A stretch of DNA of 60,664 nucleotides from contig JAQBUV010000005.1 in the NCBI GenBank assembly GCA_027623815.1, positions 1 to 60,664 on the forward strand, in the 5' to 3' direction. The notes beneath the pieces were generated by a model. It did no database searches. It was not told the DNA's origin and saw only the letters and a list, made by a program, of their open reading frames with translations. The first letter of the stretch is position 1. Each line of letters starts with the position of its first letter. A program made the translations under genes and the position numbers. Source of the stretch: Chloroflexota bacterium (lineage in GTDB: Bacteria > Chloroflexota > Dehalococcoidia > Lucifugimonadales > UBA3495). Below, in pieces: positions 1-60,664 of the stretch.

Positions 1-86
1 TATTTCCCTCATTCTAGGAGCGGGACTCTATCTTAACCACCTGTCCGATTTTTGGGGTCCACCTCAAATACCACCTTTCTGTTGTA

Positions 87-3000
87 TCACGAAACCCGGT
101 AAATTTTCATGCCGTCCCCATCGAAAACGAGAATCGCCAATCCATTGCCAACCATTTCCTCAAATTTGTGCAACCCTTGGTCTGCGTAATAAGCCCGTTC
201 CAAATCACCCACCACGATGTACTCTACGTCGTACAAATCCAGGAGTTGCTTGGTTCGTAACAAGTCGGTGCCGTTGTACATCTCGGTTACATCTCGCGTC
301 CGCTGGCCAATCGTGCCCGCATAAGCGTTTCTTTGTTGAATCTGGTGCCAGGGCCAGCCAATCACCGTGGGCAAGCCGGTATAGTTGGCGATACGGGCGC
401 TCCAGTGATACTGCTGGTTATGGGCCTCCAGCACCACCGGCGACCCGGTTACATTGTCTTGCAGCCACTGGATCCCCTCCAGGTCTTTCCTCAACGACAG
501 CAACTGCCCCTCTTCGACATGCACCGCTGTTTTCATGTATGCCGTGCCGTCCAGGGTGAATGGCCCCCCATTAAACCGGTCGGCGAACCGATCGGCGATT
601 CGAGCCTTGGTGCCCAGCCCGGTGTAAATCAAGCTGGAGGCGAATAGCGCCAGTAACATCACCGCCCAAATCGTCTTTCCCCAGCCCAAACGCCAGCGGA
701 ACCAGCCCTGAAAACCCAGATACCACAGCATGAAGGCCGCCGCGATACTGAACAAGACCCAGGCTTCCAGGTAGAGTTTGAACAGGGTGTTCATTCGCCC
801 AATGTCACCGTTCAGTCGCACAAAATCCACGCCGAATCCAATGGCTAGGGCCATCCCTAACAGCAACAGCGGAACCGCTCGGTACAGTCGGTCTGGTTCG
901 GCGGAGGCCGCCACGTCCCATAGCGCCAGACCAGTCAACGCCAGCAGCACGGTCAAGCCAGCCGCCGTCCAGAAGCCTGCCGCCAGCAGGTAAATCAGAA
1001 CCGCCAATCCCAGAACCAGATAGAGTCCCTTCCAGAATCGGTCATGTCCTGGATTCCCGTCGGGCAATGCACTCCCATTTCCTGGGACTAACCCTCGGAA
1101 AACTCCGACCAGAGAGCGACGCGACTGATGAATCAAGAAAGTGCCACCGATAAACAAGAACAGCCCATGAATGGCGATGTAACGGTCGACGGGAGTCAGC
1201 CACTTGGAAGCCGCGGCTCCGGCGTCGAAGGTCTCGTAGGCTTGATGAAAGGGCAGGAAGGCCAGCACGCTGAGGGCAACGACCCCCAACGCCAATAATG
1301 TTAGCAGGGCAGCTTGCTGTAGCCAGGGCCGTTGCGTAGAAGAAACCGCCAGCGCCAGCAGAGCCAAGACCAAAACCAGATATGAAGGGTAGTCCCAGCT
1401 ATTGATGACCCACAATGCCCCCAGAGCAAAGCTCAATATACCGCTGGCGGCCAGAGCCCACAACCGACTCCCACTCCTCAGGCCCACCACTAGGTTGAGA
1501 CCCAGCCCAATCACCAGCAAGGTAAAGGGAATCACCATCATGTGGGCGTGCAGATCGGCAAAGAGAAAGGTGAAAAATGGAAACTCGGTGATATGGAAAG
1601 AAACATCGGCAAACCCGGCGGCTTCGTCCGGTACCCAAAATGCCAGCGGAGAAGGGTCAACATCCTCCAGCGGCGGAATCATCCGGCTGCTGCGCCAGAA
1701 ATCGAAGGGCGGAAAACCACCCGCGCCACCAAACAATCGAAGCCATAGTCCGTGAGTTAATTGGATCACACCGTCCAGGTTGCCGATCACAGCAATGAAC
1801 AGGCCAGACAGCAAGCCCGCGCTAACCGGACTCCAGAAGGCCCGTTCAATCCGACTCTGCTTCGCCCTCCGGTTAGCCTGGTTGCATGATCGTCTAACGC
1901 CTTCAGCCAAGTTATAAACTATGGAATATGCGCCAGTGAAGGTTAGCGCGAAGAATAATGGCACGGCCAGGTTGAAAGCAGTGGTAGGAATCATACCGGT
2001 CAGGCGAATGGGCAAGGCCAGCAGGTAATAGCCCCAATAATAGTAGTTCAGATAACCCCCAGCGTACCAGGGATCGTAGGGCGGAAAGGTGGTGGAGCGC
2101 ACCACGGCGTTCAGGTAGGCCAGCTCCATCGGCTTCTCCCCACCTCGAAAGGGGTGCCACAGGTCCGGGTTGGCGGCGCGCACCAGGACAAAGGCCAGAA
2201 AAGCGATCAGGAACAGGCATTCTGCGACAACCAGCAGCCGCCAGTTCTCCAGGAAGAAAGTCTTGACTTCTCGCCAGCGGGTAGCCAACACCGCACCGGA
2301 CAGCGACGCGACGACCAGTAGTCCCAGCAGAATAGCCATCCTGGAAAAGTCGAGCCACCCCAAACTCACCAGCAGCCAGGTGATGTATCCGACCACCAGC
2401 AGCCCCAGTACGCGGGCCAGGACAATGCCCCGATCCGGCAATGGGCGGAAGATAAAAACCGACAGCGGCAATGCTAGCAAATAGATCAACTCGATGGCTA
2501 GGAGCCAGGCCAGCACCGGATAGCGATTGGTCCAGCTATCCCGATCAAACAATTCCGACCAGGTACCGCCGCTACGCTGTTTCGCTAGGTCTTCTTCAGA
2601 CAGCATCAAGCCTACTGCATCACTCGATTGTTGAGAAGTTCGCCCTCTAACTAGCTGTTCCAACAGGACTGATTCCGTCTGGCGTTCCACATTGCGAAAC
2701 AGCAGCACCTGCGGATGGTCATAGCCCACGACGTTATCATCGGCATAGCCCAGTCTTAGCCTGATGGGAGATGATTCTGTTGGTACCGAAGGGACAGGTT
2801 CTAAAACATCGGCATGGCCGTAAGGCGAATCTTGAAACGATACACCCCATAGCTCCGGGTACGATGTGAAGCTGCGCTCCAATTGATAGCCCAAATCCCC
2901 ACCAAAAAGCTGCTGGTAGTAGCCTGAACTGAATGGGAAGCGGTCCGGGTCTCTGGCAACGCTGACGTAGGGCCGGTAGCTGTAGAACACCACGTATTCC

Positions 3001-4589
3001 GCTTCGGACAAATGGCTGGCCAGGGCGCTCATCTTTTCAGCGGTATCCGGTTCATAGGCGGGAAACTGCCAGAGATCGTAGCGGTAGAGTTCTGGAATGA
3101 ACTCATCCCAATGGTTGTCGCTGACAATCTTCGCACTCGCCGGGACATTCTGCCGAATCCATTGTGACGCCGCCACTGCCGGGTGATCCTGGGCATAGAC
3201 TTTCTGGAATGCCAGCGAATAAAGGCCGGTAGCTATGACTACCAGGACCACCAGCCCTACCGCCAACTTGGGCGATCCCCGAAGCACGCTGGCCTTCATT
3301 TTATCCAACGCCAAATGGCCGGAATCAATCGCCGGCCTATACCTGACCGACGCGGCGCGGCTATAGTCCACCAGCCAGAGCAGCAGGCGCGCGCCCATCA
3401 GAATCATGAAGGGCATCAGGGGAAAGACATAGCGCAGGAAGTGGACTTCAAATGTTTCCAGGAAGATGAACTGGGGCACGACCCAGGCCAGCAGCAGCAA
3501 ATCGGCATGCCGGGTCGCCCGCACTTTGAGGGCCATCACCACAGTGAACGGGATGCTGAGCCAGGCCACCACCCCCAGCGGGATTCCCAACCCCCACACT
3601 GTGGTCTGCTGTATCTGGTACAGAAAAGCCGGTGTATCGACGTACTGTATGGTGAAGGGCCACAGTCCGGCGTGACGGGCCATATTCGCCTGCGCCGTCA
3701 GGTCACCGATAAAGGCGGTGAAGTCCAACAAAGCATAGGGCGTGAGCAGGAAGAACACCGCCAGCGCGCTCAGTCCGGCCAGCCCGGCGTGAACCAGCAT
3801 CCTCCGGACAATACCCAGGTTTATCCCCGACCAGCGACCGACTGCCGAGTTCAGCGCCCAATAGCCGTAGGCCAAGGCCAGGGGCAGCACCAGCGGTAGA
3901 ACACTCACTTTTGGAGCAATTGCCAGTCCCACCAAAGCGCCCAGCAGCAGCGAGTCTTGCCATCGGCGGTGTTCGACCATCCGCAGCATGGCCCAGAAGC
4001 TAACCAGGATAAAAAACACCGAGAAGGTCTCCGGCCGGTAAAAGTGGCTGTTCTGGACGTGGACTACCGCCAGAGCGGTCAGGGCGGCGGCCAGCAGCCC
4101 AACATTGCGGCTGAACATCCGCTTCCCTAGTACATAGACCATGAGCACAGTGCCGAGGTCGGCCAGGGCAGAAAGAACCCGACCAGCGTAGCGCATATCC
4201 AAATCGCCGATGTCGACGAACAATTCGATGATTGAGCGCAGCAATACCAGAACGTAGATCAGGCTGCTGCCCAGGGGAAACCAGTGAGGGTTTAGCGGAC
4301 TTCGCTCAGCGTCAAGGAACACGCTAAGGCTGGGGAAGCCCGGTTCGATTTCCGGATGGTCCTGGGTGCAGTTTCGAAAGCCCGGCGACTCGGTGAGCAC
4401 ATCGTACATGCAACCGGCCCGCATATAAATGGAGCGTTCATCCGGGTGGAAGCCGTATCCCGAGTCCCAGTTGATGCCGTGCAAGCGCAGGCCGAGGCCC
4501 ACCGCCAGGATCAGCGCCAGCAAAATCAGCGCAACCGACGGGCCACGGCGGAAGTTGGCAGGCCACCAGTGAGTTAAGGATTCAGGCAT
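87..4589 (-). CDS. Large polytopic membrane protein: N-terminal GT-C/PMT-like glycosyltransferase domain fused to a DUF2298 (Chlor_Arch_YYY) domain
   Basis: 1500 aa ORF with many TM segments. HPDE motif after the first TM helix (GT-C-like). GGEKPMELAYLNA...PPYDPWYAGGYLNYYYWG and TEFPFFTFLFADLHAH motifs are typical of DUF2298. Confidence 0.8.
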   Translation of the reverse strand: MPESLTHWWPANFRRGPSVALILLALILAVGLGLRLHGINWDSGYGFHPDERSIYMRAGCMYDVLTESPGFRNCTQDHPEIEPGFPSLSVFLDAERSPLNPHWFPLGSSLIYVLVLLRSIIELFVDIGDLDMRYAGRVLSALADLGTVLMVYVLGKRMFSRNVGLLAAALTALAVVHVQNSHFYRPETFSVFFILVSFWAMLRMVEHRRWQDSLLLGALVGLAIAPKVSVLPLVLPLALAYGYWALNSAVGRWSGINLGIVRRMLVHAGLAGLSALAVFFLLTPYALLDFTAFIGDLTAQANMARHAGLWPFTIQYVDTPAFLYQIQQTTVWGLGIPLGVVAWLSIPFTVVMALKVRATRHADLLLLAWVVPQFIFLETFEVHFLRYVFPLMPFMILMGARLLLWLVDYSRAASVRYRPAIDSGHLALDKMKASVLRGSPKLAVGLVVLVVIATGLYSLAFQKVYAQDHPAVAASQWIRQNVPASAKIVSDNHWDEFIPELYRYDLWQFPAYEPDTAEKMSALASHLSEAEYVVFYSYRPYVSVARDPDRFPFSSGYYQQLFGGDLGYQLERSFTSYPELWGVSFQDSPYGHADVLEPVPSVPTESSPIRLRLGYADDNVVGYDHPQVLLFRNVERQTESVLLEQLVRGRTSQQSSDAVGLMLSEEDLAKQRSGGTWSELFDRDSWTNRYPVLAWLLAIELIYLLALPLSVFIFRPLPDRGIVLARVLGLLVVGYITWLLVSLGWLDFSRMAILLGLLVVASLSGAVLATRWREVKTFFLENWRLLVVAECLFLIAFLAFVLVRAANPDLWHPFRGGEKPMELAYLNAVVRSTTFPPYDPWYAGGYLNYYYWGYYLLALPIRLTGMIPTTAFNLAVPLFFALTFTGAYSIVYNLAEGVRRSCNQANRRAKQSRIERAFWSPVSAGLLSGLFIAVIGNLDGVIQLTHGLWLRLFGGAGGFPPFDFWRSSRMIPPLEDVDPSPLAFWVPDEAAGFADVSFHITEFPFFTFLFADLHAHMMVIPFTLLVIGLGLNLVVGLRSGSRLWALAASGILSFALGALWVINSWDYPSYLVLVLALLALAVSSTQRPWLQQAALLTLLALGVVALSVLAFLPFHQAYETFDAGAAASKWLTPVDRYIAIHGLFLFIGGTFLIHQSRRSLVGVFRGLVPGNGSALPDGNPGHDRFWKGLYLVLGLAVLIYLLAAGFWTAAGLTVLLALTGLALWDVAASAEPDRLYRAVPLLLLGMALAIGFGVDFVRLNGDIGRMNTLFKLYLEAWVLFSIAAAFMLWYLGFQGWFRWRLGWGKTIWAVMLLALFASSLIYTGLGTKARIADRFADRFNGGPFTLDGTAYMKTAVHVEEGQLLSLRKDLEGIQWLQDNVTGSPVVLEAHNQQYHWSARIANYTGLPTVIGWPWHQIQQRNAYAGTIGQRTRDVTEMYNGTDLLRTKQLLDLYDVEYIVVGDLERAYYADQGLHKFEEMVGNGLAILVFDGDGMKIYRVS

Positions 4590-4624
4590 ACCCTATATTA
4601 GTCCGATGGATGGGAGACAGACCG

Positions 4625-4667
4625 CGAGGGGGGAAGTCCTTGGATCAAAGGTGGACTTCCCCCCTCG
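4625..4667. terminator. Perfect 15-bp hairpin downstream of gap (possible terminator or stabilising stem)
   Basis: CGAGGGGGGAAGTCC (4625-4639) / GGACTTCCCCCCTCG (4653-4667); no U-tract. Confidence 0.5.
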
Positions 4668-4694
4668 TCATGTACCTACGGCACGCAGCGGCGA

Positions 4695-5711
4695 TTAGAT
4701 TCCCTTATCGGCGATAAAGGAGCACAAATCCACGGTGCGGCAGGAGTAACCCCACTCGTTGTCGTACCAGCCCAAAATCTTGACCATCCGGCCTTGCATG
4801 ACCATCGTGGACAGGGCATCGAAGACGCAACTGTGGGGATTGCCCCGAACGTCGGAACTGACGATGGGGTCTTCGGTGTATTCCAGAATTCCCTTCAGAC
4901 CGCCGGCCGCCGCGTCTTTAAAGGCCTGGTTAACCTCTTCAACGGTAGCATTCCGGCTGACATCGGCCACGAAGTCAGTGCAGGAACCGGTAGATGTGGG
5001 CACACGGAAAGCCATACCGTGCAGCTTGCCGTTCAACTCCGGCAGCACCAGACCCACCGCGCGAGCCGCTCCAGTGCTAGTGGGGATGATGTTCTGGGCA
5101 GCGGCCCGGGCCCGGCGCAGGTCTGAGTGACGCTGATCCAGAATTGCCTGGTCGTTCGTGTAGGAGTGGATCGTGGACATCAGCCCCTTTTCAATCCCGA
5201 AAGCCTCGTGCAGCACTTTGACCATCGGCGCAAAGCAGTTGGTAGTGCAGGATGCGTTAGACACGATGTTATGTTGCTTGGGGTCGTAGCTGTCATCATT
5301 GACTCCCAGCACCATGGTCAGGTCTACGTTGCTGGCCGGAGCGGATATGATTACCTTGCTGGCGCCGCCCTTAATGTGTCCGGCAGCCTGAGCGCCGTCA
5401 GTAAAAATGCCGGTTGACTCTACCACTATGTCTACGCCCATTTCCGACCAGGGTATCTGTCCCGGATCGCGCTCGGAGAATACCTTGACGCTGCTCCCGT
5501 CAATTACCAGGTCTCCATTGTTGGCCTCGACTTGGCCCTGAAACACGCCAAAGTTGGTGTCATACTTAAATAAGTGAGCGTTGGTCTTGGCATCGGTCAG
5601 GTCATTGACCGCCACCACTTCCAGTTTGCCCGGGTGGCGAGCCAGGGTAGCCCGGGTTACCAGACGACCAATCCTGCCGAATCCGTTAATTCCTACTCGG
5701 GTTACCATCAT
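4695..5711 (-). CDS. gap: Type I glyceraldehyde-3-phosphate dehydrogenase
   Basis: [10 protein letters not shown], catalytic [18 protein letters not shown]. Confidence 0.98.
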
Positions 5712-5855
5712 TCACCTCGCAATTCATCTGTCATCGACTGGGGGATATGGGTCTTATATCTGCGAGACTGGTCAAGCCTGTTGGCATAACCAGTCCGATT
5801 TAACAATTTGGCGAAGAGTACCAGGGCATCCACAACGGGACGACTGGGGAGTGTC

Positions 5856-6218
5856 CTATCGCCCTTGCTCATGTTCCTCATTTTTCAGGTCTTTACCAGC
5901 CGTCATGGTCAGCAACCGCCGCATACGCCACTGTCTGGGTGAGTAGGCCTGCAGGTACAGACGCCAGAATCCGTCGGCTTCAGGATTACGGTTTGCCAGG
6001 TTTTCCGGCGAGTCAGCACGCACCAGGTCTTTAAACTTGTCCGGGGAGCGTCCTGAGGAAGCAGGCGAGGCGATCAAGGCCAGCAAGCCAAAGACAAACT
6101 GGACACTTCGCACGATCAACCACAACGACAGCCGGAAAGCGCCCAGCACCAATCGCACCGTCAGGTAACGGGATATCCTCCAGGCCAGGGTATAGTTAGA
6201 ATATTTTGAGGTAATCAA
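5856..6218 (-). CDS. Hypothetical protein with a hydrophobic N-terminal segment
   Basis: 120 aa ORF filling the eno-gap gap on the same strand and overlapping the eno stop; no recognisable motif. Confidence 0.4.
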
Positions 6219-7518
6219 ACGCTTTCTTACCCGCGTACACAGCTTCGTTACCCAAGTCTGCTTCTATTCTAAGCAACCGGTTGTATTTTGCAACCCGCTC
6301 CGAACGGGCGGGCGCGCCAGTCTTGATCTGCCCCACGTTCCAGGCCACCGCCAGGTCGGCAATGGTCGTATCCTCGGTCTCGCCGGAACGGTGGCTCATC
6401 ACCGCTCCCCAACCGGCGTCCCGGGTCATCTGCAACGCGCTGTAGGTCTCCGACAAGGAGCCAATCTGATTGGGTTTGAGCAGCACTGCGTTACTGGCTT
6501 TCTGATCGATTCCTTGCTGAATCCGCGTGATGTTGGTGACAAACAGATCATCGCCCACCAACTGCACCGATTCACCCAAGCGACTGCATAGTTCCGACCA
6601 GCCTGCCCAATCGTCCTCGTCCAACCCGTCTTCGATGCTGATGATCGGGTAGTCCCGACACCATTCGGCGTACAGATCGACCAGTTCCTTGGAAGTTAGG
6701 GTGGTTCCGTCTCTCTCCAAAATGTACTTGCCTTCTGACTTGCTGTAGAGTTCAGAAGCGGCAACATCCATCGCCAGAAAGACACCCTCACCGGGGCGGT
6801 ATCCGGCGGTTTCCACCGCCTTGAGCACCGTCTCAATGGCGTCTTTATTCGATGGCAATGACGGCGCAAATCCGCCCTCATCGCCCACATTCAAGTTGTG
6901 CCCACCATCCCGCAGCAGTCCCTTGAGCGCTTGGTATATTTCAGCACCGGCGCGCAAGGCCTGGGAAAAGGTCTCTGCTCCCACCGGAATCACCATGAAC
7001 TCCTGGATATCAGCCGAGTTGGAAGCGTGCCGCCCGCCGTTCAGGATGTTGAACATGGGCACCGGCAAGCTGACCGCCCGGCCTTGCGCCAGATAACGCC
7101 ACAACTCTCCATCGGCGTCTTCGTGGGACAACGACGCGGCGCGCGCGACGGCCATCGAAACCGCCAATATCGCGTTGGCTCCCAGATTGCTTTTGTCTGG
7201 GGTGCCGTCCAACTTCAGTAGCTTGTGATCAATAGCAGCCTGGTCAAGGGGAGAGACGCCCGCTAATTCCGGGCTAATTACGTCATCAATGTTGGCGACG
7301 GCTTGCAGCACGCCATTGCCGCCAAAACGATGCGGGTCTTTGTCTCTAAGCTCCAAGGCCTCGTAGCTGCCGGTGCTGGCCCCAGAAGGGACCAGAGCAT
7401 GGGCACGGATACCGTTGGACAGGCGTACCTCGGCTTCAACGGTGGGATTACCTCGTGAGTCCAGGGCCTGTCTGCCTTTGATGCTGGCTATGGTGACGTT
7501 GGCCTTCAAAGTTGCCAC
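6196..7518 (-). CDS. eno: Enolase
   Basis: [58 protein letters not shown]. Confidence 0.98.
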
Positions 7519-8027
7519 TAGCCGCCAACCTTCGCGCCAGTGGAGTTACTGCGCGCGTTTGCGGCGGCCAATGCTTTCTCCACGGCATCTACTGGGTCTG
7601 TTGCCTGAATCATACCGTTCTCTATCGGGTCACCGTCGCCCTTGATGGTCAGAGGCCAAGTCTTGAGAGCGATCACTGGGACACCATCAGCGAGGGCGTA
7701 GGCAATCTCAGAGAGGGTGCCGAAGGCTCCACCAATAGCGATCACCGCGTCGCCGGTGTTCACCACAATCACGTTTCGAGAGAATCCCATAGTGGTTACT
7801 ATTGGAATGTCCACGTAACTGTTGGCTTCTTTTGAGGTGCGGCCAGGCAATATGCCAATGGTGGTGCCGCCCGCCGATTTAGCTCCTTTACAGACCGCCT
7901 CCATCACACCCTGGAGACCGCCGCAAGCGACCATTACACCGCGCTTGGCTAATTCACGGCCTACTGCTTCCGCCAGGGCCAACTGCTCCGGCTTGGCTTT
8001 ACTGCCTCCGATTACTGAGATAATCAT
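7518..8027 (-). CDS. TIGR00725/LOG-like Rossmann-fold protein
   Basis: GRELAKRG...[26 protein letters not shown] and RNV...[19 protein letters not shown]. Confidence 0.85.
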
Positions 8028-8101
8028 GTATTTAAACTACCAGTCCAAGAGCAAATTGGGACATCAGCCAATGATTCGGTGGCCGTGCTTAATATAGATG
8101 G

Positions 8102-8133
8102 ATGTTTCTACCAGACTATGTTTCTACCAGACT
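8102..8133. repeat. Perfect 16-bp tandem duplication
   Basis: ATGTTTCTACCAGACT x2 (8102-8117, 8118-8133), intergenic. Confidence 0.9.
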
Positions 8134-8195
8134 AAATGAACAGGCTCGGTACTCACAATGACTAACCCCGACACCCAACTGATACCACCCGATAT

Positions 8196-9719
8196 TCACC
8201 CGCCCGGCAATATTGACCGGCTGGCCACATCAATGAAGTCCAGCAGCGGGGCCGGGTACACTCCGAACCAGAGCACGGCGACCAGCCCCAGCACCAATAC
8301 GCCGAGTATCAACACCGATGGCCGGGCCAGAGCCGCAACGTCCACTGCCGCCGGTTGATGGTCATGGCCGTCATGGCGGGTTTCGGAGGCGGCCAGGGCC
8401 GGTTGAATGTACATCTGCCGAATGACTTGCAGGTAGTAGTACAGCGAGATCAAACTGCTAAAAATTGCCACAATCGCCAGCCACAGGAACCCGGCATCGG
8501 CCACCGCGGTGAACAGGTAAAACTTGGCGGTAAACCCGGCGAATATGGGCAACCCGGCCAGGGAGAATAGTCCGATGGCAATGGACGCGGCCAAAAAAGG
8601 CTGACGGTCGGCCAGACCGGCGAAGTCAGCAATCTCTTCTTGTCCGGTCATATTGAAATAGGAGATCAGGGCGGCAAATACGACCATATTGGTCACCGAG
8701 TAAGCCACCAGATAGAATATCACGCCATTAGCGGCCAGAATTGAACCGGTGGAAAGTACAGCAACTCCCGCCAGTACAAAACCAACGTGGCCGATGCTGG
8801 AGTAGGCCAGGAGCCGCTTCATGTTGCTTTGGGCCAGGGCGACCAGGTTACCCACCACCATGGTGATCGCCGCCATCCCGGCCAGTATGATCTGCCACTG
8901 TTCCCAGCGAGCGGCGGCCGGAACCAGTCCTTCCGCTACCAGTCGGATCAACAGAGCGAAGGCGGCGGTCTTGGAGGCGATGGCCAAATAGGCGGTCACC
9001 GGCAATGGCGCACCTTCGTAGGTGTCGGGCGCCCACATGTGGAAGGGCACTGCCGACAGCTTGAACCCGAAGCCCACGATGATCAATCCCAGGCCGACCC
9101 ACAAGGCTGGGCTAACATCGGTAACGCTGGTCAGGGCGGCGCTGATGTCGAGAAACCGGGTTACCCCCAACGTGCTGTAGACCATGCTGATGCCGTACAG
9201 CAGAATCGCCGAGGAGAACGCTCCAACGATGATGTACTTGATGCTGGCCTCGTTGGACTTGGCGTTGCCCAATGCGTAGGCGACCAAAACGTACAGGCTG
9301 AAGCTAAGCAACTCCAGCGAGATGTAGGCGGTCAACAACTCTCGGGACTCAGCCATCAGGTTCATGCCCAGGATGGAGAACAGCAGCAGGCCGTAGAACT
9401 CCCCCGCGTGGTTCAGGTGCTGCTTCACAAACTCAATAGAACTGAGAATGATGAAGATACCCATGACGAAGAAGACAATCTTGAAAAACAAAGAGTATGC
9501 ATCAATCGCCAGCAAGCCGCCGTATAAACTCTCGGTCTCACCGGAGAGCATCAGCACCGATAAGACAATCAGGCCCATCAGGCCCAACACTGAAACATAG
9601 CCCAGCAGGTCTTTCCGGCTTTGAGGCAGGAACAGGTCAATGATAAACACCAGCAACGCCAAACCAGCCAGAGCAAACTCCGGCGTCAGCAGATGAATAT
9701 TTTCCGTCAGTCCAGTCAC
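8196..9719 (-). CDS. nuoN: NADH-quinone oxidoreductase subunit N
   Basis: FKLSAVPFHMWAPDTYEGAP, KRLLAYSSIGH; last gene of the nuo operon. Confidence 0.95.
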   Translation of the reverse strand: MTGLTENIHLLTPEFALAGLALLVFIIDLFLPQSRKDLLGYVSVLGLMGLIVLSVLMLSGETESLYGGLLAIDAYSLFFKIVFFVMGIFIILSSIEFVKQHLNHAGEFYGLLLFSILGMNLMAESRELLTAYISLELLSFSLYVLVAYALGNAKSNEASIKYIIVGAFSSAILLYGISMVYSTLGVTRFLDISAALTSVTDVSPALWVGLGLIIVGFGFKLSAVPFHMWAPDTYEGAPLPVTAYLAIASKTAAFALLIRLVAEGLVPAAARWEQWQIILAGMAAITMVVGNLVALAQSNMKRLLAYSSIGHVGFVLAGVAVLSTGSILAANGVIFYLVAYSVTNMVVFAALISYFNMTGQEEIADFAGLADRQPFLAASIAIGLFSLAGLPIFAGFTAKFYLFTAVADAGFLWLAIVAIFSSLISLYYYLQVIRQMYIQPALAASETRHDGHDHQPAAVDVAALARPSVLILGVLVLGLVAVLWFGVYPAPLLDFIDVASRSILPGG

Positions 9720-9725
9720 GATTTC

Positions 9726-11240
9726 CTAAAAAGCCTGCAGCACTGAGTCTACGCCGATGTTGATCACCCTCAGCAACGGCGCGGGCCAGACCCCAACGAA
9801 TACCAAAATCAACACAAATGCCGCCCCGACGGTTTTCTCGACCGGGCTGGCGTCGGTGATGTGTTCCCACATAGGGTCGGCCTCACCGAAGAAAGTACGA
9901 GCCAGCAACCGCAGAATGTAAACCGCCGTAATAGCCGCCCCGATCACCGCTAATATCGCCAGCGGCAGATAGGTGCGGAAAGCCCCCACAAATACCATGA
10001 ACTCGGCGATGAAGCCGCTCAGCCCGGGCAGACCCAAAGACGCCAACCCGGCAATGGCAAAGAAGAAGCTGGTGACGCCCATGCGCTTCATCAAGCCGTT
10101 GAGCACAGTTATGTCGCGGATGTGCGTCCGCTCGTAGATTGCGCCGACCATGGCGAACATCAGAGCGGTCATGATTCCGTGGGAGAACATCTGAAGCACG
10201 GCTCCCGCCAAACCCACCGGATGCAGGGTGGCAATGCCCATGATGACGTAACCCATGTGACTGACACTGGAATAGCCAATGATGTACTTCAGGTCTTTCT
10301 GGGAGATTGCCGATATAGCGCCGTAAATCACGTTGACAGTGCCCAAGACAATCAGAACCGGCATCCAGGTGGCCGCGCCTTCCGGCAGCAACACCATGCC
10401 AACTCTAATAATTCCGAAGGCACCCAGCTTCATCAGCACACCGGCGTGCAGCATGCTAACTCCGGTGGGAGCCGCCACGTGACCGTCGGGGGACCAGGTA
10501 TGGAAGGGCCACAGACCGGCCAAAGTTCCGAACCCAATCATAAACAGCGGGAACACCCAGTTCTGGAAGGTCTCGTCGAACATTCCAGCCTGAGCCATCT
10601 GTCCCAATTGGATGATGGAAAAAGTTGGCGCTCCCAGGCCAGACGACTTGGTATACAGGGCCAGGATACCGATCCAAATCAGCACGCTGCCACCGACCAG
10701 AAACAGCATCAATTTCATAGCGCCGTACTCTTTGGTGCGCAAGAAGGTGCCGAAGTCGGTGCTGCTGCCCCATACACCGATGAGCAGGTACATGGGCAGC
10801 ACGGCCAATTCGTAGAAGAAGAACAGGAAGAACAGGTCCAGCACCGCAAACACGCCGAACACGCCGGACCCTAGAGCCAGCAGCAAAACGAAAAAGTCGC
10901 GGGTGCGGTGCTTGATGGTCTGGGATATGAGCACCGCGCCGAACAGCACAATTCCGTTGAGCAGCACCAGAGGAGCGGCGATACCATCAATGCCCAGCGA
11001 CAAAGTTATGTTCAGCGGCTCGTCCAGCCACTGGAAGTCCCTGGTGAACTGGAACCCGCCCGCCGTATAGTCATACCGAGCGAATATCGCAATCGAAAGA
11101 ACCAGGGTGATGAACGAGACCAGAATGGCGAAGTACCAGGCATCCTTGGGCCGGTCTTTAGCAATAAACATGGAAATCAGCGCGCCCACTAGCGGCACGA
11201 CAATCACCATAAACAGTGCAGTTTGATCGAAAGCGTTCAT
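9726..11240 (-). CDS. nuoM: NADH-quinone oxidoreductase subunit M
   Basis: WPFHTWSPDGHVAAPT, YSSVSHMG, LGLPGLSGFIAEF; operon position. Confidence 0.95.
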   Translation of the reverse strand: MNAFDQTALFMVIVVPLVGALISMFIAKDRPKDAWYFAILVSFITLVLSIAIFARYDYTAGGFQFTRDFQWLDEPLNITLSLGIDGIAAPLVLLNGIVLFGAVLISQTIKHRTRDFFVLLLALGSGVFGVFAVLDLFFLFFFYELAVLPMYLLIGVWGSSTDFGTFLRTKEYGAMKLMLFLVGGSVLIWIGILALYTKSSGLGAPTFSIIQLGQMAQAGMFDETFQNWVFPLFMIGFGTLAGLWPFHTWSPDGHVAAPTGVSMLHAGVLMKLGAFGIIRVGMVLLPEGAATWMPVLIVLGTVNVIYGAISAISQKDLKYIIGYSSVSHMGYVIMGIATLHPVGLAGAVLQMFSHGIMTALMFAMVGAIYERTHIRDITVLNGLMKRMGVTSFFFAIAGLASLGLPGLSGFIAEFMVFVGAFRTYLPLAILAVIGAAITAVYILRLLARTFFGEADPMWEHITDASPVEKTVGAAFVLILVFVGVWPAPLLRVINIGVDSVLQAF

Positions 11241-11244
11241 TTAC

Positions 11245-13176
11245 TCAGCTTGCCGACTGCATCCACCAGACTAGGGCCAGCACGATGGCGCCCAGGGTCA
11301 TGGCCAGCGCATAGCTGTACACGTGGCCGGTTACGTGCAATCGCAGAGTCACTCCCAAGTGCCGAACCAGGTTCGCCGGGCCGTTCACCGCCACATCGTT
11401 AACCACCGCCCGGTCGAAGAAACCAATGAAGGCCGCCAGCGTCAGGACCACGCGGTCAATGACAAACTGGTAAAGCTCGTCGATGTAGTACTTGTTCTCA
11501 GCCAGACTGACCGGCCACGACAAGCGACCGCGGATACTCTCAATCGAAATTGTTTTCCTGGCGTAAATCAGGTAACCCAGGACGAAAGCAATCACCGCCA
11601 GAACCGTGGAAAGGACGCCCAACCAGACCGTAAAGTGAAAGGCCTCCGGTTCCTCAAAGAACAGGAACGTACCGATACCGTCGTAAGGCCCCGGCCAATC
11701 TAGGCTGATTAAGCCAAATCCCAGAGCCAGGATACCCAGCAAGAACATGGTGATCGCCATCGTTGGCGGCGCGTCGTGGACATGCTCATGCTCTGGCCGC
11801 AATTCACCGAAGAACACCGCGAACATCGCCCTCGCCATGTACAGCGCACTCAGGAAAGCCGTTAACAGAGTCAGCACGATAAATACCGGCGGCAGGTGGT
11901 CATTGACCGCTACCAATATTTCGTCCTTGCTCCAGAACCCGGCAAGGATGGGTATCCCGCCCAGGGATAATGCGCCAATGGAGAACAGCAAGGCAGTCAG
12001 AGGCATCACTTTGCGCAAGCCACCCATTTTTCGGATGTCCAGCTCGTCGGTGCTGTGCATCACGCTGCCCGCTCCCAGGAAAAGCAGAGCCTTGGAAAAA
12101 CCGTGGGCCAATAGGTGAAAAATGGCAGCCGTATAGCCAAATGCCCCCAACGATAGCATCATCAATCCCAGATGACTGATGGTGGAAAAGGCTAGAATCC
12201 GTTTCAGGTCGGTGGAAACCAACGCTATGGTTGCAGCCCCCAGGGATGTGATCAGGCCAATGACAGCTACGACCATCAGCGCATCGCCGGAGGCTTCAAA
12301 TATCGGGTAGACCCGGGCCACCAGGTACACACCGGCGGCGACCATCGTGGCCGCGTGGATCAGCGCGCTAACCGGCGTCGGGCCTTCCATCGCATCGGGC
12401 AGCCAGACGTGCAGCGGGAACTGGGCCGACTTGCCCGCGGCTCCGGCGAATAACAGCAATGCCACCACCGTGGCCATCCCCTGGCTGATCACGCCACTGT
12501 GCACCGCCTCAAAAGCGGCGGTCATGCTGAAGCTGCCCACCTCACGCCAGATTAACAAGATGCCAATCAGCAGACCCACGTCGCCAATGCGGGTGACAAT
12601 GAAGGCTTTCTTGGCGGCCTCCCGCGCGGCGGGACGCTCAAACCAGAACCCAATCAACAAATACGAACACAATCCCACCAATTCCCAGGCAACATATAAC
12701 AGCAGGAAGTTATCCGCCAACGCCAGAGTCAGCATCGCCGCGATGAAGAGCGCGTGGAAGGCATAGTACCAACTGAAGCGCGAGTCGCCGTGCATGTATC
12801 CCAGGGAATACACCTGCACCATTAGGGCCACAAAGGTAATCAACCCCAGCATGACCAGGGTCAGCGGGTCAATCAGAATCCCCCAGTTCAGGTGGATTCT
12901 TTCATCGACATCGCTGGACAGGCCGGGCAGGCCAGCCTGGAACCAGGTGCGCTCATATTCGCAGGTCAGGGTGCCGGTATAATCACTGGTAGAGCAACCT
13001 TCTGTGTCTGGGGACGCTCCCAACCACCCTATAAATACGAAGCAAAAGAGGGCGAACCCACCGGCAATAGCCAGAATCGCCAGCGGCGAACCTTTACCCG
13101 GCAGATATTTGCCAAAGAGGATAATCAGCGGCACCGCCGCGAAGCTGAAAACAGGTATTAGCCAGGCCCATTCCAT
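11245..13176 (-). CDS. nuoL: NADH-quinone oxidoreductase subunit L
   Basis: GKSAQFPLHVWLPDAMEGPTPVSALIHAATMV, GFWSKDEIL. Confidence 0.96.
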   Translation of the reverse strand: MEWAWLIPVFSFAAVPLIILFGKYLPGKGSPLAILAIAGGFALFCFVFIGWLGASPDTEGCSTSDYTGTLTCEYERTWFQAGLPGLSSDVDERIHLNWGILIDPLTLVMLGLITFVALMVQVYSLGYMHGDSRFSWYYAFHALFIAAMLTLALADNFLLLYVAWELVGLCSYLLIGFWFERPAAREAAKKAFIVTRIGDVGLLIGILLIWREVGSFSMTAAFEAVHSGVISQGMATVVALLLFAGAAGKSAQFPLHVWLPDAMEGPTPVSALIHAATMVAAGVYLVARVYPIFEASGDALMVVAVIGLITSLGAATIALVSTDLKRILAFSTISHLGLMMLSLGAFGYTAAIFHLLAHGFSKALLFLGAGSVMHSTDELDIRKMGGLRKVMPLTALLFSIGALSLGGIPILAGFWSKDEILVAVNDHLPPVFIVLTLLTAFLSALYMARAMFAVFFGELRPEHEHVHDAPPTMAITMFLLGILALGFGLISLDWPGPYDGIGTFLFFEEPEAFHFTVWLGVLSTVLAVIAFVLGYLIYARKTISIESIRGRLSWPVSLAENKYYIDELYQFVIDRVVLTLAAFIGFFDRAVVNDVAVNGPANLVRHLGVTLRLHVTGHVYSYALAMTLGAIVLALVWWMQSAS

Positions 13177-13230
13177 GCTAGGCTGCTACCTCGATGGGGG
13201 TACCGATACCCACAGATTGACCGTGGGGTT

Positions 13231-13269
13231 CACCTTCGTCCCAACCTTCTCCCACCAAGGTAGGAAGAG
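13231..13269. repeat. Degenerate extragenic palindromic repeat between nuoK and nuoL
   Basis: CACCTTCGTCCCAACCTTCTCCCACCAAGGTAGGAAGAG resembles the widespread CCCTCxCCCxAxCCTCTCCC...GGGAGAGG palindrome class; single copy in the window. Confidence 0.3.
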
Positions 13270-13305
13270 TTAGTTTCAGGCCCTGCAAACTTTCTTGCTT
13301 CACAA

Positions 13306-13626
13306 TTACCATTTCATCAGATTCATTTCGTCCACGTCCACCGTACCGCGGTTTCGGTGCATCCGAAGGATAATAGCTATTGCCAAGCCCAATTCAGCGG
13401 CGGCGATGGTAATGACGAATATAGCGATGATCTGTCCATCAAAATTAACGAAGCCGCCGATACCTTCCAGGTGTGAAGCCGCCGCGATCAGGTTGATGTT
13501 CACCGCGTTGAGCATCAACTCGATGGACATGATAATCAGCACAGCACTGCGCCGGGCCATCACCCCGTAAAGGCCAATCACAAACAGGGCCGCACTCAAT
13601 AGTTGAAAGTAAACCAAGGGTGTCAT
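13306..13626 (-). CDS. nuoK: NADH-quinone oxidoreductase subunit K
   Basis: MSIELMLNAVNINL, IAAAELGLAIAI. Confidence 0.95.
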   Translation of the reverse strand: MTPLVYFQLLSAALFVIGLYGVMARRSAVLIIMSIELMLNAVNINLIAAASHLEGIGGFVNFDGQIIAIFVITIAAAELGLAIAIILRMHRNRGTVDVDEMNLMKW

Positions 13627-13628
13627 TG

Positions 13629-14117
13629 TTAGCCCTCCCCTCCGTTGCCGGTGCGCGCGATTATAATCGCCCCAATCAGGGCCACCAGCAAAACTAACGA
13701 CGCGACTTCAAAGGGTATGGCCCACCGAGTGAAAAGCGAGTTGGCCAGTTCCGTGAATTCTGGGCTTTGCGCGGTGGTGCCCGTCGGCGGATTAGTCCAG
13801 AAAGCTGTTCCCAACACCACACCCAGGGCCAGGGCCGCTACCGCCGCCAAAGGCCACTGTCGGTTGTCAGAAATGCGGGGGTACTCCGAGGTGCGGGTCA
13901 ACATGATGGCGAACACCAGCACGATGATTATTGCCCCACCGTAAATCAGCACCTGCACCAACGCCAGGAACTCGGTGAATAGAATCAGGTATATGCCAGC
14001 GACCGATACCAGGGATATCAACAGGAAAAGCGCGGCGTGAACCACGTTTCGGGTTAGCACCACCCCCAGTCCGCCGAGCAACGTCGACGCCGCCAGCACT
14101 ACGAAAAGCCAGGTCAT
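13629..14117 (-). CDS. nuoJ: NADH-quinone oxidoreductase subunit J
   Basis: RNVVHAALFL, QVLIYGGAI, PFEVASLVLLVALIGAI. Confidence 0.95.
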   Translation of the reverse strand: MTWLFVVLAASTLLGGLGVVLTRNVVHAALFLLISLVSVAGIYLILFTEFLALVQVLIYGGAIIIVLVFAIMLTRTSEYPRISDNRQWPLAAVAALALGVVLGTAFWTNPPTGTTAQSPEFTELANSLFTRWAIPFEVASLVLLVALIGAIIIARTGNGGEG

Positions 14118-14269
14118 ACTTGGGCTACCTCGTCCCGTTGGACAGCGGGTGAGTCGGCATAGCCGCGGTTGACCGGGATATTCACCGAATAAAGAGCCGC
14201 TTTGGCGGCGGCTCCAAAATGCTCAAATTGACAAATTTCACGCAGGATATAGTTCAACGACCGAAACCC

Positions 14270-14551
14270 TTACTTTTTTCCCAATAGTTTGCCGACAAAT
14301 CCGGGCTTACGGCCAGCGGTTGCCGGCAAATCCCCCACCGACCTCAGCAAGCTACAAGTTGCACAGGCGCAATCTTTAGGATGGGGTTTAACCTTTTCGC
14401 CACCAGATTTTCCGAACCACCGCTGCCAGACGCCCTGGCCACCCTTGGAGGTCTTCCGCTTCAAGAACCTATCGGTGCACGCGGTGCAGGTGCAGTATGC
14501 CGCATGCTTCCCAGAAAGCCTTAGCTGGCGTTCGTCTTCTCTCTTCGGCAT
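14270..14551 (-). CDS. Small basic Cys/His-rich protein with a duplicated HxxxCxCxxC module, inside the nuo operon
   Basis: 93 aa; HAAYCTCTAC and HPKDCACATC; ATG 10 nt after the nuoI stop on the same strand. Confidence 0.75.
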   Translation of the reverse strand: MPKREDERQLRLSGKHAAYCTCTACTDRFLKRKTSKGGQGVWQRWFGKSGGEKVKPHPKDCACATCSLLRSVGDLPATAGRKPGFVGKLLGKK

Positions 14552-14561
14552 ATTATTGGGC

Positions 14562-15158
14562 TTAATCCGACTCTGCTTTATCTTCAGCTACCGCAGGTTC
14601 AGCTACGACGGCTTCAGTCACCACGGCGCCTGCCGGTTCTTGTCCTGCTTGAGCCGCATCCTCAGCGTCTTTCTTCTGCTTGGCCAACACCGTGGGCGGT
14701 ATCCAGCCGGTTTTCTCCTGATATTTGCGCCCAACCTGCAACAGAGCGGGCAAATCGACCCGGTCGCCGTTGCGCTGATATGTGCTCATCTCATGCTCGT
14801 GGCTCATCACGATGGCATCGAAATTGCAAACTTCGACACAAATTCCACACAGTATACACCTGTTGAGGTTAATCTCGAAGAAGTCGATAATTTTCCGGCG
14901 GGAGCTTGTTCCTTCCGCCTGAGCTGGGTTGTCCTTCATTGTTGCCGACATACACTGGGTGGGACAGTTACGGATGCAGACCATGCAGCCAGTGCAAAAA
15001 GGCTCCGGCACCTTATCGTCCCAAGTCAACGCCGGAAATCCCATGAACCGGGGCTTGACCGGCGTCGGCACCGTCGGGTATTGCTGAGTTATCGGCTTGC
15101 GCAGACCTTTAACGGTAGAGGCCAGGGTGATCATTAAACCCTTGACGCTATTTAACAC
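14562..15158 (-). CDS. nuoI: NADH-quinone oxidoreductase subunit I
   Basis: Two CxxCxxCxxxC ferredoxin motifs. Start moved from 15203 to GTG 15158, which follows GAGGAGG and overlaps the nuoH end. Confidence 0.93.
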   Translation of the reverse strand: MLNSVKGLMITLASTVKGLRKPITQQYPTVPTPVKPRFMGFPALTWDDKVPEPFCTGCMVCIRNCPTQCMSATMKDNPAQAEGTSSRRKIIDFFEINLNRCILCGICVEVCNFDAIVMSHEHEMSTYQRNGDRVDLPALLQVGRKYQEKTGWIPPTVLAKQKKDAEDAAQAGQEPAGAVVTEAVVAEPAVAEDKAESD

Positions 15159-16326
15159 TGGCCAAACCTCCTCGGGAACGATTAGCCGCCCGACGCTGGG
15201 CACTTTGCTGCTCCTGCCGGGCCTTGACCACCGCTACCCGCTTGCCGGGCGCGCTCACCCGCCGGTATAGCAGATATCCAACCACCCCAAGACCCGCCAG
15301 GGACATCAAGGTCAGAGTCCAGGCTGGCCAGTCGTAGAACAGGTAGACAGCAGTGATTACTATGGTGTAGAACGCCAACGGCACCATGACCTTCCAGGCG
15401 AAGGCCATTAGCTGGTCAATGCGCAGTCGGGGAAAGGTGCCCCTAATCCAGAAAACCACCAGCACCAGGGCGAACACCTTGATCAGCAACCAGACCACCC
15501 CAGGCAGGAACGGCCCCAGCCAGCCGCCCAGGAACAACAACGATGCCAGCGTTGCTATGGCAAAGGTGTTGATGTATTCGGCCAAGAAGAACACCGCCCA
15601 GTGCGCGCCACTGTACTCCACGAAGGGGCCACCAACAACCTCGGATTCGGCGTGATAAATGTCGAAGGGAGTCCGTCCCACTTCGGCCAGTCCGGCGATG
15701 AAGAAGATCACCAGACCCAGCGGCAACACCGCCACGTAAAGCACCGGATTCTGGCTAGCGACAATGACCCGCAAGTCCAACGACTGGGCCAGCATTGCCA
15801 CCGCCACGACTACCAGAATTACCGGAATTTCATAGCTGATTAATTGGGCCGCCGAGCGCAGGCCGCCCAGCACGCCGTATTTGTTGGCGGAACCCCAACC
15901 GGCCAAGACCAGACCCAGGATTCCCACCACCGCAAAAGCGGTTATGTAGAACAGTCCCAACTCCAGGTTCTTGACCACTAAGCCCTGACTGGTCGGGCTG
16001 CCTGGACTAGCGGGAATCGTCACCCAGATCATAAACGCCGAGACTACAACAATTACCGGCGCCACCCAGAAGATGGCCTTGTCCGACGCCGACGGCAAAA
16101 TATCCTCTTTAATCACCAGCTTCAGCGCATCAGCAATTGGCTGCATCAGGCCCATTGGCCCGGTGCGAGTAGGCCCCAACCGACGCTGCAATCGGCCCAG
16201 CGCTTTGCGTTCCAGCCAGGTCAGAATCAGCACTACTACCGACAACACGACGAACAGAGAAAGCAAACTGGCCAGAATCCAACCTACCTCGATCAGGCTA
16301 ACGGCCAGCACAATAGAGGCAAACAC
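15148..16326 (-). CDS. nuoH: NADH-quinone oxidoreductase subunit H
   Basis: ERKALGRLQRRLGP, QPIADALKL..KED, AQLISYE, RTPFD..AESE, PRLRIDQL. Confidence 0.96.
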   Translation of the reverse strand: MFASIVLAVSLIEVGWILASLLSLFVVLSVVVLILTWLERKALGRLQRRLGPTRTGPMGLMQPIADALKLVIKEDILPSASDKAIFWVAPVIVVVSAFMIWVTIPASPGSPTSQGLVVKNLELGLFYITAFAVVGILGLVLAGWGSANKYGVLGGLRSAAQLISYEIPVILVVVAVAMLAQSLDLRVIVASQNPVLYVAVLPLGLVIFFIAGLAEVGRTPFDIYHAESEVVGGPFVEYSGAHWAVFFLAEYINTFAIATLASLLFLGGWLGPFLPGVVWLLIKVFALVLVVFWIRGTFPRLRIDQLMAFAWKVMVPLAFYTIVITAVYLFYDWPAWTLTLMSLAGLGVVGYLLYRRVSAPGKRVAVVKARQEQQSAQRRAANRSRGGLASVK

Positions 16327-17456
16327 TAGCGGTCCACCTCGCCCAGCACAATGTCCAGTGAGCCGAGAATCACCACCGAGTCGGCCACCCAGGCATCTTT
16401 CAGCAGCCGTTTCAGGGCCGACAAATTACAAAAGGAGGGAGGGCGCACTTTCAGACGATAGGGCTTGTCGGTGCCCTGACTGACCAGGTATACGCCAATC
16501 TCACCGCGAGGGTTCTCCGCCCGCACGTACACTTCTCCGGCAGGAGGCCGGATTAAACGCCGACCCAGCGAAGAAGTAACCGGCCCCTCGGGCATTTGCT
16601 CCAGGGCCTGCTCGATGATGTGCATCGACTGGTACATCTCCTGCACCCGAACCCAATGCCGATCCCAGCAGTCGCCGTCCAGACCCACCGGCACCTCGAA
16701 GTCGAACCGGTCGTAAACCGAATAGGGCTCGGCCTTGCGCACATCGTACTCATAACCACAGCCGCGCAGACACGGGCCGGTCAGACCGTAGTCAATGGCT
16801 TCCTCGGCGGAAATTACGCCCACGTCCTTGGTTCTGGAGATGAAAATCTCGTTGAAGGTGATGATCTTGTCGCTTTCTTCAATATCTTCGGCCAGTAGAG
16901 GCAGCAACTCCCGAATCATCTGCTCAAAGTTGTCGGGCAAGTCTTCTTTCAGCCCACCGATGCGGAAGTAATTGTGCATCATCCGCGCTCCGGACACTGC
17001 CTCGAACAGGGCTTGGACCCGCTCGCGGCCCCGGAAGGCAAACATGGTGGGAGTCATTGCCCCGGCATCAAGACCAATGGTACCGACGTAGAGCAGATGA
17101 CTGGCGATGCGGTTTAGCTCGCACAAAATCACCCGTACATACTCGGCCCGTTCGGGGACGGTTAAGCCCATCAGCTTTTCGACTGCCTGGCAATAGACCA
17201 ACTCATTATTGAAGTTGGCGACGTAATCCAAGCGGTCGAATAATGTAATTATCTGGTGGTACTGCTCGCCTTCGCAGATTTTCTCGGAGCCACGGTGGAG
17301 ATACCCAATGTGCGGCTCCACACCCAGGATTTTCTCCCCATCAATCCACAGCACCATGCGGAACACGCCGTGGGTGGACGGATGCTGCGGCCCCATGTTG
17401 AGGAGCAGTTCCACCGACTGGCCGTCGGGGTGTATTGTGCTGCTAACTTCTACCAT
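16326..17456 (-). CDS. nuoD: NADH-quinone oxidoreductase subunit D
   Basis: NMGPQHPSTHGVFR, IGYLHRG.EK, DRLDY, C-terminal DIVLGEVDR; no NiFe CxxC motifs. Confidence 0.96.
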   Translation of the reverse strand: MVEVSSTIHPDGQSVELLLNMGPQHPSTHGVFRMVLWIDGEKILGVEPHIGYLHRGSEKICEGEQYHQIITLFDRLDYVANFNNELVYCQAVEKLMGLTVPERAEYVRVILCELNRIASHLLYVGTIGLDAGAMTPTMFAFRGRERVQALFEAVSGARMMHNYFRIGGLKEDLPDNFEQMIRELLPLLAEDIEESDKIITFNEIFISRTKDVGVISAEEAIDYGLTGPCLRGCGYEYDVRKAEPYSVYDRFDFEVPVGLDGDCWDRHWVRVQEMYQSMHIIEQALEQMPEGPVTSSLGRRLIRPPAGEVYVRAENPRGEIGVYLVSQGTDKPYRLKVRPPSFCNLSALKRLLKDAWVADSVVILGSLDIVLGEVDR

Positions 17457-17508
17457 ATCGCCAAGGCAATTGCCTGCAGAGTCATTCCAAAACCTAAATG
17501 CCTGAAAC

Positions 17509-17778
17509 CTAAATAATCGTGATCTTGGGTTCTTTGGGCGGTACCACCTGGCTGCTCATCCAGACTTCATCGTTGTCGTAAAAACCGGCCTCAATCAAGA
17601 CCTCGTCCAAGATTCCCATCTCCTCGCAATCTTCCAGGTAGATGGATATTTCCCGGCGCAAAGTGTCTTTGGCCTCTTCCGGGGTGTCACCAAAACCGGT
17701 CATCACCAATTCCGGGCAGTAAGCCTGGTACGACTTGCCCAATTTGGTTTCTTCTATTTGATATATGATTCGATCCAT
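17509..17778 (-). CDS. HicB-like (partial RNase H fold) acidic small protein
   Basis: YQAYCPEL...GFGDTPEEAKDTLRREI matches the HicB N-terminal pattern; no DNA-binding C-terminal domain. Confidence 0.7.
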   Translation of the reverse strand: MDRIIYQIEETKLGKSYQAYCPELVMTGFGDTPEEAKDTLRREISIYLEDCEEMGILDEVLIEAGFYDNDEVWMSSQVVPPKEPKITII

Positions 17779-17806
17779 TTATTTGTTGGTACCCAAGTTA
17801 TTTATT

Positions 17807-18064
17807 TTACTCAAGCGCTGAGCCGGTGAACTCTAGCTGTATTTCGGTATCCTCGTCAACTCCGGGAAAGCCCGCGTCGTCCAGAGCCTGTTCCAAAGTT
17901 TCGGCGGCCTCGTGTATCTCGATCCAACCCCTTAAATTGCTAACCAATTCATCCTGGGCTTGTTCAATCGATTCACCAGAACCTTCCAGTTCAAGCCCTT
18001 CCAGTATCGCCATATACCCTTCGTCTTCTGGAATAACTTGAGCCTTTAATACTAGTTGCTCCAA
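17807..18064 (-). CDS. HicB-like acidic small protein (probable paralog of 17509-17778)
   Basis: EDEGYMAILEGL...GSGESIEQAQDEL; shares the LxxxLxxAGF motif with its neighbour. Confidence 0.65.
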   Translation of the reverse strand: MEQLVLKAQVIPEDEGYMAILEGLELEGSGESIEQAQDELVSNLRGWIEIHEAAETLEQALDDAGFPGVDEDTEIQLEFTGSALE

Positions 18065-18070
18065 CTAGTC

Positions 18071-18592
18071 CTAAAACTCCTCATAATCGTTAAGCGGGTA
18101 CTCCTTGCGTCCAGGATACCCTTCAAATTCCTCGTAGAGCAACAGGGGAGCAAGGTCGGGATGCCCATCGAAATCCACCCCAAACAGGTCGTGGGCCTCT
18201 CGCTCGTACCAATCAGCGGCTTGCCACACCGAGGTCACCGACGGCAAACTTGGGTTTTCATAGGGGACATCAGTCTTGATCACCAGCGTCTGCTCATGGG
18301 TCAGGGATTGCAAGAAGTAGACCAGCTGGAAGTACTTTTCGTAGTCCACGCAGGCAAGGCAAAGCAAGAGTTTGAAATCCAGCCGAGGATCATCCTTGGC
18401 GGTCTGACAAAGACTGGCGATACTGCCGGAATCCACCTTCAACTGCGGCAAGTCTTTCAAGACACCAGGTTGAGGGTGGAACTGCTGGAATACGTCCTCC
18501 ACCAGCGCCAACAGTTCGCGGCGGGACTGACTTAGCTGGTCGAAATCGGGCGGGGACTCCTCGGGCGGGCCCTGGTTATGGTGTTGGGCCAC
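18071..18592 (-). CDS. nuoC: NADH-quinone oxidoreductase subunit C
   Basis: [31 protein letters not shown]...GYPGRKEYP. Confidence 0.95.
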
Positions 18593-19112
18593 TGCTCTTG
18601 GCGTCCTGCATAATTTTCTCTTGAAGCTTCAAAATCCCATACAGCAGGGCTTCTGGCCGAGGCGGGCAGCCCGGGACGTACACATCCACCGGGATAATGT
18701 GGTCAACGCCCATCACCACCGAGTAGGAGCGATAGTAAGGCCCGCCGTTGGTGGCGCAACTACCCATGGCGATTACCCACTTGGGTTCAGGCATTTGCTC
18801 GTACAGCAAGCGAATGGGTTCGGCCATTTTCTTGACTACCGTGCCGGCCACTATCATAACGTCGGACTGACGGGGCGACGGCCAGGTCACCACGCCAAAC
18901 CGGTCAAAGTCATGGTGGGCCATGTAGGTGGATATCATTTCAATGGCGCAACAAGCGAGTCCAAAACTCAACGTCCAGAGAGAAGACTTACGCGCCATTC
19001 CGAAAAGCTGGTCTTTGGTAGTGGTTATCACGCCGGGGACTCTGCCAGTGATGGCTTGGTCCAACAAGCTGGGTGCTGGCCGATTCCCCTGACCCAGAAT
19101 TATTTCTGCCAT
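18576..19112 (-). CDS. nuoB: NADH-quinone oxidoreductase subunit B
   Basis: [35 protein letters not shown]. Confidence 0.97.
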
Positions 19113-19519
19113 TCAAGGACTCCCTTTCTCCAGCCGTAGATGATAGCGAAGAACAACACGCCCAGGAATAGCATCATGGCGTAGAAAGGCACGGAGTTAC
19201 CCAGGTCTCTCTGCTCCAAGAAGATGACCGCCCACGGGAACAAGAAGACGGCTTCGACATCAAAGATCAAGAAAAGAATGGCGAAGATGTAGAACCGGAT
19301 GTTGATATTGGACCATGCAAACGGTGTTGCCGGGATGCCGCACTCGTAGGTGGTGAGTTTGACGTCCGAGTGCCGACGTGAAGATAGCATTCTTGAGGCG
19401 GCAAACATGCCACCGATAGCCAGCACGCCCACCACGGCGGAAAGCGCAACCGCAGTCCAGTTACTGGCGAAAACGTTGGGGTCGAAGGCTTGTAATGTCA
19501 CGCCGATTGGTGGCGTCAT
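19100..19519 (-). CDS. nuoA: NADH-quinone oxidoreductase subunit A
   Basis: [30 protein letters not shown]. Confidence 0.96.
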
Positions 19520-19573
19520 ACTCTAAATTCGTAAATGTGTAATTTCATAATTTGCAGGGAGTGATTTGCCGCA

Positions 19574-19603
19574 ATCTTAACATCGGGCCGAATCTAGTGT
19601 CAA
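19574..19603 (-). promoter_or_regulatory. Sigma70-type promoter of the nuo operon
   Basis: Minus strand TTGACA (19603-19598), 18-nt spacer, TGt-TAAGAT (19579-19574), about 55 nt upstream of nuoA. Confidence 0.6.
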
Positions 19604-19770
19604 CGTGAGTTGAACGTAGTTCCTGGGCGTCTTTGTTTGATCGGTTCGGGAGAGTAGAGGAGCGCACTGGAGTTTGCTCCTGGTCAAACACACAGGTCTA
19701 CCCCTACATAAGGAATGTGTGGCTCCATGAGAAATAAATGATACTGGTCTAAGTCCGCTAGCACCCAAGG

Positions 19771-20928
19771 CTAACTCTGAGCGCGCAATTCGGTCGAGGA
19801 AATATCCACCCGGAAACTGGATTCGGGAATGGCCTGGAACATCGGATGGAAGCCCTGCGGAATCGGCACATCCGCCAGCCCCATGAATCTGCCGTGGTCC
19901 TGCCGCCCCGCAACCAGGAATCGGCAGCCACCGGCCCACATCTCGGCCAGCGCGGTAAGCATATCAACCTCGCTGCCGCCATAGTACCGGGGGTCAACCA
20001 ATCGCACCGCCGTGTCCCAGCCAACGACAAATGTCGACCCGGGAAACAGTTGCGACTTCTTGTAAAATGTTTCCGCCCGGGTCAATACCACCTTTCCCTG
20101 GCCCTGAAACTGGCCTACCCGTCTCAGGATTTCTGCTTCTTCCAGCGCCGGCTTGTCAACGTTGATCACTGAGATTTCAAAGACAACCTCAGCGTTGAGC
20201 ATCTCCGACACTACTCGGGCCAGAGTCTGGTGACCGCGGTGCAGCGGGCTGAAGGAGCCCGGGAAAATAATAGCACGGTTGCTCTTACCGTCCCTTCTAA
20301 CGAGGCTTTCTTCGGAGACCATTCTGCCATCGGGATAAACCGTCAGGTGACCAATATCCCCAGAAATTAGCCGCTGAATCGGGGGTGGGTGAGCAATGAT
20401 GTCCTTCTGGGGATGTTCCTTGCTGGTCAACCCTATCGGGAGGTCTGCCTCAATGCCATAGGACTGGGCCAACGCCAGCAACAATAACCGGCTCACCAAC
20501 TCCTCTTCCCCGTCCCGCCCACGGGCGCCTTTTTCCAGTACCAGTTCGTATTGCAGCAGCCGGTTCTCATCCCAGGTTGCGATGAAACACCGATGGTCAC
20601 CGCGCTTGGTGCGGTCGGTGGCGATAGTAGCGGTACAGGCGACACCCACCACCGGAGAGTCGTCCTCGCGCAGTTGCACCCCCCGACGGTAGGCTGCTTT
20701 TGCCATATCCCGCGCCGTCTGAGACGACACATACTGCTCCGGTTCGACGCCCAAAAAATCAATCAGGGACAGGCGTCCGTAAGGCACTAGCGTTTCCAGA
20801 ATCGTTCGGGACGCGCCAGACACCCCCAAAAGCCAGGCAATTGCATGACTGCCCGCACCCGCCACCACAATAACTGACTTGTGGGGAGTCGCGTGAATTT
20901 TTTCGATCAGGGAATTAAGCTCATTCAC
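19771..20928 (-). CDS. CinA-C/PncC-like domain fused to an HxGH nucleotidyltransferase (NMN adenylyltransferase-like)
   Basis: N-half GAGSHAIAWLLGVSGASRT...TARDMA; C-half PGSFSPLHRGH, VGWDT, DISSTELR. Confidence 0.7.
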   Translation of the reverse strand: MNELNSLIEKIHATPHKSVIVVAGAGSHAIAWLLGVSGASRTILETLVPYGRLSLIDFLGVEPEQYVSSQTARDMAKAAYRRGVQLREDDSPVVGVACTATIATDRTKRGDHRCFIATWDENRLLQYELVLEKGARGRDGEEELVSRLLLLALAQSYGIEADLPIGLTSKEHPQKDIIAHPPPIQRLISGDIGHLTVYPDGRMVSEESLVRRDGKSNRAIIFPGSFSPLHRGHQTLARVVSEMLNAEVVFEISVINVDKPALEEAEILRRVGQFQGQGKVVLTRAETFYKKSQLFPGSTFVVGWDTAVRLVDPRYYGGSEVDMLTALAEMWAGGCRFLVAGRQDHGRFMGLADVPIPQGFHPMFQAIPESSFRVDISSTELRAQS

Positions 20929-20948
20929 AGGAGGTCACGCATACTAAA

Positions 20949-21584
20949 TCACGCACGCCCAGTCTCGTTGGCCGGGTCCATTGCTGGGATTCCTTGGTCG
21001 GTTTCCTTGCTCGGGTTCCAGGGTGTGTAATCGATTTGATCCATGAGATGAGTAGACTTCTGGATCTGCTCTGCAATCTTGGCGTCCCATTCCTGGTTCC
21101 ACGCGGCGGGTATCATCCGGCGGGCCTCGGGCCACCAGAGAGGTTCGCTCTCGCTAACCGTCCCGCCGTCAACCACCTCGCCCAAGAAGCAGGTCATATC
21201 GCCGCCATCCATTGCGTTAATTACCCGGCAGTCCAGATAGCCCCAACAGTTCTGCAGGATTGGGCTGCCAGTTAGGCCACTTCTGTGAGCGACTTCTGAC
21301 AACTTGTCCCCATCAAGACCGCTAACCAGCCCGAAGTCTTTAATCAACTGAAGCTGGTCTGGCCGCAGGAAATTCAGCGCCAAGGCTCCACTGTGCTGGA
21401 TCAACTCCCAACTGTAGTTCGCTTTGTAAATTTGGATCACCACTCTCGGCTTCTCCGGGACAACCGAGGCCGCCCCGACCGAGACCGCAATTTGGGCGTT
21501 GGTCTTGCCTTGCCACTGACTGGTGACCGCCACAATCGGCGACCACAGTTGGCCCATCATCGCCGAAATAGGTGCAGAATCCAC
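20949..21584 (-). CDS. Flavin reductase-like (split-barrel FMN-binding) protein
   Basis: VAVTSQ..GKTNAQIAVS, ALNFL, FGLVSG..DKL, GSPIL, LDCRV...GGDMTCFLGEVV. Confidence 0.85.
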   Translation of the reverse strand: MDSAPISAMMGQLWSPIVAVTSQWQGKTNAQIAVSVGAASVVPEKPRVVIQIYKANYSWELIQHSGALALNFLRPDQLQLIKDFGLVSGLDGDKLSEVAHRSGLTGSPILQNCWGYLDCRVINAMDGGDMTCFLGEVVDGGTVSESEPLWWPEARRMIPAAWNQEWDAKIAEQIQKSTHLMDQIDYTPWNPSKETDQGIPAMDPANETGRA

Positions 21585-21852
21585 TTGTCTCCCTTCCGCC
21601 AGTCATCGGCTGGAATCGCCTGATTAGATGATCACCGAGTTTAGCATTCCTGGTGATCTGGGTCTACTCAGACGCAGACAAAATCGTTCACGAATTTTTC
21701 ACACCTATCCTATTTCATTATGTTAATGTTGTTCATGAATAAACGGTGGTTTATAAAGGGAACAATATCCCTTCACATTATTCCTTCAGAGATTAGTAAC
21801 CCGGTTCAGCCTAACAACCAGATTGAGACGACCAAAGGGGCAGAGTATACAT

Positions 21853-22185
21853 ATGTCCAGAGGCCGCAAGACCAATCTCAGCATTCAACTGACCCCAGCA
21901 GAACGCACAGTGTTGGAGTCTTGGCAACGTTCAACCAGCATCCGAGCCGGCCTGGTCAGAAGAGGCCATATAATACTAATGCTGGCCGATGGCGAATCGA
22001 TTTCTCATATTGCCCGTACGGTGAGCATACGACGCCGGTTCATTTACAAATGGGTAGAGCGCTTCAGCGAGCAGCGGCTAGCCGGGCTGGTGGACAAACC
22101 CGGTAGAGGCAAAGCTGCTGCCACAACAGCGGTAGCAGTTAACCCCAAGCAGGACTTGGTGGCCGATTCCACCATCAGCCGTTAA
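21853..22185 (+). CDS. Stand-alone helix-turn-helix protein resembling the IS630 transposase N-terminal DNA-binding domain
   Basis: LTPAER..LESW.RS....AGLVRRG.IIL.LADG.S...IAR......KWV.RF......GL.DKPGRG; no DDE domain follows. ATG 21853 preferred over TTG 21823. Confidence 0.7.
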   Translation: MSRGRKTNLSIQLTPAERTVLESWQRSTSIRAGLVRRGHIILMLADGESISHIARTVSIRRRFIYKWVERFSEQRLAGLVDKPGRGKAAATTAVAVNPKQDLVADSTISR

Positions 22186-22209
22186 ATATTAGCTCCCACA
22201 TGATAACTC

Positions 22210-23283
22210 CTACCAATCAGGCGAGTGTTCCTCAGCGTTGTTGTTGGTTAGACGCTGCTGATTGCTTCCGTCAGCATCCGTCACGAAAATTTCCCCCGGC
22301 CCATAGAGATACGAGACAAAGGCGATTTTCCGGCCATCCGGCGACCAGACCGGGTCGAGATCGTCCTGTCGATTGTTGGTCAGCCGTTGTTGTCTAGCCC
22401 CGTCGGCACGCATGGTGTAAATTTCGGCGTTACCGTCGCGGTAAGAAACGAAGGCCAGCAATTTGCTGTCCGGAGACCAGTCCGGAGACGCGTCCGACTC
22501 AGGCACTTGGGTCAGACGTAATTCTTGAACCGGGTCACGCCACGTACCCGGGTTAGATTTTGCCACTAAATAGATATCTACATTGTCATCTTTAGTGCGT
22601 ACGAAGGCGATTCGCTCTCCATCGGGAGACCAAACAGCTTCGGTGTCCCTCCCCTGAGTCAACTGGATCAGGTTAACGCCGCTGGGATTTCGCAGCCACA
22701 AGCCTGGCTCCGAGTTAGCGTCGGTGGCGTAGAACACCAGCCACTCCCCATCGGGAGACCAATCTCCCAAGCGGTCTTGCGCCTGGTTGAAAGTGATTCG
22801 GGTGGGATTGCCGCGATTGGGTTCCAGCACATACAGCTCCGGGTTACTCGCTCCAGAAATACTCTCACGCTGAGACACAAAGGCCAGCCGGTCGCCGTTG
22901 GGAGACCATGCCGCGCTGTCGTTCGCGTTGATGCGCTCGCCCCGGGTCAAACGAGTCTTTGCCTCGCCATTGCGGTTGATTTGATTGATCTCCAGGTTGC
23001 GGGACTCATCGGTCAGGTAAGCGATTTTTTCTCGGTCGTCAGACCAAATCGGGCTGAAATCCTGCGCACTGTTATTGGTAAGCTGGATGGCGTTACCGCT
23101 ACCCATATCCAGCAGAAATATTTCCTGGTCACCATCAGATTCAGAAACAAAGATGATCTGCTGTTCAGTAGATGAAGAGCATGCCATCAGCAATAACACA
23201 AACCATGCCAGCCCTACCAAAGTAATCCAATAGAAGGCTTTTTTCCAGACTGATTGCATTCTTTCACCCATGAACCCACCCAT
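22210..23283 (-). CDS. PD40/TolB-like beta-propeller lipoprotein
   Basis: Lipobox LLMAC after a hydrophobic stretch; repeated P.WSPDG..IAFVS.RDG..EIY motifs. Confidence 0.85.
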   Translation of the reverse strand: MGGFMGERMQSVWKKAFYWITLVGLAWFVLLLMACSSSTEQQIIFVSESDGDQEIFLLDMGSGNAIQLTNNSAQDFSPIWSDDREKIAYLTDESRNLEINQINRNGEAKTRLTRGERINANDSAAWSPNGDRLAFVSQRESISGASNPELYVLEPNRGNPTRITFNQAQDRLGDWSPDGEWLVFYATDANSEPGLWLRNPSGVNLIQLTQGRDTEAVWSPDGERIAFVRTKDDNVDIYLVAKSNPGTWRDPVQELRLTQVPESDASPDWSPDSKLLAFVSYRDGNAEIYTMRADGARQQRLTNNRQDDLDPVWSPDGRKIAFVSYLYGPGEIFVTDADGSNQQRLTNNNAEEHSPDW

Positions 23284-23430
23284 GAAACCGTTTATCGCCC
23301 ATACGCCGGGGCATTATCAACATGGAGACTCTCCACTAAGGGCGATTATAGTTAAACCTACTGTACCCATCCCTTCACCGTATTTTCCATTTGTCAGCAA
23401 ATAGTGCAAGTTTGCAAGTGGCGGTTATTC

Positions 23431-23459
23431 TTGACAACCTGTCGGGGCTTCTTTAGCAT
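23431..23459 (+). promoter_or_regulatory. Sigma70-type promoter of the amidohydrolase gene
   Basis: TTGACA (23431-36), 17 nt, TAGCAT (23454-59). Confidence 0.6.
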
Positions 23460-23524
23460 CATTTTAACTTGAGCGTGAACTTGAACGAAGATTGCTCAAA
23501 TTTGGCGAGGGTGGAGGTGTTTTT

Positions 23525-24772
23525 ATGAAAGCCCTGATTGGAGCGAAACTAATTGACGGCACCGGTGGCCCGGTGATTGACGATGCCACGGTGCTCATTG
23601 ACGAGCCGCACATCGTCGAGGCTGGCCCCCGGGCGGCGGTGATGATTCCCGCCGATACTGAAATCATCGATGTGTCAGGCATGACCTTGATGCCCGGGCT
23701 GATCGACTGCCACGACCACCTGGCCTCCAAAGGCTACGATTTGGCCAGCCGTTGGGGACTGAATGAACCTATATCGCTGCGGCATTTGCGCACCGCCTAT
23801 GTCCTGGCCCAAACGCTGGCCGCCGGATACACTTGTGTGCGTGACGCTGGGGGCTTGGATGTTGGATTCAAGATGGCGGTGGAAGAAGGGCTATACCCGG
23901 GGCCAAGGCTGGTCAACTCCATCAGCATCATATCTCCCACCGGCGGTCTGGACGACCGGGTTAGCGGCTCAGGACATGCCCACGCGCATAACGACCCCCG
24001 GCTGCCTTCTGGAGTCGCCGACGGGGTGGACGCCGTGCGTACGAAAGTTCGTGAAATGGTCCGGGTCGGCGCCGACGTGATCAAGTTCGCCACCACCGGC
24101 GGCGCTAGTTCCCGGCCGGGACACGGCCCCAAAGACATCGAATACACGCCCGAGGAGGTCAAGGCGCTGGTGGCCGAGGCTCGCTCGCTGGGCCGCAACA
24201 CCATGTGCCATGCCGTGGGTGGTCAGGGACTGCGGAACGCAATTGAAGCTGGCGTCGGCTCAATTGAGCACGGGTGCTATCTGGCCGAAGACCCAGACCT
24301 GGCCAAAATGATGGCCGACCAGGGTATTTTTCTGGTGCCCACCTTTGAAGTCTACGAGTATCATTCCACGGTCAGCGCGCCGCACATGCAGGAACGGGCC
24401 AGGTCTTTAATGGAGATTCATAGAGAGAGCATGCATCAGGCCCTGGCCGCTGGCGTCAAAGTGGTGGCCGGAACTGACGCGGGCGGTTTTGTCCACGGCG
24501 ACAATGCCCGCGAGATCGAACTGCTGGTAGAACGGGGAATGTCCCCAATGCAAGCAATTCAGGCCGCCACCGGCTGGGCCGCCGAATGTGTTGGTCTGGA
24601 CAAAGAAATCGGCACCATTCAGAAGGGCAAGCTAGCCGACTTGCTGGTGCTGGACGGCGACCCGCTCAAAGACATCACCATTGTCCGAGACCAGGACCGA
24701 ATGATGCTGGTTATGAAGGGCGGTCAAGTCTTTGTTGACCTGCTGCCGATGGGAGAGCCTCTGGCGGTGTAG
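23525..24772 (+). CDS. Metal-dependent amidohydrolase (Xaa-Pro dipeptidase-like subgroup)
   Basis: [38 protein letters not shown] 23525 follows GGAGGT. Confidence 0.9.
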
Positions 24773-24837
24773 GCCAAAAAGCAGATTGCCGCCAACCAAT
24801 CTATAGACCTACCGGTTCCCTGCTGTATCATGCAAAC

Positions 24838-25599
24838 ATGAAGTTTCACGTACTAACCCTGTTCCCAGAGGCTTTCTCTGGCCCTATGCAACACAGCATG
24901 TTGGGCCGCGCTCAGGAACGGGGGTTGATCTCGATACAGCTAACCGACATTCGTGACCATGCCCACGATGCCCACAACACTGCCGACGATTACCAATTTG
25001 GCGGCGGTTTCGGCATGGTGATGAAGCCAGAGCCAATATTTGAGGCCGTGGAGGATGTATTGTCCTCCCGTTCCCAAGAGGAGCGTCGGGACATACCAGT
25101 GATCCTGATGTCACCCCAGGGTGAAACCCTCGATCAAGAGATGGTTGAAGAGTTAGCCCACGAAGGTGAATTGGTTCTGATTTGCGGCCATTACGCGGGC
25201 GTGGACGAACGGGTCCGAGAACACTTGATCACCCGAGAAGTGAGCATCGGCGACTACGTGCTCACCGGCGGCGAGTTGGCGGCTATGGTGCTGATCGACG
25301 CGGTGTCCCGGTTTATCGACGGCGTGGTTGGCTCTCAGGAAAACGTTCTGGAGGACTCAATCACCTGCGGGCTGCTGCAACACCCGCTGTACACCCGTCC
25401 GGCTGATTTTCGCGAGTTCTCAGTGCCGGAAATCCTCCGCTCTGGGCATCACGCCGAGATCGAGCGGTGGCGGCGGCTTCAATCGCTTCGGATAACCCTG
25501 GAGAAGCGCCCCGACTTGCTGTCCACCGCTGATCTTACGTTAAATGACCTGGCGTTCCTGCAATCGCTGGGATGGCCCCCGCCGGAATCCCCGGAATAA
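24838..25599 (+). CDS. trmD: tRNA (guanine37-N1)-methyltransferase
   Basis: [59 protein letters not shown]. Confidence 0.97.
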
Positions 25600-25607
25600 G
25601 CAGGACT

Positions 25608-26087
25608 ATGCCCAGATCCGATTTCAAATTCCATACTGTGGTCAGGGTGCGCTGGATGGACTGCGACGCCCAGGGTATTGTCTTCAATGGCGCGTACATG
25701 GGCTACCTGGAAATCGCCCAGGCCGAATACTTCCGCACCCTGGGGTTCAGCATCTACAAGATTGCGCAGCGAGGATACTTTGACAGCGCGGTGGTCAAGG
25801 CCACCCTGGAATTCAAAGCCCCGGCCCGTATCGACGAACTGTTGGAACTGCACGCCCGGGTCTCCCGCATTGGCAACACCAGCCTGACCCTTGACGTGGA
25901 GATTTACCAGCCGGACTCGGAGAGGCTGCTCAGCGCAATCCAAGCGGTGTACGTGGGCTTTTACCCGGAGACTCTGGCTACCCGACCGGTGCCGGGGGAG
26001 ATTCGCGCTCTAGTAGGCCATTTTGAGGCTAGCGGAGAGATTCTGCCTTTGGCGGAGTTCCCGGCGCTGGCTGAAGCGGCAACTTAG
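25608..26087 (+). CDS. Acyl-CoA thioesterase (YbgC/FadM hotdog family)
   Basis: VRVRWMDCDAQGIVFNGAYMGYLE, FKAPARIDE, RIGNTS. ATG 25608 lies just after the trmD stop. Confidence 0.88.
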   Translation: MPRSDFKFHTVVRVRWMDCDAQGIVFNGAYMGYLEIAQAEYFRTLGFSIYKIAQRGYFDSAVVKATLEFKAPARIDELLELHARVSRIGNTSLTLDVEIYQPDSERLLSAIQAVYVGFYPETLATRPVPGEIRALVGHFEASGEILPLAEFPALAEAAT

Positions 26088-26158
26088 AATCGCTTCGCTC
26101 GGCGTAGCAGAGAGGCCTTGGCAGAGGGATAAAAGTCCGAAGAGGAAGAAAGCGGCGG

Positions 26159-27076
26159 TTAGGCCATGAATACCGGGGCCTCATCTCGATTGACCCGATT
26201 TTCATTTTGCATGCTCTGTCGTAGGAATTTGGGCAAGCTGAACATATTGGTGTGAGATTCGCCGTCATAGAACTTTAGCGGCTTGTTCACCCGCTGGGCG
26301 ATTAATCCGTCCAATTTTTCTGGTTCATCAAGTTTGGGCAACTCGGCATCCGACGCGATGTTAAAGCCCCACAATGTTTGGAATGCCGGGATGTGAACTT
26401 GACATCCTCTAACATTATTGAACACTCCCTGGAGAGTGTTGTGTATCGTCGTAAAGCATTCCTGGTGCGCCAGCAAGCCAGCCGGGCCAGACTGAGTCAC
26501 CAGAATGCCGCCAGGATTCAACTTTGACTTGGCAATTCGGTAATACTGGTCGGTGTAGAGCAGATATGCGGTGCCGCCCTCCAGGGGATCAACCAAGTCC
26601 ATAACCATCACGTCGAACTGCTGGGGGCAATTCTCCAGGTAGGCCCGGGCATCCTGATGCAGTAGTTCCACCCGCGGATCGTCGAAGCTGCCCTGGTGGT
26701 GTTGGGGTAAATAGCGGCGGCACAAGTCCACCACCTCCTGGTCCAAGTCCAGCATTACCACCCGCTCCACAGATTTATGAGACAGCACCTCTCTAAGAGT
26801 GCCGCCCTCCCCGCCGCCGCCAATAAACACCGTGCGAGGTTGCGGGTGCATCAGCATAGCGGGTTGCACCAACCCTTCATGGTAGATGTGCTCATCCCTC
26901 TCGGTAGACTGGGTCTTGCCGTCCAGCACCAGGCTGCGTCCAAAGACCACCGACTCCAGAACTTCCACGTTCTGATACTCGGTTTTACCGGAGTAGAGCA
27001 CCTTTTGCACCCGGAGCATCATCACCAGATCGGGGAAGACAGTTTCCAGATACCATTTGCCAGATATTTCGTCCAT
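26159..27076 (-). CDS. speE: Polyamine aminopropyltransferase (spermidine synthase family, GGGEG type)
   Basis: LDGKTQS...DE.IYHE.LV.PAM, IGGGEGGTLRE, MDLVDP; directly downstream of speD. Confidence 0.92.
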   Translation of the reverse strand: MDEISGKWYLETVFPDLVMMLRVQKVLYSGKTEYQNVEVLESVVFGRSLVLDGKTQSTERDEHIYHEGLVQPAMLMHPQPRTVFIGGGGEGGTLREVLSHKSVERVVMLDLDQEVVDLCRRYLPQHHQGSFDDPRVELLHQDARAYLENCPQQFDVMVMDLVDPLEGGTAYLLYTDQYYRIAKSKLNPGGILVTQSGPAGLLAHQECFTTIHNTLQGVFNNVRGCQVHIPAFQTLWGFNIASDAELPKLDEPEKLDGLIAQRVNKPLKFYDGESHTNMFSLPKFLRQSMQNENRVNRDEAPVFMA

Positions 27077-27096
27077 TACTTCTTCAACCAGCTTGA

Positions 27097-27462
27097 CTAG
27101 TGGGAAGTCGCCTTGATCAACAGACCGCGAGGGACTTCGGTTATATCCTGGTCTTTGGACTCCAGCCGCTCAATCAAAATTTCGGCAGCCTCCATCGGAT
27201 GGAACGACGACCCGCAGGTGAATATGTCTGCCGCCGCGTAACCGTACTCAGGCCAAGTGTGTATAGAGATATGAGACTCAGCAATAGACAGGATACCGGT
27301 TACACCTTGGGGACTGAATTGGTGAAACGACTCACCGACCACGTGGGCGCCGATGTCTTCGGCGGCTTGTAGCATAGAAGTGCGGACATATTCCAGATCA
27401 TTAAGAAGCTGGGGGTTACATTCTTTCAGTTCCAGCAGAACATGCTTTCCTAGTACATTCAA
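27097..27462 (-). CDS. speD: S-adenosylmethionine decarboxylase proenzyme (short pyruvoyl type)
   Basis: HQFSPQGVTG...IAESHISIHTWPEYGYAAADIFTCG with the E-S autocleavage site; TTG start 8 nt after GGAGG. Confidence 0.92.
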   Translation of the reverse strand: MNVLGKHVLLELKECNPQLLNDLEYVRTSMLQAAEDIGAHVVGESFHQFSPQGVTGILSIAESHISIHTWPEYGYAAADIFTCGSSFHPMEAAEILIERLESKDQDITEVPRGLLIKATSH

Positions 27463-27727
27463 TCACCCGCCCTCCAATTAGATTGGGATAGCCCTGAATT
27501 CGGCAAGACACCAATTGTATATGCACAGTAGTAGGGAAGCAAGACCCAATCGTTCCCATTTGCCCCGTGCATATCCGAGACAACAATGAGCACACCAACG
27601 ACTGCCAATATACACCGATAGAACCCAGGTAGAATGCACCCCAAATTAAACTAATGCGCCGGAAGCATTGGCCCGACACGCGACCATTGACTGACGGTAG
27701 CCGCCTCGATACAATCAGAGGCACTTT

Positions 27728-28423
27728 ATGGCCCGCTTGTTTGACCTCCACATCCACACCACCAAGGGAAGCGCTGACAGCAGCCTCTCCCCGGAAGACC
27801 TGATTCTTGAAGCTGAACGGCTTGGCCTGCGCGGACTTTGCATCACCGAGCACAGCGGCCCCTGGGATCGGCACGAATTTGAGCGGTTCGCCAGCCGCCA
27901 CAATGTGGTCTTAGTACGAGCAATGGAAGCGGACACCGACCTGGGCCATATGCTGGCTTTTGGGATTGACCGCTATCAGTCGGGGTTCAACAAAGCTGAG
28001 GAACTCTGCCGGGCGGCCAACGCCGTCGGTGGGTTCGTAGTCAGCGCCCATCCCTTCCGGGGCGTGCTGGGACAACACATGCGGGAGCGTCCCTACCTTT
28101 ATCGAACTCAGCCCGACCCACTGCCCAAGGTACCCAGCGACGCGCTAGACCACCCGGTGTTCAAGCTGGCCCACGCGGTTGAGGTCGCCAACGGCGGCAC
28201 CTCCGATGATGAAAATCGCTTTGCCATGCAGGTAGCCGGACTACTGAAAATTCCTTTGACCGGCGGCAGCGATGCCCATTCCACCCACGGCTTGGGCAAG
28301 TTCGTGACCGCCTTTCGGGATGAAATTAACACTGAGGCTGAGTTTCTGAAAGGTCTGCACAGCGGGACATTCTATCCGGCGGTTGGCCTTCGTGAAGGTA
28401 ACCTGCGGCCCTATACCGGGTAG
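27728..28423 (+). CDS. PHP domain metal-dependent phosphoesterase
   Basis: DLHIHT, ITEH, AHPFR, EVANG, GGSDAHS. Confidence 0.9.
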   Translation: MARLFDLHIHTTKGSADSSLSPEDLILEAERLGLRGLCITEHSGPWDRHEFERFASRHNVVLVRAMEADTDLGHMLAFGIDRYQSGFNKAEELCRAANAVGGFVVSAHPFRGVLGQHMRERPYLYRTQPDPLPKVPSDALDHPVFKLAHAVEVANGGTSDDENRFAMQVAGLLKIPLTGGSDAHSTHGLGKFVTAFRDEINTEAEFLKGLHSGTFYPAVGLREGNLRPYTG

Positions 28424-28496
28424 TGAGTACTTGGAGTTCACAGCTGGCTTAAACCGCCACGTATACAGCGGTGGATTGTTGAAATCCGGGACTTAA

Positions 28497-28633
28497 GAAT
28501 CTATCTCAAAACTCTGGGTATTATACTCTGAGTATTTCTGGGAAATAATCCTTCGACAAGCTCAGGATGAGCGGATTAGGGAGCCAGCCCCCGCTCGTAT
28601 TGAGCCTGTCGCACCACGTTTTGAGATAATTAC
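28497..28633. mobile_element. 137-bp MITE-like element enclosing a REP-like inverted pair
   Basis: 16-bp imperfect TIRs GAATCTATCTCAAAAC (28497-28512) / GTTTTGAGATAATTAC (28618-28633), 13/16 match, with TAA on both flanks. The internal CTTCGACAAGCTCAGGATGAGCGG...CCGCTCGTATTGAGCCTGTCG pair is related to the copy at 55098-55240. Confidence 0.65.
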
Positions 28634-28729
28634 TAAGCCAGCCTGAGAATCCTCTTTGGGAATACTTGGGAGCACAAAATAATAAACGCGGAATTTCCGC
28701 CCGGACGGGTTTAGGGAAGGTGGTGGGCT

Positions 28730-31579
28730 ATGTTCATGGACCAAGCATTAATATCTGAGCAAGTTGTTGACCGGATCTTTGTTGCTCTCGACCTGGAAAC
28801 CACCGGTCTCGATTCGAATCGGGACTCGATCATCGAGATTGGTGCGGTCAAGTTCCAAGACGACCAGGTTATTGACACCTTCCAGACCTTCGTTAATCCG
28901 GGACGAAACATCCCTGAATTCATCCAGCGTCTGACCGGAATATCTCCCGACCGGGTGAAACGGGCGCCAAATTTTAACGCGGTGATGGATGATCTAGAGT
29001 CATTTCTGGAAGGACATCCAATTGTGGGTCACAACATTGCCTTCGACTTGAAGTTTCTAGACTCCCACGGCTTGACTCTCGCCAATCCTAGCCACGACAC
29101 CTGGGATTTAGCCTCAGTTTTCCTGCCCACCACCAATGAATACTCGCTAAGGTACCTGGCCAAGCTGCTGGGTGCGGAGCACACCAATCCCCACCGCGCC
29201 CTGGATGACGCCCAGGCAACGCGTGAGGTGTTTGTCAGCCTGTTGCGCCAAGCATCGGAACTGGATCCGGGACTGCTGGCCCACATCACCAATCTTTCCA
29301 ACCGTAGCCGCTGGGCAATGGCCTCGCTCTTAGCCGGAGTCGAAGGTAAAAATGGAAACGGGAATGGCACCTCGGCCTTTGGGTTAACCGGACTGAACCT
29401 GGAATACCTATCAACTCGCCTGGGACGCCCCGAACGACGGCGCTTCGACACAGAACTGGCCCACCTGGATGAAAAGAAAATCACCAACCTCCTGGAAGCC
29501 GACGGCCCCTTCTCCAAAGTTTTTCCAGGGTTCGAGCACCGCCCGGAGCAGTTGGAGATGCTTTCCAAAGTCACTGAGGCGATCTACCAGGGTCACCATC
29601 TGGTGGTAGAAGGCGGCACCGGCGTGGGCAAATCAATGGCCTACCTTTTACCCGCTGCCATCTTCGCCGCGTCCAAGGGGCAGCGCGTGGTGATTTCCAC
29701 CAACACCATCAACCTGCAAGAGCAGTTGATGCGCAAAGACATTCCGGCGGTGATAGAGGTGCTGGAAGGCGCAGGACTGGTCAAAGAAGGCTTGATTCAG
29801 GCAGCGCTCCTGAAAGGCCGGGGCAATTACCTGTGCCTGCACCGTTGGGGATACCTGGCCCGCAGCGAAAACCCGTCGGTGGACGACGCCAGGCTGCTGG
29901 GTAAGACCTCGGTGTGGCTTCAGGAAACTACCACTGGTGACCGCAGCGAGATCAACCTTTCTGGTCGAGACGCTTTTACCTGGAGCAAAGTCTCGGCGGG
30001 AGACAAAGGCTGGTGTCCCGGTCTTAGAAACGGCGGCCCCTGCTTCTTGCGCAGCGCCCGTGAAAAAGCCGATCAGGCGCACATTGTGGTGGTGAACCAC
30101 GCTCTGCTGCTGTCCGACCTGATGCACGGCGGCAGCCTCATCCCCGACTACCAGTACTTGATTATTGACGAGGCCCACAATCTGGAAGAGGAAGCCACCA
30201 AGCAATTTGGCTTCGAGATTACTCCAGAGCGACTCCAAGACGAGCTTGAGCCGCTCTCCCGCCTGACCACTCAGGTGCGGGTTGCTCTCAGCACTGAGGA
30301 CCTGGCATCGGTAGCCCGGCAAAACGGCGACCGGTCGGTGGCCGATATCGAGTCGCTGGTGCCCCACCTGCGGGAACTCTGGGCGCGCTTGTGGAGTGAG
30401 ACCGAGCGGTTTCTGGAATCCCAGCGTTCCGGTGGCGGTGGCGACAATTCTCAGTTGCTGATTACAACGCCAATGCGAAACCAGAAGTCTTGGGCCGACC
30501 TGACCCTGGCCTGGGAAAACCTGGACGTTACCCTGGGACAGGCGATCAACCGTATCGCCCAGGTTCAACGTTTTCTTGAGGGAGCTAACCTACCCGCCGT
30601 TGGCGACTCGGACACGCTGACAATGGAAGCCGCCAATATCCAGGAGGCCTTCAGCCAGCTCCGGGTGAACATGTCTTCGGTGATTGGCACCTCCGACGAG
30701 CAAAGCATAATTTGGATCGCCCGTGACCAGTATAAGAATAATGATGTATCGCTACACGCCGCTCCTTTGCAAGTCAGTACCGCCCTGGAGGAGCAGCTCT
30801 TCTCCAAAAAGGAAAGCGTCGTGCTGACCAGCGCCACGCTGAGCACTCAGGGAACTTTCGAATATGTTCGTGGCCGTTTGGGCCTGGGCGAAGAAACCGA
30901 GGAGTTGCTGGTCGGCTCTCCCTTCGACTACCAGAAGGCCGCGCTGCTGATGATCCCCGACGATATGCCCCAGCCAAATTCGGACAAGTATGTTGAATCA
31001 ATGTCCAGGGTGATGGTTGAGTTGGGCAAGTCGCTGAGCGGACACACCATGGCCCTGTTCACCTCCTACTCGGCCCTGCGGTCGGTAGCCCAGCAAATAC
31101 GTTCCTCGCTGATAGTAGAAGGCATCGAAGTGCTGGCGCAGGGGGTAGATGGTTCACCGCAGCAACTAACCCGCCGGTTCATCGAGAACCCCAAGGCTGT
31201 GCTGCTGGGCACCAGCAGCTTTTGGGAAGGGGTGGATTTCCCCAGCGGCGTGCTCAAGGCCCTGGTGCTAACCCGTCTGCCCTTTCAGGTTCCTTCTGAT
31301 CCAATAGTGAAGGCCCGCTCCGACCAGTACGAAGACGCTTTCAAGGAATATTCCATCCCCCAGGCGGTGCTGCGTTTCCGGCAGGGCATTGGGCGGCTGA
31401 TCCGCAACAAGGGCGACAAGGGAGCCATCGTGGTGCTGGACCGCCGAATAACCGGGCGTTCTTATGGGCAGGCGTTCTTAAGTTCGATACCACCTTGCAA
31501 TTTGAAACCGAGCAGCCTGGCAACGGTTGGGACGCTGGCGGCGGAGTGGATTGGGGAAAACCGTGGAAGTAACCATTGA
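28730..31579 (+). CDS. dinG: DnaQ-family (DEDDh) exonuclease / DinG helicase fusion
   Basis: ALDLETTGL, GHNIAFD, HRALDDA; Walker A GTGVGKS, IDEAH, FWEGVD, QGIGRLIR. Confidence 0.93.
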   Translation: MFMDQALISEQVVDRIFVALDLETTGLDSNRDSIIEIGAVKFQDDQVIDTFQTFVNPGRNIPEFIQRLTGISPDRVKRAPNFNAVMDDLESFLEGHPIVGHNIAFDLKFLDSHGLTLANPSHDTWDLASVFLPTTNEYSLRYLAKLLGAEHTNPHRALDDAQATREVFVSLLRQASELDPGLLAHITNLSNRSRWAMASLLAGVEGKNGNGNGTSAFGLTGLNLEYLSTRLGRPERRRFDTELAHLDEKKITNLLEADGPFSKVFPGFEHRPEQLEMLSKVTEAIYQGHHLVVEGGTGVGKSMAYLLPAAIFAASKGQRVVISTNTINLQEQLMRKDIPAVIEVLEGAGLVKEGLIQAALLKGRGNYLCLHRWGYLARSENPSVDDARLLGKTSVWLQETTTGDRSEINLSGRDAFTWSKVSAGDKGWCPGLRNGGPCFLRSAREKADQAHIVVVNHALLLSDLMHGGSLIPDYQYLIIDEAHNLEEEATKQFGFEITPERLQDELEPLSRLTTQVRVALSTEDLASVARQNGDRSVADIESLVPHLRELWARLWSETERFLESQRSGGGGDNSQLLITTPMRNQKSWADLTLAWENLDVTLGQAINRIAQVQRFLEGANLPAVGDSDTLTMEAANIQEAFSQLRVNMSSVIGTSDEQSIIWIARDQYKNNDVSLHAAPLQVSTALEEQLFSKKESVVLTSATLSTQGTFEYVRGRLGLGEETEELLVGSPFDYQKAALLMIPDDMPQPNSDKYVESMSRVMVELGKSLSGHTMALFTSYSALRSVAQQIRSSLIVEGIEVLAQGVDGSPQQLTRRFIENPKAVLLGTSSFWEGVDFPSGVLKALVLTRLPFQVPSDPIVKARSDQYEDAFKEYSIPQAVLRFRQGIGRLIRNKGDKGAIVVLDRRITGRSYGQAFLSSIPPCNLKPSSLATVGTLAAEWIGENRGSNH

Positions 31580-32408
31580 CCCACCTTTCGATCTAGCGTC
31601 CACCCTGGAAAGCGGCCAAGCCCACCGCTGGCGCAAGGAAGACGAAGGGTGGTACTCAGGCGTGGTGCGGGGCAACTTCATCAAAATGCGCCAGTCCGAA
31701 CATGGCGTTGAGTTCCGCGCGCAACCCTGGCCCGAAACCTCGGTGATTCCCATCCTGCAAAGCTACTTCCGGTTGGACGACGACCTCAACGCCATCTACC
31801 AGGAGATAACCCAAGACCAGCGGGTAGCCACTATGGTCAATCGGTATTCTGGACTGCGAGTGCTGCGTCAGGAGCCCTGGGAGTGCCTGGTCGCCTTCAT
31901 TTGCTCGGCCAACTCCAACATCAAACGCATCCACCAGGTCATGGAGAAGATGGCCGAGGGCTTCGGCGAACCCATCGTCATGGAAGGCGAGGTGCGTCAC
32001 GCATTCCCCACTCCTATCCAGTTGGTTGAAGCGGGGGAGCAGGAACTGCGCCGGCTGGGGCTAGGGTTCAGGGCGCCCTACGTGGACAAGGCTACCCGGC
32101 GGGTGGTGGAGAAGCTGCTGGACTTAGATGAGCTGATCGACATGCCCTACGACGAGGCCAAGGCAAGGCTGATGGAGTGCGTGGGCATTGGCCCAAAAAT
32201 CGCCGACTGCATCCTGGTATTTTCACTGGAAAAGATGGAAGCCTTTCCAATTGATGTTTGGGTGCGCCGCGCCTTGGCCGAGTGGTACTTCCCCGGCGAG
32301 AAGACCCCCAGCAACCAGGCGCTGTCGGAATGGGCGCACGACCACTTTGGGCGCTACGCTGGTTACTCTCAGCAATATTTGTTTCACGGGAGGAGGCTGG
32401 AGAAGTAG
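31563..32408 (+). CDS. 8-oxoguanine DNA glycosylase, OGG1-type (HhH-GPD)
   Basis: TLESGQAHRW, GLRVLRQEPWECLVAFICSAN, GIGPKIADCI, FPIDVW, YAGYSQQYLF. GTG 31563 overlaps the dinG end. Confidence 0.9.
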   Translation: MEVTIDPPFDLASTLESGQAHRWRKEDEGWYSGVVRGNFIKMRQSEHGVEFRAQPWPETSVIPILQSYFRLDDDLNAIYQEITQDQRVATMVNRYSGLRVLRQEPWECLVAFICSANSNIKRIHQVMEKMAEGFGEPIVMEGEVRHAFPTPIQLVEAGEQELRRLGLGFRAPYVDKATRRVVEKLLDLDELIDMPYDEAKARLMECVGIGPKIADCILVFSLEKMEAFPIDVWVRRALAEWYFPGEKTPSNQALSEWAHDHFGRYAGYSQQYLFHGRRLEK

Positions 32409-32410
32409 GA

Positions 32411-33442
32411 TTAAGGCCTCAACAGCAGCTTCCCGAAAAAATTGGTGTCCGCCATTGCCTGGTGCGCAGCGGCGGCCTCAGCCAGCGGAAACACCTGATG
32501 CACCACCGGGTGGATCACTCCCCGGTTCAGCATCGCCACAATCTCCCGCATATCCTCGTTGGTGCCCATGAAGCCGCCGTAAATTTCAATCTGACGGGTA
32601 AACAACAGCCCTAAATGCAGCTCGGCCCGCAGTCCGGTAGTCGCACCGCAAATGGTGTAGCGGCCACCCGGTCTCAGCGAACCAAAAGCGGCGGTGAAAA
32701 ACTCGGCCCCCACGTGGTCCAACACCACGTCCACACCCTTGCCGCCGGTGATGGCTTTGACCCGCTCGGCGATGTCTTCCTCTTTGTAGTTGATCACCTC
32801 GTCGGCCCCCAAGCTACGGGCCTGGGCCGCTTTCTCGGAGGTGCTGGTGGTGGCAATTACCCGGGCTCCCACCACCTTCTTGGCCACCTGTATCGCCGCA
32901 GTCCCCACCCCGGCAGAAGCCGATAGGACTAACACCGTCTCCCAGGGTTTGAGCTGGGCACGACGCACTAACAAGTTCCAGACCGGCAGGAACGTGGTCG
33001 GCGCGGCGGCGGCTTCTTCGTAAGACACGGCCTCGGCAATGGGGTGGGCGTTCACCGCCGGCACCGCAATGTATTCGGCGTAGCTGCCATCGACGGCGCT
33101 GCCCATGAACTGAGGCGGCGGCGCGGCGGCCTCGGGCGGGTACGCGCCAAGCTGCATCGGATCGATCAGGGGATTGACCACCACCCGGTCGCCGGCTTTC
33201 AGGCCGAGGACGCTATCACCGACTTCCAGCACGTCACCGGCGCAGTCACCGCCCAGAATCAACGGTGGCGGAAAGTCACGGCGCAGTCCGCGTCCGCCTT
33301 CCCTGGTAAACAGGTCCAGCCGGTTCAACGCCGACGCCCGCACCTTAACTTTAACTTCGTTAGGCTTGATCGCCGGATCGGGCCGGTCTCCGTAGATCAA
33401 TACCTCCGGCCCTCCGTGGGCTTCAATGTATACAGCTTTCAT
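32411..33442 (-). CDS. MDR-family NADPH:quinone oxidoreductase-like protein (lacks Zn ligands)
   Basis: GGPEVL, ALNRLD, ILGGD, ASAGVGTAAIQVAK, GADEVINY, GVDVVLDHVG; no structural-Zn Cys lobe. Confidence 0.88.
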   Translation of the reverse strand: MKAVYIEAHGGPEVLIYGDRPDPAIKPNEVKVKVRASALNRLDLFTREGGRGLRRDFPPPLILGGDCAGDVLEVGDSVLGLKAGDRVVVNPLIDPMQLGAYPPEAAAPPPQFMGSAVDGSYAEYIAVPAVNAHPIAEAVSYEEAAAAPTTFLPVWNLLVRRAQLKPWETVLVLSASAGVGTAAIQVAKKVVGARVIATTSTSEKAAQARSLGADEVINYKEEDIAERVKAITGGKGVDVVLDHVGAEFFTAAFGSLRPGGRYTICGATTGLRAELHLGLLFTRQIEIYGGFMGTNEDMREIVAMLNRGVIHPVVHQVFPLAEAAAAHQAMADTNFFGKLLLRP

Positions 33443-33481
33443 CAGATTTTCGTCTCCAAAATAATAGCGAGAGGTGACGCT

Positions 33482-33706
33482 CTAAGGCCGCCGACCCTCG
33501 TAACAGTCATTGCACAGAAACACAATGGCCAGCGCGTCTTCGTGGCTGGCGATACGACCGCACAGGGGTATATCGCTGCCCTCTGTCCAGGGGCGGTGGA
33601 ACCCGCCGCCGCACATCTGACAGGAAGTCTGATGAACCCCATCCAGCGGGCCGTCGCAGATTACGCACGATTCCTGATCCAACTCTTGATCTACAGCCTC
33701 AGACAT
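33482..33706 (-). CDS. Small Cys/His-rich zinc-finger-like protein
   Basis: 74 aa from ATG 33706, overlapping the cca stop; CVIC...CQMCGGGFH...C...CNDC. Confidence 0.7.
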   Translation of the reverse strand: MSEAVDQELDQESCVICDGPLDGVHQTSCQMCGGGFHRPWTEGSDIPLCGRIASHEDALAIVFLCNDCYEGRRP

Positions 33707-34892
33707 CTTCTCTCCCGGCCAGAATCCTTCGCACCAATTGTCGCTCATCCTCTTCGGATTCCACCAGGCGGTCCAGTTTTGCCGTCCGCAATTTCCCCAG
33801 TATGCGACCGACCAGAGGGCCTTCAGTGACTCCCATAGCCAGCATCGAGTCGCCGTCCAAAATAGGATTAACCTGACACAATTCGGTCAGATACAGATCG
33901 AGTCTTTGCGACACCACGCCCGGGCGGCCAATCTGCGAGACGGCTGCTATTGCTTCTTCTGAGCGACCTTCAAGCAACTGGCATATCTCCGAGTTTGGCA
34001 GAGTAGCCGACGAAAACTGGGGTACAAGTTGCCTCAATTCCCCGGTGTCCTGTACTACTTTAGCCCAATGACCGGGCAAGTTAAAACGCTGGATGACCCC
34101 TTCGGCGTCCTGTGACGACAGGGGGTAGGCCAGCGCCGCCAAATACAGCATTGAGCTTGAGTGATTATCTCCGCTTGACCTGGAATCCAGGGATAATATT
34201 GGGGTCTGATCGATCAAAGCTGGATGGATGGCTTTCAGGACTCCCAGATCAATCGCCCGTGCTAAAGCCGGGCCGGGATGCTGCTCAGCCAAGATTCGTT
34301 CCAGTTCGTGGCGCAGCCGATCACCGCTGACCGCATCCATATAACCGCTGGCCAGAGCGTGCCGCAAGTGGGCTTTACTTTCTATTTCCAAAGCGAATCC
34401 AAACCGCTGCTCGTATCGCACTGCCCGCAGCATACGAGTTGGGTCATCGGCAAAGCTTAGCGGGTGCAGGGTTCGGATCAAGCCTTTGCCCAATTCATCG
34501 ATACCGTGATGCTCGTCGATAGGCTGGGGGACAGACTGGAACAGAGGCAAAGCCAGGGTGTTGATGGAAAAGTCGCGGCGGGCCAGGTCATCGTGTATCG
34601 TGCCGGGTGAAACCTCCGGCAGCGCGCCAGGGGCTGAATACACTTCCTGGCGAGCCGTTACCAGGTCAATATGACAATCTTCGTGGGACACGGTGGCGGT
34701 GCCAAAACGGTCATGTACCACCAAATGCCAGCCCAGTTCCCGCGCCAACTCCGAGGCCAGTTGCGGCGCGTCGCCTTCCAGCACAAAGTCCAGGTCAGTA
34801 GTCGGAGCACCCAACAGCACATCGCGAACCGGGCCGCCCACCAGGTACACCGGCAAAGATTCGGCCAAGGCTCTCTGGCGAAGGGTTTTCAA
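33699..34892 (-). CDS. cca: CCA tRNA nucleotidyltransferase / poly(A) polymerase family (true start may lie upstream, up to 34967)
   Basis: YLVGGPVRD.LLG....DLD, RFGTA, DLVTARQE.Y..PGALP, DLARRDFSIN, SFADDPTRMLRAVRYEQRF. Confidence 0.88.
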   Translation of the reverse strand: MKTLRQRALAESLPVYLVGGPVRDVLLGAPTTDLDFVLEGDAPQLASELARELGWHLVVHDRFGTATVSHEDCHIDLVTARQEVYSAPGALPEVSPGTIHDDLARRDFSINTLALPLFQSVPQPIDEHHGIDELGKGLIRTLHPLSFADDPTRMLRAVRYEQRFGFALEIESKAHLRHALASGYMDAVSGDRLRHELERILAEQHPGPALARAIDLGVLKAIHPALIDQTPILSLDSRSSGDNHSSSMLYLAALAYPLSSQDAEGVIQRFNLPGHWAKVVQDTGELRQLVPQFSSATLPNSEICQLLEGRSEEAIAAVSQIGRPGVVSQRLDLYLTELCQVNPILDGDSMLAMGVTEGPLVGRILGKLRTAKLDRLVESEEDERQLVRRILAGREDV

Positions 34893-34991
34893 GAATATGA
34901 GGTTGCTGCCACCGATGCTTTTTTCGATAGCCTGGAGAGTATTGGGGATGTGCCGCAGCTTCCGCGTGGGAGGGCCTCCTGTCTGCCGCCT

Positions 34992-35000
34992 ATTATAGCA
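34992..35000 (-). promoter_or_regulatory. Extended -10 promoter for cca
   Basis: TGCTATAAT on the minus strand, followed by AGGAGG at 34980-34975. Confidence 0.55.
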
Positions 35001-35069
35001 TGGCGGTGACCACGCTTTGGGTTCCAGGCGTCGCCGAAACGAAACAACCTGATAGCCAACGAGCCACCT

Positions 35070-35097
35070 TGGACATCAACGGCCGCTATGCTACAAT
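35070..35097 (+). promoter_or_regulatory. Promoter for the DsbA(Sec)-rnc-ftsY transcript
   Basis: TGGACA (35070-75), 16 nt, TGc-TACAAT (35092-97). Confidence 0.5.
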
Positions 35098-35148
35098 CCT
35101 GACAGCGCATCCGTGGGTTTCTACGAGCACAATTTCAGGAGGTAGAGC

Positions 35149-35784
35149 ATGTCCGAGTTTAACTTCACCACATACTACGACTTTCGTTGACCCTTCGTAT
35201 ACAACGCAGCCGTGTGGCTGTCGAAGGTAAGAGAGACCACCGGACAGTCGGTGGATGTCGACTGGCAGCCCTTCTCGCTGGCCCAGGCCAATAGTGCGGA
35301 CAAGGGCGAGGATTTTAAAATCTGGGAGCAGCCGGGGATAATAGACGGTTCGGACACAGCGTTACTGGCTCACCGCGCTGGCTTGGCCGCCAAGCGTCAG
35401 GGTAAAGAGGCATTTGAGTCCTACTTGATGACCCTACTAAAGGCCCGCCACGAAGAGAAGAAAGACCTGACCGACCCGGCGGTGATCCACGATGCTGGGG
35501 TCGCTGCCGGCATCGACATGGGACAGTTCCAGGAGGACCTGCTCGATCCTGATCTGCTGCGGGAAATCGGCGAAAGCCACACCAAGGCCGTTGAAGAACA
35601 CGGCGCATTCGGTGTGCCGACCTATGTGTTCCCGGGCGGTGGCACGGCGTTCATCAAGATGTTCGTCCCCCCCGATGAACAGGCCGGAGCCATCTACAAC
35701 AACCTGAGCGAAATGGTCTCCACCCTGATGCACGTCGGCGAGGTCAAGCGGCCCCAGCCGCCCTGGCCCCACGGTGTTATCTAG
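35149..35784 (+). CDS. DsbA-family (Rv2466c-like) thioredoxin-fold protein, probable selenoprotein (U14)
   Basis: SD AGGAGGT then ATG 35149 reads MSEFNFTTYYDFR-TGA(35188-90)-PFVYNAAVWL, in frame with the 35212 ORF. TGA sits at the Cys of DxxCP. cis-Pro motif FGVPT present. Confidence 0.85.
35191..35227 (+). promoter_or_regulatory. Candidate bacterial SECIS element
   Basis: CCTTCG/CGAAGG lower stem and CAGCC-GTGT-GGCTG apical hairpin; loop starts 21 nt after UGA. Confidence 0.7.
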
Positions 35785-35796
35785 GAAGATTATCGC

Positions 35797-36504
35797 TTGA
35801 GCACGGAACGATTAACTGAACGGTTAGAGGCTGTGCTGGGTTTGTCCTTCAATAACCAGGGCTTGTTACAACAGGCCCTGGTTCATGGTTCCTTTCTCAA
35901 CGAGCAGGGCGGCTCATCGCTAGATTCCTACGAGCGGATGGAGTTCTTGGGGGATGCCGTCTTGGAACTGGTGGTCTCAACCGAAATTTACCACCGGCTG
36001 CCTCAACTTCCAGAAGGGGGACTGACCAAAATCCGCGCCGGTCTGGTGTGCCGGGAAAGTCTGTCCCAAGCCGCCCAATCTATCAATCTGGGCAGCTTCC
36101 TGTCCCTGGGCAGGGGTGAGGAAGCCTCTGGCGGCAGGGAGCGGGACTCGATTCTGGAAGCGGCATTTGAAGCCCTGGTTGCCGCCATCTATCTGGACCA
36201 GGGATACGAACCAGCTCGCGGCTTCATACTGAAATCCTTGCACGACGCCCTGGCAGACGTTTGTCGGCGGGGTTCTTCGTTAGACAACCCCAAGTCGGCT
36301 CTGCAGGAATATATTCAAGGCCAGGGCAAGCCAGCGCCTCGTTATCAGCTGGTGTCGGCGGAAGGCCCCGATCACAGTCCAGTATTCACCGTGGAAGTCT
36401 TGGTCGGCGATCAGGTCATTGGTGCGGGACGGGGCGCCAAGAAGTCCGACGCTGAACGCGACGCCGCCCTGGATGCTTTGCAAAAATCCGCTATCCAACC
36501 GTAA
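35797..36504 (+). CDS. rnc: Ribonuclease III
   Basis: ERMEFLGDAVLEL, LGRGEE.SGGR, AFEALVAAIYLD, dsRBD NPKSALQE...GPDH. Confidence 0.97.
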   Translation: MSTERLTERLEAVLGLSFNNQGLLQQALVHGSFLNEQGGSSLDSYERMEFLGDAVLELVVSTEIYHRLPQLPEGGLTKIRAGLVCRESLSQAAQSINLGSFLSLGRGEEASGGRERDSILEAAFEALVAAIYLDQGYEPARGFILKSLHDALADVCRRGSSLDNPKSALQEYIQGQGKPAPRYQLVSAEGPDHSPVFTVEVLVGDQVIGAGRGAKKSDAERDAALDALQKSAIQP

Positions 36505-36565
36505 ACCCAGAATACCGAGGACAACGGCCCTCGCATTCCCCGACGGTAAGTAAGATAATAATGCC

Positions 36566-37522
36566 ATGTTTAGCATCTTCAAACGCAATCGCGCCGAAAA
36601 CAAAAAGCAGACCGATGAAGGCGTCAAGCGCAGTCGGGAACGCTGGTTTGGCAAGGTCTTGGGCCTGCTACGTTCTTCCCGGCTGGATGACTCAGTGTGG
36701 GATGAATTAGAGGAAATCCTGATATCCGCCGATGTGGGTGTCGAGACTTCATTGGGCATCATCGAAGAGTTAAAATCCCAGGTCAAAGACCAACGTATTG
36801 AAGACCCGGAGCAGGCTTTTGAGAAGCTCAAGGAAACCTTGGCCCAGGGATTTGGCTCAAATAATTCCAGCGACGTATGGCTGGACAACGATGATGAACC
36901 CCGGCCCTACGTGATCTTGATGGTGGGAGTTAATGGCGTTGGCAAGACCACCAGCATCGCCAAGCTGGCCTACCACTTCAAGCGGGCGGGCAAGAAGGTG
37001 GTGCTGGGCGCAGCGGACACCTTCCGCGCCGCCGCTGAGGAACAGTTGGAAATCCTTGGTGAGCGCGTGGGCGTAGATGTTATCAGTCACAGTCCCGGCG
37101 CTGACCCCGGAGCGGTGGCTTACGACGCTTATCAGGCTGCCAAAGCCCGCAACGCCGACGTGCTGATTATCGACACCGCCGGACGTTTGCACACCAAGTC
37201 TAACTTAATGGAAGAGTTGAAGAAGGTGCATCGGGTGATCGCCCGCCTGGAACCCACCGCTCCCCACCAGGTGCTGCTGACCCTGGACGCCACCACCGGA
37301 CACAATGGTCTGGCCCAAGCCAAGTCCTTCAAGGACTCGGTCAATTGCACTGGCATCTTCTTGTCCAAGTTGGACGGTACCGCCCGGGGTGGCATCGCCT
37401 TGGCAATCCAGCAGGAACTACAGGTGCCCATACTGTTCATCGGCACCGGAGAATCGTTGGATGATATGGCTCCCTTCGACGCTAAGGACTTTGTGGACGC
37501 TTTACTTGCCCCGGTGTCCTAG
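36566..37522 (+). CDS. ftsY: SRP receptor FtsY
   Basis: GVNGVGKTTSIAKLA, DTFRAAA, DTAGRLH, KLDGTARGG, GTGE. Confidence 0.97.
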   Translation: MFSIFKRNRAENKKQTDEGVKRSRERWFGKVLGLLRSSRLDDSVWDELEEILISADVGVETSLGIIEELKSQVKDQRIEDPEQAFEKLKETLAQGFGSNNSSDVWLDNDDEPRPYVILMVGVNGVGKTTSIAKLAYHFKRAGKKVVLGAADTFRAAAEEQLEILGERVGVDVISHSPGADPGAVAYDAYQAAKARNADVLIIDTAGRLHTKSNLMEELKKVHRVIARLEPTAPHQVLLTLDATTGHNGLAQAKSFKDSVNCTGIFLSKLDGTARGGIALAIQQELQVPILFIGTGESLDDMAPFDAKDFVDALLAPVS

Positions 37523-37605
37523 CTTATTCCGGCTGGATTTCTCCGGGTTATCGCCCTGCTTCCCTCGATGCCTGCACCCCTTAATCAGCCCCAAGAGTAG
37601 CTGGC

Positions 37606-39990
37606 TTGATTGACGCCCTGGTCTGGTTCACCGCTATTGAGTTTCTGGGACTGCTGGCCTTTCCGCTGGCTTTCCTCCTCTTCAGCAGACTGCCCGACCG
37701 GGGCTACGCCTTCGCCAAACCGCTGGCCCTGGTGCTGGTGTCCTACCTGCTATGGATGCTGGGGCTGACCCAGTTCATCCCCAATTCCCCGGTTACCATC
37801 CTGGCCATTCTGCTGGCAATGCTGGTCATTTCAGGTTGGCTGCTGCGCCGTCATAAAACCGAGATACTCCGATTCCTGCGCTCAGAATGGAAAACGATCC
37901 TGATGGCTGAAGCGGTTTTCCTGGGCTTCTTTGTTTTCTGGCTGTTGATAGTTTCCGACGCTCCCGCCATCAACCACACCGAAAAACCTATGGATTTCGC
38001 GTTCCTGAACGCCATCCTGCAAAGTTCATCCTTCCCGCCGGAAGACCCCTGGCTGGCCGGGCACTCCATCAGCTACTACTACTTCGGTCATTTCATGATG
38101 GCCACTATCACGAAACTGACGGCGGTGCCTTCGCCGGTGGGTTACAACCTGGCGGTGGCCCTGGTGCCGGCATTATTGGCGATGGGAGTTTTTGGGCTGG
38201 TGTACAACTTGATACGGCTCTCCGGCGGCCGGGCCAGAGCAGCGATGAGTTTTGGCCTGGTCGCCACCGCCTTGCTGATTCTGATCGGCAATCTGGAAGG
38301 CACACTTGAACTGGCGAACGCTCAAGGTTGGGGCAACGATGGCTTTTGGCAGTGGGTTGGCATCAAAGGGCTGGAGGGGGCTGCCTCCGCCAGTCCGGGC
38401 GCGTTCCCGGAACAGTCCTGGTGGTGGTGGCGGGCCACGCGGGTAATCGACACCCTGAGCGGCGGCCAAAGCCTGGATTACACCATCACTGAGTTTCCCT
38501 TCTTTTCCTTTATTTTGGGTGACCTGCACCCCCACATGGTAAGTCTGCCCTTCCTGGTGATGTTCCTGGGAGCGTCCCTCAACATTTTCCAGACGCCAGA
38601 GCGGCTTGGCCTGGGCTGGCTGCTGCGGCATCCGTTGGAGTCAGTAATAGTTGCTTTGCTCCTGGGATCGCTGGCCTTCATCAACGCCTGGGACTTTCCG
38701 GTGTTCGCCGCCATCTTGGCGCTGGTGATCTTCGTCAAAGCATACCGGCCAAGCGGGCTAATGTTCGGCAAACAAGTGACCAACCCACTGGCCAGTGCGG
38801 CATCAAATACCCTGGTGACGATGGCCCCTATCGCCGCGATGGCGGTGCTCCTGTTCCTCCCTTTCTATCAAGGGTTCAGCAGTCAGGCGTCTGGAATTCT
38901 ACCCGTCACCGGCCCGGGCACCAGACCGTTTCTATTTTTTCTGGTGATGGGCCTCTTCGCACTGCTGGCAATTACCTTCCTGTTGAAGCAGCTTCCCGGA
39001 GTGAACCGTCCATCTGCGAAACAGGCTCCCATCATCCTGCTGGTGGCGTTGCTTTCAGTAGTCCCGTTGCTGTTGTGGGTATTGAGTGTGGCGGTGGCAG
39101 CCCTGATTACTGGTGACGGTACCGGAATTGCGTCCACAATTGGGGGCCGGATACCGTTGGTTCTACCCGGGTTGATCATCGCAAGCCTGGCCGCATTCAG
39201 CGCGTTGCAGCGAGTCAGCCATAACTCGAATCCCACGACTGCTTTTCCGTTGTTGTTGCTGGCGACATCCTTCTATTTATTGGTGGGCGCAGAGCTGTTT
39301 TTTGTGGTTGACCTCTTTGGAAATCGCATGAACACCGTCTTCAAGGTATACTTTCAGTCTTGGCTTTTGCTGGCGGTGGTTGGCGCTTACGGGTTGTACT
39401 ACTGGCGGGCGCACTGGGATTCCAGCAGCGTAGCTGTGAAGACACTCCAGTATGGTTGGTCGGGAGTGGTAGTGATTCTAGTGGCTGCATCGCTTTACTA
39501 CTCGGTGGGAGCGGTGATCAACCGAACGGGAATAACTTCCAGCAGCTATAGCTTTTCCGGCAAGACGTTGGACGGGCTGGCGTTTCTGAACCGTAGCGAC
39601 CCGGGTGAGTACGAAGCGGTGGTCTGGTTGAGGGATACGGCGGACAAAGGACGCATCGTCGAGGCGGTGGGCGGTGATTATTCCGACTACGGCCGGATTT
39701 CCTCCAGCACCGGATTGCCCACCATCCTGGGGTGGCCAGGGCACGAGCAACAATGGCGGGGGACTAGCAATCTGCATGAGGGGCGGGCCGAGGACGTGGC
39801 GAGCATCTATCAAAGCAACAATGCGGAGGAAGTGCTTCGATTGCTGAGCAAATATGGTGCCAAGTACGTGTATGTAGGGAGTCGTGAGCGCGCCAGCTAC
39901 GGCGGCACCGGAATGACCGATTTCACCAGCTTTATGAGAACCGCCTTTGCAGCCCCGGGCGTAGTAATCTACGAGAGAGCCCAAAATTAG
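37606..39990 (+). CDS. DUF2298 (Chlor_Arch_YYY) polytopic membrane protein, GT-C-like
   Basis: TEKPMDFAFLNA...PPEDPWLAGHSISYYYFG, TEFPFFSFILGDLHPH, RMNTVFKVY, GLPTILGWPGHE; paralog of the C-terminal half of 87-4589. Confidence 0.85.
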   Translation: MIDALVWFTAIEFLGLLAFPLAFLLFSRLPDRGYAFAKPLALVLVSYLLWMLGLTQFIPNSPVTILAILLAMLVISGWLLRRHKTEILRFLRSEWKTILMAEAVFLGFFVFWLLIVSDAPAINHTEKPMDFAFLNAILQSSSFPPEDPWLAGHSISYYYFGHFMMATITKLTAVPSPVGYNLAVALVPALLAMGVFGLVYNLIRLSGGRARAAMSFGLVATALLILIGNLEGTLELANAQGWGNDGFWQWVGIKGLEGAASASPGAFPEQSWWWWRATRVIDTLSGGQSLDYTITEFPFFSFILGDLHPHMVSLPFLVMFLGASLNIFQTPERLGLGWLLRHPLESVIVALLLGSLAFINAWDFPVFAAILALVIFVKAYRPSGLMFGKQVTNPLASAASNTLVTMAPIAAMAVLLFLPFYQGFSSQASGILPVTGPGTRPFLFFLVMGLFALLAITFLLKQLPGVNRPSAKQAPIILLVALLSVVPLLLWVLSVAVAALITGDGTGIASTIGGRIPLVLPGLIIASLAAFSALQRVSHNSNPTTAFPLLLLATSFYLLVGAELFFVVDLFGNRMNTVFKVYFQSWLLLAVVGAYGLYYWRAHWDSSSVAVKTLQYGWSGVVVILVAASLYYSVGAVINRTGITSSSYSFSGKTLDGLAFLNRSDPGEYEAVVWLRDTADKGRIVEAVGGDYSDYGRISSSTGLPTILGWPGHEQQWRGTSNLHEGRAEDVASIYQSNNAEEVLRLLSKYGAKYVYVGSRERASYGGTGMTDFTSFMRTAFAAPGVVIYERAQN

Positions 39991-40090
39991 CCGCGGAGGG
40001 ACCACCGGTAGATTCTCATTGAACCAGACTCGCGCTGGCGTATTTCATATCTGGCGTTGTAAAAACTCTCGGCTCCAGGGGAGTTTCCTC

Positions 40091-40176
40091 CGTCGCTCCG
40101 GCGCAAGCCGGAGTCCAGAAACGGCTCCTGGTTGGTGGCGAAACGCCACAGGATTCCGGCGTTGGCCGGAATTACG
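40091..40176. repeat. REP-like inverted doublet
   Basis: CGTCGCTCCGGCGCAAGCCGGAGTCCAG ... GGATTCCGGCGTTGGCCGGAATTACG with an inner GTGGCG-AAA-CGCCAC hairpin. Confidence 0.6.
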
Positions 40177-40232
40177 CCGTTCAGGACTTCGGCAGATATT
40201 TGAACAAAGGACAGGTTTAGGACTGAAACAAT

Positions 40233-42782
40233 TTGCCCCGCTTACTTAGCAAAAAATATTGGAGAGGCAGAATCGGCTGGCTGGAAGTCAGCTTCTTGAT
40301 ATTGCTGGCCACCGCCCTGGCGATGCGTCTTTGGGAACTGGGCGGACGCGCAATGCACTACGACGAGGCCATCCACCTTCACTACGCCTGGAAATTATCC
40401 AATCTGGAAGAGTACATCCATTCACCCTGGATGCACGGGCCATTCCAGATCGAATTTGTCGCCCTCATTTTTGGCATTTTCGGCGATACTGAATTCACTT
40501 CCAGGATAGGCTACGTTTTGTTCGGGGTTGCCCTGGTCGCGTTGCCCTATTTCCTGCGCCAGCATCTAGGACCGATTGGCTCCTTGTTTACCGCTATTAT
40601 GTTAACTGCGTCGCCCGTACTACTTTACTTCAGTCGATTTGGGCGCAACGACATCATCATGGTTTTTTGGGCCACGGCCCTGCTGGTACTGATGTGGCGG
40701 TACATCCACGAAGAGAAAAACCGATATTTGTACCTGGCATCGGCAATACTGGCCTTCATGTTTGCCACCAAGGAGACCGCCTATTTCATCGTGTTAATTT
40801 TTGGCGCATTAACGTTTTTCCTGGCGATTCCCCAGATAGCGCCAGTATTTTTCGGGCGAGCCAGAGTATCGCAATTGACCGGGCCAGCGGCATTCTTTCT
40901 GCTGATATTTACGCTGACATTGCCCCAATGGTCGGCAGTAGCGGGTCTGTTTCAGAGTTTGGTCGGACTGACCCTGGTCAACCCGGACGGTGTCGCTGGC
41001 GGTATAGTCGGCGCACCGCACTGGGCCGGGCCTATGGTGCTACTGCCGGTGTATTCCCCTCCAGCGTGGCTCCACGCCGTGCCCGCAATGGTTTTGGTCG
41101 TCGGGTTGCTTTGGCTGAGCAAATCCAGCGGATGGTCGGCAAAGTCGCTGTTGCCCAGAGTTGTCGCGCCGTTGGCGGCATCGGCGGCGGTGGTCTTGGC
41201 TATGTACCGGCCTTTGGGCCAAGTAATATCGCCAGAAAACCCTCCCTGGTTAGTTGACATTCCTCTAGCTGGCGCGCTGGTAGTCATCGCCATCGGCATT
41301 TTCTTGATACGACAACACCCCTGGCAAAGGAGTCTGGCACTGATTCTTGGCCCGGCGGCTTCAATATTAATCTATGCCGCCCTGTTCACTCCGGTGGTTA
41401 ACGTAGGCTCTGTGGTACGAAACGTGTTGCCCTCGGGCATCCCGGTGGACACCTCGCTCAATGGAGTTCCGGTCAACTTCATTGTGGCGGGAGGCATCCT
41501 GACGGTTGCCCTGGTAGTCTCCGCAGTGCTGGGTTTGGCCTGGCGGGGAGGAGTCTGGCTGGTCTGCGCCGCTATTTTCTATCTGGAGTGGCTGACCCTG
41601 TATACCACCATCTACACCAACTGGGCCGGGGCGTTCAGCGGGGTCTGGCAGGGTATGGGCTACTGGATTGCCCAGCAGGAAGTCGCCCGGGGCAACCAGC
41701 CCTGGTATTACTACTTTGTCGGACTTTCGGTGTACGAGCTACTGCCGGTGCTGTTCGGCGGTGTTGGGGCTGTCTATTTTCTCAAGAAGGGCGACATCTT
41801 CGGTCTGGCACTGATGTTTTGGGCCGGGCTGAGCCTGCTAGCCTACACCATCGCCAGCGAGAAGATGCCCTGGCTACTGGTGAATATTACCGTGCCCTTC
41901 ATTTTGCTAGCGGGCAAGTACCTCGGCGAACTGTTTGAGCGAGTCCGCTGGCGAGAAGCTCTTGCAAGGGGGACGGTTTTACTGTTGGTTCTGACGCCTG
42001 TGGGAGTAATCGGCGGCGCCTACATCTTGAGGAGTTATGTAGATATCGACGCTGAATTCTCCAGCGTCCAATGGCTGGCCTTAGCTGGCCTGGCCGCTTT
42101 GGCGGTGTTGTGCGCCCTGCTGGTCAGGCTCGGCCGCCCGCAATCGGGGGTGGCGATGATCGGCATTGGCGCTGCGGCACTACTGCTGGCTTTTGGAACC
42201 TGGGCCGCCCTCCGCGCCGCCTATACCTTTGATGACTCCCACCCAGAAATTCTGGCGTACGCTCAGGGCAGCGCCGATCTGCCCCAGACCTACCAGAATC
42301 TAAAGCAAGACGCCCTCCTTTCGACGGCAGAGAATGGCCCGGTCAAGGTGGACTATGACCTTTGGTATCCCTTCCAGTGGTACGTCCGCGATGAGGCCAG
42401 CGACGACGCGTTAAGATTCGCCTGTTTTAAGGACTCGAAGGAGGCCGACTGGAACGACAGTTGCAATCCCGCTTCTGAAATCTCCGACTCGGCTGCCCTC
42501 TTGTTGACCTCGTCCCATATCAGCGACGACTCCCAACTTCTGGACCGCTACGAGAAGTCGGGGCCGATGAGAAATTTGCTCTGGTTTCCCGAAAGCTACC
42601 GCCGACCGGCCGAGAATCGGCAATCGGAAGGCCCGGCTGAAGAGCTGTCCAGGGACTTTGCATTCTTCAGGGACATCGCCAGCAGCCGTGAAGCCTGGCA
42701 GAAGGCCCTCAACTACATTCTGTTCCGAGACCTGGAACGGGACTGGTATAACTCGGAATATTACAGTTATACCCGTAAATGA
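40233..42782 (+). CDS. TIGR03663-family (Agl23-like) GT-C/PMT-type membrane protein
   Basis: RLWELGGRAMHYDEAIH, HGPFQ, LYFSRFGRND, FATKETAY, YWIAQQ..RG.QPWYYY, EKMPWL. Confidence 0.8.
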   Translation: MPRLLSKKYWRGRIGWLEVSFLILLATALAMRLWELGGRAMHYDEAIHLHYAWKLSNLEEYIHSPWMHGPFQIEFVALIFGIFGDTEFTSRIGYVLFGVALVALPYFLRQHLGPIGSLFTAIMLTASPVLLYFSRFGRNDIIMVFWATALLVLMWRYIHEEKNRYLYLASAILAFMFATKETAYFIVLIFGALTFFLAIPQIAPVFFGRARVSQLTGPAAFFLLIFTLTLPQWSAVAGLFQSLVGLTLVNPDGVAGGIVGAPHWAGPMVLLPVYSPPAWLHAVPAMVLVVGLLWLSKSSGWSAKSLLPRVVAPLAASAAVVLAMYRPLGQVISPENPPWLVDIPLAGALVVIAIGIFLIRQHPWQRSLALILGPAASILIYAALFTPVVNVGSVVRNVLPSGIPVDTSLNGVPVNFIVAGGILTVALVVSAVLGLAWRGGVWLVCAAIFYLEWLTLYTTIYTNWAGAFSGVWQGMGYWIAQQEVARGNQPWYYYFVGLSVYELLPVLFGGVGAVYFLKKGDIFGLALMFWAGLSLLAYTIASEKMPWLLVNITVPFILLAGKYLGELFERVRWREALARGTVLLLVLTPVGVIGGAYILRSYVDIDAEFSSVQWLALAGLAALAVLCALLVRLGRPQSGVAMIGIGAAALLLAFGTWAALRAAYTFDDSHPEILAYAQGSADLPQTYQNLKQDALLSTAENGPVKVDYDLWYPFQWYVRDEASDDALRFACFKDSKEADWNDSCNPASEISDSAALLLTSSHISDDSQLLDRYEKSGPMRNLLWFPESYRRPAENRQSEGPAEELSRDFAFFRDIASSREAWQKALNYILFRDLERDWYNSEYYSYTRK

Positions 42783-42854
42783 TGCGCTTTGCCGGGCTAA
42801 GGGGGCAGCGCCTGTGGGATAATATCTGGGTCGAGTAATCAAGGATAGTCTCAA

Positions 42855-43952
42855 TTGAACATTAACAACTGGCGATTGTGGCTGGGCATCGGGATCAGTG
42901 TACTTTTCCTGCTCCTGCTGGCTTACAACGTAGACCTGAATGAAATAGCCACTTCGCTGGCCGAAGCCAATTACCTGTACGCGGTGCCGGCCATCGGACT
43001 CTATTTTGTGGCGGTATACTTTCGCTCAATCCGCTGGCGGTTCCTGTTGTCACCGCTGGCCACGGTGCCGGTCAACCGACTGTATCCAGTGGTGGTGATC
43101 GGCTACATGGCTAACAACCTGATGCCCGCCCGATTGGGGGAACTGGTACGGTCTTACTACCTGGAGCGTCGGGAGAACGTTAGCGGAAGCTCAGCGTTGG
43201 CGACCATCGCCATCGAACGAGTCTACGACGGTGTAACCCTGCTGGCCTTTGCCGCGATATCCGCGCCCATCTTATTGCTGCTGGGCATGTTCGACGGGGC
43301 CAGCGAGGCATACCGCACTACCGCCATCGCTCTGGCCATTGGAGTAGTTGGCCTGTTCCTGACCGCCTTGGCGGTGTTGACCTTCGCCACTTTCCCCTGG
43401 TTCTTGCGCCTGTTGGATTTGGCGTTGAGGGCGGTCCCTTCAGTGATTCGGCCCAAAGCCCGTCATCTGGCGATAAGCTTTATCGGCGGGCTGAGCGTGC
43501 TCAGTTCTCCCCGAAAGCACCTGGCGGTGTTCGCTCTTTCCCTGCCAGTTTGGCTACTGGAAGGGGCAATGTATTTCCTGATCAGCTATTCCTTTGGTAT
43601 TGACAGCTACTTTGACTCTTTTTGGATTCTGTTGCTGGCGATGCTGCTGCTGACCGCCACCTCCAATTTGGCCAGCGCGCTGCCCACCAGCGTCGGCGGT
43701 ATTGGACCCTTTGAGTTGGCCGCCCAACAGACGCTGGTGGTACTAGGCGTAGGGGCGTCGGTAGGCGCGGTTTACGCCGGATTCCTGCATGTGATCGCGC
43801 TATGGCTGCCGGTAAATCTAGTCGGCCTGGTGCTGCTTTGGAAGCAAAATCTCTCGTTGCGGGGACTGGCGGACGCCCCTCCTAAGGCCAGTGCCGAATC
43901 GCCTCGAGGGTATGGCGGCAGACTACCCATTGCCAGCGAGGATACTCCGTGA
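42855..43952 (+). CDS. Flippase-like protein (lysylphosphatidylglycerol synthase TM / AglD2-like family)
   Basis: RSIRWRFLL, GYMANNLMPARLGELVR, ERVYD, LPTSVGGIGPFE. Confidence 0.85.
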   Translation: MNINNWRLWLGIGISVLFLLLLAYNVDLNEIATSLAEANYLYAVPAIGLYFVAVYFRSIRWRFLLSPLATVPVNRLYPVVVIGYMANNLMPARLGELVRSYYLERRENVSGSSALATIAIERVYDGVTLLAFAAISAPILLLLGMFDGASEAYRTTAIALAIGVVGLFLTALAVLTFATFPWFLRLLDLALRAVPSVIRPKARHLAISFIGGLSVLSSPRKHLAVFALSLPVWLLEGAMYFLISYSFGIDSYFDSFWILLLAMLLLTATSNLASALPTSVGGIGPFELAAQQTLVVLGVGASVGAVYAGFLHVIALWLPVNLVGLVLLWKQNLSLRGLADAPPKASAESPRGYGGRLPIASEDTP

Positions 43953-45268
43953 GAGTCGGCATCATTGGCGGAGGCGCGGCGGGTCTGGCCGCCGCTTACG
44001 AACTGACCAAGCAGGGCCATTACGCTGGGGTGTTTGAGCAGGCGCCATTCCTAGGCGGTCAGGCTTCGACCTTCCCGGTAGGCGGCGGCCAGTTGGAACG
44101 AGGCTATCATCATCTCTTTGTCAGCGACACCGACATTGTAGATTTGATTCACGAGATTGGTCTGGGACACCGCATGGCCTGGCTGGAATCCAAGGTGGGC
44201 CTGTACAACAGTGGTCAAATCTGGCGGTTCTCCACCCCGATGGACCTGCTGCGGTTCACGCCGCTCTCTTTGATTCAGCGGTTTAGAGTGGGGTTCTGGA
44301 CTTTCCTAATGCAAAAGACTAAAGACTGGCGGAAGTTTGAAGGTGTCACGGCCAAGGACTGGATTATCAGTCACATGAGTCAGGAAGCATATCAGGTAAT
44401 TTGGGAGCCGCTGCTGCGCGGAAAATTCGGCGAGTATTACGATCAGATCAGCATGACCTGGCTGTGGGGAAAGATATATTTACGGGTGGCCTCCCGGGGG
44501 AAAAGCCTGCAAAAGGAACGTCTGGGCTACCCGATGGGCAGTTTCGGGGAGGTGTTCGACGTACTGGCCCAGCGAATTGAACAACAGGGCGGGAATGTGC
44601 ATATTAAGGCTGGCGTTGAACAGATAACGGTTGAAGACGGCGCGGCCACCGGGTTGAGCGTGCATATTGGTGATGGTGGGACGCAAAGCAAGGATTTTGA
44701 CGCGGTGATCGCCACCACGCCTTCGTATATCTTTCCCAGGCTGGCGCCGTCCCTGCCTCAAGAGTATCTGGATCGCCTTGCCGCCACCAAGTATCTGTCG
44801 GCGGTACTGATCATTCTGGTGCTGGATCGCCCGCTGTCCAGCATGTATTGGATGAACATCGCCGACCCAGACCTGCCCTTCGTGGGAGTTATTGAACACA
44901 CTAACATGATCGACAAATCGCTATACGGAGACAATCACATTGTGTACGTCACCAATTACCTGAGCCGAGAAAGTGAACTGTATCAGATGACCCAGGAAGA
45001 ACTGTTGGCGGCTTACGTCCCGCATCTGAAGAAGATCAATCCTGACTTTGACGAATCATGGATAATTGAATATCACTACCATAAGGTGGACGGAGCCCAG
45101 CCCATTATCGGCCTGAATTACAGCCAGCAGATACCCGATCACCGAACTCCGATCAAGAACCTGTACCTGGCCAATACCACGCAGATTTACCCCGAAGACC
45201 GGGGCACCAATTATTCGGTTCGTATGGGACGGCAGGTGGCGCGGATGGTGTTGGAGGATTTAGGATAG
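43949..45268 (+). CDS. FAD/NAD(P)-dependent oxidoreductase (protoporphyrinogen-oxidase-like family often found in glycosylation loci)
   Basis: IIGGGAAGLAAAY, GGQA, ERGYHH, IEHTN, IYPEDRGTNYSV; GTG overlaps the flippase stop. Confidence 0.82.
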   Translation: MRVGIIGGGAAGLAAAYELTKQGHYAGVFEQAPFLGGQASTFPVGGGQLERGYHHLFVSDTDIVDLIHEIGLGHRMAWLESKVGLYNSGQIWRFSTPMDLLRFTPLSLIQRFRVGFWTFLMQKTKDWRKFEGVTAKDWIISHMSQEAYQVIWEPLLRGKFGEYYDQISMTWLWGKIYLRVASRGKSLQKERLGYPMGSFGEVFDVLAQRIEQQGGNVHIKAGVEQITVEDGAATGLSVHIGDGGTQSKDFDAVIATTPSYIFPRLAPSLPQEYLDRLAATKYLSAVLIILVLDRPLSSMYWMNIADPDLPFVGVIEHTNMIDKSLYGDNHIVYVTNYLSRESELYQMTQEELLAAYVPHLKKINPDFDESWIIEYHYHKVDGAQPIIGLNYSQQIPDHRTPIKNLYLANTTQIYPEDRGTNYSVRMGRQVARMVLEDLG

Positions 45269-45358
45269 GCTGTTCCCAAAATCGACTGTACGAGGTAGAA
45301 TGAACGAGTGGCTTTAGCTGACTAAGCCTGAACTCTATGAAATATTGTGGAGTGGATT

Positions 45359-45565
45359 GTGTCTTCAGATATTAAACCCGACGGGCAGTCTCGACGTAGT
45401 TTCCTGGTCAAGCTGGGCCTGGGTGTCACTGCCTTGGCTGGCGTATCCAGCGGGCTGGTCGGCCTGAGCAAAAAGGAAACGGCGGCTAAAGACCAGGACT
45501 TTCCAGAGGTGGGCTCAATCTTCCACCCGGCACAAGACCCGCGCACCGACCCCCGGCGCGTTTAG
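45359..45565 (+). CDS. Small protein with a twin-arginine (Tat) signal
   Basis: SRRSFLVK followed by a hydrophobic h-region; GTG 45359 after GGAG; 68 aa. Confidence 0.65.
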   Translation: MSSDIKPDGQSRRSFLVKLGLGVTALAGVSSGLVGLSKKETAAKDQDFPEVGSIFHPAQDPRTDPRRV

Positions 45566-45648
45566 TACCCGTATTTAGCAAGGCCATCATTGGGTCAAAC
45601 TCATCTCGTGTAGGGGTGGGCTTTTACTTTTGAGATTCAAGGCCGCTG

Positions 45649-47397
45649 CTAACGACGCCCAAACTCCCGGTCCATTTGGTACTCGCTGAAATGAATCAAC
45701 GTCGGGCGGCCATGGGGACAGGTGTGAGGGTTGTCGGTAACCTCCAATTCTTCCAACAAAGCCCGCATCTCCGGCTCGGTCAGCGACTTTCCCGCCCGAA
45801 TCGCGCTGTGACAGGCAATCGAAGCCGCCAACACGTCGTCATGCTGACGCAGCAACCCCTCAAACGCCACCATGTCCAGAATATCTACCAGCGACTGGGC
45901 TGGGTTCTGAGACGTCATGACGCTGGGCACCGCCCGCAGCAGATAGCTGTTTTCCCCAAAAGCCTCCACCTCAAATCCATACGCAGCGAGAAAGGCCAGA
46001 TTATTGTGAAATGCCTCAGCCTGCCCAGGGGTCAGGTCCACAGTCATTGGCGCCAGTAGCGGCTGGGATTCGGGCGATTGATCCGCCGCTTTCCGCACGA
46101 TTCGGTCAAACAACACTCGCTCGTGGGCGGCATGCTGGTCAACCAGGTACATCCCATCCGGGCCCTCGGCCACAATGTAAGTCAAGCGCACCTGGCCGAC
46201 GACGCGCAGCGCAGGCAGGGCCTGCTGGGGCGTGAATCCCGCCGCCGTCAACGCGCCATACTCATTGCCTTGCTGACCTCCTGCGCCCCTTCCTGAGCTT
46301 CCCGGTCGGTCAAACGCGCTCCGGAAGAAGCTGGGCGACGCCGCACCGTCATTCGCCGATGGCTGACCACTCCCAAACCCGGAGCGGCCCAACACCGGCA
46401 CCGGGGAGTCAGCGATCAAAGCGGCCCGCACTGCCCGCTGTAACGTCGAGTAGACTTTGCTCTCATCAACGAAGCGCACCTCGCGCTTGGCTGGGTGGGA
46501 GTTTACGTCTACGTCGGAGTAGGGCACGGTCAGGTTCAGCGCGGCCAGCGGATAGCGTCGCTCCGGCAACAAGCCGTGATACGCCTCTTCCAGCGCAAAG
46601 GAAAGCATGCGACTCTGAATCCAGCGGCGGTTGATAAAGAAGGTCATGTAGGTGCGGTTGGCCCGGTTCAACCGCGGCGCGCTGACGAATCCATCAACGC
46701 CGTAGCCGCTCTCCGGGTCGTCTTCCTGCACCCGCAGCATTCCTGAGGCGATTTCCGGCCCGTATACCGCCAGCAGCGCCTCCTCCGGCCTGCCGCTGCC
46801 GGGGGTCGCCACCGAGGTGCGTCCCTCCACAACCAGCTGAAACCGGACTCCCGGAAAGGCCAGAGCGTAACGGTCGATCAGTTCTCGGATGCGGGCGGTC
46901 TCAGCGGAGTTGGACTTGAGAAATTTACGGCGGGCGGGCAGGTTGGCAAAAAGATCGCTGACCGTCACCGAAGTGCCCGGGGAGCATCCTTGGGAACCTT
47001 CGCTGACCTTTTGTCCCCATTGATACTGAACCTGCTGGCCGCCACCAGTGTCATGGGGCCGGGTGGTCATAGTCATTTGGGAGACTGCGGCAATACTGGG
47101 AATCGCCTCGCCGCGAAAACCTAAAGTGCCGATGCAGTCCAGTTGTTCTTGGCGAGTCAGTTTGCTGGTGGCGTGGTGCTGAAAAGCCAACGCGACCTGA
47201 TCAGCCGGTATGCCTTCACCATCGTCAATGACCCTTACCTGGTCGACGCCCCCGCCCTTGATCTCGACGGTTATCTGGAAGGCCCCGGCATCAAGAGAGT
47301 TTTCGACCAACTCTTTGACCACCGATACCGGCCTTTCCACCACCTCACCAGCGGCGATCTGGGAGGCCAATTCCGGTTCCAATACTTTGATCGGCAT
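45649..47397 (-). CDS. mutL: DNA mismatch repair protein MutL (endonuclease type)
   Basis: IAAGEVVERP, KELVENSLDAG, GFRGEA, DQHAAHER, ACH, CPHGRP. Confidence 0.97.
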   Translation of the reverse strand: MPIKVLEPELASQIAAGEVVERPVSVVKELVENSLDAGAFQITVEIKGGGVDQVRVIDDGEGIPADQVALAFQHHATSKLTRQEQLDCIGTLGFRGEAIPSIAAVSQMTMTTRPHDTGGGQQVQYQWGQKVSEGSQGCSPGTSVTVSDLFANLPARRKFLKSNSAETARIRELIDRYALAFPGVRFQLVVEGRTSVATPGSGRPEEALLAVYGPEIASGMLRVQEDDPESGYGVDGFVSAPRLNRANRTYMTFFINRRWIQSRMLSFALEEAYHGLLPERRYPLAALNLTVPYSDVDVNSHPAKREVRFVDESKVYSTLQRAVRAALIADSPVPVLGRSGFGSGQPSANDGAASPSFFRSAFDRPGSSGRGAGGQQGNEYGALTAAGFTPQQALPALRVVGQVRLTYIVAEGPDGMYLVDQHAAHERVLFDRIVRKAADQSPESQPLLAPMTVDLTPGQAEAFHNNLAFLAAYGFEVEAFGENSYLLRAVPSVMTSQNPAQSLVDILDMVAFEGLLRQHDDVLAASIACHSAIRAGKSLTEPEMRALLEELEVTDNPHTCPHGRPTLIHFSEYQMDREFGRR

Positions 47398-47449
47398 GGT
47401 GATGTACCGCTTCTCGCCTTTTATGCGGCGAATATATTAGCTGAGATGG

Positions 47450-47890
47450 CTAAAACAGGGGCAATTTGGTGCCTTTCGCCCGGTACTGGCGGTCTTCCGA
47501 CGTACCGTCACGAGAGAAGTCACTGATAATATCGTAAATCCGCCCCATCTGCTGGTCAACACTGCGAGCGAAGAAATAAGGTGGCACCCACACGCCGCCG
47601 AAGGCCGCCACTACTTCCGGATAATCGTCGATGACAAATTCCGGCTCGAAGGGGATCTTCAGTTCTTCCAATCTTTCGTGAAAGTGATGGGTGGGCTTTT
47701 CGTAAACTCCACTGATGTAGGGTTTCAAGCTGTGTTTCTCAATGACTTCCCAGCGCTCGCCCATACCCGACCAGATGTAAATTTCATGCCCATCATCCAG
47801 GAGCTTTTGGAAGGTATCAGTAGTGCCGGGTCTGAGCGAATCATCCAGACCCAGGATGGTGTAGTCAACGTCGAAGAATATTTTCATCAC
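47450..47890 (-). CDS. Small capless HAD-superfamily phosphatase-like protein
   Basis: FFDVDYT (motif I), IWS (II), K (III), VIDD (IV). Confidence 0.7.
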   Translation of the reverse strand: MMKIFFDVDYTILGLDDSLRPGTTDTFQKLLDDGHEIYIWSGMGERWEVIEKHSLKPYISGVYEKPTHHFHERLEELKIPFEPEFVIDDYPEVVAAFGGVWVPPYFFARSVDQQMGRIYDIISDFSRDGTSEDRQYRAKGTKLPLF

Positions 47891-48053
47891 GGAATGTAAG
47901 TCCCCTTGCTATGATTCACCGCTCCACTTATTACACAGGCAGCTATATTAGCATGATTATGTTACATGTCCAACTACGGCCAGTAGCAAGGCGGTTACCG
48001 TTCAGTATATGTTCAGTTTCAGCCGCGCCAGCCCAATCAACCTGGCACAACGC

Positions 48054-48410
48054 TTAGACGCTGGCGAGAGCCGCTTCAATCGCCTTTATGTTGCCGCCCA
48101 CCAGCAGGCGGTCGCCCAGCTTGATCAGGGGGCGGCGCACCAGCTTGGGTTCTTGCAGCATCAGCTTGACCATCTCGTCTTCAGAAATTTCCTGACCGAC
48201 CACGCCCATTAGCTTCAAGCTGGGACTGCGCCAGGCAAACATATCCGACAATCCCACCATTGACGCCAGGCCCCGTATTTCTTCCTCGGTGAAGCGGTCT
48301 TTGAAAAAGTCCCGCTCCTCCAACTCCATACCTTTTTGTAAGAGCAACTCCCTTACTTTGCGGCAGGTGGATCAACGAGGCCAGGTGTAAAAACCTACTT
48401 TATCGCTCAT
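48054..48410 (-). CDS. ArsC/Spx-family thioredoxin-fold protein, probable selenoprotein (U13, UxxC)
   Basis: ATG 48410 reads MSDKVGFYTWPR-TGA(48374-72)-STCRKVRELL, in frame with the 48347 ORF. C-terminal EPKLVRRPL is typical of ArsC/Spx. Confidence 0.87.
48325..48371 (-). promoter_or_regulatory. Candidate bacterial SECIS element
   Basis: TCCACCT...AGG-TA-TGGA lower stem and GTAAGGG-AGTTG-CTCTTAC apical hairpin; loop starts 22 nt after UGA. Confidence 0.65.
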
Positions 48411-48497
48411 AATTACTTCCTGCTAAAATCTCTTGGCCCCATTTTAACGGCTGTTTGCATCGCAGAAAAAGACTTCAACCCCATGTAATATTCGATA

Positions 48498-51116
48498 TCA
48501 CGTAGTCTCTTTCAGGCCCTTGGCTTGCTCTTGAAGCTCATACAGCTTGTTGATCGCCTCCAGGGGAGTCAAGTTGGCGATGTCCACGCCCAACACTTCC
48601 TCAACCAGCGGCTGGGACGGGCTGAACAGGGGCATCTGCAACACCGGCGGGCCAGACCTGGAACCACGTTTCCTCGAAGATTTTTGATCTAACAATGGCT
48701 GCTCAAGGTCGGACAACACCTCCCAGGCGCGGTGGATCACCGCCGGGGGCAGCCCGGCCAGTCGGGCGACATGCACGCCGTAACTACGATCGGCCCCGCC
48801 CGGGAGTATCCGATGCAGAAACACCACATCGTTGCCCTCTTCTACCACCGCGACGTTGTAGTTGCGCACTCCCGGCAGCGTATTAGCCAACTCGGTCAAT
48901 TCATGGTAGTGGGTGGCGAACAGGGCTTTACAGCGCAGCCTGGATTCGTTGTGCAGATGCTCAATTACCGCTCTGGCAATGGACAGGCCATCGTAGGTGC
49001 TGGTGCCGCGACCAATCTCGTCGAGAATCAGCAGCGAGCGGGGCGTAGCCTGGTTCAAAATGGCGGCGGTCTCCACCATTTCGACCATGAAGGTTGACTG
49101 CCCGGTGGTCAGGTCGTCCTGCAAACCAACCCGGGTGAAGATGCGGTCAACCAGCCCGATGACAGCCTCAGCGGCAGGCACAAAGCTGCCGATCTGGGCC
49201 ATCAGGGTAATGATAGCCACCTGCCGGATGTAGGTGGACTTGCCCGCCATGTTGGGGCCGGTAAGGACAATGATCTGGGCATCGTCATTGGAGAGATAAA
49301 CGTCATTGGGGACGTAGGAGCCAGTATCCAGCACCTGCTCTACCACGGGATGACGCCCATCTTTTATGGATACGACGTTGCCCTGATTAATCTGCGGGCG
49401 CACGTAGCGGTTTCTAACCGCCACTTCGGCCAGCCCGGCGAACACGTCCACCTGAGCCACGCCCTGGGCCAGACGGCTGATGGCCCCGGCAGATTCGGCA
49501 ATTTGGACGCACACCCGTCGGTAGAGGTCTCGCTCCATCTCCTCAATCCGCTCTCGGGCGGACAACACCAGCGACTCATACTCTTTCAACTCAGGCACCA
49601 TGTACCGCTGCCCGTTGGTCAGGGTCTGACGCCGGATATAATCTTCCGGCACCTGGGCCAGATTCGCGTTGCTGACTTCTATGTAGTAGCCAAAGACATG
49701 GTTGTAGCCAACTTTCAGATTCTTGATTCCGGTGCGTTCCCGCTCCCGCTGCTCCAGTCCAGCTATGAACCCTCGGGCGTCGCTGGAAGCTGATTTCAAA
49801 TGGTCTAGCTCGGCGGAAAATCCTGGGCGGAGGACGCCGCCCTCACCAACGCTGCCGGAGGGTTCAGGAGCAATGGAGTCGCCAATTAAAGCAACCACCT
49901 CTGGTATGGGCACCAACTCTTGCCCCAACCAGGACAACGAGCCGCCCTCGCAGCCCTTGCATTGCTCAGCCAAGACCGCCGACGCCTCTATTCCAGACTT
50001 CAGGGCCAGCAATTCCCGGGGAGCGGCTGTCCCCGCTTGAACCCGGCCGCAGACGCGCTCCAGATCGACAATCTTGGCTAGAGTATCCAGAGCAGTGCGT
50101 CGTTGGAAGGCATCCTGATGGAAAAATCCCACTGCGTCCAAACGACGGCTCAGTTGTGCCAGGTCCAGCAATGGCTGAGCCAACCAGCGGCGCAGCAATC
50201 TAGCGCCCATCGGGGTCTTGGTTTGGTCCAGCGTGGCCAGTAAAGATAGCTGGCTACTGCCCCCCCGTCCTGCTTGGAACAGCTCGAGATTGCGTCGGGT
50301 CGGGGCGTCCAGCGTCATGTAGGCGGCGGTGGAATAAGTGCTCAGCGGCCCTAGCTGAGGCTTGGCAGTCTTGTAGGTACGACCCAAATAATCAATGACG
50401 GCCCCGGCGGCCCGTACCGCCAAAGGCAGGGCCTCACAGCCAAAGGACTCCAAAGACAGGATTTGATATTGCTCAAGTAGGGCATCCCTACACACGTTAA
50501 GGTCAAAGGAGGCCGCGATTACTGGAGTGACATGGCGGCCCTCACCAACCGTTTGATCTACTGAGGACAATGCCAGCCCTTGATTGTCAGTCATCGAGGC
50601 ATCGGGCACCAGGACTTCTGCCGGTGAAACGCGCTCCAATTCCAACGATAGCCGGTCAGTGGGTAGTTGAGTAGTGGCAAACTCGCCGGTGGTTATGTCA
50701 ACGTAGGCCAGTCCAGCGGTGTCACCATCCTCGATGACTGCCGCCAGGTAATTGTTGGTCTTTTGCTCCAGCAGCCCCGACTCCACCACCGTGCCGGGAG
50801 TGACCACCCGCACCACATCTCGTTCCACCAGCCCCTTGGAAGCCGCCGGGTCGCTGAGCTGCTCACAAATGGCGACTTTGTGGCCCTTCTTGATGAGCCT
50901 GGCTAAATAGGACTCCAGAGCATGCGCCGGGACTCCCGCCATTGGCACTTTGAGGTCTTTGCCCATGCTGCGGGAGGTGAGGGTAATTTCCAATTCCCGC
51001 GCTGCCAACTGAGCGTCATCGTCGAAGGTCTCGTAAAAATCACCCAGGCGAAACAATACTATGGCGTCAGGGTATGAATGCTTGATTTTCAGATACTGGC
51101 GGCGTACCGGTGTCAC
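48498..51116 (-). CDS. mutS: DNA mismatch repair protein MutS
   Basis: FRLGDFYETF, TGPNMAGKSTY, STFMVEM, DEIGRGTSTYDG, FATHYHEL, SYGVHVARLAG. Confidence 0.98.
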   Translation of the reverse strand: MTPVRRQYLKIKHSYPDAIVLFRLGDFYETFDDDAQLAARELEITLTSRSMGKDLKVPMAGVPAHALESYLARLIKKGHKVAICEQLSDPAASKGLVERDVVRVVTPGTVVESGLLEQKTNNYLAAVIEDGDTAGLAYVDITTGEFATTQLPTDRLSLELERVSPAEVLVPDASMTDNQGLALSSVDQTVGEGRHVTPVIAASFDLNVCRDALLEQYQILSLESFGCEALPLAVRAAGAVIDYLGRTYKTAKPQLGPLSTYSTAAYMTLDAPTRRNLELFQAGRGGSSQLSLLATLDQTKTPMGARLLRRWLAQPLLDLAQLSRRLDAVGFFHQDAFQRRTALDTLAKIVDLERVCGRVQAGTAAPRELLALKSGIEASAVLAEQCKGCEGGSLSWLGQELVPIPEVVALIGDSIAPEPSGSVGEGGVLRPGFSAELDHLKSASSDARGFIAGLEQRERERTGIKNLKVGYNHVFGYYIEVSNANLAQVPEDYIRRQTLTNGQRYMVPELKEYESLVLSARERIEEMERDLYRRVCVQIAESAGAISRLAQGVAQVDVFAGLAEVAVRNRYVRPQINQGNVVSIKDGRHPVVEQVLDTGSYVPNDVYLSNDDAQIIVLTGPNMAGKSTYIRQVAIITLMAQIGSFVPAAEAVIGLVDRIFTRVGLQDDLTTGQSTFMVEMVETAAILNQATPRSLLILDEIGRGTSTYDGLSIARAVIEHLHNESRLRCKALFATHYHELTELANTLPGVRNYNVAVVEEGNDVVFLHRILPGGADRSYGVHVARLAGLPPAVIHRAWEVLSDLEQPLLDQKSSRKRGSRSGPPVLQMPLFSPSQPLVEEVLGVDIANLTPLEAINKLYELQEQAKGLKETT

Positions 51117-51220
51117 TGCGACCTTACCGTTGGGGGTAGAATCACCTCCATTCTACTCTACATCCATCGCCATAATAAACGACCGCTACGACACCCTGCT
51201 GCGATTATGAATTGAGCATA

Positions 51221-51247
51221 GAAAAGGGGCACGGTTGTCGTGCCCCT
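51221..51247 (-). terminator. Rho-independent terminator after fpr
   Basis: AGGGGCACG/CGTGCCCCT 9-bp stem followed by TTTC on the minus strand. Confidence 0.7.
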
Positions 51248-51282
51248 ATAGTTTCAATCTATTCTATTGCGATGATGAATTT

Positions 51283-52047
51283 CTACTCTTTCCAGAAGCG
51301 TTCCTCGATGAAGTTCCATCCAGCCAAGGCCGCCTTTTCTTTAACGTCGGCGATCATACCGGGATGACCGCAGGCATAAATCATGGTGTCTTCTTTAGGT
51401 AGGTTGAACCTACCCAAGTAGCTCTCAAATATGGCATTGACACGGCCCTTGGCACCAGTCCAGCCTACGTTGCGATCCTCGTCGGGACGGCTGCAGGCGG
51501 GTACAAACTTGACCGTATTCGGATACTTGACCGCCAATGAGGACAGCTCCCGGTCATAGGTCAACTCATCCTGGTAGCTGGCGCCCAGCAGGACGTAGAA
51601 GGTGTGCCCTTCCCGGCGCTCGTGCAGGTAATGGCGGATCATACTAATGCTTGGGGCGACTCCGGTTACCGTCGACAGCATCATATGATGATGGAAATTA
51701 TCCTTGAAGGTGAATACCCCTTTCGCGCGGGGACGGATGGACATGGTATCGCCGACCTTGAGCCGCCACATCTTGGGAGTCAGCCCTCCTTCGGGCACCA
51801 GTTCCACGAACACCTCCAAGAAGTCCTCATGCGGTGCTGACGCGATGGAATAGGCGCGTTCCACGCCCTCCTTACCCAGAGTGCAGTACTGGCCCGGCTT
51901 AAAATCGAAAACGCCGCCCTCTGGCACCAATTTGATTACCATCAAGTCATCGGTGACGTCCCGGCGTTCCACCAATTTGGCGCGGGGCAAACTGGCCAGC
52001 TTGCCTTCCCCTGACTCAACTTTTGATTCAACTTTAAGATTGGTCAT
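51283..52047 (-). CDS. fpr: Ferredoxin/flavodoxin-NADP+ reductase (bacterial Fpr type)
   Basis: FKPGQY, RAYSIAS, GGLTP, TVTGVAP, YACGHPGMI, C-terminal EERFW. Confidence 0.85.
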   Translation of the reverse strand: MTNLKVESKVESGEGKLASLPRAKLVERRDVTDDLMVIKLVPEGGVFDFKPGQYCTLGKEGVERAYSIASAPHEDFLEVFVELVPEGGLTPKMWRLKVGDTMSIRPRAKGVFTFKDNFHHHMMLSTVTGVAPSISMIRHYLHERREGHTFYVLLGASYQDELTYDRELSSLAVKYPNTVKFVPACSRPDEDRNVGWTGAKGRVNAIFESYLGRFNLPKEDTMIYACGHPGMIADVKEKAALAGWNFIEERFWKE

Positions 52048-52230
52048 TTTCTTCCCTGATAATTAAATTTTACTGTAGATTCGCTAACTGGTATCTGCTC
52101 CCTGCCTGCCCCCGGAGGCTGTTCAGGGTTTAATCACTAATTAATATGCTGACCGACACTAGATTAATTCGAAAGGGGGTAGACACCCAATTCTATTTCC
52201 CGCCTGCCGTACAAATTTTGCGCCTCATTG

Positions 52231-55083
52231 CTACGCGCTGCTGAGGGCCGAAACTTTGGCGATTCTTGCCGATAGAATCTCCAAGCCGGGCGCTTTAGAC
52301 ATGGGATTCTTTTCCTCGCTGGACTGCAGCTCTACGGCCAACTGGCCGAAGAGCGTGGTAACACTGATCACGCCGGGCGGGATTGAAGGGTCCAACCGGG
52401 CTAAACCAGACCAAGTCCCCCGGGGCGTCACTACTTCTACTGGATCACCGTCTTTGATTAGCTCGTTTTCCGCGTAACTGGGATGCAAAGACACCAGTTC
52501 ATCCCGCACCAGCCGGTTCAACTTGCCCGTCACCACGGTGGTTTCCCGGTCGGTCTGCAACAATACCCGGCCGGGGACAAACCAGCCGGAGTATTCCGAA
52601 TCCAGGTGAGGCTCGGGAGCTTGAAACACGGGAGTTATCGGATCGGCTTTACCGTTAGGAAAACCATTTTGATACAAGATCGGCGTGGCGGATGGATCAT
52701 CAGCGGTACATGGCCATTGGATGCCTCGACGTTCCTTGCCAGAGTAAAGCACTTGGGTCGGTTTGGGCATCTCCAAGCCGCTCCGAAACACGGTAGAAAC
52801 CTGGGATTCCAGCAGTGGGTAGGACACGCCAGAGTATATTGGACAGACCGACGCTATCTCATCCATGATCGCATAGGCAGCGGGATAGTCGAACCCGCTA
52901 TACCCCATCCGGCGGGCGAGTTCGCCGAACACCCATTGTTCGGGTTGAGCGCCACCACTCTTCGACTGGATGCTGGGCTTCACCCTTTGGATTCGCCGCT
53001 CCAGGCTGGTATAGGTACCGTCCTTTTCCGCGAAGGTAGACCGGGGCAGCACCACGTCCGCAACCTGGGCCAGCTGTCCCCAAAAGGTATCCTGCACCAC
53101 CAGAAAGTCCAGGTTCTGGAGGGCCGCCAAGCCATCACCCAATCTCCCATTGGTAAAGTTAGGGCTGTCGCCAATGATCAGCATGGACTTGATCTGGCCG
53201 TCCCGCGCGGCATTGATGGCATCAGCAACGCCCAACCCCTGGGAAACTGAAATTGTACAATTCCAGGATCTTTCCAACGCCTTCACCACCGTCGCGTCTC
53301 TCAACGAGAGGTTCCCGGGCAAACGGTTCGGCACGCATCCCACGTCGGAGGCTCCCTGCTCGTTCATCCCCGACCGCATCGGGAAAATCCCGGCGCCGGG
53401 CTTGCCAATGTTGCCAGTAAGGAGGGCCAAGTTTACCAGGGACAGCACGCAGTCCCGCTGTAACTCACCAGGGAGGTTATCCAAGGCGTAGACCACTGCT
53501 CCGCCGTCTGCTTGGGCGAAGATACGGGCAGCCTCGGCGATGGCTTCCTCCGATACGTGGGTGACCCGGGTCACGTGGTCCATATCTATGGAGTTAAGGG
53601 TATAGTGCAGGGTGGCCGGTTCCTCGCAGTTTTCATCCATCCACTCGGTTTGCTCCAGGCCCTGGTCTACCACCGCTTTGAGGATGCCGCCCAGCAGCAG
53701 CAACTCGGTTCCAGGCACGGGACGCAGCCAAGAATCGGCGTAGCGAGTCAGTTCGACTTCGCGGGGATCAATCACGATCAGCTTGGCGCCACGCTGTGCG
53801 GCCTTCTTGATGGGCACGCCCACCACGTTTTGATCTTCGGTCAAGTTGGAGTTGAAAACCAAAATACAGCCTGCATGCTCCAGTTCCCAGATGGAGTTGG
53901 TGGCGGCGGCATACCCCAATGCTCGTTCCAGTCCCACCGTAAGCTCCGGCTGGATGTTTGAGGTCTGGTCAACGTTATTGGTACCCATCACCACCCGGGC
54001 GAATTTCTGCGCCAGGTACAGTTCCTCGTTGGTGCTGTTGGGTGATGCCAGTAGCGCGAAGGCATCACCTTTGAACTCCGGCAGGCGGCCAGCGATTACG
54101 TTTAACGCCTCGTCCCAGGTGGCCTCCTCCAATTGCCCATTGCGACGGACTAATGGCTGCTCGAGCCTGGCCGAGTCGTTCAGGAATTCCAGGCCAAACT
54201 TGCCTTTGAAGCAGGCTTGACCGTGGTTGGAAGGCGAATTTAACTCCGGCACAGCGCGAATCATCTTACCGGCACCATTGAATTCCAGATTAAGCTGACA
54301 ACCCACCGGGCAATGGGGGCAGATAACCTGCTCGACCCGTCGAGCCTTCTCCCACTTATGTTCCCTTTCCACCAGGGCGCCCACGGGACACACATCAATA
54401 CAGGCGCCGCAAAACTCGCAGCCGGATTCCAGCAACGAATCGCCAAAGGATGTCCCAATCAACGCCCGACCGGAGCGGTCGGTAAAGCAGAGCGCGGAAT
54501 TGCCGCGCACCTCTTCACAGACTCGGACGCAACGCCCGCAGGTAATGCACAGGTTCAAGTCCCGGTCGTAGAAAGGGTCGCTGACCTCCAGAGGAATCTG
54601 GCGGTATTTGTACTCCAGCGGAGATTCCAGCTCCATGCCCAGATAACGGACAGTGTCTTTGAACTCGCATCGTTCGTTTTTTGGGCAGGTGATACAGCGG
54701 TCATTGACCGAAACATGGCGGAGGCAGACATCGCTGGGGCCGCAGATATCGACACGATGGCAGGTCAAGCATCCATTGGGATGTTCCGCTATGAGCATCT
54801 CCATCACCGAGCGGCGCAGTTCGTTGACTTCATGGGACTCACTGCGGATTTTCATCCCGTCGGCCACCGGCAGCGTGCAGGACGCCGGGAAGCCCCGGCC
54901 ACCCTCCACCGACACCACACACATGCGGCAGGCAGCGAAGGGCTTCATGCCGGAGTGGTAGCACAGATACGGAATATAGATACCGGCTTCAATGGCGGCT
55001 TCCAGCACCATCTTGCCGGGCTGAGTCTTGATATCCACGCCATCAATGGCGATGGTTATATCGGTGGTAATATTTTCTGCCAT
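52231..55083 (-). CDS. NuoG/FdhA-like Fe-S protein with a molybdopterin-oxidoreductase fold, lacking the FDH Mo-ligand Cys/Sec-His
   Basis: N-terminal 2Fe-2S (LCYH...ACRMC...SC), HxxxCxxC, two CxxCxxCxxxC motifs and CPHCPVGC...CFKG. NNVDQTSNIQ replaces NNxDxCARxC/UH. Confidence 0.85.
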   Translation of the reverse strand: MAENITTDITIAIDGVDIKTQPGKMVLEAAIEAGIYIPYLCYHSGMKPFAACRMCVVSVEGGRGFPASCTLPVADGMKIRSESHEVNELRRSVMEMLIAEHPNGCLTCHRVDICGPSDVCLRHVSVNDRCITCPKNERCEFKDTVRYLGMELESPLEYKYRQIPLEVSDPFYDRDLNLCITCGRCVRVCEEVRGNSALCFTDRSGRALIGTSFGDSLLESGCEFCGACIDVCPVGALVEREHKWEKARRVEQVICPHCPVGCQLNLEFNGAGKMIRAVPELNSPSNHGQACFKGKFGLEFLNDSARLEQPLVRRNGQLEEATWDEALNVIAGRLPEFKGDAFALLASPNSTNEELYLAQKFARVVMGTNNVDQTSNIQPELTVGLERALGYAAATNSIWELEHAGCILVFNSNLTEDQNVVGVPIKKAAQRGAKLIVIDPREVELTRYADSWLRPVPGTELLLLGGILKAVVDQGLEQTEWMDENCEEPATLHYTLNSIDMDHVTRVTHVSEEAIAEAARIFAQADGGAVVYALDNLPGELQRDCVLSLVNLALLTGNIGKPGAGIFPMRSGMNEQGASDVGCVPNRLPGNLSLRDATVVKALERSWNCTISVSQGLGVADAINAARDGQIKSMLIIGDSPNFTNGRLGDGLAALQNLDFLVVQDTFWGQLAQVADVVLPRSTFAEKDGTYTSLERRIQRVKPSIQSKSGGAQPEQWVFGELARRMGYSGFDYPAAYAIMDEIASVCPIYSGVSYPLLESQVSTVFRSGLEMPKPTQVLYSGKERRGIQWPCTADDPSATPILYQNGFPNGKADPITPVFQAPEPHLDSEYSGWFVPGRVLLQTDRETTVVTGKLNRLVRDELVSLHPSYAENELIKDGDPVEVVTPRGTWSGLARLDPSIPPGVISVTTLFGQLAVELQSSEEKNPMSKAPGLEILSARIAKVSALSSA

Positions 55084-55097
55084 ACTTGCCCGCCTCA

Positions 55098-55240
55098 GAC
55101 CCTATATCAAAACGTGGTTCGACAAGTCTGTCCCGAGCTTGCCGAAGGACTGGCCACGAACGGTGGCGAACCCGTCATCCGCTCATCCTGAGCTTGTCGA
55201 AGGATAACCTGTGTCAATCACCAAAGTTTTGAATAGCCAA
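55098..55240. mobile_element. Second, inverted and degenerate copy of the REP-carrying MITE
   Basis: 55177-55205 is the exact reverse complement of 28548-28576 (29 bp). Ends are GACCCTATATCAAAAC and GTTTTGAATAG. It has an extra nested CTGTCCCGAGCTTGCCGAAGGA unit. Confidence 0.65.
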
Positions 55241-55266
55241 TTATTACTCAGGAGCGACCCTGAATT

Positions 55267-56973
55267 TTACCTTCTGGTTAGCTTTGGTGAAAATTTCACG
55301 CCGAGGCACGCCCCAGTGGGGCAGCGTCGCTCTAGAACATGAGCGTCAAACTCAGGGCCAAAATACTTGATGGCCGAAGAAACCGGGTTGAACCCCAGTT
55401 GACCGTGGCCGCACAACGACCCGGCTTGCATGTTCAAACCAACGCTGCGCATTAACTCCAGGTCGCCGCGCTCGCCCTCCAAACGGCAGATGCGCTCCAG
55501 AACTTCCAGCAAATGGCTCATTCCCATTCGGCAGGGGAAGCACTTGCCGCAAGATTCGTACTGGCAGAAGGCGATCAAGGCCCGGGTCAGATCGACTATG
55601 CAGGTGTCTTCATCCGCCGCTATAATGCCGCCAGAACCCAGGATTGCCCCGGCCTCCCGGAAAACTTCAAAGTCCAGGGCCAGGTCCATATTGTCGACCC
55701 CCAACACGCCCCCCAGCGGCCCACCAGTCTGCACCAGTTTCAGATCCTTACCGCCTTTGATTCCGCCAGCGATTTCATAAAGCACTTGGTTCAGATTTAG
55801 GCCCATGGGAACTTCCACCATGCCGGTGTAGTTCAGCGGGCCAGACAGACACAGAATGGCCGTGCCAGTGCTGCGTCCGTGGCCAATACCGGCGAACCAT
55901 GCTCCGCCTTTGGCCACAATCTCCGGCACATAGGCCAAAGTCTTGACGTTATTAATGTTGGTCGGTTTGCCAAAGAGACCCACCTGGGCTGGAAAAGGCG
56001 GTCGGTATCGGGGCATAGACCGCTTGCCTTCAATGGCCTCCATCAGAGCAGTCTCTTCACCAGAGACATAAGAGTCTCCGGTAAGAGCGACTTCCAGGTC
56101 GAAGCTGTAATCGCTGCCCAGGATGTTCTGGCCGAGCAAACCCAATTCATAAGCCTGCTCCACCGCGCCCCGAGCACGATCTACCGGGCCGTCGTGGCCG
56201 TGGCGGACGAATATATACCCGTTGCTGGCTCCGGTGGCATAGCCAGCCAAGATGATGCCCTCAACCACCGTATGGGGATCGCTTTCCAGAATGCCCTTGT
56301 CGTTGAAGGCTCCCGGGTCGCCTTCCTCACAGTTGCACAGTACATACTTGACCGGCTCTTTGGAGCCAGCCAGGAAGTTCCACTTGGTGCCGGTAGCAAA
56401 GGCCGCTCCCCCTCGCCCCCGCAGACCGGATGCGTTAACTTGCTCCAGCATTTCCTGGGCGGTCATTTCGGTCAGCGACTGGTTAAGGGCCTGATAACCG
56501 CCATTGGCGATGTACTGATAGATGTCACCCGGATCAATGTTACCGGCGTTACGCAGAGCAATGCGCGTCTCACTGGCTTTCATTGGGTGAGCACTCAGCG
56601 CGGGAATGCCGTCGATGCTGCTTTCGCCAATGTATCCCAGAGCCAAGTGAGCCACCGGGGTTCCCAAGACAACATGGGAGGCGACTATCTCCTCGGCAGT
56701 CTCTGGCGTTACGTCACGGTAGATGACCCGGGAGCCGCCGGGCAGTTGCACATCGACCAGGGGCTCAGCAAAACAAGGGCCTAAGCAGCCAACTTCGCTG
56801 ATTTGAGCGGCCACACCATGACGCTGCAAGGATGACTCCAGCGCGACCAGAACGGCATCGGAGCCCGCTGCTTTGCCGCAGAGGGCCGCGCCGACTCTAA
56901 TCCAGGGAGTCTCCCCTTCGGTTAGCGACTTCCAGCGGCGGTCGGCCTCGGCGGCTAGCTCGACGAAACTCAT
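55267..56973 (-). CDS. nuoF: NuoF/HydB-like NADH-binding FMN subunit with an N-terminal thioredoxin-like 2Fe-2S domain
   Basis: SGLRGRGGAAF, NCEEGDPGAFND, GEETALMEAIEG, GGPLGG, ESCGKCFPCR, SLCGHGQ. Confidence 0.88.
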   Translation of the reverse strand: MSFVELAAEADRRWKSLTEGETPWIRVGAALCGKAAGSDAVLVALESSLQRHGVAAQISEVGCLGPCFAEPLVDVQLPGGSRVIYRDVTPETAEEIVASHVVLGTPVAHLALGYIGESSIDGIPALSAHPMKASETRIALRNAGNIDPGDIYQYIANGGYQALNQSLTEMTAQEMLEQVNASGLRGRGGAAFATGTKWNFLAGSKEPVKYVLCNCEEGDPGAFNDKGILESDPHTVVEGIILAGYATGASNGYIFVRHGHDGPVDRARGAVEQAYELGLLGQNILGSDYSFDLEVALTGDSYVSGEETALMEAIEGKRSMPRYRPPFPAQVGLFGKPTNINNVKTLAYVPEIVAKGGAWFAGIGHGRSTGTAILCLSGPLNYTGMVEVPMGLNLNQVLYEIAGGIKGGKDLKLVQTGGPLGGVLGVDNMDLALDFEVFREAGAILGSGGIIAADEDTCIVDLTRALIAFCQYESCGKCFPCRMGMSHLLEVLERICRLEGERGDLELMRSVGLNMQAGSLCGHGQLGFNPVSSAIKYFGPEFDAHVLERRCPTGACLGVKFSPKLTRR

Positions 56974-57036
56974 AACCGCCTGCGCGAACCGAGCATGAAC
57001 ATTCCATTGGGTTGGTATCGAAATAGTCGCGGCACT

Positions 57037-57528
57037 TCAGTTGCCACCTTGGCCGTGAGGGCTGGGGCTGGCAAGGAGTGCGGTTACGGCGGCCCGCACT
57101 TTCTCCGGGGACTGCCGCCCCATTAGATTATGATCGGCGGATATGACCGGAGCCTGAGCGCAGGCACCCAGACAGGTGTTGTAGCGCAAAGAGAGTTTTC
57201 CATCTGAAGTATCACCCTCGCCTTCAACCCCGACCTGATCCAACGCGGCGGCAATAACCGCCATCGCCCCCATCAAATGGCAAGAGGGCCCCCAGCAAAG
57301 CTCTAGCTGGTGCTCACAGGGAGGGTCGAACCTGAAGTTGGGGTAAAAAGACGCTACCGCCCAGACGTCGTTGATGGTGGTGCCGGTGAGGTCGGCGACT
57401 TCTTCCACCGCGTCTTTCGGAATGTAACCAATGGCGTCCTCCACTGCCAGCAGTGAGGAAAGAACGGTAACGGTAGGTTGCGGCTGGTTGTGGATAGCGG
57501 CGGTTATCCTTTGCTTGAGTCCATCCAT
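57037..57528 (-). CDS. nuoE: NuoE-like 2Fe-2S subunit
   Basis: VASFYPNF, CWGPSC, CLGACAQAP. Confidence 0.9.
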   Translation of the reverse strand: MDGLKQRITAAIHNQPQPTVTVLSSLLAVEDAIGYIPKDAVEEVADLTGTTINDVWAVASFYPNFRFDPPCEHQLELCWGPSCHLMGAMAVIAAALDQVGVEGEGDTSDGKLSLRYNTCLGACAQAPVISADHNLMGRQSPEKVRAAVTALLASPSPHGQGGN

Positions 57529-57566
57529 AACACGCGCACTCAGCTACTCCACAGCAAATTATCGGT

Positions 57567-57584
57567 TCGTGAAATTTGTAACAA
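57567..57584. promoter_or_regulatory. Candidate Rex (NADH/NAD+ sensor) operator upstream of nuoE
   Basis: TCGTGAA-ATTT-GTAACAA versus consensus TTGTGAA-N4-TTCACAA (3 mismatches). Confidence 0.35.
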
Positions 57585-57682
57585 TCTCCACCGCAATGGT
57601 AGCACAGAGGCCGTCGGCGATTCAACTAGAAACGGCTAGGATTGGAAGGAAATAGCTTAGTCCACAATCAGCAATTCAGCCA

Positions 57683-58324
57683 CTAGGAAGCCGGGGCCTC
57701 CAGCAACTTGCTCATCGCCGATTGGAAAATTTCGTAGGGGTGCGCCCCGGTGAAGAGCAGGTTGCCCACCACAAAGGTTGGTATCCCTCGGATGCCGTGC
57801 CCCAGGGCTTGCTGGTATTGCTCCATAACGGCAGGTGTGTACAGGCTGCTCTCCAATCCCGCCAGCAACTCAGTTGAATTCAACGAAACTTGCTGAGCCA
57901 GGCCCTCAATCACCGCCAGGTCGCCCAAGTCTTGTCCATCTTCCCAGTAGGCTTTGTAGGCCGCGTGGTGGAACTCCATGAACTTGCCCTGCCGCTGGGC
58001 GTACTCGGTGGCCTCCAAGATGTACATGGTGTTGGGAGTGACTTTGGGGGGCCGCATGATCAAGTTGGACTCGCTGGCTTGACTCCGCAGAGGCTCGCTA
58101 AGCTGGCCGTCGGCCTCACCGGGTCGGGGTTGCCGCACAATACCTTCCTTGGGGGTATCTGGCCGCAGCAAATACGCTTGGCCGACGATTGAAATGTTGT
58201 AGTCTTGACTCAACCGGTCGACTCTTTCCAGGCCGACATAGCACCAGGGTCAAATATAGTCGTACCAGACTACTACTTTAACCGGGTCGGAAGTGTTGAG
58301 GGGATGCTGGACAGGTTCGGTCAT
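57683..58324 (-). CDS. FrnE/DsbA-family thiol-disulfide oxidoreductase, probable selenoprotein (U25, UxxC)
   Basis: SD AGGAG then ATG 58324 reads ...VKVVVWYDYI-TGA(58252-50)-PWCYVGLER, in frame with the 58213 ORF; GIRGIPTF, TGAHPYE. Confidence 0.9.
58214..58249 (-). promoter_or_regulatory. Candidate bacterial SECIS element
   Basis: GTCGGC-CT-GGAA-AG-A-GTCGAC hairpin; loop starts 20 nt after UGA. Confidence 0.7.
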
Positions 58325-58520
58325 AACTACTCCTGTTCCATTTTGATGAGTTGGAGGGGAAGAACAGGTGGAGTCTAGCAGCGACGTGTTGGCTGGTCAA
58401 CCGGGTGTTTATATCTTGCGATGCCGTTTGAAACCGTTTGATACCGTGGTTAAAAATCAAAACTAGTTTCTGTAGGTGGAGGAACTAAAGGGAACTGAGG
58501 TCAACAAGCGAGAGTTGCTG

Positions 58521-59735
58521 CTATCCGAACACCTGCTTGACTACCTCGAGCAGATGAGCCGGACTGAAGGGTTTGGCCAGCATGCCAAAGGCCCCGGCGG
58601 CCATGATTTCACGAATGGCTTGCTGGCCGGGGTTGCCGCTGGAGACTATCACCTTCACCAGAGGGTCTAGCTCCCGAAGCTTGTGGAAGGTGGTGAGGCC
58701 ATCCATGCCGGGCAAGGACATATCAAGGATGACGGCCTTAGTCGCGCCATCTGAATCTTGATAAGCTTTGAGGGCTTCTTCGCCACTGGTTACACCAACG
58801 ACTTCCATTTGTTCGCTTTTCAGTATCTCAGCAATCAGCACATGGATAATCGCTTCATCATCCACGACCAACAGGGTTTGGAGAGTTTGCGCGCCCTCAA
58901 ACCTGAGTGCCGCATTGGTCTCAGGTGGCATCTCCTGCATGACCGGCCAGTAGATATCGACACAGGTACCTACCGAGAGTTCACTAGACACTTCGATGAA
59001 TCCCTGATGAGCGTGAACCGCATCATAAACAATGGTCAGGCCCAGACCCCGGTCCTTGCCGTACTTGGTGGTAAAGAAAGGGTCAAACATTGATCCCTTG
59101 ACCGAATCTTCCATTCCCTCTCCAGTGTCGCTGACCCGTAGGCGTAGATACGGGCTCTTGACGCCTGAAGCTGGCTCGGTCACTTGCTCCAATGTGGTCT
59201 CCCAGCAGAGTCTGCCGCCTTCCGGCATGGCCTCGACCGCGTTCTGCCAAAGGTGCCGGCAAATCTGTTCAAGCTGGTCGCCATCACAGAGCAGGGACGG
59301 CAAGCCACGGCTGGGCTCAACTTGAACTTGCACCGTAGTGGGCAGGTCTACTCTAGCCTTGGCCAAGAATTCATCAACCGAGCTGCTCAAATCCAGTTGG
59401 GTCAGCTCAACCGGCTTGTTGTTGGCGAATGCCGAAAGCCAGCTAGTCAGTTTTAGCGCCTCACCGGCCGAAGCCTCAATCTGCTCCGCCATTCCCCGAT
59501 TGGGTTCATCGTCTTTTAGTCGAGTCTGCAAGATAGATGCGAAGCCCTGCATCACCGCGATGAAATTGTTGAAATCATGGGCGGTCCGGCGGGAGAAGCG
59601 TTTGGCGACTTGAATGGAATGGTCCAATTGAGCGTCGTCGATCCTAGAGCGCACGCGGTTGGCCGCCGGTTCGTTCGAACTACCGTTGGGCGTTACAGGA
59701 TTATCTGGTTTGGAGTTGTAAGCTTGAGACAGCAT
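58521..59735 (-). CDS. Cytoplasmic hybrid histidine kinase/receiver protein without a sensor domain
   Basis: H-box AHDFNN, N-box NAVEAM, DTGEGM, FDPFFTTK, GLGL; receiver VVDDE...LDMSLPGMDG...KPF. Confidence 0.88.
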   Translation of the reverse strand: MLSQAYNSKPDNPVTPNGSSNEPAANRVRSRIDDAQLDHSIQVAKRFSRRTAHDFNNFIAVMQGFASILQTRLKDDEPNRGMAEQIEASAGEALKLTSWLSAFANNKPVELTQLDLSSSVDEFLAKARVDLPTTVQVQVEPSRGLPSLLCDGDQLEQICRHLWQNAVEAMPEGGRLCWETTLEQVTEPASGVKSPYLRLRVSDTGEGMEDSVKGSMFDPFFTTKYGKDRGLGLTIVYDAVHAHQGFIEVSSELSVGTCVDIYWPVMQEMPPETNAALRFEGAQTLQTLLVVDDEAIIHVLIAEILKSEQMEVVGVTSGEEALKAYQDSDGATKAVILDMSLPGMDGLTTFHKLRELDPLVKVIVSSGNPGQQAIREIMAAGAFGMLAKPFSPAHLLEVVKQVFG

Positions 59736-59972
59736 TAGCTTCTGGCCTCTAACGTGCCGTGGTTTAACGAAACCATTCTCTTGAGCGGCATGAGAGATTT
59801 TCGGGTTTCGAATGACATGTGCATATTGTGGGTCAGGTCAGCTAGATTCTTAAGGGTGACAACCCACAAGCGTAGGAGGGTGTTTCGCCAAACCGGCTAT
59901 GCCGATAACGGAAAACCCAAAGGTTTCAGGTTGGGATTGGGAGGTTGGTGGGGGCTTTGACCGAGTGATTGC

Positions 59973-60664
59973 CTACTCTTCTACCTGGTCTTGCAATTGG
60001 GTAATGCGCTGGTGTTTAGCTGGCTGAAGTGAATGAGGAGCCGCCGCCAGGAGTGGAGCGAGGTCGCTCAGGCTGGCTATCCGGATGCAATCGTTTATAT
60101 CGGGATGGAAGCCGCCTCGATCGATCAACACCGGATGGATTCCCACCCCACGGGCACCCAATACGTCGGACCGATGCTGGTCACCCACGTGAACTGCCTC
60201 TTGCGGCGCAACCGTGGCCCGCTCCAATGCCGCCAAAAATATGGGAGCTCCGGGTTTTTCTGACCCGATCTCAGCCGAGTCGACGACGAAGTCCACGTAT
60301 TGGCCAATACCCAGCCGCCGACAAATCTCCAGCATGTCTCTCCGCAGGTTGGAAATTATGCCCACCTGAAAACCACTATTGTGCAAATGGGCCAGCGCAG
60401 CCACGGTATCATCAAAGAGCATAAACTCTTTGGGCACCGAGGCCGCCATCTCCCAGATTCTTTGGGCCAAGTCTGGGCTAACCGAGAGGCCGGCATTATC
60501 CAGAATCATTTGTTCGTAGCTGGTAAAAAATTTCAGGCGGTCCTCGTCAGAACGCAATGCGAGAGGTCGGTTTTCATTCTCCCGATTAAAATAAACATCA
60601 GCGATGGCGTACCCATGCTTAACGCCTTCTTCTGAGATGTTCAGCCCAAATTCCTGACACGCCA
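59973..60664 (-). CDS. HAD-superfamily hydrolase, 5'-partial (frame open to the window edge)
   Basis: GIISN, EKPGAPIF, HVGDQHRSDVLGARGVG; no stop between 60557 and 60664 in this frame. Confidence 0.85.
   Translation of the reverse strand, partial: ACQEFGLNISEEGVKHGYAIADVYFNRENENRPLALRSDEDRLKFFTSYEQMILDNAGLSVSPDLAQRIWEMAASVPKEFMLFDDTVAALAHLHNSGFQVGIISNLRRDMLEICRRLGIGQYVDFVVDSAEIGSEKPGAPIFLAALERATVAPQEAVHVGDQHRSDVLGARGVGIHPVLIDRGGFHPDINDCIRIASLSDLAPLLAAAPHSLQPAKHQRITQLQDQVEE

Follow-up and report, generated by a model that had tools for sequence, protein, structure and literature searches.

Gene organization of the locus

The window analysed here is a 60,664-nucleotide stretch of a Chloroflexota genome (GCA_027623815.1, JAQBUV010000005.1:1-60664). 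On its plus strand, positions 35149-35784 (stop codon included) hold a gene for a 211-amino-acid DsbA-fold protein with a single predicted selenocysteine (Sec), supported by the Pfam DSBA match, orthologues and an AlphaFold model. The reading frame opens at the ATG at 35149, passes through an in-frame TGA at codon 14 (35188-35190; context YYDFR-U-PFVY, motif D-F-R-U-P-F-V) and ends at the TAG at 35782-35784; the product contains no Cys. A Shine-Dalgarno sequence, AGGAGG, lies at 35137-35142, 6 nt 5' of the ATG. Further upstream, at 35070-35097 on the same strand, is a candidate sigma-70-type promoter (TGGACA-16 nt-TACAAT with an extended -10 TG), which matches 10 of 12 consensus positions and is recognized by consensus alone; the 2.9 kb scanned contain five such promoter-like sites, compared with 1.0 ± 1.0 in shuffled sequence. 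Just past the TGA, within the coding sequence, a hairpin of the SECIS type occupies 35192-35227. The initial annotation had listed the promoter, the strong Shine-Dalgarno sequence, the ATG, the TGA at codon 14 and the hairpin, and each is present where it was placed. Under translation table 11 the locus yields just a 190-aa frame that starts at GTG 35212.

The gene is followed on the plus strand, 12 nt past its stop codon, by rnc (RNase III; 35797-36504; Pfam Ribonucleas_3_3, Ribonuclease_3 and dsrm) and then by ftsY, which encodes the GTPase of the signal recognition particle receptor (36566-37522; Pfam SRP54 and SRP54_N). Next after ftsY is a gene for a DUF2298 membrane protein. Upstream, a divergent minus-strand gene at 33699-34892 encodes a protein with a Pfam PolyA_pol head domain (CCA-adding enzyme/poly(A) polymerase family). 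No terminator-like site was found on the plus strand between the gene and those that follow it, and this layout makes co-transcription with rnc and ftsY probable. Two other in-frame-TGA candidates were rejected: the one at 24736 corresponds to a trmD-like frame (24586-25599), and the one at 49095 lies opposite an 890-aa minus-strand frame (48444-51116) that resembles a DNA mismatch-repair gene.

Conservation of the in-frame TGA

A six-frame search of 41 genomes, comprising the window's own and 40 relatives, found the gene in 37, with exactly one TGA inside the match in 35 and no stop in two; the other four genomes (82-96% complete) gave no match. When the 37 loci were fetched and aligned by tblastn, the TGA fell at query column 14 in 35 of them, at identities from 80% down to 38%, and the remaining two loci (L057 and L058) had Cys at this column (D-Y-A-C-P-F-V and D-F-R-C-P-F-A). 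The sequence 5' of the TGA is also shared. Among the 20 closest loci the start codon is located exactly 13 codons upstream of the TGA in 19 and 15 codons upstream in the other, and a GGAGG-type site precedes the homologous start in all 20.

Most of the matching database proteins are 189-194 aa long and begin just past the TGA, which bears out the earlier expectation that standard annotation would truncate the protein. Thirteen of the database proteins fetched span the column; 12 of these carry Cys and one (P0018) carries W, most simply because its source decoded the TGA as Trp. A search of 1.84 billion cluster representatives recovered a wider family of 507 relatives at E ≤ 0.001, and all 45 full-length members fetched have Cys at the motif. 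In an alignment of the query with 43 homologues (A2, 44 rows), columns C14, G155, P157 and T158 are invariant, with Cys at column 14 in 43 of 43 homologues, and D11, P15, W39, F42, L44, N48, H101, F154, E198 and K200 are conserved at 90% or more. Close and distant relatives alike carry Cys or Sec where the window has the TGA, in keeping with the selenoprotein reading of the initial annotation.

That reading also depends on the means to insert Sec, and the genes sought are all present in the window's genome (2.76 Mb in 154 contigs, 93.85% complete): selA (555 bits), selB (356), selD (390) and tRNA-Sec (66) each score above the curated cut-off. The selD gene of this genome itself carries one in-frame TGA. 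Within the window, TGA ends 12 of the 37 open frames of at least 250 codons, and since it acts there as an ordinary stop, a genetic code with TGA as Trp or Gly is excluded. Contigs from an independent study (runs X3 and X5) cover 35100-35800 and differ from the window at two positions, 35316 and 35763, neither of them in the TGA; these assemblies keep TGA, not the TGC or TGT that a misread Cys codon would have given. Two RNA-library contigs (X8 and X10, 90-97% alike) also bridge the TGA, with no difference listed there, and may reflect DNA carry-over.

None of the three refuting outcomes named in the initial annotation was observed. We consider it highly probable, on comparative sequence grounds, that the gene at 35149-35784 is a selenoprotein gene whose UGA codon 14 is read as Sec, so that the selenium content of the product is a prediction. 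The contrary reading, in which the TGA is an ordinary stop, a sequencing error or a Trp or Gly codon and the real gene is the 190-aa frame from GTG 35212, can point to the 189-194 aa of the database gene calls and to the W in P0018, but it is barely credible and already contradicted: the 13 upstream codons, their Shine-Dalgarno sequence and the reading frame are conserved, the 190-aa product would in the AlphaFold model lack strand 1 and the active-site motif, homologues have Cys and not Trp at the column, TGA terminates a third of the long frames (12/37), the Sec machinery is complete, and the TGA is seen in 35 genomes as well as in the independent assemblies.

A SECIS-type hairpin downstream of the TGA

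The hairpin consists of a lower stem, pairing 35192-35197 with 35222-35227, and a 6-bp upper stem, pairing 35206-35211 with 35216-35221, closed by the loop GUGU (35212-35215). The 76-nt stretch analysed has a folding energy of -28.6 kcal/mol (z = -2.4), a level that 4 of 200 shuffled sequences also attain; the 36-nt hairpin alone reaches -15.2 kcal/mol and a 16-nt version of it -8.8 kcal/mol. The bSECIS model set out in section 5 of PMC13188914 specifies a loop of 3-9 nt, a stem of 4-16 bp, a G in the first two loop positions, a distance of 16-37 nt from the UGA and a minimum free energy of -7.5 kcal/mol or lower. The element in the window fits this published model, with a spacing of 21 nt from the UGA.

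We compared the same region across the family with an ungapped alignment (A1) in which every one of the 35 Sec forms is represented by 66 nt. All 35 fold locally at the same place, with a stem of 5-7 bp and, in 33, a 4-nt loop; over 23 nt the energy averages -9.5 kcal/mol, and -7.5 kcal/mol or lower is reached by 32 of the 35. The loop is GUGU in 22 sequences and AUGU in 10, and these 10 AUGU loops violate the published G rule for the first two loop positions. The stem can be drawn in two registers: it is continuous in one, which the window shows, and has a bulged U in the other. In the bulged register 79.6% of cells pair, and the covariation score of 0.178 exceeds the mean of shuffles (0.111) and is reached in none of 500 shuffles, where the cells counted are sequences and not independent events. 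Sliding the partner strand by 1 to 3 columns lowers pairing to 17-61%, a control biased towards the structure in that this structure came from the window's own fold. Over all sequences the continuous register is on most measures no better than shuffles.

The clearest covariation signal comes from pair 21-39, which is U-A in 13, C-G in 12 and unpaired in 10 of the 35 Sec forms, through changes at synonymous third positions of Asn and Ala codons. Additionally, pair 25-34 is A-U in loci L041 and L042, where a replacement of Ala by Thr or Asn is offset by a CUG to UUG change in a Leu codon. The conserved peptide N-A-A-V/M-W-L is encoded across the stem and loop, and coding constraint therefore accounts for some of the conservation of the hairpin. 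The hairpin is not predicted in the two Cys loci, L057 and L058, which are distant and make up the whole Cys control. With the Cys form P0006 as query, all 11 loci found in genome contigs were Sec forms, and in metagenome contigs 15 of 18 loci covered the N-terminus, every one a Sec form. Rfam, which covers bacterial SECIS elements poorly, gave no match at gathering score in the whole window and none at E ≤ 10 around the hairpin.

The TGA column, the N-terminal extension with its own Shine-Dalgarno sequence and the hairpin all recur in relatives, and the sequence features of the locus therefore go beyond chance.

Protein fold and active site

The protein matches the Pfam family DSBA (PF01323) at 62.7 bits against a cut-off of 25.6 (E = 5e-17) and, marginally, the Rv2466c-like family (PF22234) at 26.1 bits, under the cut-off of 27; no NCBIfam model matched. 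An AlphaFold2 model built on A2 has a pLDDT of 93.5 and a pTM of 0.89, with strand 1 at residues 4-10 and helix 1 at residues 15-31. The model places residue 14 where thioredoxin-fold proteins carry their catalytic Cys, directly before helix 1 and facing the conserved cis-Pro loop G-V-P-T. Since strand 1 starts at residue 4 in the model and leaves no room for a signal peptide, the protein is predicted to be cytoplasmic.

Among solved structures, Foldseek matched the model best to DR2335 of Deinococcus radiodurans (7DK9; C24S mutant, 7DKA), with a TM score of 0.81 and 27% identity. Rv2466c followed with TM 0.67-0.72, then the adaptor YjbH (0.64-0.65), kappa GST (0.61-0.63), FrnE (0.59-0.61) and HCCA isomerase (0.60). 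The structural neighbours thus extend to transferases or isomerases (GST kappa, HCCA isomerase) and an adaptor, YjbH. The initial annotation had called the protein Rv2466c-like; the structural likeness is real, at up to TM 0.72, but it is second to that of DR2335, and the Pfam score for the Rv2466c-like family stays below its cut-off.

The absence of Cys from the 211-aa protein, also claimed at the outset, holds for the family at large, as 30 of the 35 Sec orthologues are without any Cys. At the resolving position, Cys occurs in just one of the 35 (L048, U-P-W-C), and all others have Val.

Distribution and evolution of Sec and Cys forms

Related loci come from metagenome-assembled genomes of Chloroflexota and Dehalococcoidia, several of them marine according to their record titles. 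An even sampling of the class comprised 201 genomes, of which 33 match at E ≤ 1e-10, counting the window's own. The other 32 divide into 25 with one TGA, six with none and one with a TAG, counted anywhere in the match. A search of a phylum sample with A2 gave matches in 123 of 396 genomes once five unpublished genomes were left out (128 of 401 with them); these five (G371, G488, G275, G552 and G396) enter into no other claim made here. Of 28 phylum-sample loci (L111 left out), six have Sec at the column and 22 have Cys.

A quick IQ-TREE phylogeny of 96 proteins (41 Sec and 55 Cys), in which the Sec column was entered as X and retained, requires at least eight changes between Sec and Cys, at least four of them forced by the starred branches, where shuffled labels require about 31. 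In this tree a Cys clade, the P0006 group, is nested within the window's own Sec family. Switching between Sec and Cys at least eight times marks the residue as the catalytic nucleophile, as expected of a redox nucleophile.

Gene order follows a narrower distribution. Within the order to which the window belongs, 36 of 37 loci have rnc as the next gene in the same orientation, the Cys locus L057 included, ftsY comes after rnc in 23 of the 37, with flanks too short in the others, and a PolyA_pol-type homologue lies upstream in most family loci. Of the 28 phylum-sample loci just five have rnc as a neighbour, and all five are assigned to the same order. The description of the gene as leading an rnc-ftsY operon consequently stands as a statement of gene order within the order, but the link is gone outside it. 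We read the adjacency as gene order inherited within a single order of Dehalococcoidia and not as a sign of functional coupling to RNA processing; a functional tie to RNase III was rejected as a family-wide trait, given that rnc adjacency is limited to those 5 of 28 loci.

Proposed mechanism and rival chemistries

In the mechanism that we propose as the most likely, SelB bound to the hairpin would bring Sec-tRNA(Sec) to UGA codon 14. The selenolate of the finished protein would attack an oxidised sulfur substrate, which may be an S-thiolated protein, a sulfenate or a small disulfide, and a selenenylsulfide would result. Because the protein has no resolving Cys (U-P-F-V), the selenenylsulfide would have to be resolved by an external thiol, either a low-molecular-weight thiol or thioredoxin. 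By analogy, the best precedent for such a monoselenol mechanism would be the monothiol route of Rv2466c/mycoredoxin-2. Monoselenol reductase chemistry for the window protein stands at about even chances, and so does the joint proposition that the UGA is decoded as Sec and that the product works in this way.

We infer a dependence on a small thiol, which fits what the window's genome (93.85% complete) encodes: gshB, bshC and egtD were not found in it, and its best mshD match, at 90.7 bits, is far below the cut-off of 163.1. Thioredoxin is the obvious alternative reductant. The protein might, on a considerably more speculative view, form the catalytic core of a novel thiol-redox system of Dehalococcoidia, a housekeeping monoselenol redoxin that replaces glutaredoxin, mycoredoxin or bacilliredoxin in cells whose signature genes for making glutathione, bacillithiol, mycothiol and ergothioneine all stay short of their family cut-offs; we regard this as improbable. 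The candidate co-substrate of such a system is CoA, because Cys homologues are fused to dephospho-CoA kinase.

Other chemistries would suit a genuine selenoprotein of this fold. It could resemble GST kappa or HCCA isomerase and act as a thiol transferase or isomerase without net disulfide reduction: a bound small thiol, activated or carried by the residue at D-x-x-[S/C/U]-P, would be attached to an organic substrate. The presence of both enzymes among the structural matches (TM 0.61-0.63 and 0.60) speaks for this reading, as does a motif with one nucleophile and no resolving Cys. These matches are nevertheless weaker than those to DR2335 and Rv2466c, none of the 44 aligned members has Ser at the column, where all have Cys or Sec, and no signature gene of glutathione synthesis was found in the genome, so that we judge transferase or isomerase activity, including the proposed thiol-carrying role of the residue, to be unlikely, if still a serious contender.

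A peroxidase would be another use of the same residue: peroxides would convert Sec into a selenenic acid, and thioredoxin or a small thiol would then regenerate it, after the pattern of 1-Cys peroxiredoxins and Sec-containing glutathione peroxidases (GPx). A thioredoxin fold that carries one Sec and is otherwise free of Cys would suit this chemistry, and Table 3 of PMC1088965 catalogues single-Sec thioredoxin-fold selenoproteins without a partner Cys, namely GPx (UxxT) and Prx (TxxU). Against it, neither Pfam nor NCBIfam matched a peroxiredoxin or GPx family, and no peroxidase is among the Foldseek matches listed; we consider a peroxidase distinctly improbable. The transferase/isomerase and peroxidase chemistries both stay live rivals of the monoselenol reductase.

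CoA might also serve as co-substrate of a selenoprotein redoxin that takes CoA off CoAlated proteins or acts on CoA disulfides. In three Cys homologues (P0131, P0149 and P0200) an N-terminal dephospho-CoA kinase (Pfam CoaE, 157-169 bits) is fused to a DsbA-like domain, and in the window's genome no signature gene of four common small thiols reached its family cut-off. A fusion can come from mere adjacency, however, and here coaE is on another contig and is adjacent to the gene in none of the 28 other loci. Nor did a CoA-disulfide reductase score over its cut-off (best 85 bits against 579), a weak control in that none of 14 control genomes passed. On balance we hold a role for CoA to be quite improbable.

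Implications for annotation and thiol biology

The analysis corrects a systematic annotation error, as hundreds of database gene calls are without the first strand and the active site of the protein. It shows a widespread Sec form of the single-Cys DR2335-type DsbA branch in Chloroflexota, whose hosts, to judge from record titles, are abundant uncultured marine and estuarine Dehalococcoidia. An enzyme that needs an external thiol would offer a practical handle on which thiol these Dehalococcoidia use, since the usual small-thiol signature genes do not exceed their cut-offs and the enzyme would be recycled by such a thiol. The main interest is that the whole DR2335-type branch is without a known function or reductant; for annotation, the finding is of direct use.

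Comparison with known systems

Rv2466c/mycoredoxin-2 of Mycobacterium tuberculosis has a cytoplasmic DsbA fold like that of the window protein. Its motif is CPWC, whereas the window protein, with U-P-F-V, has no second Cys of a CxxC-type motif. According to PMC6178380, both monothiol and dithiol mechanisms are described for Rv2466c, which uses the monothiol route, together with mycothiol and the reductase of mycothiol, to reduce S-mycothiolated proteins. The Rv2466c system uses mycothiol, while the mshD match in the window's genome remains below its cut-off (90.7 against 163.1 bits).

Kappa GST and HCCA isomerase share with the window protein a DsbA-like fold and one catalytic residue followed by Pro. 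They use Ser (an S-P motif) and glutathione. Their structural match is weaker, and the catalytic column of the window's family is Cys or Sec in every aligned member.

DsbA-like selenoproteins have been recorded repeatedly. In 2005 the Sargasso Sea yielded nine sequences with the motif UxxC, assigned to COG2761 (as given in PMC1088965), the class was listed again in 2006 (PMC1794560), and in Table 3 of PMC5029168 (2016) DsbA-like selenoproteins of form 1 are counted in 41 organisms. Form 1 (UxxC; COG2761/FrnE type) belongs to PF01323 like the window protein and has Sec at the first CxxC-equivalent position; it keeps the resolving Cys, which the window protein (U-P-F-V) does not. A gene for a form-1 DsbA-like selenoprotein lies in the same window, at 57683-58324 on the minus strand. 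A second form, also PF01323 and with the motif DxxUP, appears in Table 1 of the 2026 prokaryotic catalogue (PMC13188914), and the D-F-R-U-P of the window protein fits it, a likeness drawn from the printed motif alone. Pfam found no crotonase domain in the window protein, and we found no longer or fused relative of it, in a search that is itself weak evidence.

Dehalococcoidia genomes with 46-49 selenoproteins are recorded in BSepDB, and the supplements of Peng 2016 or the BSepDB tables may already include the family of the window protein. Our literature search found no paper on selenoproteins of SAR202, nor a functional paper on DR2335 or one on the structure 7DK9. Two reviews (PMC8945050, section 2.4, and PMC6300522) treat DR_2335 as a DsbA-like protein, predicted to be cytoplasmic, in which one Cys is conserved; they give no function or expression data, and DR2335 accordingly supplies no mechanism.

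The closest solved relative is DR2335 (7DK9), by sequence (E = 3e-18) as well as by fold. Its D-F-L-C-P-Y-A aligns to the D-F-R-U-P-F-V of the window protein, and a C-terminal [IV]-[KR]-R-P motif is common to both; it differs in having Cys in place of Sec and in its length of 232 aa, with insertions. The traits of the DR2335 type, one invariant Cys/Sec nucleophile, a cytoplasmic DsbA fold, and similarity in both sequence and fold, are all found in the window protein. With DsbA-like selenoproteins already a known class, the window protein is the Sec form of the DR2335-type single-Cys branch of DsbA proteins.

Motif variant, fused relatives and local context

Among the 35 orthologues with TGA at the selenocysteine column, a single locus (L048, G034:C48) encodes U-P-W-C in place of U-P-[FYW]-V, and its resolving cysteine is one that has been regained or kept. 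Three cysteine homologues (database proteins P0131, P0149 and P0200) carry a dephospho-CoA kinase N-terminal to the DsbA-like domain (Pfam CoaE, 157–169 bits), a fusion that hints at a link between this domain and coenzyme A. The phylum-level profile search also returned matches inside open frames of 473–850 aa on three contigs (G356:C52, G444:C1 and G275:C69, the last from a genome flagged as unpublished), which suggests further fused architectures.

Within the studied gene, folding places a second G+C-rich hairpin, CCACCGG-ACAG-UCGGUGG, at 35237–35254, 47 nt downstream of the UGA. The terminator scan also recorded this site as terminator-like on the minus strand, and inspection by eye of the ungapped 66-nt alignment of the 35 orthologues showed that the hairpin is not retained among the more distant ones. 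Immediately downstream of ftsY lies a gene for a 794-aa DUF2298 membrane protein (37606–39990, plus strand; 385 bits).

Other candidate selenoproteins

The SelD of the window's own genome is probably itself a selenoprotein, because the selD match (locus L011, G000:C76:14783–15706, minus strand) contains one in-frame TGA. Judged from its sequence, a 213-aa frame at 57683–58324 on the minus strand is a candidate for a second DsbA-like selenoprotein in the window: its product matches Pfam DSBA at 105 bits, and its single in-frame TGA falls within W-Y-D-Y-I-U-P-W-C, the classical UxxC motif of the form 1 DsbA-like selenoproteins known from the literature.

Follow-up and report, generated by a model that had tools for sequence, protein, structure and literature searches.

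Three thioredoxin-fold genes with in-frame TGA codons as very probable selenoprotein genes in a selenium-rich Dehalococcoidia lineage

Background

Among the selenoproteins built around the DSBA domain (PF01323), DsbA-like form 1 combines this domain with a UxxC motif (COG2761) and was initially described in metagenomic data from the Sargasso Sea. Form 2, in which the same domain is combined with a DxxUP motif, is listed in the table of a 2026 review. A further point of comparison is offered by the ArsC-family selenoproteins and by Spx, which has a C10-x-x-C13 pair. For the hairpin that accompanies the recoded UGA, the bSECISearch consensus describes an apical loop of 3-9 nt on an upper stem of 4-16 bp, with a G in the first two loop positions, a location 16-37 nt from the UGA and an MFE of <= -7.5 kcal/mol. 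At the level of genomes, two MAGs of Dehalococcoidia rank among the ten richest bacteria listed in BSepDB, one with 49 selenoprotein genes and the other with 46.

The three families treated below and the selenium-rich lineage are already known, the families being present in catalogues of 2005-2026, and the selenoprotein findings presented here leave the current understanding of them unchanged. What they provide is a worked, ortholog-supported example of how marine Dehalococcoidia/SAR202 lean heavily on selenium for thiol-type redox chemistry.

Results and discussion

Three genes with a single in-frame TGA

The window, by which we mean the whole analysed stretch of 60,664 nucleotides (contig JAQBUV010000005.1), comes from a Chloroflexota bacterium, and the relatives that were found bear SAR202/Dehalococcoidia names. 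Three genes in the window, here termed A, B and C, each encode a thioredoxin-type fold in which the active-site position coincides with the only in-frame TGA of the gene. As judged from the sequences, they are very probably real selenoprotein genes that are decoded via the standard bacterial selenocysteine pathway. Their features are as follows:

35149..35784, plus strand: gene A, predicted DsbA-like selenoprotein of 211 aa, Sec at residue 14, motif D-F-R-U-P-F-V
35188..35190, plus strand: predicted Sec codon TGA of gene A, the codon before it being CGT
35206..35222, plus strand: SECIS hairpin of gene A, stem GCAGCC / GGCUG-U-C, loop GUGU from 21 nt after UGA
48054..48410, minus strand: gene B, predicted ArsC/Spx-family selenoprotein of 118 aa, Sec at residue 13, motif U-S-T-C
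48372..48374, minus strand: predicted Sec codon TGA of gene B, with CGT before it and U after it
48338..48356, minus strand: SECIS hairpin of gene B, 7-bp stem GUAAGGG / CUCUUAC, loop AGUUG from 22 nt after UGA
57683..58324, minus strand: gene C, predicted DsbA-like (FrnE-type) selenoprotein of 213 aa, Sec at residue 25, motif U-P-W-C
58250..58252, minus strand: predicted Sec codon TGA of gene C, the codon before it being ATT
58217..58237, minus strand: SECIS hairpin of gene C, stem GUCGGCCU / AG-A-GUCGAC with one bulged A, loop GGAA from 20 nt after UGA

The TGA codons were read at 35188-35190 (gene A), 48374-48372 on the minus strand (gene B) and 58252-58250 on the minus strand (gene C), in agreement with the coordinates given in the preliminary description of this DNA.

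Gene C matches the Pfam DSBA model (PF01323) with 105.2 bits (cut-off 25.6), and the combination of this domain with a UxxC motif identifies it as DsbA-like form 1. It resembles the known form in the DSBA domain, the U-P-W-C motif, the replacement of the first CxxC cysteine by Sec and the adjacent downstream SECIS, and nothing substantive differs. Such a protein would act as a FrnE/DsbA-like selenol/thiol oxidoreductase. A nuoE-like gene lies directly downstream, and a place beside the nuoE/nuoF/FdhA-like cluster is kept in 8 of 12 relatives; the accessible portions of the published descriptions of form 1 make no mention of this context. Gene A also matches DSBA (62.7 bits over residues 8-165, cut-off 25.6), and no NCBIfam model matches it. 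The domain together with the DxxUP motif corresponds to DsbA-like form 2 as given in the review table, the comparison being one of motif and Pfam family alone. Among solved structures the nearest relative of gene A is 7dk9_A, in which a lone Cys occupies the position of the Sec, and a literature look-up for PDB entry 7dk9 found no functional information. The gene A protein has no cysteine anywhere; with its U-P-F-V motif it would be a single-selenol enzyme, the recycling of which would require an external thiol.

Gene B contains the Pfam ArsC domain (59 bits, cut-off 24), and the solved structure that matches it best is that of Spx, in which Cys10 lies opposite the Sec in the alignment. Gene B shares with the ArsC-family selenoproteins and Spx this domain and a UxxC at the position of the C10-x-x-C13 pair, and is an ArsC/Spx-family protein in which the CxxC pair takes the form UxxC. 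It differs from them in its sub-cut-off scores and in its location between mutS and mutL. The scores are 29.3 bits against NF041106 (ArsC family (seleno)protein, UxxC; curated cut-off 85), 40.9 bits against TIGR00014 (arsenate reductase, UxxS; cut-off 106.05) and 67.4 bits against TIGR01617 (Spx/MgsR; cut-off 75.05). Given that gene B lies under every specific NCBIfam curated cut-off, it represents a separate subfamily. Its neighbor on one side is mutS and on the other an unnamed 146-aa ORF followed by mutL, a context kept in 11 of 12 relatives. In all three proteins selenocysteine would take the place of the N-terminal nucleophilic cysteine of a thioredoxin-fold active site. What the sequences show is the recoding signals, the machinery for decoding them and the conserved TGA, whereas the enzyme chemistry and the substrates are inferred.

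Conservation, decoding machinery and alternative readings

TGA is found in the matching aligned column in 35 of 36 orthologs of gene A, all 33 of gene B and all 56 of gene C that cover the column. Thus, in the pooled set TGA, as opposed to TGC or TGT, is kept in 124 of 125 orthologs covering the column, and this conservation extends to about 40% identity. Every ortholog row contains one TGA, with the exceptions of G038 and one copy cut by a contig end. Homologs in which the in-frame UGA is aligned with Cys exist for all three genes, namely G038, which is the remaining ortholog of gene A, the public homolog P0011 of gene B and the distant homologs L103, L106 and L107 of gene C. The genome encodes SelA (555.3 bits), SelB (355.6 bits), SelD (389.6 bits) and one tRNA-Sec (66.4 bits, anticodon tca), with selA, selB, selC (tRNA-Sec) and selD all above curated or gathering cut-offs; the gene for SelD itself holds one in-frame TGA and would give a Sec-containing protein. 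A second tRNA-SeC, called across a contig end by ARAGORN in its default circular mode, was gone in linear mode. The two findings that the preliminary description had named as speaking against selenocysteine, a TGA that varies among orthologs and a lack of tRNA-Sec or SelB, are therefore not what is observed in these orthologs and in this genome. In the pathway as we envisage it, SelD would supply selenophosphate and SelA would convert Ser-tRNA(Sec) to Sec-tRNA(Sec), while SelB-GTP carrying Sec-tRNA(Sec) would bind a hairpin starting about 15-18 nt past the UGA and, competing with RF2, bring its cargo into the A site.

Other readings of the TGA codons have to be weighed against selenocysteine. 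That they are nonsense mutations in pseudogenes, or that TGA is reassigned to Trp or Gly throughout the genome, might be suggested by a W at the Sec position in two public homologs of gene B, which were seen as proteins and could reflect either a TGG codon or a choice made in translation. This is for practical purposes refuted by the conservation of TGA in 124 of 125 orthologs, by tRNA-Sec being the sole tRNA with anticodon tca, and by the use of TGA as terminator in 318 of the genome's 1322 long ORFs, including mutS, nuoL and nuoN. The preliminary description had cited these three genes, correctly, as ending in TGA in the window, along with nuoA (19100-19519), which in fact ends in TAA. It is also very improbable that the public calls are right, with translation starting at the first ATG or GTG past the TGA and the upstream piece being a leader or a separate small ORF. 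Public predictions do give the window's own gene B as a 91-aa protein with a start downstream of the Sec, and the open reading frames under table 11 are of 190, 97 and 176 aa for the three genes. However, the resulting proteins would be devoid of the first β-strand and the entire active-site motif, whereas the upstream segment is conserved as protein with the motif intact. Furthermore, the Pfam domain match spans the TGA position in each gene, and a Shine-Dalgarno-like AGGAG/AGGAA is situated 5-8 nt upstream of an ATG that precedes the TGA by 13 (gene A), 12 (gene B) and 24 (gene C) codons.

A different kind of alternative accepts the SelB/SECIS route and holds that the UGA is read mostly as cysteine, by way of a mis-charged Cys-tRNA(Sec) when ocean selenium is scarce, in which case the proteins would mostly be ordinary thiol enzymes. 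tRNA(Sec) can carry Cys in other bacteria, sequence cannot separate Sec from Cys on tRNA(Sec), and the Cys-containing homologs of all three genes are presumably functional. Against this, SelD is itself UGA-encoded and 26-27 UGA genes are maintained in the genome, which, together with the retention of TGA in place of TGC or TGT in 124 of 125 orthologs, argues for selection on selenium itself. We consider predominant delivery of cysteine very improbable and retain selenocysteine as the very probable residue at the three codons.

SECIS hairpins

The loops GUGU, AGUUG and GGAA lie 21, 22 and 20 nt after the UGA, as had been calculated in the preliminary description, and the hairpins of all three genes conform to the loop, G and spacing rules of the bSECISearch model. 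The proposal of one shared geometry at 20-22 nt is not borne out, in that the loop distance ranges from 11 to 32 nt over 27 sites in the genome and the arrangement is that of the generic bacterial SECIS model. When hairpins were defined by a perfect stem of >=4 bp, a dG of <= -5 kcal/mol, a loop start 14-30 nt past the UGA and a G in loop positions 1-2, they were recovered at 20 of the 27 predicted Sec sites versus 40 of 648 ordinary TGA stops in the genome; hairpins following a Sec-UGA are thus more frequent than expected by chance. No Rfam family was found in the window, and 60-nt folds of the single sequences did not differ significantly from shuffled ones (z of -1.26, -1.83 and +0.12 for genes A, B and C). 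Support for the individual hairpins was therefore taken from the orthologs.

For gene B, compensatory changes strongly support the hairpin: 97.8% of the cells are paired, changes on both sides are seen at 4 of the 7 pairs (24 cells), and the covariation score was reached by none of 500 shuffles. The bare perfect stem has an energy of -5.7 kcal/mol by a simple measure, and the 60-nt fold including the lower stem reaches -17. The gene A hairpin is moderately supported by compensatory changes; it can be drawn in two registers, with 79.6% and 86.7% paired and both-side changes at 4 and 3 pairs, respectively. In gene C the hairpin is 86.5% paired across 48 distinct orthologs and shows no covariation because it is nearly invariant, so that its support consists of conservation and synonymous suppression. 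In most gene C orthologs a GAG triloop, carried by a stem of 10 bp, stands in place of the GGAA loop. In each of the three genes the codons that form the hairpin show suppressed synonymous variation (pooled p=1.7e-7), with a diversity of 0.38 within the hairpin versus 0.80 outside it for gene A and 0.23 versus 0.74 for gene C (p=0.00015).

The genomic complement of selenoproteins

A scan of the 2.76-Mb genome, which is 94% complete, recovered 26 firm selenoprotein genes and a weak one, and the large selenoproteome anticipated in the preliminary description is thereby substantiated. The count is a lower bound (at least 26), as the scan is less sensitive than that of BSepDB and its first filter lost one of the window genes. 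The two BSepDB MAGs belong to the same lineage as the host by their record names, and one of them carries a 68%-identical gene C. Out of 39 candidates taken to Pfam, 15 were rejected (L172; L176, L177, L178, L181, L182; and nine more), including the ordinary genes L186 and L189, in which the domain begins after the TGA. A fortieth candidate, antisense to an Rdx-family gene on C73, was dropped before this step. Pairs from BLAST within the genome in which U was aligned with non-Cys residues were read as wrong-frame matches between paralogs. Within the window, the remaining candidates of the genome scan are antisense within long genes by their coordinates, and other read-through ORFs look like non-coding or antisense frames.

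Given at least 26 selenoproteins in the genome, three within 23 kb require no special explanation: 966 of 5000 random placements put 3 of 27 genes within 23.1 kb. The genes occupy separate conserved housekeeping contexts, and the functional network that had been proposed for them is not supported. As for annotation, standard callers read genes A, B and C and at least 23 further genes as truncated or split ORFs, and for a lineage abundant in the deep ocean the public protein sets therefore miss N-termini of redox enzymes that bear the active site. The description of the selenoproteome as mis-annotated is upheld in the case of gene B, for which 117 of 120 public homologs among the matches listed are shorter than the full length of 118 aa, like the 91-aa call for the gene itself.

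The FdhA family is the most frequent carrier of Sec in bacteria, and one homolog is found in the window:

52231..55083, minus strand: FdhA-like molybdopterin-oxidoreductase homolog (Pfam) of 950 aa, without a Sec/Cys-His pair, not a selenoprotein

In the alignment with 6tg9_A, the Cys-His of R. capsulatus FdsA is matched by Gln-Pro in this protein, consistent with the earlier suggestion that it has lost its Cys/Sec. It scores 488.5 bits against the NCBIfam Fdh-alpha model TIGR01591 (cut-off 666.25) and 315.3 bits against NuoG (cut-off 470.05). In the same region, the TGA between the nuoE-like and nuoF-like ORFs, which would yield a 753-aa read-through, was considered as a Sec codon and rejected as an ordinary stop; the Pfam domains lie on separate sides of this TGA, and 20 codons further on there is an ATG for nuoF itself.

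The nucleotide preceding the Sec-UGA

At the predicted Sec sites of the genome, the nucleotide at -1 of the UGA is U in 23 of 27 cases, where codon usage predicts 5.7, and in 23 of 23 sites whose amino acid has a U-ending codon. Among same-family orthologs the codon before the UGA is CGT in 24 of 24 for gene A and 22 of 24 for gene B, and the 52 distinct orthologs of gene C have ATT (47), GTT (4) or ATA (1). The published bSECISearch model is without an upstream element, whereas here U(-1) is nearly fixed, and the U(-1) rule may be new. We tentatively raise the possibility, which at present we would not call probable, that in the host's family the Sec-UGA recoding signal extends to the base just before the codon. 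Were this base functional, wobble reading of a P-site codon ending in U would shift the balance between the competitors SelB-Sec-tRNA and RF2, and could help the lineage to maintain dozens of selenoprotein genes. If upheld, the rule would add a small new element to the mechanism of recoding and could serve selenoprotein gene finders as an inexpensive extra criterion. On the 3' side of the codon, U is nearly absent from position +4, being present in one of the 27 predicted Sec sites.

Three genes with a conserved in-frame TGA codon

Read-through of a single TGA lengthens three table-11 open reading frames of the window 5'-ward to an ATG with a Shine-Dalgarno-like sequence, and the Pfam matches of the resulting genes A, B and C each cover the TGA position, read as selenocysteine (Sec; U in motifs):

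35149-35784 (+): gene A, 211 aa, Sec14 in D-F-R-U-P-F-V; Pfam DSBA, 62.7 bits
48054-48410 (-): gene B, 118 aa, Sec13 in U-S-T-C; Pfam ArsC, 59 bits
57683-58324 (-): gene C, 213 aa, Sec25 in U-P-W-C; Pfam DSBA, 105.2 bits

The TGAs of A and C are exactly the first and last positions of the stretch singled out in the preliminary description. A fourth single-TGA read-through, spanning nuoE-like and nuoF-like ORFs, was rejected: its TGA is an ordinary stop between two genes, as judged by Pfam.

In a six-frame search of 40 related genomes, almost all members of the family, and many of the order, yielded orthologs that each carry a single in-frame TGA. With further copies fetched and the aligned column located, TGA occupies it in 35 of 36 orthologs of gene A (the 36th, at 31% identity, has Cys), in 33/33 of gene B and in 56/56 of gene C, the last count leaving out one copy that ends at a contig end before the column. 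A public homolog of gene B with 69% identity has Cys at the Sec position, as do distant homologs of gene C from other phyla. Independent nonsense mutations, raised beforehand as the alternative that would leave the TGA unconserved among orthologs, are excluded as the origin of these codons.

The window's genome (2.76 Mb, 154 contigs, 93.85% complete) also encodes the decoding machinery that the preliminary description proposed to look for: one tRNA-Sec (66.4 bits against a gathering score of 47; anticodon tca), SelB (355.6 bits, cut-off 242.25), SelA (555.3 bits, cut-off 267.9) and SelD (389.6 bits, cut-off 125), which has one in-frame TGA of its own. TGA terminates 318 of the 1322 ORFs of at least 300 codons in this genome. 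Its described role as an ordinary stop elsewhere in the window holds for nuoL, nuoN and mutS, but nuoA (19100-19519, -) ends in TAA. SelD was matched in 107 of the 151 phylum genomes searched (150 others and the window's own; G078 and G185, both unpublished, are counted), and a single in-frame TGA is present in 100 of these matches. A Sec-containing SelD is thus the norm among the phylum members sampled.

Selenoprotein families of this kind have been recorded before. A Sargasso Sea study already lists arsenate reductase (UxxS) and DsbA-like (UxxC) families (PMC1088965), and a table in a 2026 review includes DsbA-like form 1 (UxxC) and form 2 (DxxUP) and an ArsC-like protein (UxxC, NF041106) (PMC13188914). 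The ten richest bacteria listed in BSepDB include two MAGs of Dehalococcoidia, which have 49 and 46 selenoprotein genes (PMC13326102); one of them is the source of a gene C homolog (L077) 68% identical to that of the window, and the relatives that carry gene C have been deposited under the names Dehalococcoidia or SAR202-cluster MAG. Full-text searches combining SAR202 with selenocysteine (judged by titles and the opening of abstracts), and Chloroflexi with selenoproteome, returned no dedicated study. Genes A, B and C add one more example of known families, from a lineage whose richness in selenoproteins is already on record; the original observation is confirmed and its interpretation was essentially right.

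SECIS hairpins

The apical loop starts 21, 22 and 20 nt after the UGA in genes A, B and C, with G at loop position 1 or 2, just as first described. Single-sequence folding of the three hairpin regions was not significant, and the evidence for SECIS elements (hairpins 3' of the Sec-UGA) was therefore drawn from orthologs. In the 7-bp helix of gene B, 97.8% of ortholog cells are paired and 4/7 pairs have changed on both sides (UA/CG, AU/GC, AU/CG, GC/AU; 24 cells); these values were reached by 0/500 shuffles, and pairing falls to 35-62% when the partner is slid by 1-3 columns. The helix of gene A takes one of two alternative registers, depending on the ortholog; one register is 79.6% paired, with 4 pairs changed on both sides, and the other 86.7%, with 3. 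The helix of gene C is 86.5% paired and near-invariant with no covariation, which neither supports nor contradicts the structure. Synonymous variation is suppressed in the hairpin codons of all three genes (pooled p=1.7e-7), normalised diversity inside versus outside the hairpin being 0.38 and 0.80 (A), 0.43 and 0.84 (B), and 0.23 and 0.74 (C). Genome-wide, a simple hairpin test was passed by 20/27 predicted Sec sites against 40/648 ordinary TGA stops.

The three genes had been credited with one SECIS geometry. The published bacterial consensus already specifies a loop of 3-9 nt with a G in one of its first two positions, and a spacing of 16-37 nt (PMC13188914), and over the 27 predicted sites UGA-to-loop spacings of 11 to 32 nt were measured; what the three genes share is therefore the geometry of the generic model and no peculiarity of this lineage.

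Predicted functions and genomic contexts

Gene C is predicted to be the standard selenol/thiol form of an FrnE-type DsbA-like oxidoreductase. Because gene A encodes no cysteine, and its closest solved relative, 7dk9_A, has its single Cys at the Sec position, gene A's predicted product must be a one-selenol enzyme that depends on an external thiol. The best alignment of gene B is to Spx, with U13 and C16 on the Spx CxxC pair, and gene B scores below the cut-off of every specific curated model; it may be a reductase or a redox-sensing regulator.

Among 12 relatives examined, gene A adjoins rnc in 12, gene B is flanked in 11 by mutS on one side and by a 146-aa ORF and then mutL on the other, and gene C adjoins a nuoE-like gene in 8. 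The three genes occupy separate, conserved housekeeping contexts. When 27 genes were placed at random on the contigs, at least three fell in some 23.1-kb stretch in 966/5000 trials; a selenoproteome of this size, together with chance, therefore accounts for the local density. Given these separate contexts and trials, the selenium-rich redox network earlier read into this density is not shown. The 146-aa ORF (47450-47890, -) between gene B and mutL has a good coding score and no Pfam match.

The molybdopterin-oxidoreductase homolog (FdhA-like; 52231-55083, -, 950 aa) has indeed lost its Cys/Sec: aligned to the solved R. capsulatus FdsA, it has Gln-Pro against Cys-His, the Mo-ligand pair of that enzyme. 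It reaches the curated cut-off of neither Fdh-alpha nor NuoG, and forms a nuoE-like/nuoF-like cluster together with 55267-56973 and 57037-57528. The nuo operon (about 8196-19519) seems by ORF sizes to be without E, F and G (Pfam was applied to nuoN, nuoL and nuoA only), which would make this cluster a possible NADH-input module of complex I.

Extent and annotation of the selenoproteome

Each in-frame TGA of the genome was scored on three features, namely the coding potential of the sequence to either side, a redox-type motif and a hairpin, supplemented by U/U and U/C pairs among paralogs. Testing of 39 candidates against Pfam left 23 firm and 1 weak, with 15 rejected. Adding the three window genes gives 26 firm and 1 weak, bearing out the large selenoproteome suspected earlier; the true number is probably higher, since the first filter missed one of the three window genes.

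Selenoprotein genes from the genome scan
UGSC-family proteins: firm, 6 (L153-L158; contigs C10, C37, C26, C93, C141, C15)
AhpC-TSA/redoxin-type proteins: firm, 5 (one fused to NHL repeats)
BtuF-like binding proteins: firm, 2 (CxxU)
GrdB-like proteins: firm, 2 (Pfam match stops 1-2 residues before U, at model end)
Rdx/SelW-like proteins: firm, 2
Rhodaneses: firm, 2 (U in active-site loop)
DUF3179 protein: firm, 1 (L166, G000 C28:1-771; W-U-P-L-C)
Deiodinase-like protein: firm, 1
Glutaredoxin-like protein: firm, 1
SelD: firm, 1
HesB-like candidate: weak, 1 (17.6 bits, cut-off 26.3)

All six UGSC paralogs (PF24696) have Sec in a U-G-(S/G)-C motif, one of them fused within a 680-aa read-through ORF with a putative start. 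The GrdB-like pair (L161 and L162, on C107 and C47) has its U-P-x-C motif right at the end of the Pfam GRDB model, and a paralog of the DUF3179 protein has Cys at the Sec position.

Mis-annotation, likewise anticipated, is evident for gene B: in public predictions the window's gene is called as 91 aa, starting 3' of the Sec codon, and 117 of the 120 public homologs listed measure 78-107 aa, covering at most 88% of the query. Among seven sequences inspected, three besides the window's own likewise begin 3' of the TGA; at the Sec position, one has Cys and two have W. The latter, the full-length homologs P0022 and P0034 (F-Y-W-W-P-R-W-S-T-C), either have a genuine TGG codon or were called with TGA translated as Trp.

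Bases flanking the Sec codon

The base before the Sec-UGA was compared at 27 predicted sites, the three of the window (35187, A; 48375, B; 58253, C) and 24 others in the genome, and is U at 23 of them. The 23 are every site at which a U-ending synonym is possible, the -1 codons of the four exceptions being TGG (three) and GAA (one). From codon usage, 5.7 would be expected (Poisson-binomial P=2e-15, with paralogs not independent; the 23 sites are assigned to 16 different families). No comparable excess is seen at codons -2, +1 and +2, and U precedes ordinary TGA stops in 152/651 cases against 126 expected. The passages searched in PMC12013277, PMC13188914 and PMC4513850 contain no mention of an upstream determinant of Sec recoding.

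Within the family the base is fixed among orthologs, which have CGT before the Sec-UGA in 24/24 (A) and 22/24 (B) cases. The preference is looser elsewhere in the order and phylum: T is at -1 in 4/11 (A) and 3/9 (B) orthologs from other families of the order, and the Gly codon before the TGA of 24 Sec-containing SelD genes (G078 and G185 left out) is GGT in 14, GGC in 8 and GGG in 2. At +4, U is rare, occurring at 1/27 predicted sites, that of gene B.
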